This document shows, in pieces, positions 1-64,000 of a DNA stretch of 64,000 nucleotides. Below the pieces are notes generated by a model. That model was not told the DNA's origin. It saw only the letters and a program-made list of their open reading frames with translations, and did no database searches. Every line of letters begins with the position of its first letter. The first letter of the stretch is position 1. Origin of the DNA: Piromyces finnis finn (taxonomy: Eukaryota; Fungi; Neocallimastigomycota). Location of the stretch: contig MCFH01000043.1 of assembly GCA_002104945.1 (NCBI GenBank), positions 186,001 through 250,000 of the forward strand. Direction: 5' to 3'. Both the position numbers and the translations under genes were made by a program.

Positions 1-3000
1 CCAATTAAAGGTGTTGAAGAAGTTGTTTTAGAACCAAAGGATGAAATAATTGAAGAACTACCAGTTGAAGAACAAAAACCAGTTGTTGAAGTTGTTGAAG
101 AAGTTGTTACTGAACCAAAGGAAGAAATAATTGAAGAAAAACAAGTTGAAGAACAAAAACCAGTTGAAGAAGCTGTTGAAGAAGTTGTTTCAGAACCAAA
201 GGAAGAAATAATTGAAGAGCAATCAGTTGAAGGACAACAACCAGTTGAAGAAGTTGCTTCAGAACCAAAGGAAGAAATTATTGAAGAAAATGTTAGAGAA
301 GAAATTATTGAAGTTCCTTCCGAAGAATCAGGAAAGAAAAGATTTATTAAGGGAATTATTAGATACATTACTAGAAAGAATCCAGTTACTGGAGAAGAAA
401 TTGTAGAAGAAATTGTTAATGAAGAATCAATCGAAGAACAACCAGTTGAAGTTGTTGAAGATGTTGATTCAGAACCAAGAGAAGAATCAACTGAAGAACA
501 ACCAGTTGAAGAAGTTGTTGAAGAAGTAATTTCAGAACCAAAGGAAGAAATAATTGAAGAACAACCAGTTGAAAAACAAGAAAAGAAGCCAATATTATAT
601 AGGGTATTTAAAAAGAGTAACAGACGTAGAAGAAAGTCAAAGAATCCAATTGAAGAAGGTGTTAAAGAAGTTGGTTCAGAACCAAAGGAAGAATCAACTG
701 AAGAACAACCAGTTGAAGAAGTTGTTGAAGAAGTTATTTCAGAAACAAATGATGAAAGAATTGAAGAACAACCAATTAAAGGTGTTGAAGAAGTTGTTTT
801 AGAACCAAAGAATGAAATAATTGAAGAACTACCAGTTGAAGAACAAAAACCAGTTGTTGAAGTTGTTGAAGAAGTTGTTACTGAACCAAAGGAAGAAATA
901 ATTGAAGAACAACCAATTGAAGAACAGCAACCAGTTGAAGAACAGCAACCAGTTGAAGAAGTTGTTACTGAACCAAAGGAAGAAATAATTGAACAACAAG
1001 TTGAAGAACAAAAACCAGTTGTTGAAATTGTTGAAGAAGTTGTTTCAGAACAAAATGATGAAATAACTGAAAAACAACCAGTTGAAGAAGTTGTTGAAGA
1101 AATTATTTCAGAACCAAAGGAAGAAATTATTGAAGAAAATGTTAGAGAAGAAATTATTGAAGTTCCTTACGAAGAATCAGGAAAGAAAAGATTTATTAAG
1201 AGAATTATTAGATACATTACTAGAAAGAACCCAATTACTGGAGAAGAAATTGTAGAAGAAATAGTTAATGAAGAATCAACCGAAGAACAACCAGTTGAAG
1301 TTGTTGAAGAAGTTGATTCTGAACCAAGAGACGAATCAACTGAAGAACAACCAGTTGAAGAAGTTGTTGAAGAAGTTGTTACTGAACCAAAGGAAGAAAT
1401 AATTGAAGAACAACCAGTTGAAAAACAACCAATAGTAGAAGTTGTTGAAGAAGTTGTTTCAGAACCAAAGGAAGAAATAATTGAAGAGCAATCAGTTGAA
1501 GAACAGCAACCAGTTGAAGAAGTTGTTACTGAACCAAAGGAAGAAATAATTGAAGAACAACCAGTTGAAGAACAAAAACCAGTTGAAGAAGCTGTTGAAG
1601 AAGTTGTTTCAGAACCAAAGGAAGAAATAATTGAAGAGCAATCAGTTGAAGGACAACAACCAGTTGAAGAAGTTGCTTCAGAACCAAAGGAAGAAATTAT
1701 TGAAGAAAATGTTAGAGAAGAAATTATTGAAGTTCCTTACGAAGAATCAGGAAAGAAAAGATTTATTAAGAGAATTATTAGATACATTACTAGAAAGAAT
1801 CCAGTTACTGGAGAAGAAATTGTAGAAGAAATTGTTAATGAAGAATCAACCGAAGAACAACCAGTTGAAGTTGTTGAAGAAGTTGATTCTGAACCAAGAG
1901 ACGAATCAACTGAAGAACAACCAGTTGAAGAAGTTGTTGAAGAAGTTGTTACTGAACCAAAGGAAGAAATAATTGAAGAACAACCAGTTGAAGAAGCTGT
2001 TGAAGATGTTGTTTCAGAACCAAAGGAAGAAATAATTGAAGAAAATGTTAAAGAAGAAATTATTGAAGTTCCTTCCGAAGAATTAGGAAAGAAAAGATTT
2101 ATTAAGAGAATTATTAGATACATTACTAGAAAGAATCCAGTTACTGGAGAAGAAATTGTAGAAGAAATTGTTAATGAAGAATCAATCGAAGAACAACCAG
2201 TTGAAGTTGTTGAAGATGTTGATTCAGAACCAAGAGAAGAATCAACTGAAGAACAACCAGTTGAAGAAGTTGTTGAAGAAGTAATTTCAGAACCAAAGGA
2301 AGAAATAATTGAAGAACAACCAGTTGAAAAACAAGAAAAGAAGCCAATATTATATAGGGTATTTAAAAAGAGTAACAGACGTAGAAGAAAGTCAAAGAAT
2401 CCAATTGAAGAAGGTGTTAAAGAAGTTGGTTCAGAACCAAAGGAAGAATCAACTGAAGAACAACCAGTTGAAGAAGTTGTTGAAGAAGTTATTTCAGAAA
2501 CAAATGATGAAAGAATTGAAGAACAACCAATTAAAGGTGTTGAAGAAGTTGTTTTAGAACCAAAGAATGAAATAATTGAAGAACTACCAGTTGAAGAACA
2601 AAAACCAGTTGTTGAAGTTGTTGAAGAAGTTGTTACTGAACCAAAGGAAGAAATAATTGAAGAACAACCAATTGAAGAACAGCAACCAGTTGAAGAACAG
2701 CAACCAGTTGAAGAAGTTGTTACTGAACCAAAGGAAGAAATAATTGAACAACAAGTTGAAGAACAAAAACCAGTTGTTGAAATTGTTGAAGAAGTTGTTT
2801 CAGAACAAAATGATGAAATAACTGAAAAACAACCAGTTGAAGAAGTTGTTGAAGAAATTATTTCAGAACCAAAGGAAGAAATTATTGAAGAAAATGTTAG
2901 AGAAGAAATTATTGAAGTTCCTTACGAAGAATCAGGAAAGAAAAGATTTATTAAGAGAATTATTAGATACATTACTAGAAAGAATCCAGTTACTGGAGAA

Positions 3001-4560
3001 GAAATTGTAGAAGAAATTGTTAATGAAGAATCAACCGAAGAACAACCAGTTGAAGTTGTTGAAGAAGTTGATTCTGAACCAAGAGACGAATCAACTGAAG
3101 AACAACCAGTTGAAGAAGTTGTTGAAGAAGTTGTTACTGAACCAAAGGAAGAAATAATTGAAGAACAACCAGTTGAAGAAGCTGTTGAAGATGTTGTTTC
3201 AGAACCAAAGGAAGAAATAATTGAAGAAAATGTTAAAGAAGAAATTATTGAAGTTCCTTCCGAAGAATTAGGAAAGAAAAGATTTATTAAGAGAATTATT
3301 AGATACATTACTAGAAAGAATCCAGTTACTGGAGAAGAAATTGTAGAAGAAATTGTTAATGAAGAATCAACCGAAGAACAACCAGTTGAAGAAGTTGAAG
3401 ATGTTGATTCGGAACCAAGAGAAGAATCAACTGAAGAACAACCAGTTGAAGAAGTTGTTGAAGAAGTAATTTCAGAACCAAAGGAAGAAATAATTGAAGA
3501 ACAACCAGTTGAAAAACAAGAAAAGAAGCCAATATTATATAGGGTATTTAAAAAGAGTAACAGACGTAGAAGAAAGTCAAAGAATCCAATTGAAGAAGGT
3601 GTTGAAGAAGTTGGTTCAGAACCAAAGAAAGAATCAACTGAGGAACAACCAGTTGAAGAAGTTGTTGAAGAAGTTATTTCAGAAACAAATGATGAAAGAA
3701 TTGAAGAACAACCAATTAAATGTGTTGAAGAAGTTGTTTTAGAACCAAAGAATGAAATAATTGAAGAACTACCAGTTGAAGAACAAAAACCAGTTGTTGA
3801 AGTTGTTGAAGAAGTTGTTACTGAACCAAAGGAAGAAATAATTGAAGAAAAACAAGTTGAAGAACAAAAACCAGTTGTTGAAGTTGTTGAAGAAGTTGTT
3901 ACTGAACCAAAGGAAGAAATAATTGAAGAAAAACAAGTTGAAGAACAAAAACCAGTTGTTGAAGTTGTTGAAGAAGTTGTTACTGAACCAAAGGAAGAAA
4001 TAATTGAACAACAAGTTGAAGAACAAAAACCAGTTGTTGAAATTGTTGAAGAAGTTGGTTCAGAACAAAATGATGAAATAACTGAAAAACAACCAGTTGA
4101 AGAAGTTGTTGAAGAAGTTATTTCAGAACCAAAGGAAGAAATTATTGAAGAAAATGTTAGAGAAGAAATTATTGAAGTTCCTTCCGAAGAATCAGGAAAG
4201 AAAAGATTTATTAAGAGAATTATTAGATACATTACTAGAAAGAATCCAGTTACTGGAGAAGAAATTGTAGAAGAAATTGTTAATGAAGAATCAACCGAAG
4301 AACAACCAGTTGTTGAAGTTGTTGAAGAATTTATTTCAGAACCAAAAGAAGAAATAATTGAAAAACAACCAGTTGAAGAACAAAAACCAGTTGTTGAAGT
4401 TGTTGAAGAAGTTGTTACTGAACCAAAGGAAGAAATAATTGATGAACAACCAGTTGAAGAACAACCAATAGTAGAAGTTATTAATGAAGTAAATGATGAA
4501 ATAACTGAAGAACAACCAGTTGTTGAAGAAGTTGAAGAAGTTGTTTCAGAACCAAAGGAA
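1..4560 (+). repeat. Coding tandem repeat array, subfamily A (EEQPVEEVVEEVVSEPKEEIIE) with higher-order units
   Basis: Identical blocks recur at offsets of 1755 bp (554/2309, 829/2584), 1419 bp (212/1631) and 1185 bp (2309/3494). It holds 7 copies of KKRFIK[RG]IIRYITRKNP[VI]TG and 3 copies of KKPILYRVFKKSNRRRRKSKNP. Confidence 0.9.
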
Positions 4561-7500
4561 GAAGTGGTTGAAGAAAAACAACCAACTGAAGAAGTTATTT
4601 CTGAACTCAAGGAAGAAATAATTGAAGATAAACAAGCTGAAAAACAAGAAAAGAAGCCAGTATTATATAGAGTATTTAAAAAGAATAACAGACGTAGAAG
4701 AAAAACAAAGAATACAAATGAAGAAATTGTTGAAGTTACTTCTGAACCAAGAGAAGAAATTATTGAAAAACCAGAAACTGAAGTTAGTAAAGAAGTTGTT
4801 TCAGAACCAAAGGAAGAATCAACTGAAGAACAACCTATTGTTGAAGAATTTATAACTGAAGTAAAAGAAGAAATAATTGAAGAAGAACAACCAGTTGAAA
4901 AACAAGAAAAGAAACAAATATTATATAGAGTATTTAAGAAGAGTAATAGACGTAGAAGAAAGTCAAAGAATCCAAGTGAAGAAGCTCTTTCAGAACCAAA
5001 GGAAGGATCTACTGAAGAACAACCTGTTGTTGAAGTTGTTGAAGAAATTACTTCAGAACCAAAAGAAGAGATTGTTGAAGAACAACCAGTTGAAGAAGTT
5101 GCTGAAGAAAATATTATTGAAGATGTCAATATAAAAGAAAATGATAAAATTATTTCTTATAATCAAAATGAAGATTCAATTATTGATGGATTATTAAATA
5201 AAGTAAACAAATGTAATGGAAATGAATATTTTGAGTTAATTCCATCTGTAATTGAAATGATAATAAATGAAGTAAGATTTGATAATAATAGTTCTGAAAA
5301 AGAAAAACAAAATATATTAAATAGATTATTAAAACAATTTAATATTTGTGAAAATGTTGAACAACCAGCTGAAGAAGCAATTTCAAAGAAAGAAATAGTT
5401 GAAGAAGTTGCTAAAGAACAAGCGGCTGAAGAAGTAATATCTTCTGAATTAAAAGAAGAGATAATTGAACAACCAGTTACTGAAGTTGTTGAAGAAAAAC
5501 CAATTGAAAAATCAATTGAACAACCAGTAGAAGAAGTTTCTTCTGAACCAAAGGAAGAAGTTATTGAACAACAACCAATAACTGAAGTTGTTGAAGAGGT
5601 TGTAGAAGTTGTTGAAGAGAAACCAATTGAACAACCAATTGAACAAAAAGTAGAAGAAGTTTCTTCTGCACCAAAGGAAGAAATTATTGAACAACAACCA
5701 ATAACTGAAGTTGTTGAAGAATTTGTAGAAGTTGATGAAGAACAACCAAATAAACAACCAGTAGAAGAAGTTTCTTCTGAACCAAAGGAAGAAGTTATTG
5801 AACAACAACCAATAACTGAAGTTGTTGAAGAAGTTGAAGAAGTTGTTGAAGAACAACCAATTGAACAACCAATTGAACAACCAGTAGAAGATTCTTCTGA
5901 ACCAAAGGAAGAAATTATTGAACAACCAATAACTGAAGTTGTTGAAGAAGTTGAAGAAGTTGTTGAAGAAAAACCAATTGAACAACCAATTGAACAACCA
6001 GTAGAAGTTTCTTCTGAACCAAAGGAAGAAATTATTGAACAACAACCAATAACTGAAGTTGTTGAAGAAGTTGAAGAAGTTGTTGAAGAAGTTGTTGAAG
6101 AACAACCAAATAAACAACCAGTAGAAGAAGTTTCTTCTGAACCAAAGGAAGAAGTTATTGAACAACAAATTATAGAAGTAATTTCTGATGAAATATTAAA
6201 TAAAGAAAATGAAACAAAAGAAAATGAATATATTGGATTAATACCATCTGTAATAGAAATGATAATTAATGAAGTAAAATTTAATAATAGCAATTTCGAA
6301 AATGAAAATCAAAATATTTTAAGTAAATTATTAAAGAAATTTAATATTTATGAAAATATTGAACAACAACCAATAACTGAAGTTGTTGAAGAAGTTGAAG
6401 AAGTTGTTGAAGAACAACCAATTGAACAACCAGTAGAAGTTTCTTCTGAACCAAAGGAAGAAATTATTGAACAACAACCAATAAATGAAGTTGTTGAAGA
6501 AGTTGAAGAAGTTGTTGAAGAACAACCAATTGAACAACCAGTAGAAGAAGTTTCTTCTGAACAAAAGGAAGAAATTATTGAACAACCAATAACTGAAGTT
6601 GTTGAAGAAGTTGAAGAAGTTGTTGAAGAAAAACCAATTGAACAACCAATTGAACAACCAGTAGAAGTTTCTTCTGAACCAAAGGAAGAAATTATTGAAC
6701 AACAACCAATAACTGAAGTTATTGAAGAAGTTGTTAAAGAAGTTGTTGAAGAACAACCAATTGAACAACCAGTAGAAGTTTCTTCTGAACCAAAGGAAGA
6801 AATTATTGAACAACAACCAATAACTGAAGTTGTTGAAGAAGTTGTAGAAGTTGTTGAAGAACCTAAAGAAGTTGTTGAAACTGAAATAAGAGAAGAAATT
6901 ATTGAAATTCCTTCTACAGAACCAGTAAAGAAAAGATATATTAAGAAAATTATTAGATACATAACTAGAAAGAATCCAATTACTGGAGAAGAAGTTGTTG
7001 AAGAAGTTGTTGAAGAACAATCAATTGAACAACCATTAGAAGAAGTTTCCTCTGAACCAAAGGAAGAAATTATTGAACAACAACCAATAACTGAAGTTGT
7101 TGAAGAAGTTGAAGAAGTTTTTGAAGAACAACCAATTGAACAACTAATTGAACAACCAGTAGAAGAAGTTTCTTCTGAACCAAAGGAAGAAATTATTGAA
7201 CAACCAATAACTGAAGTTGTTGAAGAAGTTGAAGTTGTTGAAGAAGTTGTTGAAAAACAACCAATTGAACAACCAGTAGAAGTTTCTTCTGAACCAAAGG
7301 AAGAAGTTATTGAACAACAACCAATAACTGAAGTTGTTGAAGAAGTTGAAGAAGTTGTTGAAGAAAAACCAATTGAACAACCAATTGAACAACCAGTAGA
7401 AGTTTCTTCTGAACCAAAGGAAGAAATTATTGAACAACAACCAATAACTGAAGTTGTTGAAGAAGTTGAAGAAGTTTTTGAAGAACAACCAATTAAACAA

Positions 7501-10500
7501 CCAATTGAACAACCAGTGGAAGTTTCTTCTGAACCGAAGGAAGAAATTATTGAACAATCAATAACTGAAGTTGTTGAAGAAGTTGTAGAAGTTGTTGAAG
7601 AACCTAAAGAAGTTGTTGAAACTGAAATAAGAGAAGAAATTATTGAAATTCCTTCTACAGAACCAGTAAAGAAAAGATATATTAAGAAAATTATTAGATA
7701 CATAACTAGAAAGAATCCAATTACTGGAGAAGAAGTTGTTGAAGAAATTGTTGAAGAACAACCAATTGAACAACCAGTAGAAGTTTCTTCTGAACCAAGG
7801 GAAGAAATTATTGAACAACAACCAATAACTGAAGTTGTTGAAGAAGTTGAAGAAGTTGTTGAAGAAAAACCAATTGAACAACCAATTGAACAACCAGTAG
7901 AAGATTCTTCTGAACCAAAGGAAGAAATTATTGAACAACCAATAACTGAAGTTGTTGAAGAAGTTGAAGAAGTTGTTGAAGAAAAACCAATTGAACAACC
8001 AATTGAACAACCAGTAGAAGTTTCTTCTGAACCAAAGGAAGAAATTATTGAACAACCAATAACTGAAGTTGTTGAAGAAGTTGTAGAAGTTGTTGAAGAA
8101 CCTAAAGAAGTTGTTGAAACTGAAATAAGAGAAGAAATTATTGAAATTCCTTCTACAGAACCAGTAAAGAAAAGATATATTAAGAAAATTATTAGATACA
8201 TAACTAGAAAGAATCCAATTACTGGAGAAGAAGTTGTTGAAGAAATTGTTGAAGAACAATCAATTGAACAACCAGTAGAAGTTTCTTCTGAACCAAAGGA
8301 AGAAATTATTGAACAACAACCAATAACTGAAGTTGTTGAAGAAGTTGTTGAAGAACAACCAATTGAACAACCAGTGGAAGTTTCTTCTGAACCGAAGGAA
8401 GAAATTATTGAACAACAAACAATAACTGAAGTTATTGAAGAAGTTGAAGAAGTTGTTGAAGAACAACCAATTGAACAACCAATTGAACAACCAGTAGAAG
8501 TTTCTTCTGAACCAAAGGAAGAAATTATTGAACAACCAATAACTGAAGTTGTTGAAGAAGTTGAAGAAGTTGTTGAAGAACAACCAATTGAACAACCAAT
8601 TGAACAATTAGTAGAAGTTTCTTCTGAACCAAAAGAAGAAATTATTGAACAAAAACCAATAACTGAAGTTGTTGAAGAAGTTGTAGAAGTTGTTGAAGAA
8701 CCTAAAGAAGTTGTTGAAACTGAAATAAGAGAAGAAATTATTGAAATTCCTTCTACAGAACCAGTAAAGAAAAGATATATTAAGAAAATTATTAGATACA
8801 TAACTAGAAAGAATCCAATTACTGGAGAAGAAGTTGTTGAAGAAATTGTTGAAGAACAACCAATTGAACAACCATTAGAAGAAGTTTCTTCTGAACCAAA
8901 GGAAGAAATTATTGAACAAAAACCAATAACTGAAGTTGTTGAAGAAGTTGTTGAAGAACAACCAATTGAACAACCAGTGGAAGTTTCTTCTGAACCAAAG
9001 GAAGAAATTATTGAACAACCAATAACTGAAGTTATTGAAGAAGTTGTAGAAGTTGTTGAAAAACCTAAAGAAGTTGTTGAAACTGAAATAAGAGAAGAAA
9101 TTATTGAAATTCCTTCTACAGAACCAGTAAAGAAAAGATATATTAAGAAAATAATTAGATACATAACTAGAAAGAATCCAATTACTGGAGAAGAAGTTGT
9201 TGAAGAAGTTGTTGAAGAACAACCAATTGAACAACCATTAGAAGAAGTTTCTTCTGAAACAAAGGAAGAAATTATTGAACAACAACCAATAACTGAAGTT
9301 GTTGAAGAAGTTGAAGAAGTTGTTGAAGAACAACCAATTGAACAACCAATTGAACAATTAGTAGAAGTTTCTTCTGAACCAAAAGAAGAAATTATTGAAC
9401 AACAACCAATAACTGAAGTTGTTGAAGAAGTTGAAGAAGTTGTTGAAGAAAAACCAATTGAACAACCAATTGAACAATTAGTAGAAGTTTCTTCTGAACC
9501 AAAGGAAGAAATTATTGAACAAAAACCAATAACTGAAGTTGTTGAAGAAGTTGAAGAAGTTGTTGAAGAACAACCAATTGAACAACCAGTAGAAGTTTCT
9601 TCTGAACCAAAGGAAGAAATTATTGAACAAAAACCAATAACTGAAGTTGTTGAAGAAGTTGTTGAAGAACAACCAATTGAACAACCAGTGGAAGTTTCTT
9701 CTGAACCAAAGGAAGAAATTATTGAACAACCAATAACTGAAGTTATTGAAGAAGTTGTAGAAGTTGTTGAAGAACAACCAATTGAACAACCAATTGAACA
9801 ACCAGTAGAAGTTTCTTCTGAACCAAAGGAAGAAATTATTGAACAACCAATAACTGAAGTTGTTGAAGAAGTTGAAGAAGTTGTTGAAGAACAACCAATT
9901 GAACAACCAATTGAACAATTAGTAGAAGTTTCTTCTGAACCAAAAGAAGAAATTATTGAACAAAAACCAATAACTGAAGTTGTTGAAGAAGTTGTAGAAG
10001 TTGTTGAAGAACCTAAAGAAGTTGTTGAAACTGAAATAAGAGAAGAAATTATTGAAATTCCTTCTACAGAACCAGTAAAGAAAAGATATATTAAGAAAAT
10101 TATTAGATACATAACTAGAAAGAATCCAATTACTGGAGAAGAAGTTGTTGAAGAAGTTGTTGAAGAACAACCAATTGAACAACCATTAGAAGAAGTTTCT
10201 TCTGAAACAAAGGAAGAAATTATTGAACAACAACCAATAACTGAAGTTGTTGAAGAAGTTGAAGAAGTTGTTGAAGAACAACCAATTGAACAACCAATTG
10301 AACAATTAGTAGAAGTTTCTTCTGAACCAAAAGAAGAAATTATTGAACAACAACCAATAACTGAAGTTGTTGAAGAAGTTGAAGAAGTTGTTGAAGAAAA
10401 ACCAATTGAACAACCAATTGAACAATTAGTAGAAGTTTCTTCTGAACCAAAGGAAGAAATTATTGAACAAAAACCAATAACTGAAGTTGTTGAAGAAGTT

Positions 10501-13500
10501 GAAGAAGTTGTTGAAGAACAACCAATTGAACAACCAGTAGAAGTTTCTTCTGAACCAAAGGAAGAAATTATTGAACAAAAACCAATAACTGAAGTTGTTG
10601 AAGAAGTTGTTGAAGAACAACCAATTGAACAACCAGTGGAAGTTTCTTCTGAACCAAAGGAAGAAATTATTGAACAACCAATAACTGAAGTTATTGAAGA
10701 AGTTGTAGAAGTTGTTGAAAAACCTAAAGAAGTTGTTGAAACTGAAATAAGAGAAGAAATTATTGAAATTCCTTCTACAGAACCAGTAAAGAAAAGATAT
10801 ATTAAGAAAATAATTAGATACATAACTAGAAAGAATCCAATTACTGGAGAAGAAGTTGTTGAAGAAGTTGTTGAAGAACAACCAATTGAACAACCATTAG
10901 AAGAAGTTTCTTCTGAAACAAAGGAAGAAATTATTGAACAACAACCAATAACTGAAGTTGTTGAAGAAGTTGAAGAAGTTGTTGAAGAACAACCAATTGA
11001 ACAACCAATTGAACAATTAGTAGAAGTTTCTTCTGAACCAAAAGAAGAAATTATTGAACAACAACCAATAACTGAAGTTGTTGAAGAAGTTGAAGAAGTT
11101 GTTGAAGAAAAACCAATTGAACAACCAATTGAACAATTAGTAGAAGTTTCTTCTGAACCAAAGGAAGAAATTATTGAACAAAAACCAATAACTGAAGTTG
11201 TTGAAGAAGTTGAAGAAGTTGTTGAAGAACAACCAATTGAACAACCAGTAGAAGTTTCTTCTGAACCAAAGGAAGAAATTATTGAACAAAAACCAATAAC
11301 TGAAGTTGTTGAAGAAGTTGTTGAAGAACAACCAATTGAACAACCAGTGGAAGTTTCTTCTGAACCAAAGGAAGAAATTATTGAACAACCAATAACTGAA
11401 GTTATTGAAGAAGTTGTAGAAGTTGTTGAAAAACCTAAAGAAGTTGTTGAAACTGAAATAAGAGAAGAAATTATTGAAATTCCTTCTACAGAACCAGTAA
11501 AGAAAAGATATATTAAGAAAATAATTAGATACATAACTAGAAAGAATCCAATTACTGGAGAAGAAGTTGTTGAAGAAGTTGTTGAAGAACAACCAATTGA
11601 ACAACCATTAGAAGAAGTTTCTTCTGAAACAAAGGAAGAAATTATTGAACAACCAATAACTGAAGTTGTTGAAGAAGTTGAAGAAGTTGTTGAAGAAGTT
11701 GTTGAAGAACAACCAATTGAACAACCAGTAGAAGTTTCCTCTGAACCAAAGGAAGAAATTATTGAACAACAACCAATAACTGAAGTTGTTGAAGAAGTTG
11801 AAGAAGTTGTTGAAGAAAAACCAATTGAACAACCAATTGAACAATTAGTAGAAGTTTCTTCTGAACCAAAGGAAGAAATTATTGAACAAAAACCAATAAC
11901 TGAAGTTGTTGAAGAAGTTGAAGAAGTTGTTGAAGAACAACCAATTGAACAACCAATTGAACAACCAGTAGAAGAAGTTTCTTCTGAACCAAAGGAAGAA
12001 ATTATTGAACAACAACCAATAACTGAAGTTGTTGAAGAAGTTGAAGAAGTTGTTGAAGAACAACCAATTGAACAACCAATTGAACAACCAGTAGAAGTTT
12101 CTTCTGAACCAAAGGAAGAAATTATTGAACAACAACCAATAACTGAAGTTGTTGAAGAAGTTGTTGAAGAACAACCAATTGAACAACCAGTGGAAGTTTC
12201 TTCTGAACCGAAGGAAGAAATTATTGAACAACAACCAATAACTGAAGTTATTGAAGAAGTTGAAGAAGTTGTTGAAGAACAATCAATTGAACAACCAATT
12301 GAACAACCAGTAGAAGTTTCTTCTGAACCAAAGGAAGAAATTATTGAACAACAACCAATAACTGAAGTTGTTGAAGAAGTTGTTGAAGAACAACCAATTG
12401 AACAACCAGTGGAAGTTTCTTCTGAACCGAAGGAAGAAATTATTGAACAACAACCAATAACTGAAGTTATTGAAGAAGTTGAAGAAGTTGTTGAAGAACA
12501 ATCAATTGAACAACCAATTGAACAACCAGTAGAAGTTTCTTCTGAACCAAAGGAAGAAATTATTGAACAACAACCAATAACTGAAGTTGTTGAAGAAGTT
12601 GTTGAAGAACAACCAATTGAACAACCAGTGGAAGTTTCTTCTGAACCGAAGGAAGAAATTATTGAACAACAACCAATAACTGAAGTTATTGAAGAAGTTG
12701 AAGAAGTTGTTGAAGAACAACCAATTGAACAACCAATTGAACAACCAGTAGAAGTTTCTTCTGAACCAAAGGAAGAAATTATTGAACAACCAATAACTGA
12801 AGTTGTTGAAGAAGTTGAAGAAGTTGTTGAAGAACAACCAATTGAACAACCAATTGAACAATTAGTAGAAGTTTCTTCTGAACCAAAAGAAGAAATTATT
12901 GAACAAAAACCAATAACTGAAGTTGTTGAAGAAGTTGTAGAAGTTGTTGAAGAACCTAAAGAAGTTGTTGAAACTGAAATAAGAGAAGAAATTATTGAAA
13001 TTCCTTCTACAGAACCAGTAAAGAAAAGATATATTAAGAAAATTATTAGATACATAACTAGAAAGAATCCAATTACTGGAGAAGAAGTTGTTGAAGAAGT
13101 TGTTGAAGAACAACCAATTGAACAACCATTAGAAGAAGTTTCCTCTGAACCAAAGGAAGAAATTATTGAACAACCAATAACTGAAGTTGTTGAAGAAGTT
13201 GAAGAAGTTGTTGAAGAAGTTGTTGAAGAACAACCAATTGAACAACCAATTGAACAACCAGTAGAAGTTTCTTTTGAACCAAAAGAAGAAATTATTGAAC
13301 AAAAACCAATAACTGAAGTTGTTGAAGAAGTTGTTGAAGAACAACCAATTGAACAACCAGTGGAAGTTTCTTCTGAACCGAAGGAAGAAATTATTGAACA
13401 ACAACCAATAACTGAAGTTATTGAAGAAGTTGAAGAAGTTGTTGAAGAACAATCAATTGAACAACCAATTGAACAACCAGTAGAAGTTTCTTCTGAACCA

Positions 13501-16500
13501 AAGGAAGAAATTATTGAACAACAACCAATAACTGAAGTTGTTGAAGAAGTTGTTGAAGAACAACCAATTGAACAACCAGTGGAAGTTTCTTCTGAACCGA
13601 AGGAAGAAATTATTGAACAACAACCAATAACTGAAGTTATTGAAGAAGTTGAAGAAGTTGTTGAAGAACAACCAATTGAACAACCAATTGAACAACCAGT
13701 AGAAGTTTCTTCTGAACCAAAGGAAGAAATTATTGAACAACCAATAACTGAAGTTGTTGAAGAAGTTGAAGAAGTTGTTGAAGAACAACCAATTGAACAA
13801 CCAATTGAACAATTAGTAGAAGTTTCTTCTGAACCAAAAGAAGAAATTATTGAACAAAAACCAATAACTGAAGTTGTTGAAGAAGTTGTAGAAGTTGTTG
13901 AAGAACCTAAAGAAGTTGTTGAAACTGAAATAAGAGAAGAAATTATTAAAATTCCTTCTACAGAACCAGTAAAGAAAAGATATATTAAGAAAATTATTAG
14001 ATACATAACTAGAAAGAATCCAATTACTGGAGAAGAAGTTGTTGAAGAAGTTGTTGAAGAACAACCAATTGAACAACCATTAGAAGAAGTTTCCTCTGAA
14101 CCAAAGGAAGAAATTATTGAACAACAACCAATAACTGAAGTTGTTGAAGAAGTTGAAGAAGTTGTTGAAGAACAACCAATTGAACAACCAATTGAACAAC
14201 CAGTAGAAGAAGTTTCTTCTGAACCAAAGGAAGAAATTATTGAACAACCAATAACTGAAGTTGTTGAAGAAGTTGAAGAAGTTGTTGAAGAACAACCAAT
14301 TGAACAACCAATTGAACAATTAGTAGAAGTTTCTTCTGAACCAAAAGAAGAAATTATTGAACAAAAACCAATAACTGAAGTTGTTGAAGAAGTTGTAGAA
14401 GTTGTTGAAGAACCTAAAGAAGTTGTTGAAACTGAAATAAGAGAAGAAATTATTGAAATTCCTTCTACAGAACCAGTAAAGAAAAGATATATTAAGAAAA
14501 TTATTAGATACATAACTAGAAAGAATCCAATTACTGGAGAAGAAGTTGTTGAAGAAATTGTTGAAGAACAACCAATTGAACAACCAGTAGAAGTTTCTTC
14601 TGAACCAAGGGAAGAAATTATTGAACAAAAACCAATAACTGAAGTTGTTGAAGAAGTTGAAGAAGTTGTTGAAGAAAAACCAATTGAACAACCAATTGAA
14701 CAATTAGTAGAAGTTTCTTCTGAACCAAAGGAAGAAATTATTGAACAAAAACCAATAACTGAAGTTGTTGAAGAAGTTGAAGAAGTTGTTGAAGAACAAC
14801 CAATTGAACAACCAATTGAACAACCAGTAGAAGAAGTTTCTTCTGAACCAAAGGAAGAAATTATTGAACAAAAACCAATAACTGAAGTTGTTGAAGAAGT
14901 TGTTGAAGAACAACCAATTGAACAACCAGTGGAAGTTTCTTCTGAACCAAAGGAAGAAATTATTGAACAACCAATAACTGAAGTTATTGAAGAAGTTGTA
15001 GAAGTTGTTGAAAAACCTAAAGAAGTTGTTGAAACTGAAATAAGAGAAGAAATTATTGAAATTCCTTCTACAGAACCAGTAAAGAAAAGATATATTAAGA
15101 AAATAATTAGATACATAACTAGAAAGAATCCAATTACTGGAGAAGAAGTTGTTGAAGAAGTTGTTGAAGAACAACCAATTGAACAACCATTAGAAGAAGT
15201 TTCTTCTGAAACAAAGGAAGAAATTATTGAACAACCAATAACTGAAGTTGTTGAAGAAGTTGAAGTTGTTGAAGAAGTTGTTGAAAAACAACCAATTGAA
15301 CAACCATTAGAAGAAGTTTCCTCTGAACCAAAGGAAGAAGTTATTGAACAACAACCAATAACTGAAGTTGTTGAAGAAGTTGAAGAAGTTGTTGAAGAAC
15401 AACCAATTAAACAACCAATTGAACAACCAGTGGAAGTTTCTTCTGAACCGAAGGAAGAAATTATTGAACAATCAATAACTGAAGTTGTTGAAGAAGTTGT
15501 AGAAGTTGTTGAAGAACCTAAAGAAGTTGTTGAAACTGAAATAAGAGAAGAAATTATTGAAATTCCTTCTACAGAACCAGTAAAGAAAAGATATATTAAG
15601 AAAATTATTAGATACATAACTAGAAAGAATCCAATTACTGGAGAAGAAGTTGTTGAAGAAATTGTTGAAGAACAACCAATTGAACAACCAGTAGAAGTTT
15701 CTTCTGAACCAAGGGAAGAAATTATTGAACAACAACCAATAACTGAAGTTGTTGAAGAAGTTGAAGAAGTTGTTGAAGAAAAACCAATTGAACAACCAAT
15801 TGAACAATTAGTAGAAGTTTCTTCTGAACCAAAGGAAGAAATTATTGAACAACCAATAACTGAAGTTGTTGAAGAAGTTGAAGAAGTTGTTGAAGAAAAA
15901 CCAATTGAACAACCAATTGAACAACCAGTAGAAGTTTCTTCTGAACCAAAGGAAGAAATTATTGAACAACCAATAACTGAAGTTGTTGAAGAAGTTGTAG
16001 AAGTTGTTGAAGAACCTAAAGAAGTTGTTGAAACTGAAATAAGAGAAGAAATTATTGAAATTCCTTCTAAAGAACCAGTAAAGAAAAGATATATTAAGAA
16101 AATTATTAGATACATAACTAGAAAGAATCCAATTACTGGAGAAGAAGTTGTTGAAGAAGTTGTTGAAGAACAATCAATTGAACAACCATTAGAAGAAGTT
16201 TCCTCTGAACCAAAGGAAGAAGTTATTGAACAACAACCAATAACTGAAGTTGTTGAAGAAGTTGAAGAAGTTGTTGAAGAAAAACCAATTGAACAACCAA
16301 TTGAACAACCAGTAGAAGAAGTTTCTTCTGAACCAAGGGAAGAAATTATTGAACAACCAATAACTGAAGTTGTTGAAGAAGTTGTAGAAGTTGTTGAAGA
16401 ACCTAAAGAAGTTGTTGAAACTGAAATAAGAGAAGAAATTATTGAAATTCCTTCTACAGAACCAGTAAAGAAAAGATATATTAAGAAAATTATTAGATAC

Positions 16501-19500
16501 ATAACTAGAAAGAATCCAATTACTGGAGAAGAAGTTGTTGAAGAAATTGTTGAAGAACAATCAATTGAACAACCAGTAGAAGTTTCTTCTGAACCAAAGG
16601 AAGAAATTATTGAACAACAACCAATAACTGAAGTTGTTGAAGAAGTTGTTGAAGAACAACCAATTGAACAACCAGTGGAAGTTTCTTCTGAACCGAAGGA
16701 AGAAATTATTGAACAACAAACAATAACTGAAGTTATTGAAGAAGTTGAAGAAGTTGTTGAAGAACAACCAATTGAAAAACCAATTGAACAACCAGTAGAA
16801 GTTTCTTCTGAACCAAAGGAAGAAATTATTGAACAACCAATAACTGAAGTTGTTGAAGAAGTTGAAGAAGTTGTTGAAGAACAACCAATTGAACAACCAA
16901 TTGAACAATTAGTAGAAGTTTCTTCTGAACCAAAAGAAGAAATTATTGAACAAAAACCAATAACTGAAGTTGTTGAAGAAGTTGTAGAAGTTGTTGAAGA
17001 ACCTAAAGAAGTTGTTGAAACTGAAATAAGAGAAGAAATTATTGAAATTCCTTCTACAGAACCAGTAAAGAAAAGATATATTAAGAAAATTATTAGATAC
17101 ATAACTAGAAAGAATCCAATTACTGGAGAAGAAGTTGTTGAAGAAGTTGTTGAAGAACAACCAATTGAACAACCATTAGAAGAAGTTTCCTCTGAACCAA
17201 AGGAAGAAATTATTGAACAACAACCAATAACTGAAGTTGTTGAAGAAGTTGAAGAAGTTGTTGAAGAACAACCAATTGAACAACCAATTGAACAACCAGT
17301 AGAAGAAGTTTCTTCTGAACCAAAGGAAGAAATTATTGAACAACCAATAACTGAAGTTGTTGAAGAAGTTGAAGAAGTTGTTGAAGAACAACCAATTGAA
17401 CAACCAATTGAACAATTAGTAGAAGTTTCTTCTGAACCAAAAGAAGAAATTATTGAACAAAAACCAATAACTGAAGTTGTTGAAGAAGTTGTAGAAGTTG
17501 TTGAAGAACCTAAAGAAGTTGTTGAAACTGAAATAAGAGAAGAAATTATTGAAATTCCTTCTACAGAACCAGTAAAGAAAAGATATATTAAGAAAATTAT
17601 TAGATACATAACTAGAAAGAATCCAATTACTGGAGAAGAAGTTGTTGAAGAAGTTGTTGAAGAACAACCAATTGAACAACCATTAGAAGAAGTTTCTTCT
17701 GAACCAAAGGAAGAAGTTATTGAACAACAACCAATAACTGAAGTTGTTGAAGAAGTTGAAGAAGTTGTTGAAGAAAAACCAATTGAACAACCAATTGAAC
17801 AACCAGTAGAAGAAGTTTCTTCTGAACCAAGGGAAGAAATTATTGAACAACCAATAACTGAAGTTGTTGAAGAAGTTGAAGAAGTTGTTGAAGAACAACC
17901 AATTGAACAACCAATTGAACAATTAGTAGAAGTTTCTTCTGAACCAAAAGAAGAAATTATTGAACAAAAACCAATAACTGAAGTTGTTGAAGAAGTTGTA
18001 GAAGTTGTTGAAGAACCTAAAGAAGTTGTTGAAACTGAAATAAGAGAAGAAATTATTGAAATTCCTTCTACAGAACCAGTAAAGAAAAGATATATTAAGA
18101 AAATTATTAGATACATAACTAGAAAGAATCCAATTACTGGAGAAGAAGTTGTTGAAGAAATTGTTGAAGAACAACCAATTGAACAACCAGTAGAAGTTTC
18201 TTCTGAAACAAAGGAAGAAATTATTGAACAACCAATAACTGAAGTTGTTGAAGAAGTTGAAGAAGTTGTTGAAGAAAAACCAATTGAACAACCAATTGAA
18301 CAACCAGTAGAAGTTTCTTCTGAAACAAAGGAAGAAATTATTGAACAACCAATAACTGAAGTTGTTGAAGAAGTTGAAGAAGTTGTTGAAGAAAAACCAA
18401 TTGAACAACCAATTGAACAACCAGTAGAAGTTTCTTCTGAACCAAAGGAAGAAATTATTGAACAACCAATAACTGAAGTTGTTGAAGAAGTTGTTAAAGA
18501 AACTAAAGAAGTTGTTGAAACTGAAATAATAGAAGAAATTATTGAAATTCCTTCTACTGAGCCATTAAAGAAAAGATATATTAAAAGAATAATAAAATGT
18601 ATTAAAAGAAATAATCCAAACAATGGAAAAGAAGAAGTTGTTAATGAAATTATATCAGAAGAACCAACACCAGAAGAGAAAGAAATAATTGTAGAAGTTC
18701 CTTCTGATGAAAAAGATAAAAAGAAATTTGTAAAAAGAATAATAAGAATTATAAAAAGAAAGAATGAAGACTCTAATATGGAGGAAATTGTAGAAGATAT
18801 AATATCTGAAGAACCAGTGAAAGAAGAAAGAGAAATAACCGTTGAAATTCCTACAGGTAAAAAGGGTAAAACAAAATTTGTTAAGAGAGTAGTTAAATAT
18901 ATTACAAGAAAGAATCCATTTAATGGAAAGGAAGAAGTTATTGAAGAAATTGTTTCAGAAGAGCCTGTTGAAGATTCTAGCAAAAAATCAATATTTAAAA
19001 TAATAACTGATAAAATAAAGAATGTTTTAAATAATAATAATGAAGAAGAAATAATTTGTATGCCAAGAGATGAAAATATTGAAAATACTGAAAAGGAAGA
19101 AACAGAAGAAGAGATAGAAGATGGTGATATTAATGATAGTAAGGTTTTATACAGAGTTTATAGTAAAAACAGAAGAAACAAGATTAGAAATAGAAAAAGA
19201 AATAAATCATTTGAAACATCTTCAAAAACAGCGAATATTCCAAATGAATTTACTGAAAATAAGGAAGATCAAAGCGAAACTTATGTTAATAAAAAAATTG
19301 ATGAATGTAATAGTAGAATATTGAATAATTCAATTATAGAAGAAGCTACTGATGAGCAATTAATGATGTCAGAAACAATAATAGATGATGATTTAATTAA
19401 CGAGGTGCCATTAGAAAATAAAAATAAGCTTATTGATCATAATAACAATGAAATAATAATATTATCGCAATCAACAAGTGGAAAAAAGAGAAGAAATAGT

Positions 19501-20676
19501 AAAAAGTCAAAATCGAAGAAAAGTTCAAATAAGAAAAAAATATTAACAAAAAATAATGAGTTAAGTGAAGAATATAATTCAGACAATATTAAAGATAGTG
19601 GTAATGGTACAGATTTAAGTGAAGTAAAAAATAAAAATATTAGTAGTGAAATTCAAACTGATAAGCTTATTGAATATGATAAATTCAGTTTTATTAAATA
19701 TATTATTAGTCTAATATTTTATTTAATTGGTCTTTTTAATATATTTCAAAAATCCCAAAAAAATAATAAAATAAATAATACCACAGAAGATGTGAAAAGT
19801 AAAGAAATTAAAATAAATGAAAAGTCAAATTTTAAATTAACTAAAGATGAAAAGCCAAATTTTCGGTTAAGAAAAACAAATAATCTATCACGACAGTCAA
19901 AGAAAAATGAAAATGATGACGTTAATGTTATGAAAATTACCAATAATAAAGATATTAATTTAACTGATAAAGAAAAAATAAATATTGTCGAAGATAAAAT
20001 CAACAATAAGAGTTTTAATGATAAAAAAACAATACTTAGAATATTACTTTTGCCATTTTTAATATATATTATTGGAAAAAGTCTTATGTTATTACCAGAT
20101 AAATCTGATATAATTGAATTAGTATTTGATCAATTTAATATATCCGAGGAACAAATTCCAATTTTCTTATTATTTGTGAACGGTATATTCGTATTATTAT
20201 TAAAATGCATGATTGAATCAATTAATTATATTAAATCACAATTTAGATCTTTAGAAAAAGATAATACGTACATTGATCGTGCGTATAATTTAAGTAGAAT
20301 ATTAATAACTAATCTTGTTTTATATGCAATTGCAGTATTTGGAACTTCTGTTAATTCAAATACGAACGTGTCTTTAATATCTCAACTCTCTGTATTATAT
20401 ACTATTCTTACTATTCCTTATACTATCTTAGTTATGTTAGATAATCATCATTATTTACCTTTACCTCAAGGCGTATTATTATTTATTTTTATTTCTGGAT
20501 GTGTTCCTATAAGATTAATAAATCGTGGTGAATTGTATGAAAAAATAATAACTTTACCAGATACTATTAGTGAATGCTTTTCTTCAATATATCTAAGTCC
20601 AAGTGAGTTATATAATAAATTAGTAACATTACCTTCAAGGATACATGAAATAAGACAAAATACAATTCACTATTAA
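1..20676 (+). CDS. Giant Glu/Val/Pro/Ile-rich repeat protein with a C-terminal multi-pass membrane domain; 5'-incomplete, at least 6,891 aa in the window
   Basis: Frame +1 reads cca att aaa ggt gtt gaa gaa... from base 1 and I saw no stop up to TAA at 20674-20676. The ORF track starts at 4564 only because that GTG is the first in-frame start codon. No intron signals are needed. The last ~330 aa contain 5-6 hydrophobic segments. Confidence 0.9.
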   Translation, partial: PIKGVEEVVLEPKDEIIEELPVEEQKPVVEVVEEVVTEPKEEIIEEKQVEEQKPVEEAVEEVVSEPKEEIIEEQSVEGQQPVEEVASEPKEEIIEENVREEIIEVPSEESGKKRFIKGIIRYITRKNPVTGEEIVEEIVNEESIEEQPVEVVEDVDSEPREESTEEQPVEEVVEEVISEPKEEIIEEQPVEKQEKKPILYRVFKKSNRRRRKSKNPIEEGVKEVGSEPKEESTEEQPVEEVVEEVISETNDERIEEQPIKGVEEVVLEPKNEIIEELPVEEQKPVVEVVEEVVTEPKEEIIEEQPIEEQQPVEEQQPVEEVVTEPKEEIIEQQVEEQKPVVEIVEEVVSEQNDEITEKQPVEEVVEEIISEPKEEIIEENVREEIIEVPYEESGKKRFIKRIIRYITRKNPITGEEIVEEIVNEESTEEQPVEVVEEVDSEPRDESTEEQPVEEVVEEVVTEPKEEIIEEQPVEKQPIVEVVEEVVSEPKEEIIEEQSVEEQQPVEEVVTEPKEEIIEEQPVEEQKPVEEAVEEVVSEPKEEIIEEQSVEGQQPVEEVASEPKEEIIEENVREEIIEVPYEESGKKRFIKRIIRYITRKNPVTGEEIVEEIVNEESTEEQPVEVVEEVDSEPRDESTEEQPVEEVVEEVVTEPKEEIIEEQPVEEAVEDVVSEPKEEIIEENVKEEIIEVPSEELGKKRFIKRIIRYITRKNPVTGEEIVEEIVNEESIEEQPVEVVEDVDSEPREESTEEQPVEEVVEEVISEPKEEIIEEQPVEKQEKKPILYRVFKKSNRRRRKSKNPIEEGVKEVGSEPKEESTEEQPVEEVVEEVISETNDERIEEQPIKGVEEVVLEPKNEIIEELPVEEQKPVVEVVEEVVTEPKEEIIEEQPIEEQQPVEEQQPVEEVVTEPKEEIIEQQVEEQKPVVEIVEEVVSEQNDEITEKQPVEEVVEEIISEPKEEIIEENVREEIIEVPYEESGKKRFIKRIIRYITRKNPVTGEEIVEEIVNEESTEEQPVEVVEEVDSEPRDESTEEQPVEEVVEEVVTEPKEEIIEEQPVEEAVEDVVSEPKEEIIEENVKEEIIEVPSEELGKKRFIKRIIRYITRKNPVTGEEIVEEIVNEESTEEQPVEEVEDVDSEPREESTEEQPVEEVVEEVISEPKEEIIEEQPVEKQEKKPILYRVFKKSNRRRRKSKNPIEEGVEEVGSEPKKESTEEQPVEEVVEEVISETNDERIEEQPIKCVEEVVLEPKNEIIEELPVEEQKPVVEVVEEVVTEPKEEIIEEKQVEEQKPVVEVVEEVVTEPKEEIIEEKQVEEQKPVVEVVEEVVTEPKEEIIEQQVEEQKPVVEIVEEVGSEQNDEITEKQPVEEVVEEVISEPKEEIIEENVREEIIEVPSEESGKKRFIKRIIRYITRKNPVTGEEIVEEIVNEESTEEQPVVEVVEEFISEPKEEIIEKQPVEEQKPVVEVVEEVVTEPKEEIIDEQPVEEQPIVEVINEVNDEITEEQPVVEEVEEVVSEPKEEVVEEKQPTEEVISELKEEIIEDKQAEKQEKKPVLYRVFKKNNRRRRKTKNTNEEIVEVTSEPREEIIEKPETEVSKEVVSEPKEESTEEQPIVEEFITEVKEEIIEEEQPVEKQEKKQILYRVFKKSNRRRRKSKNPSEEALSEPKEGSTEEQPVVEVVEEITSEPKEEIVEEQPVEEVAEENIIEDVNIKENDKIISYNQNEDSIIDGLLNKVNKCNGNEYFELIPSVIEMIINEVRFDNNSSEKEKQNILNRLLKQFNICENVEQPAEEAISKKEIVEEVAKEQAAEEVISSELKEEIIEQPVTEVVEEKPIEKSIEQPVEEVSSEPKEEVIEQQPITEVVEEVVEVVEEKPIEQPIEQKVEEVSSAPKEEIIEQQPITEVVEEFVEVDEEQPNKQPVEEVSSEPKEEVIEQQPITEVVEEVEEVVEEQPIEQPIEQPVEDSSEPKEEIIEQPITEVVEEVEEVVEEKPIEQPIEQPVEVSSEPKEEIIEQQPITEVVEEVEEVVEEVVEEQPNKQPVEEVSSEPKEEVIEQQIIEVISDEILNKENETKENEYIGLIPSVIEMIINEVKFNNSNFENENQNILSKLLKKFNIYENIEQQPITEVVEEVEEVVEEQPIEQPVEVSSEPKEEIIEQQPINEVVEEVEEVVEEQPIEQPVEEVSSEQKEEIIEQPITEVVEEVEEVVEEKPIEQPIEQPVEVSSEPKEEIIEQQPITEVIEEVVKEVVEEQPIEQPVEVSSEPKEEIIEQQPITEVVEEVVEVVEEPKEVVETEIREEIIEIPSTEPVKKRYIKKIIRYITRKNPITGEEVVEEVVEEQSIEQPLEEVSSEPKEEIIEQQPITEVVEEVEEVFEEQPIEQLIEQPVEEVSSEPKEEIIEQPITEVVEEVEVVEEVVEKQPIEQPVEVSSEPKEEVIEQQPITEVVEEVEEVVEEKPIEQPIEQPVEVSSEPKEEIIEQQPITEVVEEVEEVFEEQPIKQPIEQPVEVSSEPKEEIIEQSITEVVEEVVEVVEEPKEVVETEIREEIIEIPSTEPVKKRYIKKIIRYITRKNPITGEEVVEEIVEEQPIEQPVEVSSEPREEIIEQQPITEVVEEVEEVVEEKPIEQPIEQPVEDSSEPKEEIIEQPITEVVEEVEEVVEEKPIEQPIEQPVEVSSEPKEEIIEQPITEVVEEVVEVVEEPKEVVETEIREEIIEIPSTEPVKKRYIKKIIRYITRKNPITGEEVVEEIVEEQSIEQPVEVSSEPKEEIIEQQPITEVVEEVVEEQPIEQPVEVSSEPKEEIIEQQTITEVIEEVEEVVEEQPIEQPIEQPVEVSSEPKEEIIEQPITEVVEEVEEVVEEQPIEQPIEQLVEVSSEPKEEIIEQKPITEVVEEVVEVVEEPKEVVETEIREEIIEIPSTEPVKKRYIKKIIRYITRKNPITGEEVVEEIVEEQPIEQPLEEVSSEPKEEIIEQKPITEVVEEVVEEQPIEQPVEVSSEPKEEIIEQPITEVIEEVVEVVEKPKEVVETEIREEIIEIPSTEPVKKRYIKKIIRYITRKNPITGEEVVEEVVEEQPIEQPLEEVSSETKEEIIEQQPITEVVEEVEEVVEEQPIEQPIEQLVEVSSEPKEEIIEQQPITEVVEEVEEVVEEKPIEQPIEQLVEVSSEPKEEIIEQKPITEVVEEVEEVVEEQPIEQPVEVSSEPKEEIIEQKPITEVVEEVVEEQPIEQPVEVSSEPKEEIIEQPITEVIEEVVEVVEEQPIEQPIEQPVEVSSEPKEEIIEQPITEVVEEVEEVVEEQPIEQPIEQLVEVSSEPKEEIIEQKPITEVVEEVVEVVEEPKEVVETEIREEIIEIPSTEPVKKRYIKKIIRYITRKNPITGEEVVEEVVEEQPIEQPLEEVSSETKEEIIEQQPITEVVEEVEEVVEEQPIEQPIEQLVEVSSEPKEEIIEQQPITEVVEEVEEVVEEKPIEQPIEQLVEVSSEPKEEIIEQKPITEVVEEVEEVVEEQPIEQPVEVSSEPKEEIIEQKPITEVVEEVVEEQPIEQPVEVSSEPKEEIIEQPITEVIEEVVEVVEKPKEVVETEIREEIIEIPSTEPVKKRYIKKIIRYITRKNPITGEEVVEEVVEEQPIEQPLEEVSSETKEEIIEQQPITEVVEEVEEVVEEQPIEQPIEQLVEVSSEPKEEIIEQQPITEVVEEVEEVVEEKPIEQPIEQLVEVSSEPKEEIIEQKPITEVVEEVEEVVEEQPIEQPVEVSSEPKEEIIEQKPITEVVEEVVEEQPIEQPVEVSSEPKEEIIEQPITEVIEEVVEVVEKPKEVVETEIREEIIEIPSTEPVKKRYIKKIIRYITRKNPITGEEVVEEVVEEQPIEQPLEEVSSETKEEIIEQPITEVVEEVEEVVEEVVEEQPIEQPVEVSSEPKEEIIEQQPITEVVEEVEEVVEEKPIEQPIEQLVEVSSEPKEEIIEQKPITEVVEEVEEVVEEQPIEQPIEQPVEEVSSEPKEEIIEQQPITEVVEEVEEVVEEQPIEQPIEQPVEVSSEPKEEIIEQQPITEVVEEVVEEQPIEQPVEVSSEPKEEIIEQQPITEVIEEVEEVVEEQSIEQPIEQPVEVSSEPKEEIIEQQPITEVVEEVVEEQPIEQPVEVSSEPKEEIIEQQPITEVIEEVEEVVEEQSIEQPIEQPVEVSSEPKEEIIEQQPITEVVEEVVEEQPIEQPVEVSSEPKEEIIEQQPITEVIEEVEEVVEEQPIEQPIEQPVEVSSEPKEEIIEQPITEVVEEVEEVVEEQPIEQPIEQLVEVSSEPKEEIIEQKPITEVVEEVVEVVEEPKEVVETEIREEIIEIPSTEPVKKRYIKKIIRYITRKNPITGEEVVEEVVEEQPIEQPLEEVSSEPKEEIIEQPITEVVEEVEEVVEEVVEEQPIEQPIEQPVEVSFEPKEEIIEQKPITEVVEEVVEEQPIEQPVEVSSEPKEEIIEQQPITEVIEEVEEVVEEQSIEQPIEQPVEVSSEPKEEIIEQQPITEVVEEVVEEQPIEQPVEVSSEPKEEIIEQQPITEVIEEVEEVVEEQPIEQPIEQPVEVSSEPKEEIIEQPITEVVEEVEEVVEEQPIEQPIEQLVEVSSEPKEEIIEQKPITEVVEEVVEVVEEPKEVVETEIREEIIKIPSTEPVKKRYIKKIIRYITRKNPITGEEVVEEVVEEQPIEQPLEEVSSEPKEEIIEQQPITEVVEEVEEVVEEQPIEQPIEQPVEEVSSEPKEEIIEQPITEVVEEVEEVVEEQPIEQPIEQLVEVSSEPKEEIIEQKPITEVVEEVVEVVEEPKEVVETEIREEIIEIPSTEPVKKRYIKKIIRYITRKNPITGEEVVEEIVEEQPIEQPVEVSSEPREEIIEQKPITEVVEEVEEVVEEKPIEQPIEQLVEVSSEPKEEIIEQKPITEVVEEVEEVVEEQPIEQPIEQPVEEVSSEPKEEIIEQKPITEVVEEVVEEQPIEQPVEVSSEPKEEIIEQPITEVIEEVVEVVEKPKEVVETEIREEIIEIPSTEPVKKRYIKKIIRYITRKNPITGEEVVEEVVEEQPIEQPLEEVSSETKEEIIEQPITEVVEEVEVVEEVVEKQPIEQPLEEVSSEPKEEVIEQQPITEVVEEVEEVVEEQPIKQPIEQPVEVSSEPKEEIIEQSITEVVEEVVEVVEEPKEVVETEIREEIIEIPSTEPVKKRYIKKIIRYITRKNPITGEEVVEEIVEEQPIEQPVEVSSEPREEIIEQQPITEVVEEVEEVVEEKPIEQPIEQLVEVSSEPKEEIIEQPITEVVEEVEEVVEEKPIEQPIEQPVEVSSEPKEEIIEQPITEVVEEVVEVVEEPKEVVETEIREEIIEIPSKEPVKKRYIKKIIRYITRKNPITGEEVVEEVVEEQSIEQPLEEVSSEPKEEVIEQQPITEVVEEVEEVVEEKPIEQPIEQPVEEVSSEPREEIIEQPITEVVEEVVEVVEEPKEVVETEIREEIIEIPSTEPVKKRYIKKIIRYITRKNPITGEEVVEEIVEEQSIEQPVEVSSEPKEEIIEQQPITEVVEEVVEEQPIEQPVEVSSEPKEEIIEQQTITEVIEEVEEVVEEQPIEKPIEQPVEVSSEPKEEIIEQPITEVVEEVEEVVEEQPIEQPIEQLVEVSSEPKEEIIEQKPITEVVEEVVEVVEEPKEVVETEIREEIIEIPSTEPVKKRYIKKIIRYITRKNPITGEEVVEEVVEEQPIEQPLEEVSSEPKEEIIEQQPITEVVEEVEEVVEEQPIEQPIEQPVEEVSSEPKEEIIEQPITEVVEEVEEVVEEQPIEQPIEQLVEVSSEPKEEIIEQKPITEVVEEVVEVVEEPKEVVETEIREEIIEIPSTEPVKKRYIKKIIRYITRKNPITGEEVVEEVVEEQPIEQPLEEVSSEPKEEVIEQQPITEVVEEVEEVVEEKPIEQPIEQPVEEVSSEPREEIIEQPITEVVEEVEEVVEEQPIEQPIEQLVEVSSEPKEEIIEQKPITEVVEEVVEVVEEPKEVVETEIREEIIEIPSTEPVKKRYIKKIIRYITRKNPITGEEVVEEIVEEQPIEQPVEVSSETKEEIIEQPITEVVEEVEEVVEEKPIEQPIEQPVEVSSETKEEIIEQPITEVVEEVEEVVEEKPIEQPIEQPVEVSSEPKEEIIEQPITEVVEEVVKETKEVVETEIIEEIIEIPSTEPLKKRYIKRIIKCIKRNNPNNGKEEVVNEIISEEPTPEEKEIIVEVPSDEKDKKKFVKRIIRIIKRKNEDSNMEEIVEDIISEEPVKEEREITVEIPTGKKGKTKFVKRVVKYITRKNPFNGKEEVIEEIVSEEPVEDSSKKSIFKIITDKIKNVLNNNNEEEIICMPRDENIENTEKEETEEEIEDGDINDSKVLYRVYSKNRRNKIRNRKRNKSFETSSKTANIPNEFTENKEDQSETYVNKKIDECNSRILNNSIIEEATDEQLMMSETIIDDDLINEVPLENKNKLIDHNNNEIIILSQSTSGKKRRNSKKSKSKKSSNKKKILTKNNELSEEYNSDNIKDSGNGTDLSEVKNKNISSEIQTDKLIEYDKFSFIKYIISLIFYLIGLFNIFQKSQKNNKINNTTEDVKSKEIKINEKSNFKLTKDEKPNFRLRKTNNLSRQSKKNENDDVNVMKITNNKDINLTDKEKINIVEDKINNKSFNDKKTILRILLLPFLIYIIGKSLMLLPDKSDIIELVFDQFNISEEQIPIFLLFVNGIFVLLLKCMIESINYIKSQFRSLEKDNTYIDRAYNLSRILITNLVLYAIAVFGTSVNSNTNVSLISQLSVLYTILTIPYTILVMLDNHHYLPLPQGVLLFIFISGCVPIRLINRGELYEKIITLPDTISECFSSIYLSPSELYNKLVTLPSRIHEIRQNTIHY
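6361..18540 (+). repeat. Coding tandem repeat array, subfamily B (EQPIEQPVEVSSEPKEEIIEQQPITEVVEEVEEVVE, about 33-40 aa monomer)
   Basis: Roughly a hundred near-identical monomers with 18 interspersed EIPSTEPVKKRYIKKIIRYITRKNPITGEE modules. Near-exact higher-order duplications of 219 bp (x3; ccg marker at 12208/12427/12646), 507 bp, 711 bp and 951 bp. Confidence 0.92.
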
Positions 20677-22119
20677 TTTTATAATTTTAATGTTTTTAAT
20701 TTTAGTAATATATAAAAATATACATGTTAATACAAATATATAATTAAAAAGTTAAAATTTGAAAATACGTCAAAAATAACAAATAAATTAAAAATTTTTT
20801 TTTTTAAAAAAAAATTCCAAGTATTTAAAGTAAAATACGAAATCAATTAAAATTAAACAAAATACAAAATTAAAAAATACAAAATAAAACCAACTAACAT
20901 TAAAAAATAAATACAATAAAAATACCAACAAGAAATAATACAAGAAATAAACAAAACAAAACAAAAAACTTATATATGTTACTGGTTGATAAATAATTTA
21001 TAATAATTTTAATTATATTATATAATAATAATAATACCGAGTATAAATGAAGGATATTTGAAATTGAAATAATCATATATATAAAACTTTGTAAACAAAA
21101 CTCATTTATAAACGGATGTCAAAAGTTATTATTCATGTTTTAAATTTCAGTATATAATCAGCAACATATATAAAAGCATTAAATATATATATTTATTATA
21201 TATTTAAAAATACAAATTTTTTAAATATTCTATAAACAATATTTAATAAGTGACATAAGAATATAAAATTATATACAGTAATTTAAATTATAATAATTTT
21301 CTAAATATTCAACATTAAGCAATATTTAATCGACACACATATAAAAATATTAATTATATAATTTTATATTTTATATTATAATTCAAATCCACAAAGTGTT
21401 TTAAAGCGTTTTTTTTTTTTTTTTTAATATTTTATTAATTCAAAACGTTATTAACTATAAAAATTGAAATATAAATATTTATCAAGTTTTATCAAAATTT
21501 TCAGAAACAATAATTCTTTCAAATATTTAACAATATTACTTATTCGTATATTTAAAAATGAAATGTACTATTTGAAATCTAAATAAGATACATTTGTCAT
21601 TAATGAAACTATCAATTATTTATATATTATATTATGCATTTAATTATAGCTATATATTAATAATTAATTTAAATTTTATAAAACTATTTAATATTTCAAT
21701 TTTTCTTTTTAAATTTATATACAATAATACAATAATTTAAACTAAGTGATACCATGTTTATCACTTTTTTATTAAAAAAAAAAAAAGAATTTTTTTTTTT
21801 TTCAAACAACATGGAAAATTCGTTAAAAGTTATTACAAGAAAAAAGTTATTTAATTCTTCATGTGGTTTTAAGACAAAAAAAAAAATTTTTTTTTTTAAA
21901 TTATCTCTTAGTAAAGTTTTAAAATATTTTATTTAATCGTTAATATAAACAAAAAACTAAACCTTATATAACAAAATCAATTCAAAATTGAAAATATAAA
22001 ATACTTTTTTTTTTAACAATAAATCAATTTGAATTGGAAAACGCAAATATACAATTTAACGCAAACGTACTTTTTTTAATTTTAACAATAAAACAATTCG
22101 AATTGATCGCAAATTTACA

Positions 22120-22126
<7 letters not shown>

Positions 22127-22163
<37 letters not shown>

Positions 22164-22226
22164 GCAAACATTCATATTTTTTTTTTTAAACGAACGAACA
22201 AACAACAACAACAACAACAACAACAA

Positions 22227-22260
<34 letters not shown>
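22127..22260. repeat. poly-A / (AAC)9 / poly-A simple repeat cluster
   Basis: A-runs at about 22127-22161 and 22228-22260 flank (aac)n at 22201-22227. Confidence 0.85.
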
Positions 22261-22262
<2 letters not shown>

Positions 22263-22715
22263 AAACGATATTTAATACATAACTGATATAAAATTCTCAA
22301 GTTTAAAAATTGAAAATTTTTATTATTTTCAATTATAATAACTTATCATTAATATTAATATATAGCATTTATAATATGATATATAATATTTAATAATATT
22401 TTAACTTTTTCAATTTAATAATAAATAAATTATAATATTTTTATATATAATTAAAAAAAATTGTGTTGTGTATAGTTTTATATATAAAACTTTTTTTTGT
22501 GTTATAAAAAAAGAAATAAATATATTTGTTAATAATAGTAGTAATAATGTTAGAGAAATAGCTAACATATCTCATTGTAATAGAGTAATTATAGAAATAA
22601 TGAAAAAAGATTATTTAAATTTTAATAATTTTTTTGTTAATTTTATAAAGATTAGGTTAAGAATAATTTTAATAATTTAGTGAATGTATGTATCATGACT
22701 TTGATATTAGTGTTT

Positions 22716-22960
22716 CCCTCTTGGGAACGTGCCTTCATTTATTTAATAAATGTAGTTTCTCAAGGGGGTCTACTCATGCTCATGGTACTGAGAGAGTAGA
22801 AAGAATTAAATCCAAGTATTGCGCAATGGATGCTTGGTGCCCTCTTAGGAACATGCCTTCATTTATTTAATAATGGAGTTTATCAAGGGGGTCTACTCAT
22901 GCTCATGGTACTGAGAGAGTAGAAAGAATTAAATCCAAGCATTGCGCAATGGATGCTTGG
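22716..22960. repeat. Two-copy 124-bp GC-rich tandem repeat with three potential hairpins per unit
   Basis: Copy 1 is 22716-22837 and copy 2 is 22840-22960, about 93% identical by eye. A partial third copy (ctcatggtactgag) lies at 22993-23006. Confidence 0.9.
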
Positions 22961-23606
22961 TTAGTCTTTAAGGGAAAATTATTAGGACTAAACTCATGGT
23001 ACTGAGCGATTAAAAAACATTTTATTCATCGAATTTAAGTATTTGATGAATAAGTTGAATGTTTGATACTCAGGTAAGTTTGTATAGTATTTAATTAGAA
23101 GAGTAATACATTTTGTTGCTGTATTTTTTCTTTTATTCATGTATTCATGTAGTACTACTCTTCTCTTGTAAGAATCCAATGTAGTCAACTTTAGCATTTG
23201 CATTGTATTTTTATATTCATGTAGCTATTGTTGTATTGTTTCTTGTAAGAGACTGATTCACTCTACATCATGTAAAAATACTATTCACAAGCTTTCTGGT
23301 GTCGACATTCTTGATTCAAATTTTTTACCAATTTAAATATTTAATGAAAAGTAAAGTCAAACAATTTTAGTGTCAAAAAGCGAATCGAATTTACTAATAA
23401 CAAACCAAAACTAGAATTTTTAAAGAAAATTTACAACTAGAATTCAAAAAAAAGAAACTTTAAACAAAGCATCGTAACAATTTTTGTACTATCCAGTACT
23501 TTTAAGAAGAGAGAGAGAGACAGATTTTTTTTCCATATACGTTATATTTATAATTTTTATTAGTATTTATTTTATATTCAATATTTTTTAATTAGAATTT
23601 ATTATC

Positions 23607-25995
23607 ATGTCAGTCCTTTATATTAAAGATAAGAATTATATCAGACGTGGTACTCGGTCTTATGGTATCCCCTTAGATGATATTCGCTCCTTCTTTATCC
23701 GTGGTATTCGATCATGGTCAGTAAATATGCTATGGGAAAAACTCGAGGTTATTCTAGAAGATAAATTTAATTCAGTTATTAGTGTTAAATATTTTCAAAC
23801 TTTCAATGATCACTTTTTCTTAGTCAAGGTTCATGGTTCATCAAAAGATTGTATTAAAATCTTACACATGTTAAAGAAGAAACTTTCAGTTACCTCAATT
23901 TCCTTTTCAGCTCGTAGTAGAAGGAATCACAAATACACTTTTTCCACTCTCAAACGTAAAATTTTAGTTTCTAATAAACATCAACATTCTATTCAACAAT
24001 CTCATCAACAATCCGATCTTCAACAAGATCTTCAACAAGATCTTCAACAAGTTTCCCATCATGAAAATATTCCATATCTACAGCAAACACAATTTCAATC
24101 TCAACATTCAACAATTAATTCTAATAGTTCTATCAACTCTGATAACAGTTCAATAGTTGATAGTTCTTCAGTTTCACAGCCATCTAGTAATAGTTCTACT
24201 TATTCCTCTGATGCATCATCCATTAATAACGATGACTTTAATAATAATAATAATAGCAACGATTCTTCCTCATCCTCATCCAACAAGCCTGATAACTTTT
24301 CTTTTTGTCTTAGTTGGAACACCAATGGGATGGGTGGAATCACGAAAAGAGAGATAGTATTAGCTATTTCACAGCTATTTTCAAACCATTATTTTTATGT
24401 TTCCAAGAAACTGGTAATGGTTCTGGATCGAATACAGATTATCTTTGTCGTGTTACTTTGCGAAACTATAGACACTTTTTCAAGAAAGCTGACGAATCAG
24501 TTCCGGGAATGAGAGGTTTATATTTAGGTTTTCACAATTCGTGTCAAGCCTCACTTGAAAACTTCTCTGGAAAGTATATTATTTCTATTTATACTTTTAG
24601 TCTCTGGAATAGATTCAAATGCTCGATTGGAAATGTTTATATGCCTCATAGTCATCACAACATCTATGTTGATCATGCAAAGTTAGAAGTTCGCTTGTGG
24701 TTACAAACTCATTCATCCCATCCATCGATTCTTGTTGGTGATTTTAATATGTCTAAAGTTAAATTATCCAACTGGTTATCAACTAATGGATTAGGAGATT
24801 GGGAAATTCTTCCGCTTAGAGGGTCTACTATCTCTTGGACTCGAGGTGATCAATCTTCCGACATTGACCATGCTCTTATCAATTCGAAGATGAAAGATCT
24901 TATTCACTCAGGATCATTTATAAATAATTTTTATCCTGTATCAGACCATAAGCCACTTCTTATTAATGGTAAAATTATTCCTATGGAAGATTTTTCTAAT
25001 GACTTTAATGTTCCTAAGAAAATTCTGAAATGGAATAGATTAAAATGTATTGAGGAAAAGGAATCTATTCTTAGTCATAATAAATTCCAAATACTTTCAG
25101 CAAAATTCAACGATCCTAATGTTTCTACAGATGAACTTTCCAAAGAGTTTACTTCAACTGCTTTTTCAATTGCAGACGAGCTCAGTATTACCTCAGCAAA
25201 TAATGCTATAAAGTCTTCATTTCATATTTCACAACAAATTTTTAATCTCCAAAAAATCAAAATGAAGTTGTATAAGAGATTTAAAAAAGAAAGAATTTAT
25301 GATATAGATGAATTTATTAAAAGAATTAAAATCTACCGTAAGCTCATTGATTACATCCACAAAAGATGTAATGAATTTAGGAAACAAGAATATCTTCATT
25401 GGATTAAAACAGGATGTGAGTATATGAAGAGTCATAATCCTAAGAAGGCCTGGAAATGGATCAAGAAAACTGCAAAAATTGGAAAAGATTCTTTCTTTAT
25501 TGCTCAACCAATTAAAAATAAAAATGGAGAATTAGTTGTTGCTACAGAAGAACAACTAGAAGTGTGGCATGATCATTTCGAAAACCTTGCATCAGATCCA
25601 AGTGGTGTAAGTCTTGATTTGGAGCATTGGTATGAAGAACCAATGAATAAACGTTTTTCACTTCCTATGCTTGATGAGTGGGATATCAACCAAGATATTA
25701 GTATTGATGAAGTCAAGTCAGCTATCCTCTCTACTCCAAATTATAAAGCATCAGGTCCGGATGGTATTCCAATTGAATTTTACAAAGCATTAATTCCATC
25801 AAGTAATGATTCTAATAATGCTACAGATAATAATTCTTCCGGTAATACTACTTTAGATAATGATGCTCATGGTTTAAATTTTATTCTTAAATTATTCAAC
25901 CGTATTTGGGATGGAGACTTCCCAACTCATGGAATGAATCCAGTATTGTTTCTATTCCTAAGAAGGGAGATTTGACAGATTGTGATAACTATCGA
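23607..25995 (+). pseudogene. Frameshifted single-ORF retrotransposon polyprotein (RRM-like, APE, partial RT)
   Basis: Joining ORFs 23607-24329, 24335-25921 and 25921-25995 at the two frameshifts gives one continuous polyprotein collinear with copy 2. Confidence 0.85.
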
Positions 25996-26345
25996 TGGGA
26001 GAAATGCACTCGGAAGTTAAAAAAAAAAAAAAAAAATGGAAAGAACTTTGTAAGCGTCAGATTCAATCTGGTACTAATGAAGGAACACCATTCTTGACGG
26101 TAACCGCGGAACTTCTAACCAAAATCATGCCTTTTGCTATTGGCCAGCAATGATCAATGTTCAAAAGGTTTGAAGCAACATCCAAGAGCGTCAATGCTGA
26201 AGAAACAGTAAGACAGGCCAGGAGGGCCAGCGCAACCAATGGAGATCATAATTTTGTTCCATAACAAAATTTTGATCTTTGGCTCGGTGTCCCATTGGAA
26301 GTCAAATACAATTATTATACTTTAGTATGATAGTGGCTTTCTTAC
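23607..26345 (+). mobile_element. Decayed non-LTR (LINE-like) retrotransposon, copy 1: N-terminal domain, Q/S/N linker, APE endonuclease, start of RT, then an internal deletion
   Basis: APE motifs SWNTNG|WN, LCFQETG, ILVGDFN, SDIDHAL and SDHKP. Pre-RT/RT motifs KASGPDGIPIEFYK and W..SSIVSIPKKGDLTDCDNYR. Frameshifts at 24325-24334 (atggg duplicated) and about 25921 (1-bp loss). RT homology stops at 25995. The element's true ends are uncertain. Confidence 0.92.
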
Positions 26346-26501
26346 TTTAATTAAAATTACTAGAATACATTATACCCAATTTTTATTCATTTGTGTTTAT
26401 TTAAACATATTTTTTTTTATTTTTATTTTAATTTTAATTTTTTTATTACATGTATTATAATTTTAATTAAATTAATAATAAAGTTTAAAATATTTGATGC
26501 C

Positions 26502-26544
<43 letters not shown>

Positions 26545-27440
26545 TTAGTGTTTAAGTAATAGAAAATATAGTGTGTGTTTATTTATTTTGTCGTGATAAG
26601 ATTGTTTTTATTATTTCCTTTTTTTTTTTTTTTCATTTATTTTTTCAAATAGGAAAGCGGATAAGATATTTAAATATTAATAAACCTTTTATTTTTTTTG
26701 TAAATTATTCAACAAAGTGTCTAAATGAATATATAATCTATCCACAAAAAAACTAGTAAAGTAAAAAAAAAAAAAAAACTTTTTTACGAAATCAGATTTT
26801 TTTTTTTCTAAAAATAAAGATATTAACTTTAATAATAATTATGATATTTAACTAATTATTATTATCAGAAATATTTTTATTGTAGAAATAATTTTTAATT
26901 TTTTATTTTTTTTATAAAAAGGATATTAGCAAATTTTATTTGATAATACTATTTATTTCATTAATTAAATACATTTTTTTTATAAATATATTTATCTATT
27001 TTTTTTTTTTTTTAATTATCATTGTTCTTATAAAATGTATATATTATGTAATTTTAATTTCTAAAATGTATTTATATTTACAATTACATATATATAATTA
27101 ATTATTTATCATGTTTATTATTACTATTATTACAATTATTATCAAATTAAATAAATTTAAAAAAAAAAAAAAAATAATAAATATTTGGAAATGAAAATAA
27201 GTATAAATCACTATAATTCAATTATTATCGCTATTTAAAAGAATAACAATAATAATTGAATATTTTAATATATATTAAAATATAATTTTAAAGCATTATT
27301 TTCTTTCTATTTCCTATCCCTATTTTAAAATATTCTATTATTTATTAAAATTATATAAAAGTATTTAATAATACTAACGAAGATTTAAATATAACATAAA
27401 TCAAAAACATTTAAATAAATAATATTCATTCTATTGGTTT

Positions 27441-28728
27441 TCATTGCTTTAAGCAAACAAGTGGGGCCATACCTTCTCTATTTGTAGTTACGTTATAAAT
27501 TTTACCCCAACCATCTTGAAATTCTTCAATAATTTTAACCTCATCATTTAATCTTATTTCAACTTCATCATCTAATTTTGGTATGTATGGATAAGTGCAT
27601 ACATATGTTTTTTCATTTTGATTTGTACTAGCTACATTTATATTACTAGATTGATTCATTGAATCACGTCTTAAATCATAATTTACTTGATCTTCGTTAT
27701 TGTTATTATCATTTCCAGTACTGTATTGATGTTCATTATTATCTCCAGTATTGTATTGATATTCATTATTGCTGTTATTTACAGTACCATATTGATATTC
27801 ATTATTGCTATTATTTACAGTACCATATTGATATTCATTATAATTAACATATTCGTAATTTGTAGGTGTAACTGAATTGAATTTAAGAGTACCGTTTGGA
27901 TTATATGGAAGAGTATTGGTATTTGGAGATGAAGGTGCATTTCCATAGAATGGCATTGATTCTGGTCTAGTATTCTTTTTTTTGTTATAAACAAAGAATC
28001 CAATAATTCCAACAACAAAAACTAATCCAATAACAGACCATGTAATTATTCTAGATGTACTTTTAGGATTATCATCCTTATTATCGCTACCTATTAATAT
28101 TTCGTAATATTTATATTAGAAAATTAATAATGCTATTTTTCTTTTTCTTTTTTTTTATTTTATTTTCAATACAATTACCTTTATCATTAGACTCTACATC
28201 TTTATTATTTTTTTTAGCATTTGGTGTTGTAGAAGATGAGGAAGAAGAAGAAGATGAAGAATTTGGGTTCATTGTTGAGCTTCCACTTTGTGTAGATATA
28301 TTACTATTCATATTAGAATTAGCTATATTTTGATTTTCTTGGTTATTTGTATTATTTATATCTGTTTTAGTTGTTTTCGTATCCACTATTTGTTTTGTAG
28401 CATCATTATTTATTTTCTTACAATTTGCATCAATTATTCCATCGCCTGGTGGAGTACTTAATTTTACAGCACCATAGTGACATTTTATGCAATCCTTATA
28501 TCTGTTTATGTTTTCATTATTACAATAACATTTTACAGTTTCGATTTCTTCAGGATAATTATCAGCAGAAGGAGGATAAATAGGGAATTTACCTGTTCCT
28601 CCAAATTCTGCATGACATTCTAATATTACATTACAATTTCCACATAAAAATGTATTAAGCTCACTATATGCAAATTGTATGAAACAGGATACAAATAAAC
28701 TTATTATAATATTTAATTTTGAATTCAT
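27441..28728 (-). CDS. Type I membrane protein A: signal peptide, 8-Cys ectodomain, S/N stalk, TM, Tyr-rich tail, C-terminal SH3 (399 aa; exons 28728-28179 and 28090-27441)
   Basis: GT-AG phase-1 intron at 28178-28091 gives a continuous frame ...SNDKG/SDNKDD...IITWSVIGLVFVVGIIGFFVYNKKKNTRPESMPFYGN. SH3-like end: YVCTYPYIPKLDDEVEI...DGWGKIYNVTTNREGMAPLVCL. Confidence 0.88.
27715..27845 (-). repeat. 36-bp/33-bp coding repeat NEYQY(GTVNNSN) in the cytoplasmic tail of protein A
   Basis: NEYQYGTVNNSN x2, then NEYQYNTGDN and NEHQYSTGN. Confidence 0.8.
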
Positions 28729-31384
28729 TGTTTTTTTTTATTTTCTTAATATATCAAGATTGCTATTTATTTGTAAAAATTATACTATTATTAAGGTTAA
28801 ATAATTTATTTGATTATAAAAACATGAATAAATTGATAAAATTGGTTAGATATAAAATTAAATATCTTTGATTATATATTTTTGTAAAAATATATATATA
28901 TATATATATATATAGATTATTAAAGATTTGATCTTACAATTATTATTTTGATATTTAAATATTTAATTATTTATATAATAATATTGAATTATTTTTTATT
29001 ATTTTAAATTTTAAATCAATTCTCGTTTTTAATTTATATTATATACGAATCTTTTTTTTTAAAAAAAAATCAATTTAACTGAACTTCATTTATTATTATT
29101 ATTATTATTTTTTTTTTTTTAATGAAAAAGTAGTAATAATAATAATAAATTTTATTGAGGTTTTAAAAAAAGAGAATAGTATTTTTCAAACTTAGATAAA
29201 GAGAGATACCATATAATAATGATTATAATTTAAGAAAAAAAAAAGAATATTAAAGTTGTACACATTTACAATAAAATTTTTAATTGTTTTATATTTTCTA
29301 TGGATTAGTAAAAAAAAATTTTTTTCCAATGTTTTACACAAAGAAAAAACTAATTATTAAAGTTCTAATTTTAATAAATTAATTTATATAAAAGGGTATT
29401 AAAAAATAATATAATAAATAAAGTTTATTAGTAAAAATGTATTGTTTTATTATAAATATAAAACATAATATATAAATAATATACTTTAGGTATATTATAT
29501 AATATATTTTGTTTAAACAAAAAAAAAAATTGTAACAAACACATTTCATTGGTTAAGATAAAAAATAGTAACATTAATATTTAACATTTATATATGAACT
29601 ATTTCATTATAATAAATATATTATTTATTTTGTAATAAATATTTATATATAATTATATAATTATTCTATTGATATACATTATAAATAAAATGATTATATA
29701 TTAAAACAAATTATTGGCTATAAAATTATGAATTCATTCATATGTAAAAATATATATTAACTTTTATGTAGTACAAGCTAATAAAAGGTAGTTGAAATTA
29801 AATAGAAATAATAAAACAGAAATGTTAAGTAGAAAAGACAAAATTATTGTAGAAAAGAGGTTTACTTTATAAATTGAAAAATATTCATTATTTATAATAT
29901 TATCCTTTATACTAGTAAAAAGGATAGTATTTTTATATTTTTTATAATAGTAAATATCATCTTCAATTTTATATAATAAAGAATGATAAATTGATAGGAA
30001 ACAGTAGAATGAAATTATAAAAATTTATTAAAGATTTATAATAATAAATAATGATAAAAAATAAAGTTTAACAATTAAACCTTAATTATTAATATTTTAA
30101 TAAACAATCTTAAGTTTATTTTTATTTATAAAATTTAAAATTGTTATTATTTTCATCATAATCTGTTGAAAAGAAGGCTATTTTCAAAATATATATTTTT
30201 TAAAAAAAAAATATAAAAAAAAAATAAAATTATATATTCTACTTTTTATTCCTCATTATTAATTCAAAAAATATTTATTCAAGATGTATCCTTTTTTTTT
30301 TTTCCACATATAAAAAATTAAAAATTATTAATATTCTTTTAATAATTTTATTAATAAAAAATTTACGCCGCAATAATTAAAAAAGAAAGAAAAGTTAAAA
30401 ATTTCATATAATAAATAAAAGTAAATAGGTTTACCTATAATTCAGTAAAAAGGAAAGGAGTAAATGAAGTTCAAGTATCTAAATGTAAATTATCATTTCA
30501 ATAATATAATTTTTTTTTAAATATTGATAAAAAATAACTTAAAAATGATAAAATTTTTCATTATGAAAAAGAAATGTTAATTTATTAGTTTTTTTTTTTT
30601 TTTATACTGTAGTTAATATATAAAATTTGATAAAGTTAATCTTATAAAAAAACCTTTATATAATCCAAATTTATTTTTTCTTTTATTGTAATAATTATTT
30701 AATCATCCATAAAAAGGTGGTATTGTGCGGCCATTTTCCTTTTAATTTATATTTTAAAAGTTTAGAATAAAATTTGATGGAGTCAATGTTGAATTGGGAA
30801 ATTAATAAAGTAATCTCCAATTTAATATATTAATATTAAATGAAAATTTTATTTTCAGAAAACAATGCATTAATATTGAAATTATAATGTAGCTTTTTTT
30901 TTTTTTTTTTTTTTAAATATTAATGAATAAAATAATCTTAATTGTCTTATAGGATTAACCATTAGGTCGTCAAATTTTTGATAAATTAAAGAATTACGGC
31001 AACCAATTTATTATAACAATTGTATAATAAAAAACCCTTTTATAAAATTTTTTTTATAATATGAATTTTTATTCATTCAAAAATGTCATTAATTTAAAAA
31101 TTGTTCTATAATTTTTTTTATACTATAAATTAAATTCATGTATACAATTAATTTATAATTACACATCTATTTACAGTAATTATATCTATTTAAAATATAT
31201 TCCTATATAAATAATAATAAAAAAACATTAATTACAATATATATATGAAAACATGCGTAGGCCATTTGTATAGGACTATTATAAAATAATAGAATTTAGA
31301 TATCTTTATATTTATATAAAAAAGGTTTCATTCTATTTAACTATTAAAATGTTAAAAAAGTCCGTATTTTTTTCTTCCTATTTA

Positions 31385-32446
31385 TTAATACATTGGCAAA
31401 CTTTCTCTTCTTTTATCTTTAATGTAATTCCTAAACTTAATACCTCCATATACGGTTAGAATACCACCAACAATAGAACAAATTATAATTAAATTAGTAG
31501 GATTGAAACTTTTAGTTTCAGGTAATGCTACTGGTGAAATATTATTTACATTTTTTATATCTGTAGTGCTATTGTTATTATTATAAATAAGATTTGGTTC
31601 AGTTTTATCAAATGCTTTACATTGTGTTTGAATTACTTGATCAGTAATATTAAGTTCTGAATTATTAGATAGCGTTAATAAACATTTTGTACATACTGAA
31701 TAAAATCCAATATGATTTTGTTCAGATTTGCATAAACATTCACCAAAGTTATTTTGTGGTGGAGGATAAATATTTTCTAAGGTATAATCGTTCAGATTAG
31801 ATAAAGTACTAAAATACTGGCATTTACTATATATAGTAGAGCATTGTTGAGCACATATATTAGTTATCGAAGGATTTATAATAGGATTTACTGTTGGATT
31901 TGTAATAATAGTAGATGTTACACTTGGTATAATAACAGGTACTATAACAGATGTTGTGGTTGGAGTTTGTGCTATTATTGGTGGAGGAGGGGCTTTTTGT
32001 TGAATTACTGGTGTTGATGCTACTATTATTGGGTTAGTAGTAGTTTTGGTAATTTTTGGTTTAACAGTAGTAACAATAGGAGGTTTAACTTGAGTAACTG
32101 ATGATTTAGGTTTTGATACAGACTTTGGTTGTTGAGGTTGAGGTTGAGGTTGAGGTTTTGATTGGGATTGGGATTGTGGTTTTGATTGAACATTATTATT
32201 TTGCTTATATGTAGTTCCATCAGGTTTTGTAATAACTGTATTTGATTTATTAACTTCAGAAACAGTTTTGCCATTTACTTGTGAAGAAGAATGTTCATTT
32301 GAAGTGTATGAAGTAGTTCCGTCTGATGATGTATGTGATGACCATGAAGATGATGATTCCCAACTCGAACGAGGCCTACAGTTTACTTTATAAATTTTAA
32401 TGGTTAAAATAAAAGTAATTACAAAAATTATGTGTGTAAATTTCAT
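31385..32446 (-). CDS. Type I membrane protein C: signal peptide, S/T/P/Q mucin-like region, 8-Cys domain, TM, 17-aa tail (353 aa, intronless)
   Basis: Hydrophobic N-terminus MKFTHIIFVITFILTIKIY; PQPQPQ and PVIT-rich stalk; CAQQC..C..IYPPP..ECLC..VCTKC..C; TM LIIICSIVGGILTVYGGI; tail ends KRRESLPMY. Confidence 0.88.
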   Translation of the reverse strand: MKFTHIIFVITFILTIKIYKVNCRPRSSWESSSSWSSHTSSDGTTSYTSNEHSSSQVNGKTVSEVNKSNTVITKPDGTTYKQNNNVQSKPQSQSQSKPQPQPQPQQPKSVSKPKSSVTQVKPPIVTTVKPKITKTTTNPIIVASTPVIQQKAPPPPIIAQTPTTTSVIVPVIIPSVTSTIITNPTVNPIINPSITNICAQQCSTIYSKCQYFSTLSNLNDYTLENIYPPPQNNFGECLCKSEQNHIGFYSVCTKCLLTLSNNSELNITDQVIQTQCKAFDKTEPNLIYNNNNSTTDIKNVNNISPVALPETKSFNPTNLIIICSIVGGILTVYGGIKFRNYIKDKRRESLPMY

Positions 32447-33566
32447 TTCCAGATTTTTAAAAATGAGACTTTGATTTTTTTTTTTTTATTACATATATAT
32501 GTTATGATCAATTATTTAATTGTAAATAATTGTTACTAATATATATATATTAAATAGCTAAAATAATATATACTTGTATATTATTTATTTAATTTTATTT
32601 TTATTTGCTGATAAATTTGGATTAAGCACTTTAAATATAAGTAAATAAAAACTTTTTACAATTTGTTAATTTGTTATGCCATAAGAAAAGAAAAACCTTT
32701 AATTATTTTTTAAAAATTTATTGCTTCTTAAAATCAATCAATATTATCTATGAATGTATATATATATATATATTTTTTTTTTTTTTCAAATTATATTTTA
32801 AAATTTAACTATATATATATTTATAAAATAAAAAATATAACTTAAATTATAATAATATTTTTTAGAAAAAAAAAGTAAAGGAAATTTTTTTTCTTTTTAT
32901 AAAATCTTGTATATTATTATTTGAATTATTAATGATAAAATTTAATATAAAATAAAGTTTACTTTTAATATAAATTAATATTTTTTTATTTCTAAATGAA
33001 TTTTAATATTTAATTTTATTAAAAAATAATAGAAAAAATATTAAAAAATATAAAGTTAATTATTAATGGTACATGCCGTTTGTGTAACTTGTCAAATAAA
33101 ATAAAATGGAAAATCATCTTTAAATACTCTAAATATTTCAATTTAAGTTTTTAATATAATAATATATTTAATATATATTAATAATATATATTATAATAAA
33201 ATCATTAGAATTAAAAAAAAAAGATAAAAATTTTTTTAAAAAATATACAATTTTGTTTTTTTTTTATATTATTACTAATTATAATACCATTTTCTTAAAG
33301 TTAAATTTAATGTTTGTTATATATAACTTTATTATTTATTATTCTATATTGTTTTAATGTGTTGTACAATTTTAAAAAACTTACCATTTTAACCAATAAT
33401 GAAGTAGTTTCATACATTATCATACATTATGCTATTATTATCTGTTTTAAATTCCTTTAGAATGTAAGTATTACAATTTTTTTTTAATAAATTGTTAATT
33501 TACCTGAATAAAATAACTAAAAAAAAAAAAAGGATAATTAAAACTCCTATTATTAAGACCTAATAA

Positions 33567-33729
<163 letters not shown>

Positions 33730-34098
33730 TATAATCTATGATATTATAGATTATTTTAAAAAAGTTTATATTTTTTCATATTTATAATAATTATAAACAT
33801 CAACTGTTAATTTTATTTTTTCAATAACTATTCATAATAAAAATAACACATTATATCAACTATTGATAAATATATTCTTTTTTATATATATTTGTTGGAG
33901 TTTTTATTAATATATGATGAAAATAAATAATCTGTATGAGTTAAAATAGAATTATGTTGCATTTTTTTTTTTTTTAAAAATTACATAAACTAATTTTATA
34001 ATTTATGAAGTTATGAATATTTTTCATTTTTCATATTATCATTTTATTATTTTGTTTCTTAGAACAGTTTTTTTTAATTTTAAAGACAAATAATAAAG

Positions 34099-34129
<31 letters not shown>

Positions 34130-34391
34130 CTAATTAGAGTGAAAAATATCACATTTTAAAAATGTTATTTTAAAATCATTAAATTTATTCCATCTGAATC
34201 TGTCTACTTTTACTGTGGTAATTCTTTACTAAATCTAAATTCTGAATAATTAAAATTTTTATATTCAATTTGAATAAAAGTCAATATATAATATATATAT
34301 AAATCTAGGATAAATACTAAATATTTTATTTAATTATTATTTTTTATTAAATATGTAAATATATAAAAGCGATTTTTTTCTCATAATATTT

Positions 34392-34393
34392 AA

Positions 34394-34452
<59 letters not shown>
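34392..34452. repeat. (AAAT)n microsatellite, about 15 units
   Basis: Direct read of the sequence. Confidence 0.9.
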
Positions 34453-34454
<2 letters not shown>

Positions 34455-36849
34455 AATTATTAATTATTAGTAATTATTAAATATTATATATAATATATAT
34501 AAAGTAATTCATTATTTATTAGAATTATTTTTTTTTAATTTAAAAAAAACTAATTTGCTACTTCAAAAAAAGGAAGAAAGCTAATTATTATCTTTATATT
34601 TTATAACTAAGTAGCTCCATATTTATAAAATATATATAGTTACATAAAAAAAATATAATGGAATTTAATATTAAAATATATATTTCTAAATATAATAGTC
34701 AATTGAAATAACAGACATATGATCTATTTCAAATTTAAAGAGTTACAAAATGACAGTTAATACAATGACTTAATATATAATGTACATTATTGAAAAATCA
34801 GCCATCAACTATATTAAAAGAATTTTATAGTTTAATATATAATAATGCATAAAAATTATTATACAATATTTAATAAGCCATAATATACATATTTAATTAT
34901 TAATATTTTATAATTTTTCTAAATATGGAAATTAGTTTATTTTTTTATTATATTTTTACACATAACCCATTAGTATATGGAGGTGTTTCAAAATTTAATT
35001 TATATTAAATAAAAAAGTACCAAAGTTTTTTATTAAAATTGGTAAAATAGTAATTTGATATATTACAATAAATTACAATATAAATGAGATTATAGTTTTA
35101 TATTTATGTAAAACAAAAATAAAACTGTTTAATATGAGGTCATTTTCTATTTAAGATATAAGTTATTGAAATTTGATATTTCAATATGAAAATAATTAAG
35201 GATTTTTTAAATAAAATAAAATTTCAATACACATGTAACTTTCTAAAATAAATTTATTATTATTTTGGTAGTAATTAGATAAACTATTAAAGATCAAAAA
35301 TAAAAAAAAAAGGATAAACTTTTACTTAATTAATATAATATCAAATGAAAATGAAATATGAAATTACCAATGTTAATTTAACCGTCAAATAATTCATAAA
35401 TTTCTAACTTTTTAATTTATATTATCCTATAACATTGCTGTATTATAGTAAACATATATTAAATTTAATTAAATGATTACACAAATTTAGATTATTACTT
35501 TTTTAAATAATATATAAATTAAAAAATATAATCTAAATTATACTATTTTAATAAATAATTAACAACTTTAATAAATATTATTTAGAAATTTTAATAATAT
35601 AGATATCTAAATTTAGTATTTTTTAATTTAATTATTGTATATTAAAAAATTAAATATATATAATAAAGTTATTAATATAATTTAAACAATAAACTTAATA
35701 TAAATTCAATATATTAATTATCAATTCCATTAAATGAAAATAATATATTATGTTTATTAATATTTTAATTATTAGCTAATATATAAAAATTAATTTCTAA
35801 TATATTAAAATTATATCAAAGTAGAGTTAGTTTAAAAAATTTGTCAACAAGAAACATGAACCTTATTGTAAAAAAAAAAAAGCATTTTCTCATTTGTTAT
35901 GTGATATTAGTAGTTTAATGATGATAATAAATATAAATACAAGAAATAAAAATAGAAAAGTAATAAAATAACCATTAATATTGTTATTCTTTTAGCACCA
36001 AATTAATTTTTAATAAAACATATTTATAGTCATCCTAATTTCCAATTTATATTATTTTAATTGTGTTATAATTATATTACAGTTTAAATTAATAATAATT
36101 TATAAAGTTTGTAGGATAATTAATATTAATATATTAAAATTTTTATTATTATTTTAGATTTGAAATCATCATTTATAAAATTTATTTTTTATTATTTATA
36201 TATTTTAAAAGTAATAATTTCAATAAAAAAAAAATTCTTTTATAAACTTTTTTTTTTTCTGTTTTCTTTTTAATTATAATTGTTATATAAAAATAATAAT
36301 AAATTTATTATTATTTTATTTTATTTTATTTTTTTTATTCAACTAAAAATAAAGAAGACCTTTTATTAAAACAGATTTATATAATTTTTAATTTTTTTTT
36401 CAAATTAAGCAAATAACAAACAAAAAAACAAATAAAAAAATTGTTTTGAAAAATAAAACAAAACAAAAAAAAAAAACAAAAAACAAAAAAAAAAAAAAAA
36501 ACAGAAAAATACAAAGACAAGAAAAATAATACAAAAATATATATAGAACAAAAAAATTATAGAATTCCTTAATAAATTTTTAATCAAAGTAAATATATAT
36601 ATTAAATTCTTATTTATATTAAGAAAAAATAATAAAAAAAAAAAAAAAGAAAGAGAAAATTGATAATTACAAATAAATTATTTAAAATAATAAAAAATAT
36701 TTAAAAAAATGTATAGGCAATAATATAAATAATATAAGTATTAAAATAATAGATAAATATAAAAAAGATTAAATGAATAGATATATATTAATTAACATTT
36801 AAATGCAATTTATTGTAATGAAAGTCTATTTTTTTTTCAGTTGAAAGAT

Positions 36850-37039
36850 GTATAAATTTTATTAGATTAAAATAAACAATACAATTTTATAATTAAAAAG
36901 TAGAGATGAAAATATAAAAATAGATATTACATAAATATATAGTATAAACTTTATTAGATTAAAATAAACAATACAATTTAATAATTAAAAAATAGAGATG
37001 AAAATATAAAAATAAAAATAGACATTACATAAATATATA
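36850..37039. repeat. About 92-bp tandem duplication immediately upstream of gene B
   Basis: gtataaa..ttattagattaaaataaacaatacaattt..tagagatgaaaatataaaaata..ttacataaatatata occurs at 36850 and 36942. Confidence 0.85.
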
Positions 37040-37156
37040 AAGTTTGAATTATTATTTCTATAAATATATAAATACATTAATATCTTGAAAAACTTTTTAT
37101 TAAAAAGAAAAAAATTTTAAAACTTTTTATATATATATATATTTTTTTTTGAATAG

Positions 37157-38411
37157 ATGAAATATTTGAATTTATTTTTAAGTACTATATTATTTGCATC
37201 AGCAGCATTGGGGGGTAGTAAATTAGATGCCTGCCCACTTGAATGTACTCTTGTAAATGATTGTGTTGTTGATAAAAATGTCAATGGTGTATATAGTCTC
37301 TATCCACCAAAAGGAGAACTTGGTAAATGTTTCTGTAGTAATGTTCAACAATACTTTGATTGTTTAAATTGTGCTCAACAAAGTGAAAATAAAAAACCAT
37401 ATGCTATAGGTACATTTAACAGTTCTTGTAATAAAATTACTGGAAATACAGGTGTTGCAATTTCAACTGGAGCTGCAGGAACTACAGGAACTAATACCGG
37501 ATTAAATGGAACTAATGCTAATAATGGATTAGGTACTGGAACTAATGGAGCTACAGGAACTCTTGGTAATATGAGTGAAAATAATCAAAATATTAATAAA
37601 AATTCAACTTCAACTGATACCAAGGAAAACGAAGATGGTAAATATTCTTCATATTCAATAATATTAATATTAAATATAAAAAAATTTACTAAAATTATAA
37701 AATAAAATATATAATATATTCAAAATAATTATTGAAATGATATATAAAGAAAAACCAAAAAGTAGTAAGATTCCTATTATAGTAATTGCAATTGTTGCCA
37801 TTGCTGGTGTTGCTGGATTCTTTGTATACACTCGTAAGCAAAAGGAAAGACCAGAATCTATGCCATTCTTTGGAAATTCAGCATCATCTCCAAATCAATA
37901 CGCTACTTTAGGTAGTAAGAAGGAAATGACAGATATTAGTACTAGCAATTTAACTACAGATTATAATACTCAATTTTATCCAAATGTTGATTCTAATCAA
38001 TATAATTATAACCAAGGTTCTAATGCCACATATAATAATTTCGAACAATCTCGCTCAGAATATAATAACCAATATGATTCTAATTATCAAGATTATAATA
38101 ATCAATATCCATCTGGAAATTATGAAAATGAAGTTGCTGTAGCATCTAATATTAATGTAATAAGTGACTCTGCTCAATATGAAAGTAGACGTGAATCTAT
38201 GATGCCTGGTTCTCAACCAACCTCAACTAACTTTAATGGTGCTTATGTATGTGCATACAAGTATGACCCACAATTAGATGATGAATTAGAGTTACAAGTT
38301 AATGATCAAGTTCAAATTATTGAAGAGTATGAAGATGGTTGGATGAAAGCAATTAACTTAACTACAGGAAAGGAAGGTATGGCTCCAAGAGTTTGTATAA
38401 AAGAAGCATAA
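37157..38411 (+). CDS. Type I membrane protein B: signal peptide, 8-Cys ectodomain, G/T/N stalk, TM, Tyr/Asn/Gln tail, C-terminal SH3 (380 aa; exons 37157-37637 and 37750-38411)
   Basis: Phase-1 GT-AG intron at 37638-37749, in the same position relative to the TM as in gene A. TM IPIIVIAIVAIAGVAGFFVY, then RKQKERPESMPFFGN. SH3 end: YVCAYKYDPQLDDELEL...DGWMKAINLTTGKEGMAPRVCI. Confidence 0.9.
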
Positions 38412-39529
38412 GTGTGAAATAGAATTAATATAAAAATACTTTTATACCAGTATAGATATATATGAATTAAATATAAAATATAATTTTCAAAAAAAAAAAA
38501 AAAAAAAAAAGAAAAATTAAAACGGTATATTTTCTTTTTTTTCTTTTTTCATCATTTCAATTCTTAATAGAAAATAGTTTTAAAATAAAAAAAAAAAATT
38601 AAAAAAAAAAAAGAAGAAAAAAAAATTAAAAAAATTGAAAAAAAAATTTTTTTTCTTAAAATTCTTTTTATTTTAAACTATCAAAAAAGTGATATAGATT
38701 AATTGATTAAAATATAATATCATTTTATTTTATTTTTCAAGTTTTTAAATATAAATATTAAATATATAAATTCAAAATAAATATCATTTAATTATTTATT
38801 ATTTTTTATAAATAAAAAAATATTTTGTTTAATAATGTATTTTTACTATTAAAAGTTATTAAATATGTAATTGTTTAATAAAAATAAAATAAAATTTATA
38901 TTACTAATATTAAACTTTAATTAATAATAAAAATATAATGTAAATCAGTAATGTAATATTCTTATTATTAATTTACATTAGCCACATATTTTTAGTATAA
39001 AAAGAAATTGTAAATGTATTATAAAAATTTTTGTAATTATCTTTATTAAATTAAAATTAACAAATATAATATAATAATATATTTTTTTTATATAATATAA
39101 AAGAAAGATTTTTGACAAATATAATATTTTTCTTGTAATAATTTATTTGATGTTAAATATATTATTGTTAAGGGTAGACAAGCTCGGATATATACTATCT
39201 TTTTATTAATACTTTATTAAACTTTAATCAAATATTATTAAGTAATTCCTAAATGTCACACTTTATTCATAAAGTGATAAATATTCAAAATTTATTTTCC
39301 CGTTTAAAGTCTTCAGTAGAGTTAGAACTAAGTTTGTCAACAACTTAACCACTTTTCCAGCTTTAAAATCTAAAATATTGTTTGACAAATAATCCACTAG
39401 CTATAAATATATCCGTCTTTACTATTATTATTTATATTTTACTATATATTTTATTTCATTATCTTCTTTATATCAATATATCAATACTTCAATTTATTAA
39501 TATCTATTGTCATAATAAGTTCTTTCAAA

Positions 39530-42500
39530 ATGAACAATACCAATTGTATTTTACCTACCTTACGACGTGGTCTTCGTTTCTTCGGATCTAACTCCAATAA
39601 ATCATATCTAATTTTTATCCATGATCTTAGTTCATGGTCAAAACAACGACTAATGGAATTTCTTTTAAAAGATATTCAACCTTTCAATGATATTCTTCAA
39701 TCCCTCACCAAAAAACATTCACAATCACTCGGTACCTATTTCATTCTAAAAGTCAATGGAAAATGCCCGCTTAAAGCCATGTTACTTATACACTCACTTT
39801 CTAAAAAAACTCCCAATCTCTAGTAAAATATCTTGGAAATTCATTGATAAGCTCAAAAACAATAGATCATACAAAAACAAACGATCTATCAAATCCACTC
39901 TCTGACGATTTCTATTTTAGTCATTTAAGCTCTAATGCTTCCTTTTTCTACTTATGTACTTGTTGGAACATCAATGGTTGGAACCCTGAGAAAAAGGACG
40001 GTGTTTTATACTTCATCTCTGTTTTCAAACCTGTATGTGTCTGCCTTCAAGAAGTAGGTAACAGCCAATTCCTCTGTGGTAATGCAATTTCCTCCCCATG
40101 CCTACCGAACTATAAACCAGTACACAGACGTGCTAATCCTAAAGTTCCAGGTATGAGAGGACTTTACATTGGTGTTCATAACTCTTGTTCCTTTACTCCT
40201 GAACCTCTTCTATATAAGTACATCATTTCAGTTACAATACTGTCATTTTGGAATCAGAGATGTACCATCGGTAATATTTACTTCCCGCAAACTAGATGGC
40301 CGGATGCTAGATTAATTGCTTTTGATGAACTTGATAAGTGGTTAACAACACATAACAAGTTCAACCACCCAGCTATCCTTGTTGGAGACTTTAATATGTC
40401 AGCTATTAAAATCAAATCTTATATATCACAACACTTCCCGGATTGGACTATGGCTGAGTTAACTGGTAATAATTTTACCTGGGAAAAAGGATCTAAATCT
40501 TCATGCATTGATCATATTATATACAACAAAGCTATGACAGAACACATAAACAAATCTTCAGTTTGTGAAGTTTTTCACGATGTTTCTGATCACAAACCGA
40601 TCCTTGTATCTTGTAAAAAAGACTCTTCTGATGGTTTCAAAAAGCCTAAGAAGACCTTTAAGTGGTCAAGTCATATCTGTAACACAAAGTGTTCTGACAT
40701 TCTTACTAGTAATCGCTTTGCAATTCTAGCTTCTGAGCTTGAAGCAAATTGCGATAGCCTTTCAGCTGACGATATGGTTTCAAAATTTTTAGATACCTCC
40801 AAAACTATAGGTAAAGAAATAAAAGCCATTGTGCCTGCAGATTTAAAAGGTCCAACATTTCATTGCCCTCAATACATCAAAAACTTATCACATGAAAAAC
40901 ACCTGGCTTACAAAAAGATTAAGCCCCTTTCAGATTACGCTGACATGGAAAATTATCTTAACCAGTTCTCCATATACCAAAATCTATGTAATACCATCAA
41001 AAAGGTTAAGAGTAAATTCAGATCCAATCTCTATAAAGCTAATATTGTTTCTATCGGTAAACATTTTACTGATAAAAGCTTTAGACAAGGTTGGAAAGGC
41101 CTTAAAAAACTTGTCAAACCAAGTTATTCGTCCTCCCATGTTTCAACTATTAAGGACAAGAATGGCAAGGATTTATTTACTCCTCAAGAACAATTAAAAC
41201 GTTGGGATGAACATTATGAAAGTCTTGCATCTGATGTTACAAATCACAGCTTAAATCGTAGTTATTGGGAAAGAGCCTTCCGATTCAATTATATCAATCA
41301 AATAGCATGGGATATAAATGGTCCCATTTCTATTGAGAAAATTAGGAATGTTGTTCTGTCAATGAAGAATAATAAGGCTCCAGGTCCCGATGGTATCCCA
41401 ATTGAATTCTTCAAAGCTTTCTTTTGTAACGAGGAACTGGAAAAAGAACATAAGTCTGCTAGAAATTGTCTTAAATTAATTTTTAATAAAATCTGGAATG
41501 GATCCTTTCCTTTGAATTGGAACTCTGCTTCTATTGTTTCTATTCCAAAGAAAGGCGATCTTTCTGATTGTAATAATTATCGTGGTATTTCTCTCATCAA
41601 TGTATGTCTTAAAATCATTTCAAAAATTGTAAAAGATAGAATTTCAAAGTATGCTCTTTCTCATAACTTTATTAGACCTGAACAATTTGGTTTTCACAAT
41701 AAAGAAGAATGTATTAGCTTATTTGTTTCCATTAGAGAAATCTGTCAAATAAGAAAATTTAAAGGAAAAGCCACTTATGTTGCCTTTATAGACCTTATAA
41801 AAGCATATGACTCAGTTCCTATTTTTAATATTCTTACAAAGTTATATAAATTAGATATACGTGGTAAATGTTTTGATTTTCTCAATAATCTCTACTCTAC
41901 CTCTAAAGCTCGTGCACGTTTCTTGGATATGCTTTCCAATGAATTCCCTATCAACCGTGGTGTAAGACAAGGATGTCCTCTTTCTCCTATACTTCTTAAC
42001 CTCTTTATCAATGATATTTTAAATAAATGTGAAAGGCTTGGAGTTAAAGAAAAACCTTCAAAAGATGCTCAATCTAGTCCTTGATTGGGCTAATTTAAAT
42101 AAAATGTCTTTTGGAATAAATAAATGTGCAATTATTGTTGTTAAACCTATCAACTTTAATAGATCCCCTAGTTATGTCGACCCAACATTTTACATCGGTA
42201 TGTACTCGATTCCAAAGGTTTCTTGCTATACTTATCTTGGAATCTCATTCGACGAAGATCTTTCTCTGACTCCTATTCTGTCTAATATGTACGAAAAAGT
42301 TCAGAAATCTTTATTCTCTTTTAAGAACTTCCTCACCAACAATTGTGTTCCTATTGGCTTAAAAAATATAGTAATTCATTCTTATATTTTTAGCAAAGTC
42401 TCTTATTATGCTCCTTTACTTGGTTCCAACAAAAATAGAACTAGAAGAGTCCAATCTCTTATCAATACTGCTGTTTTATGGAGTGTCAATAGCTTTCACA

Positions 42501-43093
42501 ATAAAGGTTTTAATAACAAAGATTTTGTTTTTGAACGAAATTCATTTATTAGTCTGTATGCCCATACAAGAGATATGAAGATTTCTACCCTTTCAGGTAT
42601 TTGTGCTGCGCAGCAAATGAAATGCTTTGTTAAATGGAGAAAATCAAATTGTATAATTAAAGATCTCGTCCGATCTATTCCTCCCATGTCTCATTACTCT
42701 TGGGCCAAAGAATCTTGTTCACTACATAAGAAGCTTATGAAAATAAATATTAAAAGTACTAAAGATATTAGAGAACATTATTGGAATAATAGTAGCCTAA
42801 ATAATGGAAGTAAAGCCCTCAGATATACTAACAACAAATTCCTTAATTCAAATCGCCTAATGCATATCGGTCTTAACAAACCTCACTTAAATTTAGGAAT
42901 TACCTGGATTATTCGTATTCGATGCGGTTATGAAAATATTACCCGAATTGTTATTGCCAGTAATAGAGTTACTCCTGACTGCCTTCGTGTCTGTCCATGT
43001 TGCGGATATGACGAACAATCTTTTTATCATTGGATATTAGAATGTTCTGCATTCTCTGAATACAGAGCTTCTTCACTAATGAAAACATTATGA
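39530..43093 (+). mobile_element. Decayed non-LTR (LINE-like) retrotransposon, copy 2: N-terminal domain, APE, RT, CCHC knuckle
   Basis: APE motifs CWNINGWN, CLQEVG, LVGDFN, CIDHII and SDHKP. RT motifs KAPGPDGIP, NYRGISL, PEQFGF, FIDLIKAYDSV and GVRQGCPLSP. C-terminal CPCCG..QSFYHWILEC. Disrupted near 39820 and by a frameshifting deletion at about 42045. Confidence 0.95.
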
Positions 43094-44193
43094 ACTCATG
43101 GGAGAGTTTAGTGGACACCACACTATCATACCTGATGTTACTTCTTTTTTTTTATTTCATTTAATTTATTAGGTAGGGACCAATCCCACACAGTACAAAT
43201 TGCAGAGTTCATTGAACTTTTATGCAGCTTAAATAATTATTTTATATTATTTTATATTTATATTTTTATTTATATTATTTATTATATCAATATGTATTAT
43301 TACCTAATATTATGTAATATCACAAATTAAATAAATAAATAAAAGATGTGTATTCTCTTCCTAGTCTAAAAAAAAAAAACACTTTATTCATTTAAAAAAT
43401 ACATTAAAATATGTTTTCTTGTTCAAAAGTAAATTTAGAAATTAAAAAAAAAAAAATAAAATGTTTTAACTATAATATTTTATCATAATTTTTAATTATT
43501 AATAATTATTAATAATATGTTTATTAATTATTTTTTGACTTCTATCCTAAAACCCTAAATCATGATAATGAGCAATTTAACTAATTAATAAATGTTATTA
43601 ATTAATTTATTATTTAATAAAGATTAAGTATAAAAAATTATATTATGACAATTTTAATAATGTTTTAAAATGTTAATTAATAATTTAATTAATTATATGC
43701 TCATAAAATGTTTTCTATTCCATCTAATGCTTTCCATTTATTTTTTGAATCCCATTTAGTAGTACTATATGTTTTACATTTATTATTTTCTATTTTAACA
43801 CTAACACATGCATGCCATTTTTATTATTTATATTTTTTCATAATTTTAAAAAAATAAATCATTGTATTAAATTATGCATTAATGTATATGAAGATAAAAG
43901 TTATTAAAAAAAAAAAAAAGGTTTTTATATATATTATAATTTATCTTTTATTTACACTGTAGAATTTTATTATTTATTAAACCATTAATAGTTTAAAGAT
44001 ATATATATATATATTTGTTTTTACTTTTAATATATATAAATAAATATAAATATATATATTAGTAGTAAGCCTTTTGCTTCATGCATGCATAAATAAGTAA
44101 ATAAATAAAAATATTAAATAATATAAACAAAATATATTAGGATGGTGAATATTTATTCATTGTGCAAAATAAATAGTAGACAATAAAAGTTAT

Positions 44194-45897
44194 TTATTCA
44201 ATATTTTCTAATATTTCAGACAAAATAGTAGCGGATAATGGAATATAATATACATCAGAATTTGCTGTTACTTTTCTGAAAATAATTTTGTGATCCTTAA
44301 ATTCTGTTAGTTGAGTTCTAAAGGTGGTTTCATTACTAACTAAGAATTTTTCTAAGCATAGATTATAATAGGCAGAATGTGAAAGACCTAATGATTCATA
44401 AGAACTATGAGATTTATTTTCATTTCCTTTATTTAAAATTAGACCTTCTCCTGCATTAGATATATCTTCAGTAGATAGATTCTCTGCTTCTGTAACAATT
44501 TGATGTTCTGCTAATACTCTAAAGATTTGACGACCATTGGATGTAAGACAGGATAACACATGCATGACACCTCTTGCATCCAATTGATTCTTATGTAACA
44601 TAAAGGAATTTTCAAAACTGGTTTCAATAGTATATGATTCATAGGTAGTTATATCATGCCATATAAAATTATAACGATATACTTTTGAATTATCCCAGAG
44701 GAAGGATGCGTTAATATGGTCAACGGAAGCAATGATATGAATATTTGGAATGGCTGCAATGAGGGAAAGTGTAGTTTGTGTCTTTTCATTACGAAGGTTA
44801 ATACCATCAATATTATGAATTAGGAGGAAAATACGTTTTATTTTTCTATCTTTGTTGGTAAAATAATCTTCAATTCTTGAAATTTGTTCTTGTACAGTAC
44901 CCAATACACCTGTATACTTTATAATTTGCTCTGATATTGCATTTAATATTGCTTTAATTGATACAGCAGGTGAAAACCCATTAATAACAAATACTGGACT
45001 ATGATTTAAAACTTCTTTTGCAAATTTTGTTAATAATTTAATTTTTGAACCAAATCCGTAAAATGCCAAATTAAATCCCATGATTAATTCAAAATACCAT
45101 TGTTGGAAATTTTGTTCATGATATGATGTCAACTTTTTTATTTCTGAAGCATGCTTTTGTGGTGTCTTTTTTAATAATTCAATATATTCCTTATGATCTA
45201 AAATTGGAAGTTTAGATAGTGTATTATCTGAAGTAAGATTTTTTTTATTATGAAGATTTTGAAAGTATTGTTCATAACCTGCATTTTCGATTTCATCCTC
45301 TATACGTTGAAGACCATTTATTTTTTCTATTGGTTCTTCATCATCACTTGAATAATCATTATCTTGATAGGAGAGGGTTCTGTAGGTGGCCTCCTCATAA
45401 TTTATAAATCGATTATTATTTTCTTCTTCTTCTTCTTCTTCTAATTCTGAATCATAATCTGAATCTTTATCAACTTTACCTGACTTTACTCTTTTCCTTC
45501 TTTTTTTCTCTTTTTTATTATCAGTGTCATTTTCTGTTAAATGACTATTATAATTACTTAATCCAGATTTGTTTTTTTTCTCAAAACCATATAATTTTTT
45601 ACCTGATAAATAATCATTTTCTTTATCTTCTTCATCAATCGCAACGACTTTTGTTGGTATAAAGTCTGGATCGTTATAATTATTATTAATGTTTTCTTTT
45701 TCTTTTTCTACTGTAAAACCAGATAAAATCTTTTTCTTTTTTCTAGAATGTTGTGCTAAGGTGTCTAAGTGAAATGTTCTTTTTGCTGCTGCTAGTGTAG
45801 TTGAAGATATGGTATTATTTTTTTTATATGTGGTAACAAAATGTAAGGGTATCTCACTATCATTTTGATATAATATTGGTAATAATTTTTTAGACAT
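44194..45897 (-). CDS. ORC2: Origin recognition complex subunit 2 (567 aa, intronless)
   Basis: Characteristic ORC2 motifs QWYFEL..GFNLAFYGFGSK, VINGF, LIHNIDG..LR, IASVDHIN..LWD, FIWHDITTY and FRTQLTEFKDH, after a low-complexity charged N-terminus. Confidence 0.95.
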   Translation of the reverse strand: MSKKLLPILYQNDSEIPLHFVTTYKKNNTISSTTLAAAKRTFHLDTLAQHSRKKKKILSGFTVEKEKENINNNYNDPDFIPTKVVAIDEEDKENDYLSGKKLYGFEKKNKSGLSNYNSHLTENDTDNKKEKKRRKRVKSGKVDKDSDYDSELEEEEEEENNNRFINYEEATYRTLSYQDNDYSSDDEEPIEKINGLQRIEDEIENAGYEQYFQNLHNKKNLTSDNTLSKLPILDHKEYIELLKKTPQKHASEIKKLTSYHEQNFQQWYFELIMGFNLAFYGFGSKIKLLTKFAKEVLNHSPVFVINGFSPAVSIKAILNAISEQIIKYTGVLGTVQEQISRIEDYFTNKDRKIKRIFLLIHNIDGINLRNEKTQTTLSLIAAIPNIHIIASVDHINASFLWDNSKVYRYNFIWHDITTYESYTIETSFENSFMLHKNQLDARGVMHVLSCLTSNGRQIFRVLAEHQIVTEAENLSTEDISNAGEGLILNKGNENKSHSSYESLGLSHSAYYNLCLEKFLVSNETTFRTQLTEFKDHKIIFRKVTANSDVYYIPLSATILSEILENIE

Positions 45898-46402
45898 GTT
45901 GATATATTATAATTATTAATTTCCTTTTTTTTTTTTTTTAACTATTTAATTATTTAATGTTAAAATTAAAATTGAATGTTAATTATTTCTAGAAAATAAT
46001 TATGTTAAAATGAATTATTGGTATATATATAAATTGAATTTTGTTGATATTGATTTATAATCTAAAAAAAAAAATTATATAAATTATATAAATATGTTGG
46101 TTTTATTTTATAATTATTTCCTTTTTTTTTTTTTTTTAATTAATACTTCATATGTAAATTAAATTAGTTTTCATTTTTTATATAATATATTCTTTAAAAA
46201 ATTTTATAAACTGAATAAAAATTTTTCTATAATAAAAAAATTTTAAAAAAAAAAATAAAAAAAAAAAATTAAATTTTTAATTTAAGATTAAAAACTTAAA
46301 TTTATACAGAAGAAAATAACCTTTTTTTAATAGTTCTTTACATTTTTCTTTATCATTTTCATTTTATATATTGTATATATATTTTAATAAATAAGAGTAA
46401 TC
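45898..46402. promoter_or_regulatory. Putative bidirectional promoter between divergent ORC2 and SMU1
   Basis: The two ATGs (45897 on -, 46403 on +) are head-to-head and 505 bp apart. No specific motif was identified. Confidence 0.45.
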
Positions 46403-49400
46403 ATGTCTTTGGAAATTGAATCAGCGGAGTAAATTTTATAAATCTTTTTACTTTTTAAAATTTTATTCGATAAAATGTTCAAAAATATATATTTCAAAAG
46501 TAAATTCTTTTAAACAATTATTCATTTATCCACCAAAATCAATTACCAATAATTAAAACAATAAATAATTGAGTTCCTTTTTTTTAATTAATATAAATGA
46601 ACCTGATGGTTAACATTCATTTTTTGCATATGAAACATTTCAATAATTACATGAATCTTATTATATACAACAATTAGAATTAGAATTAGAATTAGAATTA
46701 AAATTAAAATTGAAATTGAAATTTCACAAATTATAAAAATTAAAACCAATTTTAATGATTTTGGATATATATTATTAGAGTTTTTTTTCCTGCTTTAATA
46801 CAATACATATTCAATGGAATTAAAATAAGAAAATTCAATTTCATAAATTTCATTTTTAATAAATTAATTTATAAATTTCATCTACAGAAATTCATTTACA
46901 TTGAAAATTCCAAAATTCATCAGTTCAATTAATTCTCATTTTCGTTTTTTTTTTTTTTTTTTTTTTTTCCACAATAATATCATATAGCAACAATATTTCG
47001 AACAGCAACAATAATACTTAAAAATGAAATTTTTACTGAAATCCATTATTAATTTTTCCCAATAATATTATAATGCATAAAAAAACTAATTAGAATTGTC
47101 AACTAAAATTTACTTATTTTTTATTCATTTAATATTATAATTCATTTAATAAAGTGTTATCCGTTTAATTGAACAATTTTTAAAAGAAAATAATCTTTTA
47201 AGAACTCTTCAAACATTACAGGTATATTGAGTACATAAGTAATTTAATTTTATTAGCTTGATAGTATGTATAATAGAAAGCTAATATTTGTTATAATTAT
47301 AAATATAGGAAGAATCTACCATTTCATTAAATACTGTAGATAGTGTAGAATCATTTACAATGGATATTGTTAATGGACATTGGGATACTGTACTCAAGAC
47401 AGTATCTGTATTAAAAATCCCACAAAAGAAAACTATTGACTTATATGAACAAGTAATTATTACCAAAATGAATATATATATATAAAAGGCTTTATAATTA
47501 TGCTCAATGAAATATTTAATATAAAAAAATTAATTTCAGTAAATAATTATTTTTTTTAAAAATTAAAATAATAATAATAATAATAATAATAATAATTGTA
47601 ATGTAATTTATACACAATTCTTTTCTTCAATTTAGATTGCTTTAGAATTAATGGAAATGAGAGAAATTAGTGCAGCTCGTTCTCTTTTAAGACAAACTGA
47701 TGCTATGCAACTTTTAAAAGAGCAACAGCCAGAAAGATATCTTCATTTAGAACATCTTTTATCTAGAACTTATTTTGATGAAAAAGAAGTAATAAAGAAA
47801 TATATATCATATTAGTTTCTTATTTAATAATGGAACTGTGAAACAAAAAAATTTTTTTTAACATTATTATTTTACCTTTTTTTTTTTTTTTTTGTTAATA
47901 TAAAAGGCATACCCACATGATATTACTAAAGAAAAAAGAAGACAAATTATTGCACAATGTAATCTATTTTATTATTAATATTAATATTAATATTATTTTA
48001 AATATAATAAATATACCATTAAGATTCTTTTGCATTTCATCAATATTTATTATTTAATTCTCATTAATTCAATGATGGAAAAATTATTTATCTATCATAT
48101 AAAAATTTCTCAATTTCCCATTATTAATATTTTATCAATTTAATGTTATATTATTTTAAATAATAGCATTAGCCAATGAAGTTACCGTAGTTGCTCCTTC
48201 TAGATTATTAGCTTTATTAGGACAATCTATTAAATGGCAACAACAACAAGGATTAATCACACCAGATACTGCCTTTGATTTATTTAGAGGAACTGCACCT
48301 GTCGCTCAATTAGAAGATGATAAGGAACCAGAAAATTGCTACAAAACCATCAATGTAAATATATATATATATATAATTCTTATTTTTTAAGAAAAATAAA
48401 AAAAAAGATTGACTTTTATATTGAGATATTAATTCTTATTTAAATTAAAATTAATTTTTTAATACATTGTAATACATTATATATTTAGTTCCATAGAAAG
48501 CAACATTTAGAAAGTGCAGTATTTTCACCAAATGGACAATATTTAGTTACTGGTAGTTATGATGGTTTTATTGAAATTTGGAATTATTTAACTGGTAAAA
48601 TTAGAAAAGATTTTAAATATCAAGCTGAAGTAAGTAAAAAAAAAAAAAAAGTTTTAATAGAAACGTTAAAATATTAATACTGACTTATTATTTTTTATTT
48701 AAGGATAATATGATGATGATGGATAGTGCTATTCTTTGTTTAGCTTTTAGTAGAGATAGTGAAATGTTAGTTTCTGGTTCAAAGGATGGTAAAATTAGGG
48801 TATGGAAGATTCAAACAGGTCAATGTATTCGTCGATTCTCAAATGCCCATAGTCAAGGGGTAACTTCAGTATGTTTTAACCGTGATAATACTCAAGTTTT
48901 AAGTAGTAGTTTTGATTTCTCTATAAGGTAATATATTTGACTCTTTTTTTATTTATTATTATTATTCATAAAAAGACTAAGCAATAAAAGTTAATACAAC
49001 AATACAGCATCATTATCATCATTAATAATTTATTACCAACATAAACATTGTCTATTTATCCTAAAAAAAAAAAAAAGAATTCACGGTTTAAAGTCAGGAA
49101 AAACCTTAAAGGAATTTAGAGGTCATACCTCCTTTGTCAATGATGTTGCTTATTCTATTGATGGTTCTCGTATTATTAGTGGAAGTAGTGATGGTACTGT
49201 TAAGGTAATAAGATAGTCATCCCTTTTTATATAACTCAAAAAAAAAAAAAAATACAAGTCACAAGAAATTTATTATTTAAAAATCTTAATTTAAATTCTA
49301 ATAAACTATTTTTTTTTATTTTTTTTTTTATTTTTTGTATTAAATTTTACATTTAATAGATTTGGGATGCCAAATCTACCGAGTGTTTATATACTATTGT

Positions 49401-50032
49401 TCTTCATGAGGGTGCTATTGTTAATACTGGTGTAAATGCTAAGACTATTAATAAAATTATCCCATTACCTAAGAATATGGATCAATTTATAGTTTGTAAC
49501 CAAAGTCAATATATATATATATTAACTTTAAGAGGACAGGTAAATTAAAAAAAATTTTTTTTAAAAAAAAAAAAGATAAAACTTGGAATAATAATAATAA
49601 TTATAATAATAAAAATTAACTCTTCTTCTATAATTTATATATATATTAAAAGTTGGTAAAAGCTATTAATTCAGGTAAAAATTGTGATTTCATTTCTTGT
49701 TCTTTATCACCAAAGAGTGAATTGCTTTATTGTGTCGGTGAAGACAATAGTCTCTATACTATTGATTTAACTTATAACCGTCTAAAGAATCAAAACCCAT
49801 TAAAGGTAAGAAGGAAGGAGAGATATATTTTATAACTTATATATGACAATTACAAAATTTATTCTACTTATATATTAATTTTATTAATGCAAATTAATTT
49901 TTATTATAATCCTTTATTAATACTTTATACAAATAGTTAACAGAATCTGAAATTATTGGTATTACTCATCATCCATATTCAAATATTATGGCATCCTATG
50001 ATGAAGAAGGTCATTTATCTCTATGGAAGTAA
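46403..50032 (+). CDS. SMU1: WD40 spliceosomal protein SMU1 (multi-exon, about a dozen GT-AG introns)
   Basis: Spliced exons read [21 protein letters not shown]..., [101 protein letters not shown] and ..LWK*, matching SMU1 as I recall it. Exon 1 is 46403-46428 and exon 2 is 47155-47221. The final stop could lie slightly later if gtaag at 50029 is a donor. Confidence 0.93.
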
Positions 50033-50557
50033 GCCTGAATCTACTGTAAAATTTGTCAAGAATATATATAGGGAAAAGAATTTAAATTTAAAAAAAAAAA
50101 AAAAACCTTTTTTTTTTTTATTTTATGTGCTAGTAATTTTTACAATAAATTATATTATTACAGTGATCAAATCAAATCTATTAATGTTATTTATAAAAAA
50201 AAAAAAAAACGATAATAAATATTTATAGTAATATAAAAAATCAATATAAAAATGATACCAAAATCTTTTTTTTTTTTTTTTAACTATTATTGTTTGCTTA
50301 TATAATTAATATATTTATTTTTTTTTTTATTTATTTATTTATTTAATTATAAAAATGTTTTTTTTTTTTTTTTTTTTTTTAATATTATATATAATTTAAA
50401 TATACATACAGACTATAGAATAAAGTAATATAAAAAGAAAAATCTATTTTATATATGAATTTTTAAATTAACATAATACTTCTTTCTATACTACTTATTA
50501 TCTTTTATATAGATATATAGTTTTTTATTATTATTATCATCTCTTTTAATATTCACT

Positions 50558-50603
<46 letters not shown>

Positions 50604-50711
50604 CATTTAATAAAATTATTAATTGATAAATAAAATAAAAAAAATATAAATCTTAACAGAAGGTTTATCGAATTATGCCTCTTTATTTCTTCATATTTTA
50701 TTAATTATGCC

Positions 50712-53027
50712 TTATTCGAGTTTAGTCATTTCTTCAATATTTAAGGAGTTAACAATATCAGTCATAGATACAATACCAAATGGTTCATTTTCACTGTTAA
50801 CCATTACAAGTCTTCTAGTTTGATAATGCATTAATCTAATAAAAAAGAAAAAGTATAAATAAAAAATTTTTTTTTATTAAATATTTAAATATAAACAATA
50901 AATCTATATAACTATTATTTAATATTTATTTATTATATTACTTTTTAATCAATTGAATAATAGTATAGCTACTATTACAAGTACGTGGTTCTGGAATATC
51001 GTCAAGAGCAGCCTTTAAGAATGGCTATTATTTATATAAATTATTATATTAAAATAATATAAAAAATAAAATTTTTGTTATTTATATTTAGACTTTTTTT
51101 TTAAAAAAAAAAAAAAATAAACTGATATGCGCCATTCAACAATACTTACTAAAATTGGTTTAACAACTATAATTATATTAAATAATTTATAGATTATGGT
51201 TATTAATAATTAAATAAAAAAAAATTAATAATGAACATCATTTTATTTTATTTTTTTTTTATTTTTTTTTTTTTTAATGATATTCAACTTACTTTCTTTT
51301 AATGCTTCTGGGTTTAATCCTCTAATATTACCTGAAGTTAAAACTGAAATAATTGTATTATCATCATCTGTAATCTATTGTATTGCATGTTTATGTATAA
51401 ATAAAATAATAAGATCAAAATTATGAGTTTACATTAGTTACACTCATTTTCAATTAATAAATATTTAAAATGATTAATTATACTCATAGCCATTATTTAA
51501 ATAATTGTTTAAATTATTTAAAGCCTTGACAACTACTTACAGCAACACATTCAACCTTATTCTCTAACTATAATTTATTTTTATTAAAAAAATAATAATA
51601 ATAAAGAAACAGAGGATAATTCATTAATAATTTTATCAACTATATTAATTATATATTATGAATATATGAATATAATACAAATGATTTTCTTTTTTTTTCC
51701 TTATATCAAATAAGACTTACTAATAATTTAAAACCTTCAAGAGCAGTTTGTTTGTAGGACATTTTAACGAATTTTGGAAGTTCAATGTCCTTAAAATATT
51801 CTAATGGAACTCTACCTTCAACCTTGGCAATACGTTTCTTAATAACAATACCTGAACAATCTTTAGCTGTTTGATCGAGTAATTCGTCGTCAATTTTTTC
51901 AATATGATTGAATAAATAAGCAACTAAGTCATATTGATTAACAATTTCATATTTATTATCATCAATTTTAATTAAACAATAATGATTAAACTTTGATAAA
52001 ATTTGAATTAACTCTCTAATGGTAACTTCTTGAGAAATGATTTTTAATTCTAAATTGATATTTTTTAAAATGGTTTTTATTGGTTGCTAATATTTATACA
52101 ATAGTATAATATAATATAATAATAATGTTTAATGTTCATGTATAAAATAGTATTTTTTTATTATTGTAATTTTATAATAAAATTTATATATTTATTAATT
52201 TTGCCATTGATTATTACTTTAAAATATTCAATATTGTCAACAATTTTTTCGATATCACCTTCACCATTTTGGTATTTTTCCTCTACAACCTTTTTTTTAT
52301 TATTAGTATTATTTTTATTGTTGTTGTTGTTATTATTATTTCGTTTGTTTGTTTGTTTGTTTTTAGGGATAAAAGTTATATATTCGAAGAATAGTTAATA
52401 TATAAATTTTTGAAGCTCATATTTTCCATTTAAATTTTCATATATACCTTTAAAACATCAGCTGGAATTAAATCAAATCTATTATATTATATCCCATGGA
52501 TAAAATTTTATGAATAAAAGTTTATTATTATTATTTTATTTTATTTATTAGAATTGTATATTGGTAATAGTAATGTTTTTATCTTTAAAATTAATAATAG
52601 TTTTAGTAATTCTAAGACATACAAAGTAATGTATCCAGTATAGGTTTTATTTCCATTTTCTAAACGGTAAATTGGAAGACAACGTAAGTTGTATTCTAAA
52701 AATTTGTTATAAACTTCTTGAATTGAAATATTTTCCTTTATATTAATATAGGATTGAAATGGTTTAGTTACATGAAACAAATATATATTTAAAAGTTTAT
52801 TAAAAAAGAAAAGTTAAATAAAAAATATAACATTTATTTTAATTTGCATCTTTTTTAAATCTTATTTTATTGTATCTTTTTTTTAAAAAAAAAAAAAATT
52901 TTTTAATAAAATATATATATAAAATGAAACGCACTTCGCCATCTACAATAGAACCTTCTCCTCTTTCAGAAATTAAATCTTTGATAGTATGAGTAGTAAT
53001 GAATTCTTTAAATATTGGGAAAGCCAT
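50712..53027 (-). CDS. Multi-exon CBS-domain (Bateman pair) protein, possibly Sds23/Snf4-like
   Basis: Exon 1 is 53027-52935 (MAFPIFKEFITTHTIKDLI..DGE). Later exons read ENISIQEVYNKFLEYNLRCLPIY..YTGYITL, YEIVNQYDLVAYL, IISVLTSGNIRG and RLMHYQTRRLVMVNSENEPFGIVSMTDIV, which resemble CBS repeats (h-x-h-P-h..G-h-h-S/T-x-x-D). Internal exon borders were not all resolved. Confidence 0.75.
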
Positions 53028-53579
53028 ATTATTATTAAAAATACTAAAAAACTATTGTTATTATTGATAAGAAAATAACGGATATAATTTCAAATCTTTT
53101 TTATTATTATTAAAAATGAATAGTTATGAAAAAAAAAAAAAGAAATGTCAAAGTATTATAATTTTTATTCTATTTAATTATAATTTTTATATTATTGAGT
53201 TTTTTTTTTTGTTTGTCTTTGTCACACCAGAATTATTAAAGTTTATTATTCTTTTTTCCTAACAAATAATTATTTAGTAAATTAATATATTAATAATATA
53301 TGTTAATTGTATTGACTTTAATGTATATTAATATAATTTATATAATTTATATATAAATGATCAATGTATTTTAAATATAAAAGTTAAATCATTAATAACA
53401 ATAATTTATTAATTCTTTATAAAATATGTAAAAGTGTTGGATTTTTTAACTTTTATATTGAAAAGAATTGAGTAAAAAGAAAGCGTACATAGGATTTGAT
53501 CTTTCGTACGTCGATTTTATTATTTAACACTTTTTAAATGAACTTTTATATTTTATAAAGAAAATAAAAATACATCTTA

Positions 53580-53673
53580 CTTTATTTTTCAAAACAAAAA
53601 AAAGTATGAAATGAATAGAATTTATACTTTATTTTTCAAAACAAAAAAAAGTATGAAATGAATAGAATTTATA
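53580..53673. repeat. 47-bp tandem duplication
   Basis: ctttatttttcaaaacaaaaaaaagtatgaaatgaatagaatttata occurs twice (53580, 53627). Confidence 0.85.
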
Positions 53674-54583
53674 AATATTTTTATTTGAATAAGTGATATA
53701 GATATTTTTATATTTTTAAACCAACATAATTATATTTTATCTATAATAATAAAAAAAAAAAAAAAAAAAAAAAGATATTCATAAATCGAAAGATTACTAA
53801 TAATATTAAAGGTTATTCTATGCATTTATATCTTATATATTTTCTAACATTTTTACAGAAAAATCTTTTCCTTAACCTCTTTCTTTTTTTTTTTTTTTTT
53901 TTTTTTAATAGTATTATAGTAGTAGAAGTAGTACAAATGTACAAATTATATTATAACATCACATTTGGTAGTTATTGTGTTAATATAAAAAGAAGAAAAA
54001 AAACTTTATTAATCTATTAAATAGGCTATACTTAATATCATTTGACTTTTTTCTTTTTGATTACTAAACCATTTTAAAAACAAAATATATATATATATAT
54101 ATATTTGTTGTTATTTAAGATTTAATTTATTTTATTTACTTTTCATCAAGAATATTCCAAAGTTATTACTGTTTTTCTTCTTCTTCTTCTTTTTATTGTA
54201 CTAACAATTTGAAATATTTTAATAATATTGATACTTTTATTTATTTATATTATATATATAATGAATTTTTAATGTTTTTTTTTTTTTTTTTAATATTAAT
54301 TATTATTATTATTAATTTATTTATTTACTTATTTATTTCATTAAATTATTTTTATTATTTTGAAAAGAAAATGAACGAAATTATAAAAGTGGAAACAAAA
54401 AAAAAAAAAAATACAAGTTAAAATATCTTACTGAAATAATCACTATATATATAACTATTATTGAAAAAATAAAAATTGATTTTTTTTTTTCTTTTTTTTT
54501 TTTTAAATAATGTTGATAAATAAAAATTAAAGTTATTTTACTTCTTAAATTATTATTCCCATTTAGGATGAATTAATAACTAC

Positions 54584-57108
54584 TTAATATTTACGACTAC
54601 TAATTTTTAACTTTAATAAATCACCAATTTCAGATATTCTTTTCACTATTTCTTCCATATCTTCTCTTGAATGTGAAGCACTACAACAGAAACGAACTCT
54701 AGAAGAAAGAATTGGAGTAGCTGGATAACCAACAACAACAACACCGATTTTTCTTGCAAGAGCTTCTCTTGAAAAAGCACTAACTTTAGCTGGATTATAA
54801 AGTAATAGTGGAACAACTGGACTATCTGGATCACCATAAATAATGAATCCCATTTTCTTTAATTCTGAGGAGAGGTATCTTGAATTATCCATTAATTGTT
54901 TTATTCTCTTCTTACCATCACTAGTACCATCTTCACCCATAATTATTTTGAAACTTGTTATAATTTGTTGACATACTAATGGACTCATACCTTCAGCATA
55001 TGTATTTGAATGTGAATTAAGTCTAATCCAATCAATAATTTTCTAATGATTTTAAAATATTAATTGTTATAAAAAAAAAATTTAATAAACACTTTTCACT
55101 AATAAATATATAAATTTTAATACTCCAATAATACTTAATTTTTTTTTTTAAAATATACCTTTTTACCAGCAATATAACCACCAGCAGCACCAAAACTCTT
55201 CGTAAAAGTACCCATATGAATATCAACTAAATTTGGATCAACATTCCAGTAATCACATACACCACGACCATGCTTACCTAAAGCACCAATTGAGTGAGCT
55301 TCGTCAACATATAAATAGAACTATAGAATTGTATAAATGAATATATATATTATATATATATAATTATCATTAATAACAATGAATGATTCTTTTAAAAAAA
55401 AAAAAAAAAAAACTTTTTTTTTTATTATTATTATTTTTGCAAAACTTACCTTATATTTTTTCTTTAATTCAATTAATTTATCTAATTTAACAATATTTCC
55501 TTCCATAGAATAAAGACCTTCAACCATGACTAAAATCTTTTTCCATGGACGGTGAGTACGTGGTTGACCTTGAGAAATTGCTTCACGAAGAACACCTTCT
55601 AAATCTTTCATATCATTATGTTTAAAAACTCTAATCTTACTTCCAGAAATTCTTGCACCAAAAATAAGCGATGAATGATTTAATTGATCACTAATAATTA
55701 AAGAGCCCTATTTCATGATAAAAATTATATATAATCAAAAGAATAATGAATATAATGATGATGTTTCATTAGCTTTTATAGCTATTAACAATAATAGGAT
55801 CAGTAAAAAAAAAAAAAAATAATAATAATAATAATAATAATAGACTTCAAATAAATTAAAATAAATACTATCTATGCTGGTTTTGACTATCTTGACTTTA
55901 ATAAATTACCTTTTGAACTAAAGCTGGAATAGTAGTAGAATTAGTAGCGAAACCCATGTTGACAACCATAGCGTCTTCTTGATGAACAAAACGAGCAACA
56001 GTCTTTTCTAATTCCTTATGAATTTCATGAGTACCAGCAACAATCCTTGAACTGTCAGCAGTAATACCATTCTTTTTAATACAGGCCTTTACAGCTTCAG
56101 CACATGGACCTTTATTTTGTGCGAAACCTAAATAGTTGTAAGAAGAAAGATTTAAAACTTCGGTAGTCGTTCCAGTTAATCTTTTTAGAATAATAATAAA
56201 AAACGAAGGATCAGTTTATATAAATTATATATATGGATAATTCAACATTTAATTAAAAAAAAATTCAATATCTTTTTTATCTATTGTATTTATATATTTA
56301 CTGGAAAGTCTTGTTCTTATCATGACTGACTCTATCTAAAAGAGTTAAAGTTCTTCCTGGAACATTAGTAATTGGACGATTGAAAACATCACGAATACGT
56401 AAATATAATCTTCTTTGATAGAAATTCTTTTATATATATATAAAAAAAATGAATAGATGGTAGTTAAAAAAAATAAATAATGATTAATATATCATGATAT
56501 ATTATTTTTTTAATTATACTTTAATATTAATATCTTAAAATAGTTTGTTTTTTTTTTTTTTTTTTTTTGAAAAATTTATAATTTTAAATTATTAACATAC
56601 TTCAAAATCGGAATTTAATGGGGCGTATCCCTATTAGAATCAAGACGTTTATTATTAATATTGTTATAATATATTATTATTGTTAAGATTCTATCTTTTG
56701 CATTATTTTTTTATGAATACATTTTTTTTATTTATATATTTATTACATTTTGATGACGTAAATATGCGTATTCTCCAGATTTAAATATTTTTCCAAAGAA
56801 ATCACGAATATGTCCTTTTGTGAATAATAATAATAATAATAAATTATATGGCATTAGTATAAAAAAATTTTTCTTCTTGAAATCTTTGAAATAATATTCA
56901 TCACATATAAACAACTATCAAAAATATTTTTTTTATTTTATTTATTATCATGATAGTATATCCGAACATTTGTATTATTCTTACCAAAGATAATTAAAAT
57001 TAAATAAGATAAATATGTAGTAATAAGAACAACAAATGGGGCTTCTTCTGCTTTTGAATCGTTGGTATCTTCAATTGTAGCAGATTTTTGTGATTTATTT
57101 TTACTCAT
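54584..57108 (-). CDS. LCB2: Serine palmitoyltransferase catalytic subunit 2 (multi-exon)
   Basis: [107 protein letters not shown], the PLP-lysine motif [17 protein letters not shown], and VVVGYPATP...RVRFC. Confidence 0.95.
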
Positions 57109-60100
57109 TTTGTGATTTTTGATATTTATAAATAGTTTTAAATAATGTTTATTTTATAATACTGTTTATTATTATTTTAAATAAAAATGGTGTTTTTTTC
57201 CTAAATTTTTTTCTTAAAAATATTTTTAAAGGCAAAAAAAACACTTTCAAAAATCTATATTTTGAAAAAAAATTATTTTTACGCGATTATTATAAGAAAA
57301 AATAAATTTATCAGCGTCTATTATTTATTTATTTCCTTTTGGAAAATTATTATAAATTTTTTTTTCTCTTTCAGTATTATAAATTTTCCAATATAAACTT
57401 TTTTATTTTTTATTGTTATTTTTCGTTTATTGGAAGTTAAATTATTAATGATAAAATTAATTATCACTTTATTTACATATATATATATTAAATATGTTGT
57501 TAGTGAGAAAGATAAAAGAATATAGACCTTTAAAAAGATGTATTTATATTTTTTTAATTATCAATATTATTAATTGTAATAGTAAATATTAGATAGTAGT
57601 TATTTCAATTAAAAAAAGAAATCAATATATAAAAATTAACATAAAAAAATAAATAATTAGTTAATTGGTAATAATATATTTAAAAAAAAAAAAAAAAACC
57701 TTTAACCTAATAACATAATTAACTTTTATATATATATAAAATTATATAAAATAGTTTTATATCTAATATATATTCAATGTTTATTATTAAACTCATGAAT
57801 TTTTTTTTTTTTTTTTTACTTTATTTTTTTCCTATATTACCATTTGTATTATTTTATGAGAAAACAAGTTTAATATACTTTTTTTTAAAAAATATATATA
57901 TATATTTCCTTATTATTATACATTTAATACATTTATTATGGTTCAACAATATTCTATAGTCATATTTCCCAACATATTATATTTTTTTATTTTACTAGAA
58001 TTATGGTTTGTTGCCATTCACTAAATTTTATATTTTTGAAATGTTATTTTTGAATTACTTTGTATATTATTATATAACTTTGTAATTTTTTTTTTTTTTT
58101 TTTTACAAATGTCAATTTTATGAAATGTTAAAAATGATAATTTAATTTATTATATTCACTTTCTTTATACCTTTTATTAATATTTAAATAAATAAAAAGT
58201 CTTCGTTCTTTTCTATTTATATCATATAATTTTAAATGGATTGATTTTATTTATATTTTAAATAAAATCGATAAATAAAATAAACGAATAAAGTTTTTTT
58301 AAAAAAAAAATATATTATAAAAAAAAATATTTTATAATTATTAATTATTTGATAATAAAAAAAATGATTATATTAATAATTTTATAATTATAATAAAAAA
58401 AAAGGGAATAAATAAAATTGATTTGATTTAATATAAAATTAGGATAATTTCATCAACTTTTTTTTTTTATTATTATTATTAATTATTAATTATAATAATA
58501 AAATCAAATTATTATGAATGATAATTAATTTTATTTTAAATTAATCATCTTAAGCTATAATAGTAGGATGATTAATTTTTTTTTAATTATTTTGTATGAG
58601 TTATATTAAAATATATTTATTTCATTTATGAATTGAATTAAATTTATTCTCTATAATAAAAAAATAGTTTTATTTAGTCATTATAAAATATAATAAAAAC
58701 AAAGGAATGATTATAGACATTTAATAAGAGTGGAAGGAAAAATTAAAAAAAAAAAAAGTAAAGAAAGCACAGAAAAAAAAGTAAATAAATCTTAAATTAA
58801 TTACCTTTCAAATTAACCTAATCCTTTTACTTTTTTCTGTTTTTATTTTTAAATTTACATACCAAATATTATTTATATATTATCAATGGATTTTATAATA
58901 TATTATTTATTATTGATTGATTTAAAACATCAAAATAATAAGTTATTAAAGATATTAAAAACATTTCCTCAAATATTAAATTTATATAGAATAATACATT
59001 AAAATATATTATTTTTATTTGTTAATTAATATAAATTATCTATAAAATCTGATACAAATTCATATATTACAATATACTATAATATAGTAGTAAATTCAAA
59101 ACAATAATGGTATGATTTTGATATGAAAAATAATTTTTTTATAATAATCAAAAAATACCTAAAAAAAGGGTAAAATAAAAACTGAAAGTGGTAAAAAAGT
59201 GCCAGAAATAATTGCGAAAAAGTGGATAGTAAAAAAAAAAAATGATTAACAATTTCTATTATAATAAAGGAATAAGTAAAAAAAAAAAAAAAAAAAAGAG
59301 TATTATAACTATATTGAAGAAAGAAAATAATAAAAATTAAAATAGTATAGATAATAAACATCATCATAAAAAAAAAAAGAATATTATTTTATTATTGAAT
59401 ATTTAGGTGATAATTTTTGCTTTCAATCAACAATTTTTTTTTCAACAAATGCGTATAATGAGGAAAAAAAATTCTATTTATAAATATATTTATATGTAAT
59501 ATTGCTTAGTAATATTATTTGATGACATATATAATATCATATCATCCATCCTACTACGGATAAACCACTATAAAATGAATTCTTCAGGATTATAAAAATT
59601 CTATTATAATAAAAAGTCATTTTATATGGAAGAAAAAGTTCAAATATTAAAAAATGTGATGATTTGTTAATTACTTTTTTTTATTATTATTATTATAATT
59701 CTAATGAATATAGAAATAAATGTATATAGTTTATGTTTCATGGTCATTTAAAAAAAAAAAAAAAAAGATTTTTTGTGTGTATGAGAATATGAAGGAATCA
59801 ATTACCAATATATTTATTTGATTTTTTGCCTTATTTTAATAGGTTGTAATTCCATAAGCTATACAAAATGTTCTAAAGGAGTTTTAATAGTAAATATTTT
59901 GATATTCTGAAAAAAATATTATATTGTTTGTAAACTATTTTATATATATATATTGTTAATAGCAAGTATCATTTATAAATGAAAAAAAAAAGTTAGTATC
60001 TATCATGACATATATAAAAAATATCCTCGTTACAATTATAGTATTTATCTCTTTATAAATTATAAATATATAAAGAAGTATTCCATAAAAAAAAATGATA

Positions 60101-61703
60101 TTTTAAAAATATATTTAAACTTATTAGAGTTTTCTGTCGTTTTTTTTTTAAAATTTTCAACTTTGAATAAGGGTTGTTTACTCATTATAATACTAATAAG
60201 ATACAATATATGAAGGTATATCTAAATCTCTAACAAATCTTAAAAATTAAAGTTTATTCAATCATATTAATATATATTCTTTTTTTTTTTTTTTTGAGGG
60301 GAATGTTTTTTTAAAGATATTTTTAAAAATATTCTTCAAATGATAAAAAAAAAAAACTTACCATATATATACATTTCTTTATATTCGATGAAATAAAATG
60401 GTTTTTTATAATACGAATTTACATTAACTCTAAATATAATGAAATGTATATAAAATGGAAAATACTTTTCATCATCATTATTATTTAAAAAATAATAGAA
60501 AAAAAAAGACTTTTTATCTTAGTATATAGTTAGTAAGATAGTAAGATAGAGACATAATAAAATCAAAAAAATAAAAAATTGATTTATGTGTTATCTATTT
60601 TTTTTTTTGTTTTTGTTTTTTTTATTTATTTCTTTTTTTTTTTCATTTTGTTTTGTTTTGTTTGTTTTGGCAATTTAATGATAATGTTCTTTTTTTGTTT
60701 TTGTTTTTAAAAAATAGGAAAATAAAAAAATAGGAAAATAAAAAAATTAAAAATATATAAATTTATATTAATATCATTTTAATAAAAATTAAAAAGTAAA
60801 TATTAATAAAAAAAAAAAAAGAAAAAGGTATCATTAATTGAAAATACATTTATTTTAAATGTTTAATTTCTTTCAATGGTTGTGGATTTTTTTTTTTTTT
60901 TTTTTTTAATTTGAATTTGATCTTGTTTGATAAGAATTATTTCTTATTTAGGGAGTAATGAGTGGATGGGTTAAAGATTATATTGGATAATGAAATACCA
61001 AGAATTTTTATAAAAAAATAATTTATAGTATTCTTTGGATAAATTTTTTTTTGTTTTTTTTTTTTTTTTTTTTTTACTTAGTTGTTATGGAATTAGAAGA
61101 GGTATATATATCATTTGACAATTCCCATGGATCGATTGAATATATATATAGTATTCAGATGCATCAAACATTATAGATTCATCATCTTTTATTTTTATTA
61201 TTAACATTATTATGAGTATTTAGTTATTTATTTATTTGTTTATTTATTTATTATGCTTATTATTATATTCCTATTTTTTTAAAACGAAAAATAGTTTAAG
61301 GTTTCATATTCTATATATATATATATATATATGACAAAATCCAACGACACAAATAGTAAATATTTTTTTTTTTTTTTTTTTTTTGTTTGTTTGTTTCTTT
61401 TTTTGTTTGTTTTTTTGAAAAGAATGATTACCGATAATTTTCATTTATTATTATTATATTATTATTATTATTATATGTAATTTATATTTATAACTAATTC
61501 ATAATGATAATATATTTATTAAAATTAATAATATATATTTATTGCATGTTTGTGTTGTAATTTAGATATTGTGTATTAATTAGAAAATAAAAATAAAACA
61601 TTAAATAAAAATAAAATAATATAAAATGAAATACTGAAATACTGATAGAATTGTTTAAAACGAAAAAAAAAAAAAAAAAGTATTTTTTTTTCATATGAAA
61701 AAT

Positions 61704-62653
61704 TTATTCCTTCTTGTTTACTTGATTTATACTATTAGTTCTTGGAATCCATGTGAATCCAACAATTAGTATAATAACTAACACAGCTACTATTGATACA
61801 GTAATTCTTACTTTTTTATTCCTATTTAAAAAAAATTATATAAATATAAAAGAATTTTAGGGTTAGACAAGAATATGATTTTTATAAAAAAAGAGTGTGA
61901 CTTCAAGAGAAAAATAGAAACATATATATTTGTATGTTTAAATACACCTATTATTATTTTTGTTAAATGAAAACAAAATTATATATTTAAAATTTAAACT
62001 TACTTGATAGATATTTTCTTTTCAACTTTTTCAATGGATTTCATTACTTTACTATTTTTATGGTTTTTTGAATAAAGACTTGCTGAAGATTCATAAGATA
62101 AAAAGTTGGATGAACTGCCATTATTTTGGAATAATTTTTCCTTGGATAATGTACTATTATTATCATTCACTAGATTTTGCCTACTACCAAATGAAATTTC
62201 AGCCATACTATTACTTACAAAGTTATCTATAGAACGCTGTAAATTATCGTCCAAAATAATAATATCAAGAGCTTCAGGATTTCCTTTGATACGGTTAAGG
62301 AGGTATTCTTCGTCGGAAATTTTTTTTAATGGTTTTTCTATTTCAACTACCTTAATTGTTCCTTCATGTTTAGCTTTATTAAAACTTTTTATTGAAGAGA
62401 GTTGGGGACTATATGGGAATATTTCTTCTTCTATTGGAACAAAAAGCTTTAAATATCTTGGTATTATTCTTGGCTCAAATGATTTTGATATATGTTCTTT
62501 TATTGAATATATTTGATTATTAGTAGATACTCTTATAACAAATGCTTTTGAACTAGAATCTCCAATTCTGAAACAAGAAAAAGTTACTTTCTTTGACTTT
62601 TCTGGCTCCTTTTCTACATTTATTACAATATTATTTTTGTCTATTGAATCCAT
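61704..62653 (-). CDS. Crinkler-N (ubiquitin-like) domain protein with a C-terminal transmembrane anchor (255 aa; exons 62653-62004 and 61821-61704)
   Basis: Phase-2 GT-AG intron at 62003-61822 adds KNKKVRITVSIVAVLVIILIVGFTWIPRTNSINQVNKKE*. The N-terminal VTFSCFRIGDSSSKAFVIRVSTNNQIYSIKEHI...YLKLFVP...LDIIIL resembles the CRN N-terminus. Confidence 0.72.
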
Positions 62654-64000
62654 TTTTTTTAGTACTATTATTAATTAATAAAAATGTTTTGCCTACTTTT
62701 TTTTATTCCAAATAATTTTGAATAATTTTTTTATTATTTATTTATTAATTAATTAATTAATTACACTAAAAATATATTATGGATTAGCTTATAAGTTTTG
62801 GATTTTTACTGAAAATGTCTTTCACTAATATTAAAAATGATTGAATTTTACAGATATATTTACAAATATTTTTTTTTTGTTGTTTAATACTAATTTTTTT
62901 TTTAAAAAAAAAAAAAAAATTGTCTTGATAAATAAATATTATGGATTCGTGAAATTCCACTAATAATTGATATTATATTTACAATTGCATAATTTAAAAG
63001 ATTCTCTAAAAAAAAATAAAGTTTATTATTAATATCATTCTTTTATTTCCAAATAAATAACAGAAAAATAAAAAAAGTAAATAATTTAAATTAACATTAA
63101 ATTTAAAATACAATTTTATAATTAGAAATTCAATAATAATTATAAAAATAACATAATTATTATTACATTTCAAATAATAATTTCTAATAACTATTTTTAT
63201 ACTTTCTTTTAAAATAATAAATTTTATAATAAAATTCTTTATGTTTTAACTTACAATTTAAAGAGTTTAAAATGACATTATACAAAAAATACTATTAATT
63301 TTATAAATCGTTTTTTCTTTGCATTTATAGAAATCACGTTTTAAGTTAAATGTTTTCTTGAAATAAAATACTTTTTTATAATACTTTTTTCAGAAATTAT
63401 TTTAAAATATTATTAAGGTTATTAATTAAAAAAATATAATCATTAAAGTAATTGAACCTTAGTTATCTTGTCATTCTTCTCTTTTTTTTATTATTAAATT
63501 ATTTAATTCACTTTCGTAATAGCTTTTTTTTCACTATTAAAAAGAGATAATCTAACAAGTTTAAAACTTAATTTTTTTAAAAAAATAAAATAAATAAAAA
63601 GGTATAAAATATATTCTTTTATATTATATAAAAAATATTTAATTTTTGATTACAAAAAAAATAGAATTAATATATAGAATTCATATATTTCATTATATTG
63701 ATTATATATTACTATTTAAATTATTATCAAATATATTACTTTTAACTCTAGTTAATTTTCTATGATTAATTAAAACCAATTCATTATTTATTTTGATATT
63801 TTCTGTAATATAGAATATATTAAACAATACATTTAAATATACTATAATATATTTATTTATATTTTTTTAGGTGTTAATTTTTATGAAGTTTAAGAAACAA
63901 AATCTTATTTCATAAATAATGATATACTTTTTATTTATACAATGAAGTTCATTAAATTAAATATAAAAAATTTAATATAATATATATACCAATATATAAA

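Follow-up and report, generated by a model that had tools for sequence, protein, structure and literature searches.

The closest described counterparts of the gene reported here are the giant fungal proteins leashin and Lah, Woronin-body tethers of Pezizomycotina whose N-terminal heads are related to the WSC-binding domain of LAH. Neurospora leashin is 10,821 aa long with a net charge of -1,088, and it combines a 344-aa cargo-binding head with acidic P/E/L/S repeats and a conserved C-terminus; its predicted single ORF proved to be two transcription units (PMC2690989). Targeting of A. fumigatus Lah requires the C-terminal membrane-spanning segment, and Lah proteins carry one such segment followed by a conserved extracellular domain of ~219 aa (PMC5345055).

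The window analysed here, a stretch of 64,000 nucleotides from the genome of the anaerobic gut fungus Piromyces finnis, opens inside a gene whose predicted product resembles these proteins in several respects. It is giant (8,836 aa against 5,900-10,800 aa) and acidic (net charge -1,845 against -1,088), with a conserved head of ~340 aa, a poorly conserved, Pro/Glu-rich acidic centre (E 29%, P 8.6%) and a conserved membrane-spanning C-terminal region, and, like theirs, its ORF ranks with the largest of its genome. On the other hand, a search with the anchor profile showed no sequence relationship and matched only Neocallimastigomycota among 1.84 billion proteins. Six helices and a 51-aa tail stand here in place of the one segment and large extracellular C-domain of Lah, the repeats are of the E/V/I/P/Q rather than the P/E/L/S type, and 45 predicted folded basic modules are present, which leashin lacks. 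To our knowledge, Woronin bodies are restricted to Pezizomycotina and absent from the gut-fungus lineage.

With the PEVK region of titin, the protein shares Glu-rich stretches expected to be disordered and elastic, the megadalton scale and perhaps tandem repeats of P/E/V/K type of ~27-28 residues, but it is far more acidic, poorer in Lys, membrane-anchored, fungal and not homologous. Titin PEVK has P/E/V/K repeats of 26-28 residues and poly-E motifs; here, E, V, P and K are abundant in an 81-bp (27-aa) repeat that is titin-like in composition and length only. An hmmscan against Pfam-A (E <=1) found no Ig, Fn3 or kinase domains in three stretches that together make up 4,836 of the 8,836 residues, namely the N-terminal 3,945 and the C-terminal 891 on either side of the middle repeat array (window 6001-18000). 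An initial interpretation made from the letters alone (the sequence-only reading) had drawn a parallel with titin PEVK, Pf332 and leashin; membership of the titin or Pf332 group is not supported, the titin domains being missing from the residues scanned. Nesprins, giant cytoplasmic rods whose C-terminal membrane anchor links a membrane to other structures, are similar in plan, but the same 4,836 residues gave no Pfam KASH, spectrin or CH match, and the anchor has six helices, whereas KASH domains consist of one TM helix and a short luminal peptide.

The gene is delimited by an open frame in two parts:

1..20676, + strand: in-window part of the ORF, codons 1946-8836 plus the stop, with no stop in frame 1
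L004:4166-10000 = C171:180166-186000, + strand: upstream part of the ORF, the first 1,945 codons, from upstream extension to the ATG

Direct translation of frame 1 over window positions 1-20676 gives 6,891 codons whose lone stop is the terminal one, while the remaining + frames hold 409 and 1,278 stops; the stretch contains no N runs. The sequence-only reading had described an uninterrupted frame of at least 20.7 kb running past the left edge, and the contig bears this out: the frame stays open for a further 5,868 bases upstream. The upstream ATG that it proposed to look for, the first in this extension, lies at L004:4166 (contig position C171:180166), 5,834 bases upstream of the window, and a signal peptide, sought at the same time, is absent from the 8,836-aa protein. 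The gene spans 26.5 kb (C171:180166-206676), so the earlier size of at least 6,891 aa holds as a lower bound but falls short of the full ORF of 8,836 aa. An open frame of 8,847 aa was found independently in a genome-contig search. The ORF listing begins the frame at 4564 because the GTG there is the first start-like codon in frame. Median GC is 31% in the ORF, compared with 13.6% ahead of the ATG and 18.8% past the stop; it drops sharply at both ends, and no intergenic-like AT-rich trough was found inside the ORF, where the lowest GC is 18%. The predicted protein has a mass of ~1.02 MDa, a pI of 4.1 and 2,724 acidic side chains; the in-window translation contains E 30%, V 15%, I 12.7%, P 8.6%, K 7% and Q 6.4%.

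From the N-terminus, the conserved head is followed by 11 back-to-back modules, the acidic array, a conserved tail and six hydrophobic helices. The array, of ~7,100 residues, consists of acidic E/V/P/I/Q spacers with 34 modules, seven polybasic-aromatic motifs and two islands:

1..5120, + strand: region A, 21-, 23- and 27-aa E/V/P/I/Q acidic repeats (TRF, translation)
5480..18500, + strand: region B, ~40-aa (120-bp) acidic repeat in about 100 copies (TRF, self-BLAST)
595..615, + strand: polybasic-aromatic motif, L-Y-R-V-F-K-K and then an R/K run (regex on translation)
5128..5445, + strand: non-repeat island mini-domain with the core I-P-S-V-I-E-M-I-I-N-E at 5239-5271

Every TRF period and 954 of the 956 self-BLAST offsets are multiples of 3 and so keep the reading frame; copies of the in-frame blocks are 83-97% identical. 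No exact repeat is longer than 892 bp, and 37% of the 30-mers are distinct. In region A (TRF periods of 63, 69, 81, 150 and 336 bp) type-A basic modules and polybasic motifs stand between the repeats. Region B shows a TRF row at 6520-18493 with period 120 and 98.8 copies, higher-order periods of 219, 363 and 387 bp, and 18 type-B modules. The polybasic-aromatic motif starts at 595, 2350, 3535, 4663, 4921 and 19147 in the window and occurs once upstream. A second copy of the island has its core at 6241-6273 (+), and homologous islands are found in Piromyces sp. E2 pieces (three) and in metagenome contig L022 (one). The dominance of E/V/P/I/Q repeats noted beforehand is correct as to composition, but the array goes beyond mere low complexity, since it carries discrete modules of ~55 aa.

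These modules were counted with an HMM built from copies (score >20 bits), which gave 45: 28 in the window (the first at 271-441, the last at 18829-18975) and 17 upstream. Among these copies are:

9064..9234, + strand: example of a ~57-aa basic module (HMM, AF2)
18505..18975, + strand: three divergent terminal modules, each orthologous to the module at the same position in Piromyces sp. E2

The consensus begins with an acidic strand ending in E-[IV]-P, a loop and the strand K/R-[FY]-I-K-[KR]-I-I-[RK]-Y-I-T-[RK], and continues with an N-P-x-T-G turn and the strand E-E-[IV]-V-E-E. An AF2 model from a 37-sequence alignment (pLDDT 77.6) places strands at 9-21 (acidic), 29-42 (basic) and 49-62 (acidic), and the module is predicted to be a three-stranded antiparallel beta-meander in which a K/R/I-rich central strand is clamped by two E/I/V-rich strands. 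The profile of the 37 sequences reached a best E of 0.24 against PDB sequences, with unrelated proteins, and the module has no match in Pfam, G5 included. ESM Atlas gave no usable match for the module region, and Foldseek and VIA-align returned no significant match for the model (E >=0.013, Z <=4.4). The Pfam near-misses PT-TG, 2C_adapt and Anthrone_oxy are attributed to chance, as they score below the gathering thresholds and coincide with the N-P-x-T-G turn or with a hydrophobic helix. The unit also occurs on contigs C158 and C68 of the P. finnis genome and in proteins P0011-P0018. This "charge-clamp" module appears to be a previously undescribed and uncatalogued family of Neocallimastigomycota.

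The head is 54% identical over ~340 aa to the metagenome protein P0011, which is also Met-initiated; this value comes from a global alignment, BLASTP having given module matches alone. The head has no match among Pfam and PDB sequences, and PDB sequence searches with the head, the tail and the anchor profile found nothing at E <0.2. The C-terminal features are:

18982..19683, + strand: conserved non-repeat tail, with invariant alignment columns and a dN/dS of 0.46
19684..19746, + strand: hydrophobic helix 1, Kyte-Doolittle peak 2.02, conserved in orthologues
19747..20031, + strand: K/N-rich basic linker containing N-F-[KR]-L repeats, whose number differs between species
20032..20520, + strand: hydrophobic helices 2-6, Kyte-Doolittle peaks 1.7-2.3
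20521..20676, + strand: C-terminal tail of 51 aa, ending I-R-Q-N-T-I-H-Y, and the stop

The conserved tail contains the blocks K-K-S-I-F-K-I-I-T-D, the polybasic motif, S-E-T-Y-V-N and D-D-D-S-I-N-E, and its copy of the polybasic motif is kept in Piromyces sp. E2, in the gut-metagenome contigs L009, L021 and L022, and in the paralogue described below. The K/N-rich linker has the lowest GC of the ORF (18-20%). Helices 2-6 lie at 20032-20094, 20155-20214, 20299-20352, 20374-20439 and 20470-20520, with an invariant loop H-H-Y-L-P-L-P-Q-G at 20446-20472; they are 79% and 56% identical to the orthologues and present in a single copy in the genome. The stop position is kept in all orthologues. About six C-terminal hydrophobic helices had been noticed from the letters, and at a Kyte-Doolittle threshold of >=1.6 the last 330 residues hold exactly six segments, while the rest of the protein has none. 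The six form a conserved polytopic domain. AF2 on helices 2-6 (three sequences) gave an all-helical secondary structure with a pLDDT of 42, too low for a fold, and ESM Atlas gave no usable match for the anchor. The most basic loop is the 95 aa after helix 1, so a cytoplasmic N-terminus fits poorly under the positive-inside rule and the topology is ambiguous.

Regarding orthologues, PIROE2DRAFT_64428 of Piromyces sp. E2 is 60% identical over the last 451 aa. Its frame passes upstream beyond the annotated Met, through the same modules, up to an assembly gap, and the two Piromyces sp. E2 pieces that lie between gaps keep one frame open across modules and islands. Proteins of Neocallimastix 'constans' and N. 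lanati show the same tail and anchor, as do contigs L009, L021 and L022, and these three contigs also carry modules upstream. The anchor profile had six matches among 1.84 billion protein representatives, all from Neocallimastigomycota or gut metagenomes, in keeping with the lineage specificity suspected at the outset, and the six-helix anchor seems to be an uncatalogued family restricted to Neocallimastigomycota. Against Piromyces sp. E2, dN/dS is 0.18 for helices 2-6, 0.34 for the module/repeat region and 0.46-0.52 for the linkers; conservation is lower in the repeat region than at the ends of the protein. Near the anchor, L009 has an in-frame TAG 664 codons ahead of the stop, L021 has an in-frame stop, and L022 has a frameshift in the linker between helices 1 and 2; these disruptions in short contigs may be errors, introns or real. 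A within-gene test on codon-position mismatches (synonymous versus non-synonymous between copies) gave no signal of selection, but nothing can be read from this, as the copies undergo concerted evolution and their sub-repeats are misaligned by blastn. A gap-length statistic was rejected as evidence of selection, being an alignment artefact.

The view that the frame is maintained as a coding gene is strengthened by these orthologues, by the dN/dS of 0.18-0.52 and by the conservation of head, modules, tail motifs and C-terminus. The neighbouring retroelements are indeed decayed, as had been observed, with the adjoining LINE-like elements split across frames. Judged from its sequence, the locus is one intron-less P. 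finnis gene, coding and under purifying selection.

A true sequence relative of the giant gene is found on contig C158 of P. finnis. This paralogue of ~4,500 aa (fragment BCR36DRAFT_95591) shares the ~55-aa module, the acidic spacers and the polybasic motif (here F-R-V-F-G-K-K), and has a regular period of 126 aa, but it has a different head and a CaaX end in place of the six-helix domain. It ends in C-I-I-M, a prenylation signal, and C-[IV]-I-M ends are conserved in the module family. This suggests that the theme of the family is module arrays held on the cytoplasmic face of a membrane. In the assembly, the paralogue is broken by several frame changes.

Taken as a whole, the best explanation, to which a probability of about 50% is given, is a single giant selected gene encoding a cytoplasmic elastic tether or spacer with a C-terminal membrane anchor, similar in design to leashin and Lah. 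The bulk of the protein would be cytoplasmic, the C-terminal helices would fix it in a membrane, and the head would bind a partner, which could be an organelle, a second membrane or the cytoskeleton. Through self-repulsion, the acidic spacers could form an entropic spring, interrupted by the small, stiff beta-sheet modules, whose contour length would be on the order of 2 micrometres. The protein would then act as a long elastic tether or spacer, a functional counterpart of leashin/Lah and of titin PEVK that evolved independently in Neocallimastigomycota. The tether, spring or scaffold function and the extensibility are proposed by analogy with leashin/Lah and titin PEVK.

A membrane-bound polyanionic brush or cation buffer, in place of a two-ended tether, is an unlikely competitor. 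The acidic side chains would then sequester Ca2+, Mg2+ or polyamines, as high-capacity acidic Ca2+ buffers such as calsequestrin do, or repel neighbouring membranes or organelles electrostatically and sterically, and the head would have no cargo-binding role. The extreme net charge and Glu content fit this, and the CaaX paralogue likewise puts an acidic module array on a membrane. Nevertheless, the conservation of the head suggests a specific function at the far end, and the modules and polybasic motifs are conserved (dN/dS about 0.34) beyond the need of a charge carrier.

Somewhat less probable still is that the long frame comprises two or more transcription units, for example a six-helix membrane protein of ~540 aa from an internal start and a separate soluble acidic repeat protein upstream. 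Leashin provides the precedent (PMC2690989), the database models of P. finnis and Piromyces sp. E2 begin at the same internal Met, and the in-frame stop of L009 lies upstream of the anchor. However, the Neocallimastix-like orthologue does not conserve this Met, P. finnis, Piromyces sp. E2, L021 and L022 have a continuous frame over the junction, and the modules run unbroken to within 10 residues of the conserved tail, with no AT-rich dip of intergenic type in the interior.

An extracellular or cell-surface fibril, like the bacterial SasG and Aap rods, is very improbable. SasG and Aap have a single-layer three-stranded beta-sheet fold, which the module, predicted as a flat sheet of three long strands, may share, and in both cases repeats alternate with segments disordered on their own. 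Their G5-E modules lead the Foldseek list for the module model, but non-significantly (E 0.013-0.06, TM 0.23-0.43), and their VIA Z of 3.5-4.0 is no better than that of unrelated sheets. The basic loop after helix 1 would suit an N-out topology, yet the protein lacks a signal peptide, its first 8,500 residues lack a hydrophobic segment, and the CaaX box of the paralogue is a cytoplasmic modification. SasG and Aap are also secreted, wall-anchored and bacterial, whereas this eukaryotic protein is probably cytoplasmic and has no Pfam G5 match.

That the locus is a non-functional expanded coding satellite or an assembly artefact, its frame open by chance or recent amplification, is hardly credible: concerted evolution towards near-identical copies, the silent within-gene test and an antisense frame that is also open (4,211-4,269 codons) would suit it, but the orthologous architecture in at least three other lineages under constraint, the many stops in the other sense frames, the differences between copies and the conserved start, stop and unique domains speak against it.

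The antisense frame is as follows:

6348..18983, - strand: antisense open frame of 4,211 aa, an artefact of the codon set of the sense strand

It was rejected as a gene and regarded as a compositional artefact that follows from the purine-rich codons of the sense strand, among which TTA, CTA and TCA are nearly absent. Frame -2 carries 25 stops.

Returning to the elastic tether, a more specific version is tentative and rather doubtful, namely that gut fungi independently invented a leashin-like, micrometre-scale tether that positions organelles, built from charge-clamp modules on polyanionic springs with six-helix or prenyl membrane anchoring. The organelles positioned could be, for example, hydrogenosomes or nuclei, and under load, spare acidic strands of the spacers might pair with the basic strand by strand swapping, a built-in mechanism that would allow reversible extension. 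The protein would be a second, independent fungal case of the design of head, acidic repeat spring and membrane anchor, and convergent giant organelle tethers would become testable in a lineage whose cell biology is nearly unexplored, touching on hydrogenosome and nuclear positioning and on zoospore architecture.

If made as one chain, this ~1-MDa protein is probably the largest of P. finnis. It would bring two uncatalogued sequence families found only in Neocallimastigomycota, the ~55-aa module, present in at least two other proteins of the genome, and the six-helix anchor. A literature search found no described giant protein in Neocallimastigomycota, and a word search with the tail region found no matching gene model of 3,790-12,059 aa in a 5.8-billion-protein database. 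The only model of the gene in that database is a C-terminal one of 538 aa; giant single-exon repeat genes are truncated or missed by gut-fungus annotations.

Translation of window positions 1-20676 in frame 1 gave 6,891 codons with a single stop at the end, and the remaining two sense frames contain 409 and 1,278 stops. The ORF listing starts this giant ORF at 4564, because the GTG located there is the first start-like codon in frame. When 40 kb of the contig was walked back in frame, the frame stayed open for a further 5,868 bases upstream of the window, and its first ATG was found in the upstream locus at L004:4166 (contig position 180166). The full ORF is 8,836 codons long, uninterrupted and free of N, so the long frame running off the left edge, as described in the sequence-only reading, was borne out and enlarged. 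An independent genome search reported an open frame of 8,847 aa at this locus, for which the protein database holds only a 538-aa model, none of giant length being found. The computed product is 1,023 kDa with a pI of 4.1, and its 2,724 acidic versus 879 basic residues give a net charge of -1,845. Its organization is as follows.

Features of the giant protein (residues)
1 to ~340: unique conserved head, no hydrophobic segment
~355 to 1,030: eleven modules (basic units of ~55 aa) back to back, period 52-67 aa
~1,040 to 3,650: Region A, 13 type-A modules among acidic repeats of 21-27 aa
~1,040 to 3,650, in Region A: six polybasic-aromatic motifs, each L-Y-R-V-F-K-K followed by a run of R/K
3,655-3,760 and ~4,000-4,090: a non-repeat 'island', present twice
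~3,800 to 8,140: Region B, a 40-aa acidic repeat in ~100 copies
~3,800 to 8,140, in Region B: 18 type-B modules spaced 120-510 aa
8,140 to 8,275: three divergent modules
8,275 to 8,505: conserved tail, which contains the seventh polybasic motif
8,507 to 8,785: all hydrophobic segments of the protein, six in number (Kyte-Doolittle 1.7-2.3)
Last 51 residues: C-terminal tail

An ATG or a signal peptide had been anticipated upstream; the ATG is present, and the head lacks a hydrophobic segment, hence a signal peptide. At the other end, the six Kyte-Doolittle segments, with none elsewhere, give computational support to the proposed membrane anchorage by about six C-terminal helices. The most basic loop of this anchor is the one after helix 1. 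The AF2 model of the anchor, built from three sequences, was unusable at a pLDDT of 42. The module HMM recognized 45 copies in the protein, 28 within the window. Pfam-A gave nothing above gathering scores in the first 3,945 and last 891 residues (window 6001-18000 excluded).

The following data bear on whether the ORF is a gene or an open satellite. GC content in the ORF has a median of 31% and a minimum of 18%, compared with 13.6% in the 3 kb 5' of the ATG and 18.8% 3' of the stop, and the compositional steps fall at the gene boundaries. All TRF periods in the array are multiples of three, and 954/956 internal BLAST offsets are 0 mod 3. Comparison between copies is uninformative on selection because the array evolves in concert, and the orthologue sequences are decisive for a gene rather than a satellite. 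A simple assembly duplication is unlikely, since the copies are not identical (repeat blocks 83-97% identical, longest exact repeat 892 bp, 37% distinct 30-mers).

Concerning the orthologues, the last 451 aa match PIROE2DRAFT_64428 of Piromyces sp. E2 with 60% identity and full coverage, and one metagenome protein with 40% identity. In the E2 contig the frame runs 5' of the annotated Met through the same modules up to an assembly gap, and two pieces between further gaps, of 704 and 478 codons, each have just a single open frame; both encode repeats, modules and the island domain of the giant gene. Searching 1.84 billion representatives with a helix 2-6 profile retrieved six proteins, all with E <=1e-57: the P. 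finnis protein itself, Neocallimastix 'constans' KAL6617123.1, N. lanati KAG4105389.1 and gut-metagenome proteins. This search found no anchor relatives outside gut fungi, in agreement with the proposed lineage specificity. A metagenome scan added two orthologous contigs: L022, which encodes the island and modules, the tail, helix 1 with the linker, and helices 2-6, and L021, where a single module precedes the same tail and anchor. Furthermore, the metagenome protein P0011 begins with a Met, shares 54% identity at its N-terminus with the head (residues 1-345), and runs on into modules.

A Nei-Gojobori comparison of P. finnis with E2 (dS about 0.6) gave a dN/dS of 0.18 over helices 2-6; the stretch of modules and repeats had 0.34 and the linkers 0.46-0.52. 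Every orthologue keeps both the stop codon and the motif I-R-Q-N-x-I-H-x at the terminus. Together, the orthologues, dN/dS and conserved terminus support a maintained protein-coding gene, with a probability of roughly 0.9. The N. lanati protein KAG4105389.1, a 332-aa model, has a divergent anchor (H-Y-C-L-P-L-T-Q-G versus H-H-Y-L-P-L-P-Q-G) preceded by K/N/S-rich repeats.

Three metagenome orthologues are disrupted: L009 (nt 1-66) by an in-frame TAG within a module, 664 codons before the stop; L021 (~nt 1150) by an in-frame stop near the anchor; and L022:2169-2256 by a frameshift in the helix 1-helix 2 linker. On such short contigs these may reflect error, an intron or real truncation. L022 ends in 19 A's about 470 nt past the stop, possibly a poly(A) tail, although the AT-rich genome weakens this inference. 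L021 carries A15 close to its end, and both contigs may be transcript-derived given these runs.

To model the module, 37 distinct copies were aligned, drawn from the giant gene, its orthologues in E2 and metagenomes, and two further P. finnis genes. AF2 predicted three antiparallel strands of 13-14 residues each (pLDDT 77.6), in the order E/I/V strand ending E-[IV]-P, K/R/I/Y strand, N-P-x-T-G turn and second E/V strand; the module is thus modelled as two acidic strands clamping a basic one. At the head of the Foldseek list stood the single-layer G5-E sheets of SasG and Aap (E 0.013-0.06, TM 0.23-0.43), and an independent fold search peaked at Z 4.4, with G5 domains at 3.5-4.0 amid many unrelated sheets. 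Given these scores, such a fold class is plausible and kinship is unsupported; sequence searches of the PDB with the module returned no match.

The module recurs at two further places in the P. finnis genome, on contigs C158 and C68. The C158 gene (C158:154575-168294, minus strand) spans about 4,500 codons, has a regular period of 126 aa and ends in C-I-I-M plus stop. Frame changes or TGA codons divide it into six open pieces, and its sole annotation is the 854-aa fragment BCR36DRAFT_95591. A terminal C-[IV]-I-M, which is a conserved CaaX prenylation signal, is shared by the orthologues of this gene, P0012, P0013 (N. lanati) and P0014. Prenylation is a cytoplasmic modification. Two branches of the family therefore end in membrane anchors of different kinds, which supports cytoplasmic, membrane-attached module arrays. 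The C68 locus is organized as follows.

C68:392027-396311 (L018:4027-8311), plus strand: GT8 glycogenin-like ORF (Pfam Glyco_transf_8, E 2.8e-19) and module ORF

The module-bearing stretch (C68:393570-396311) lies directly downstream of the GT8 ORF in another frame, with 914 codons, K/E/P/S repeats and 2-4 module copies; the two may form one spliced gene.

As for function, the 'extensible tether' of the sequence-only reading is a reasoned analogy, and a tether or spring has about even odds. The approximately 5,400 residues outside head, modules and tail, at 0.36-0.38 nm each, would give a contour length of about 2 micrometres; their charge would keep the chain expanded, the modules would contribute short stiff elements, and the polybasic-aromatic motifs could fold back, either onto acidic lipids or onto the protein's own chain. 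Among described systems, leashin/Lah comes closest. Neurospora leashin, with a predicted length of 10,821 aa and charge of -1,088, has a 344-aa Woronin body-binding head, conserved ends and acidic P/E/L/S repeats that its authors compared to titin PEVK, and its single predicted ORF is in fact two transcription units (PMC2690989); the P. finnis locus could likewise be divided. In A. fumigatus Lah, a C-terminal membrane-spanning segment is required for septal-pore targeting (PMC5345055). The likeness is one of design only, since the P. finnis anchor has six helices and lacks relatives beyond gut fungi in the profile search, and the repeats and modules differ. A giant acidic membrane-anchored tether would be of a known kind, the P. 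finnis version being built from two uncatalogued sequence families.

Regarding the neighbouring genes, two LINE-like elements (window 23607-25975 and 39844-43093, plus strand) carry an endonuclease/exonuclease/phosphatase domain, alone or together with reverse transcriptase; the ORFs are divided between reading frames, consistent with the decay previously noticed. A 217-aa ORF (62000-62653, minus strand) matches the N-terminal domain of Crinkler effectors below threshold (E 3e-4, 21.9 bits versus a cut-off of 24.6). Moreover, an intact ORC2 homologue (44194-45897, minus strand; RecA-like_ORC2 E 1e-88 plus a WHD domain) served as codon-usage reference.

Follow-up and report, generated by a model that had tools for sequence, protein, structure and literature searches.

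Three putative sensors sharing an eight-cysteine YPP head in the anaerobic gut fungus Piromyces finnis

Anaerobic gut fungi play a key part in breaking down plant fibre in herbivores; to our knowledge, little is known on how surfaces, substrates or the fungal wall itself are perceived by them. Several described fungal proteins serve here as points of comparison. Fus1, a cell-fusion protein of Saccharomyces cerevisiae, crosses the membrane once in type-I orientation, has an outer part rich in Ser/Thr and ends in an SH3 domain; Sho1 has four transmembrane (TM) helices followed by an SH3 domain; the tail of Wsc proteins carries a short Rom2-binding motif; and in the CFEM protein Csa2 an Asp shortly before the C-x-C is the haem ligand. 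The SH3 domain of Fus1 is reported to stand out by its Cys residues at positions 37 and 54 (PMC5823434), and the consensus of the CFEM domain has been given as PxC[A/G]x2Cx8-12Cx1-3[x/T]Dx2-5CxCx9-14Cx3-4Cx15-16C (PMC4530338). The results of the current analysis describe three neighbouring genes whose products resemble parts of these systems and share an outer domain of their own.

Gene models and transcription

The window analysed is a stretch of 64,000 nt of contig MCFH01000043.1 (positions 186,001-250,000 of the forward strand, assembly GCA_002104945.1) from Piromyces finnis finn, an anaerobic gut fungus of the Neocallimastigomycota. Genes A, C and B lie at 27441-38411, as counted within the window, and encode proteins of 399, 353 and 380 aa, respectively; the spliced translations are identical to deposited P. 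finnis proteins (P0001 for A, P0040 for B and P0002 for C). LINE-like fragments flank the trio, and the region is very AT-rich and poor in genes.

28938-29050, minus strand: gene A 5'UTR exon; shown by the 28784|28938 junction in an RNA contig of run X1
28179-28728, minus strand: first coding exon of gene A, for the signal peptide, the head and an N/S/T-rich stalk, ending in phase 1; from sequence and RNA contigs
28420-28647, minus strand: gene A head, eight-cysteine [YF]PP domain, residues ~22-108; from alignments and a local HMM (E 1e-21)
28091-28178, minus strand: gene A phase-1 intron, 88 nt, GT..AG, directly before the TM helix
27441-28090, minus strand: second coding exon of gene A, from the TM helix and tail to the SH3 and the stop codon
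27981-28058, minus strand: gene A TM helix, residues ~195-220; hydropathy window mean 2.52
27945-27968, minus strand: gene A juxtamembrane motif RPESMPFY; from the alignment
27657-27671, minus strand: gene A, second of the basic-Ser motifs, here RRDSM and in most members RRESM; from the alignment
27444-27593, minus strand: gene A C-terminal SH3, in which Cys stands in for the canonical Tyr54; from Pfam SH3_1 and the alignment
31385-32446, minus strand: gene C, 353 aa encoded by one exon: a signal peptide, then a mucin-like P/T/Q/S stalk, the head, the TM helix and a 15-aa tail
31877-32377, minus strand: gene C mucin-like stalk, residues ~24-190; from sequence composition
31619-31855, minus strand: gene C head, eight-cysteine YPP domain, residues 198-276, membrane-proximal; from alignments and HMM
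31433-31495, minus strand: gene C TM helix, residues 318-338; from hydropathy; NLIIIC core conserved
31388-31411, minus strand: gene C C-terminal motif RRESLPMY, resembling the A/B juxtamembrane motif; from the alignment
37157-37637, plus strand: first exon of gene B, for the signal peptide, the head and a G/T/N-rich stalk, ending in phase 1
37232-37429, plus strand: gene B head, eight-cysteine YPP domain; from alignments, HMM and the AF2 full-length model
37638-37749, plus strand: gene B phase-1 intron as modelled from sequence, 112 nt, GT..AG; the spliced product equals P0040
37750-38411, plus strand: gene B exon 2 (TM helix 37758-37835, RPESMPFF 37848-37871, RRESM 38187-38201, SH3 38256-38408, stop codon)

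RNA contigs from four runs of three studies join 28178|28089 in gene A, with a one-base ambiguity allowed, and the coding intron is thus removed as modelled. The 5'UTR intron of the same gene (28785-28937; CT..AC on the plus strand, that is GT..AG on the minus strand) is spliced out in RNA as well. The transcript of gene C is unspliced, a gapless RNA contig running over 31250-32481, and one RNA run carries a 6-nt length variant at 32131 within the stalk. The intron model of gene B is supported by a B-type orthologue, because its 18 transcript-like contigs carry head and SH3 in one uninterrupted ORF. Expression in culture RNA appears moderate and constitutive. The spliced TM-SH3 model put forward in the first-pass annotation is borne out by RNA for gene A, and that for gene B is supported by the transcript-like contigs of its orthologue. 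The same annotation had placed the cysteine motifs of the three heads at the coordinates listed above, had assigned A and B a shared phase-1 intron before the TM helix and a C-terminal SH3, and had described C as lacking an SH3 and as carrying its head, preceded by a mucin-like stalk, beside the membrane; all of these features were recovered from the motif positions, gene models and Pfam matches.

The YPP head and its distribution

The head follows the signature C-x2-3-C-x5-6-C-x20-33-C-x-C-x8-12-C-x2-C-x17-21-C in 40/40 family members, and its long loop carries [YF]PP; in gene A its cysteines extend from C29, with the codon at 28644, to C103, whose codon ends at 28420. By sequence comparison, the heads of A, B and C are homologous, with a likeness beyond chance. 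BLASTP aligns head A with head B at 5e-8 and with head C at 4e-5, an HMM built from SH3-type (A/B) heads only detects the C-type heads with E-values between 5e-15 and 5e-13, a C-type HMM in turn detects the A/B-type heads at 5e-10 to 6e-6, and hhalign of the two types gives a probability of 96.7% (E 4.6e-10). The relatedness claimed at the outset was thus significant in each of three kinds of comparison in which the heads could have failed to align. Within the 64-kb window, the local HMM finds the head in A, B and C only.

A profile search of 1.84 billion protein representatives yielded 15 clusters, and the named members all belong to the Neocallimastigomycota, all of them to Piromyces or Neocallimastix. 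As far as such sequence searches can tell, the head family is small and restricted to anaerobic gut fungi, in line with the lineage-specific origin first suggested for it. A, B and C fall in separate clades of the tree, and the position of the pre-TM intron of gene A is kept in genes of Neocallimastix and Piromyces sp. E2. Synteny in other Neocallimastigomycota, proposed earlier as a check, is found in three Neocallimastix assemblies, where the A-C-B trio lies within ~19 kb; this kept order could reflect old tandem duplicates that were never split apart.

The ectodomain had been described as unrecognised, and our searches agree. No Pfam model matches the head, those for CFEM, WSC and Opy2 included, in a Pfam copy that probably does not hold the CAP22 model PF28223, and the family profile retrieves nothing from PDB sequences at E<=10. 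AF2 models head A with four helices (pLDDT 88.5, pTM 0.79), and the full-length model of B contains the same four helices (pLDDT ~70-87), a TM helix predicted at residues 168-189 (~50), an SH3 of beta strands (~80) and a disordered stalk and tail. The head, of ~80 aa, would therefore consist of four helices stapled by eight invariant cysteines, presumably in four disulfides, with the invariant [YF]PP in the long loop. Fold comparison of the AF2 head with the PDB, AFDB clusters and Swiss-Prot gave no significant match. Outside the family, every AFDB match has a TM-score below 0.5, and no CFEM chain is among the PDB structure matches, by a method that can miss weak helical matches. The YPP head adds a domain family that is not covered by Pfam, the PDB or the AlphaFold DB clusters.

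Conservation of the cytoplasmic part

The second exons of A and B encode SH3 domains recognised by Pfam (PF00018 / PF14604) at E 9e-6 and 5e-12, respectively. Gene A scores 25.6 bits with SH3_1, above a gathering cut-off of 22.9, and gene B scores 46 bits with SH3_9 (cut-off 30) and 42.2 bits with SH3_1; the best match among PDB sequences is the SH3 of CIN85 (E 3e-9). At the ligand site both Tyr of ALYDY, Trp36 and Pro51 are invariant, and Tyr54 is replaced by an invariant Cys in 24/24 SH3-type members. Position 37, after the conserved Trp, is a non-aromatic Met, or Gly in gene A. The RPESMPF core is invariant or nearly so (>=90%) among the 24 SH3-type members and is followed by F or Y, and in the second motif, RRESM, the two R and the S are invariant in the family alignment.

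Word-based searches with tail and SH3 returned family members only, and the RPESMPF[FY]-plus-SH3 tail never occurred without the head among the full-length proteins and transcript contigs found. As far as these searches reached, both tail motifs appear particular to the head family. In the alignment, the C-type tail reads R-R-E-S-L-P where the juxtamembrane part of A and B reads R-P-E-S-M-P. The first reading of C as a short-tailed form without SH3 thus stands as regards its 15-aa tail and missing SH3, but C is not merely a truncated copy, because the retained motif links its tail to those of A and B.

Mean pairwise identity is 35% for the head, 19% for the stalk, 76% for the juxtamembrane motif and 73% for the SH3, and between P. 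finnis B and its N. californiae counterpart it is 39% for the head, 95% for the motif and 90% for the SH3. Judged from these alignments, the head evolves fast and the cytoplasmic elements are far better conserved. Both tail motifs are unordered in the full-length model of B (pLDDT ~30-45), and AF2 therefore lends no support to a contact between motif and SH3.

Proposed mode of action and comparison with known systems

We propose that A, B and C are type-I surface glycoproteins specific to the Neocallimastigomycota, which carry a new head and act like single-pass sensors, and we regard this as somewhat probable. They are good sensor candidates because they are membrane-anchored with a shared outer domain, two of them ending intracellularly in an SH3. 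In the A/B type, the head lies at the tip of a disordered and probably glycosylated stalk, followed by a single TM helix and a disordered tail with R-P-E-S-M-P-F-[FY], R-R-E-S-M and the C-terminal SH3 in which Cys takes the place of Tyr54. In the C type, the outer order is reversed: the mucin stalk precedes the head, which lies by the membrane, and the protein ends just after R-R-E-S-L-P. Action would most likely resemble that of Fus1 and the Wsc/Mid2 sensors: the fast-evolving, disulfide-bonded head would bind an extracellular or wall ligand at the cell surface, and any signal would pass through the conserved tail, which would recruit cortical partners via the SH3 and a phospho-regulated R-x-x-S-x-P site. 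C may serve as a co-receptor or decoy, and the head may have a structural or adhesive role in place of a sensing one. Fungal membrane SH3 proteins come first among the neighbours of the whole proteins in the language-model Atlas, followed by CFEM, WSC and Mid2 sensor clusters; these neighbours are leads only. A bolder and rather doubtful version of this proposal takes the YPP head to be a novel helical fold, stapled by disulfides, and the ligand-sensing part of SH3-coupled receptors invented in anaerobic gut fungi, with A/B and their C partner tied through the shared phospho-regulated R-x-x-S-x-P, possibly as one branch of a wider ectodomain-TM-SH3 class in the phylum. The family offers a concrete, expressed and lineage-specific candidate for perception in gut fungi; its small folded outer domain should express easily, and the highly conserved motif and SH3 are usable as bait for partners.

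It is rather unlikely, in our judgement, that the head is instead a very divergent secreted helical domain of the CFEM/CAP22 type, and that the trio, like CFEM proteins, captures haem, iron or hydrophobic ligands or serves the wall or adhesion. CFEM domains (PF05730; Csa2, Rbt5, Pth11, ACI1) are likewise fungal, extracellular and helical, and often lie beside a Ser/Thr-rich stalk and membrane anchor as the YPP head does. The order of the eight cysteines with the central C-x-C recalls the CFEM consensus (PMC4530338), and gene C has the C-A-x-x-C. Yet the CFEM model matches neither the three window proteins nor any of 16/16 heads even at E<=10. Only 3/7 cysteine spacings overlap with those of the consensus, the C3-C4 loop holding the [YF]PP has 20-33 residues against the ~5-10 implied by the consensus, and the haem-ligand Asp is not conserved, standing 2-5 residues before C4 in only 12/40 members, all of which fits the first impression that this is no recognisable CFEM domain. 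CAP22 (PF28223, a Colletotrichum appressorium protein) and then CFEM are the best named families in separate language-model searches (0.83/0.69 for head A, 0.70/0.61 for head C), but by the tool's own statement scores below 0.9 are leads only. CFEM-annotated models account for 4/30 weak AFDB-cluster matches, at TM 0.36-0.44, and CAP22 ranks third in the Foldseek comparison with Swiss-Prot at E 3.3 and TM 0.32; against these stand the TM-scores below 0.5 and the empty PDB sequence search given above. CFEM has also been reported missing from early-diverging fungi, and a proven link would move the origin of the superfamily back before Dikarya.

Two further alternatives concern function. That A and B are anaerobic-fungal counterparts of Fus1, acting at a contact site as organisers of polarised secretion or membrane remodelling and not as environmental sensors, seems improbable. 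Their type-I layout, in which a low-complexity outer part and one TM helix are followed by a terminal SH3, is like that of Fus1; Cys replaces Tyr54 in both SH3 surfaces, the conserved Trp in the SH3 of A and B is followed by a residue that is not aromatic, and one Atlas neighbour cluster may be Fus1-like, going by its automatic name alone. Position 37, however, is Met or Gly and not Cys, the tail motifs are family-specific as far as searched, Fus1 is not known to have a folded cysteine-rich head, and we know of no sexual cycle or mating fusion in anaerobic gut fungi. Very unlikely, to our minds, is that the three have a passive role in the wall or glycocalyx or serve as adhesins, with an SH3 that merely anchors them to the cortical cytoskeleton and a cluster that is a relic of tandem duplication. 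The mucin-like or low-complexity stalks, the fast-evolving head, the seemingly moderate, constitutive expression and the LINE-flanked, AT-rich, gene-poor setting would suit such a role, but identities of 90-95% for motif and SH3 between genera against 39% for the head point to a constrained intracellular interaction and not a mere anchor, and the C type retains a juxtamembrane-like motif though it has no SH3.

Our preferred reading, that of single-pass sensors, brings the trio close to two further systems. With the wall-integrity sensors Wsc1-3 and Mid2 it shares a signal peptide, an eight-cysteine head, a Ser/Thr-rich stalk, one TM helix and a cytoplasmic tail; unlike them, A, B and C match neither the WSC model PF01822 nor the Mid2 model, the YPP head is all-helical in AF2 models, and the A/B tail, in contrast to that of Wsc, ends in an SH3. 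The Sho1/Opy2/Msb2 proteins of the yeast HOG pathway, in which a mucin-like and a cysteine-rich single-pass protein work with a membrane SH3 adaptor, provide a working analogy for A, B and C, but in A/B head and SH3 are on one polypeptide, and the Opy2 cysteine-rich domain (PF09463) has no match in the window proteins or family heads at E<=10. An early comparison of the TM-plus-SH3 layout with both Sho1 and Fus1 holds for single-pass Fus1 alone, because Sho1 has four TM helices against one here. With its new head domain, the trio would be a variation on the known theme of the fungal single-pass sensor.

Gene models, transcripts and genomic surroundings

Genes A, B and C encode predicted membrane-anchored surface proteins that share an outer domain with eight cysteines and [YF]PP in a long loop (the YPP head). 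They lie at 27.4-38.4 kb, in gene-poor DNA between LINE-like fragments, within a window that is extremely AT-rich (11-15% GC in intergenic DNA, 20-26% GC in genes). The features of this region are:

28728-28179 and 28090-27441, minus strand: exons of gene A, with a GT..AG phase-1 intron of 88 nt at 28178-28091 (sequence and RNA)
28938-29050, minus strand: 5'UTR exon of gene A, with a GT..AG intron of 153 nt at 28785-28937, upstream of the start codon (one RNA contig)
32446-31385, minus strand: gene C, intronless (sequence and RNA)
37157-37637 and 37750-38411, plus strand: exons of gene B, with a modelled phase-1 intron of 112 nt (sequence model)
23607-25975, plus strand: left LINE-like retroelement fragment, with an endonuclease/exonuclease/phosphatase domain at 24.3-26.0 kb
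39844-43093, plus strand: right LINE-like retroelement fragment, with an endonuclease/exonuclease/phosphatase domain and a reverse transcriptase at 39.8-42.1 kb
44197-45897, minus strand: ORC2 gene, with a RecA-like ORC2 domain (E 1e-88) and an ORC2 winged-helix domain

Elsewhere in the window, an exceptionally long open frame (5,370 codons) runs from 4564 to 20676 (plus strand), and an ORF at 62003-62653 (minus strand) gives a weak match to the Crinkler N-terminal domain (E 3e-4, under the Pfam cut-off).

The spliced models translate into 399 (A), 380 (B) and 353 (C) residues and are letter-identical to the database proteins P0001, P0040 and P0002, respectively, two of which carry names (hypothetical or SH3 domain-containing protein, Piromyces finnis). 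The first-pass annotation had modelled a spliced receptor with a transmembrane (TM) helix and an SH3 domain, and for gene A the RNA bears this out: position 28178 is joined to 28089 in assembled RNA contigs from four runs in three studies, a junction equal to the modelled intron after a one-base ambiguity, because G flanks both sides. Gene C is covered by assembled RNA contigs as one unspliced transcript, and P0036, a B-type orthologue, has a continuous head-to-SH3 reading frame on 18 transcript-like contigs. In one RNA run (X3), gene C has 6 nt deleted in its P/Q-rich stalk (at 32131) and 1 nt inserted in its 3'UTR (at 31353), which probably reflects strain variation in a repeat. The tail of gene A repeats a 12-residue N/Y-rich unit (EYQYGTVNNSNN) about three times in tandem at 27700-27860 (minus strand), and the RNA assemblies are interrupted at this repeat.

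Architecture and affinities of the YPP head

In A and B, the signal peptide and head are followed by a low-complexity stalk, a single TM helix, a long tail rich in N/Q/Y and, at the C-terminus, an SH3 domain, which Pfam matches in both proteins as previously proposed (E 9e-6 in A, 5e-12 in B) and whose best solved relative is a CIN85 SH3 (E 3e-9). The order in C is signal peptide, mucin-like P/T/Q/S stalk, head, short spacer, TM helix and a tail of 15 residues; thus the sequence architecture agrees with the earlier description of a head next to the membrane behind a mucin-like stalk, without SH3. Piromyces and Neocallimastix strongly conserve the Ser/Trp-rich N-terminus of C (residues ~23-75, window 32230-32380; also ~23-75 in the database protein P0007), which is missing in two other C-type lineages, P0004 and P0006, and may constitute a second small module. 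The AlphaFold model of head A, built from a 16-sequence alignment (pLDDT 88.5, pTM 0.79), consists of four helices (9-21, 38-47, 53-67 and 75-86), the first two connected by the YPP loop. The same four helices recur in the full-length model of B (pLDDT 70-87), in which the TM helix is predicted at 168-189, the stalk (pLDDT ~25) and tail (~30) are disordered and the SH3 is folded (~80).

The three heads, the only copies within the window, align over eight invariant cysteines, Y-P-P and a tyrosine ahead of C6. The proposal that they are paralogous is upheld by BLASTP (A/B 5e-8, A/C 4e-5, B/C 0.009), by a profile of SH3-type heads alone that matches C-type heads at 5e-15 to 5e-13, by the reverse search (5e-10 to 6e-6) and by hhalign (probability 96.7%, E 4.6e-10). 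Across 40 members the signature is C-x2-3-C-x5-6-C-x20-33-C-x-C-x8-12-C-x2-C-x17-21-C, with [YF]PP in the long loop of all. Judged by these alignments, the shared head is real; chance or artefact as its source is ruled out by the cross-profile statistics together with the RNA evidence.

The head had been called unrecognised, and this description holds. Neither the three window heads nor 16 family heads match any Pfam model at E<=10 (including CFEM, WSC, Opy2 and CBM10), although the release scanned seems older than PF28223 (CAP22), so that this null applies to the models of that earlier release. A profile search of PDB sequences returned no match at E<=10, Foldseek against the PDB nothing significant (best E 3.4), a Swiss-Prot fold search nothing significant (CAP22 ranked third, E 3.3), the ESM Atlas shape search no match, and the VIA second-look and wide fold searches no significant match outside the family. 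Among AFDB clusters, the family's own was matched (TM 0.87, E 8e-6); all others remained at TM<=0.47, four of these being CFEM-annotated. Language-model features, which serve as leads only, placed CAP22 (PF28223) and then CFEM as the top named families for head A (0.83 and 0.69) and head C (0.70 and 0.61).

CFEM is reported from Ascomycota and Basidiomycota only (PMC4530338), and against the cysteine-spacing consensus quoted in the same paper the echo of CFEM noted earlier stands in part: three of the seven spacings overlap, whereas the others fall outside and the C3-C4 loop of the YPP heads is several times longer. The CFEM aspartate, already noted as not evident, is not conserved across the family. 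Because spacing, loop and aspartate disagree with the consensus, the head is not assigned to CFEM, though a very distant kinship keeps a low probability. The head is thus related to nothing demonstrable in these searches.

Distribution, synteny and coupling of head and tail

A profile search that covered 1.84 billion representative proteins in full yielded 15 clusters (E<=1e-3), and every named member belongs to Neocallimastigomycota (P. finnis, Piromyces sp. E2, Neocallimastix californiae and N. lanati), in agreement with the suggested lineage specificity; unnamed members derive from JGI and Logan assemblies. No description of the family was found in the literature on anaerobic fungi. The trio is kept in the order A-C-B within ~19 kb in three Neocallimastix assemblies, with some orientations differing, and these assemblies are so closely related that they count effectively as a single independent comparison; the contig of Piromyces sp. 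E2 is not long enough to show the order. Both SH3 genes of the Neocallimastix trio carry an intron at the same position as A and B, whose introns are both phase-1, as the first-pass annotation had it. Therefore, the trio is older than the split of the two genera. In the maximum-likelihood tree of heads, the A clade (93/97) and the C clade (100/99) are separate, and B-type heads form weakly resolved groups.

Scanning JGI metagenome contigs for the tail patterns EE[YF]EDGW and RPESMPF[FY] gave 26 loci, of which 22 are AT-rich (21-30% GC), transcript-sized contigs with head and tail together; a further AT-rich contig, L032, is incomplete and has tail pieces alone, and the remaining three are GC-rich and share just a generic SH3. 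In three metatranscriptome contigs (L020, L021 and L033) head and tail lie in two overlapping frames; either intron retention or a frameshift introduced by assembly may account for this. Every full-length protein found via the tail has the head, and therefore the head and the cassette formed by RPESMPF[FY] and SH3 are tightly coupled. Reuse of this cassette with other heads was not seen among the 22 AT-rich metagenome and metatranscriptome contigs, all 22 of which pair it with the YPP head. Searches with the tail and SH3 region recovered family members alone and did not reach outside kin of the cassette; the full-length A/B alignment, used in a word-based search that low-complexity words dominated, recovered two proteins only.

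Conserved cytoplasmic elements and the proposed sensor

Mean pairwise identity among the 24 SH3-type members is 35% in the head, 19% in the stalk, 48% in the TM helix, 76% in the juxtamembrane motif, 39% in the linker, 58% in the RRES motif and 73% in the SH3; between P. finnis B and an N. californiae B-type protein it is 39% (head), 95% (motif) and 90% (SH3). The juxtamembrane element, R-P-E-S-M-P-F-[FY]-G-N-x3-S-P, lies ~8 residues past the TM helix and is invariant or nearly so in the 24 members, and a second element, N-Y-E-x-R-R-E-S-M, lies ~15 residues ahead of the SH3. The C-type C-terminus is K-R-R-E-S-L-P-M-Y, equally far from the membrane; therefore, the juxtamembrane element is kept and everything downstream is absent. 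Basophilic-kinase sites and the 14-3-3 mode-1 motif have the form R-x-x-S-x-P, and both R-P-E-S-M-P and R-R-E-S-L-P match it, so that we infer a candidate kinase/14-3-3 site in the tails. Docking of the SH3 on RPESMPF or RRESM is unsupported by the full-length AF2 model, yet not refuted, the motifs having pLDDT ~30-45.

The genes form a genuine family that is expressed, conserved and confined to one lineage, and whose head domain carries no name. We propose that it is this lineage's own version of the single-pass surface sensors of fungi, in which a variable, disulfide-stabilised head would be displayed on or beneath a glycosylated stalk, and the constrained intracellular output would combine a juxtamembrane site open to phosphorylation with a C-terminal SH3 of altered binding surface. 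C, having head and juxtamembrane site in common with A and B, would act as an SH3-less partner, competitor or regulator. This mechanism as a whole, with its putative ligand binding and signalling, stands slightly better than an even chance of being correct. Since conservation follows a gradient and head and tail are strictly coupled, a receptor-like role is favoured over a purely structural one on comparative grounds.

The SH3 retains both ALYDY tyrosines, the tryptophan and the proline; the residue following the tryptophan is methionine (glycine in gene A), and the canonical Tyr54 is replaced by an invariant cysteine (A-P-x-V-C-[ILV]-K). Yeast Fus1 is exceptional in having cysteine at SH3 positions 37 and 54 (PMC5823434), and the specificity of its SH3 is unique and proline-free (PMC2756588). 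The likeness of A and B to Fus1 is one of layout and of one unusual SH3 position. As a whole, the design varies a theme already known from fungi.
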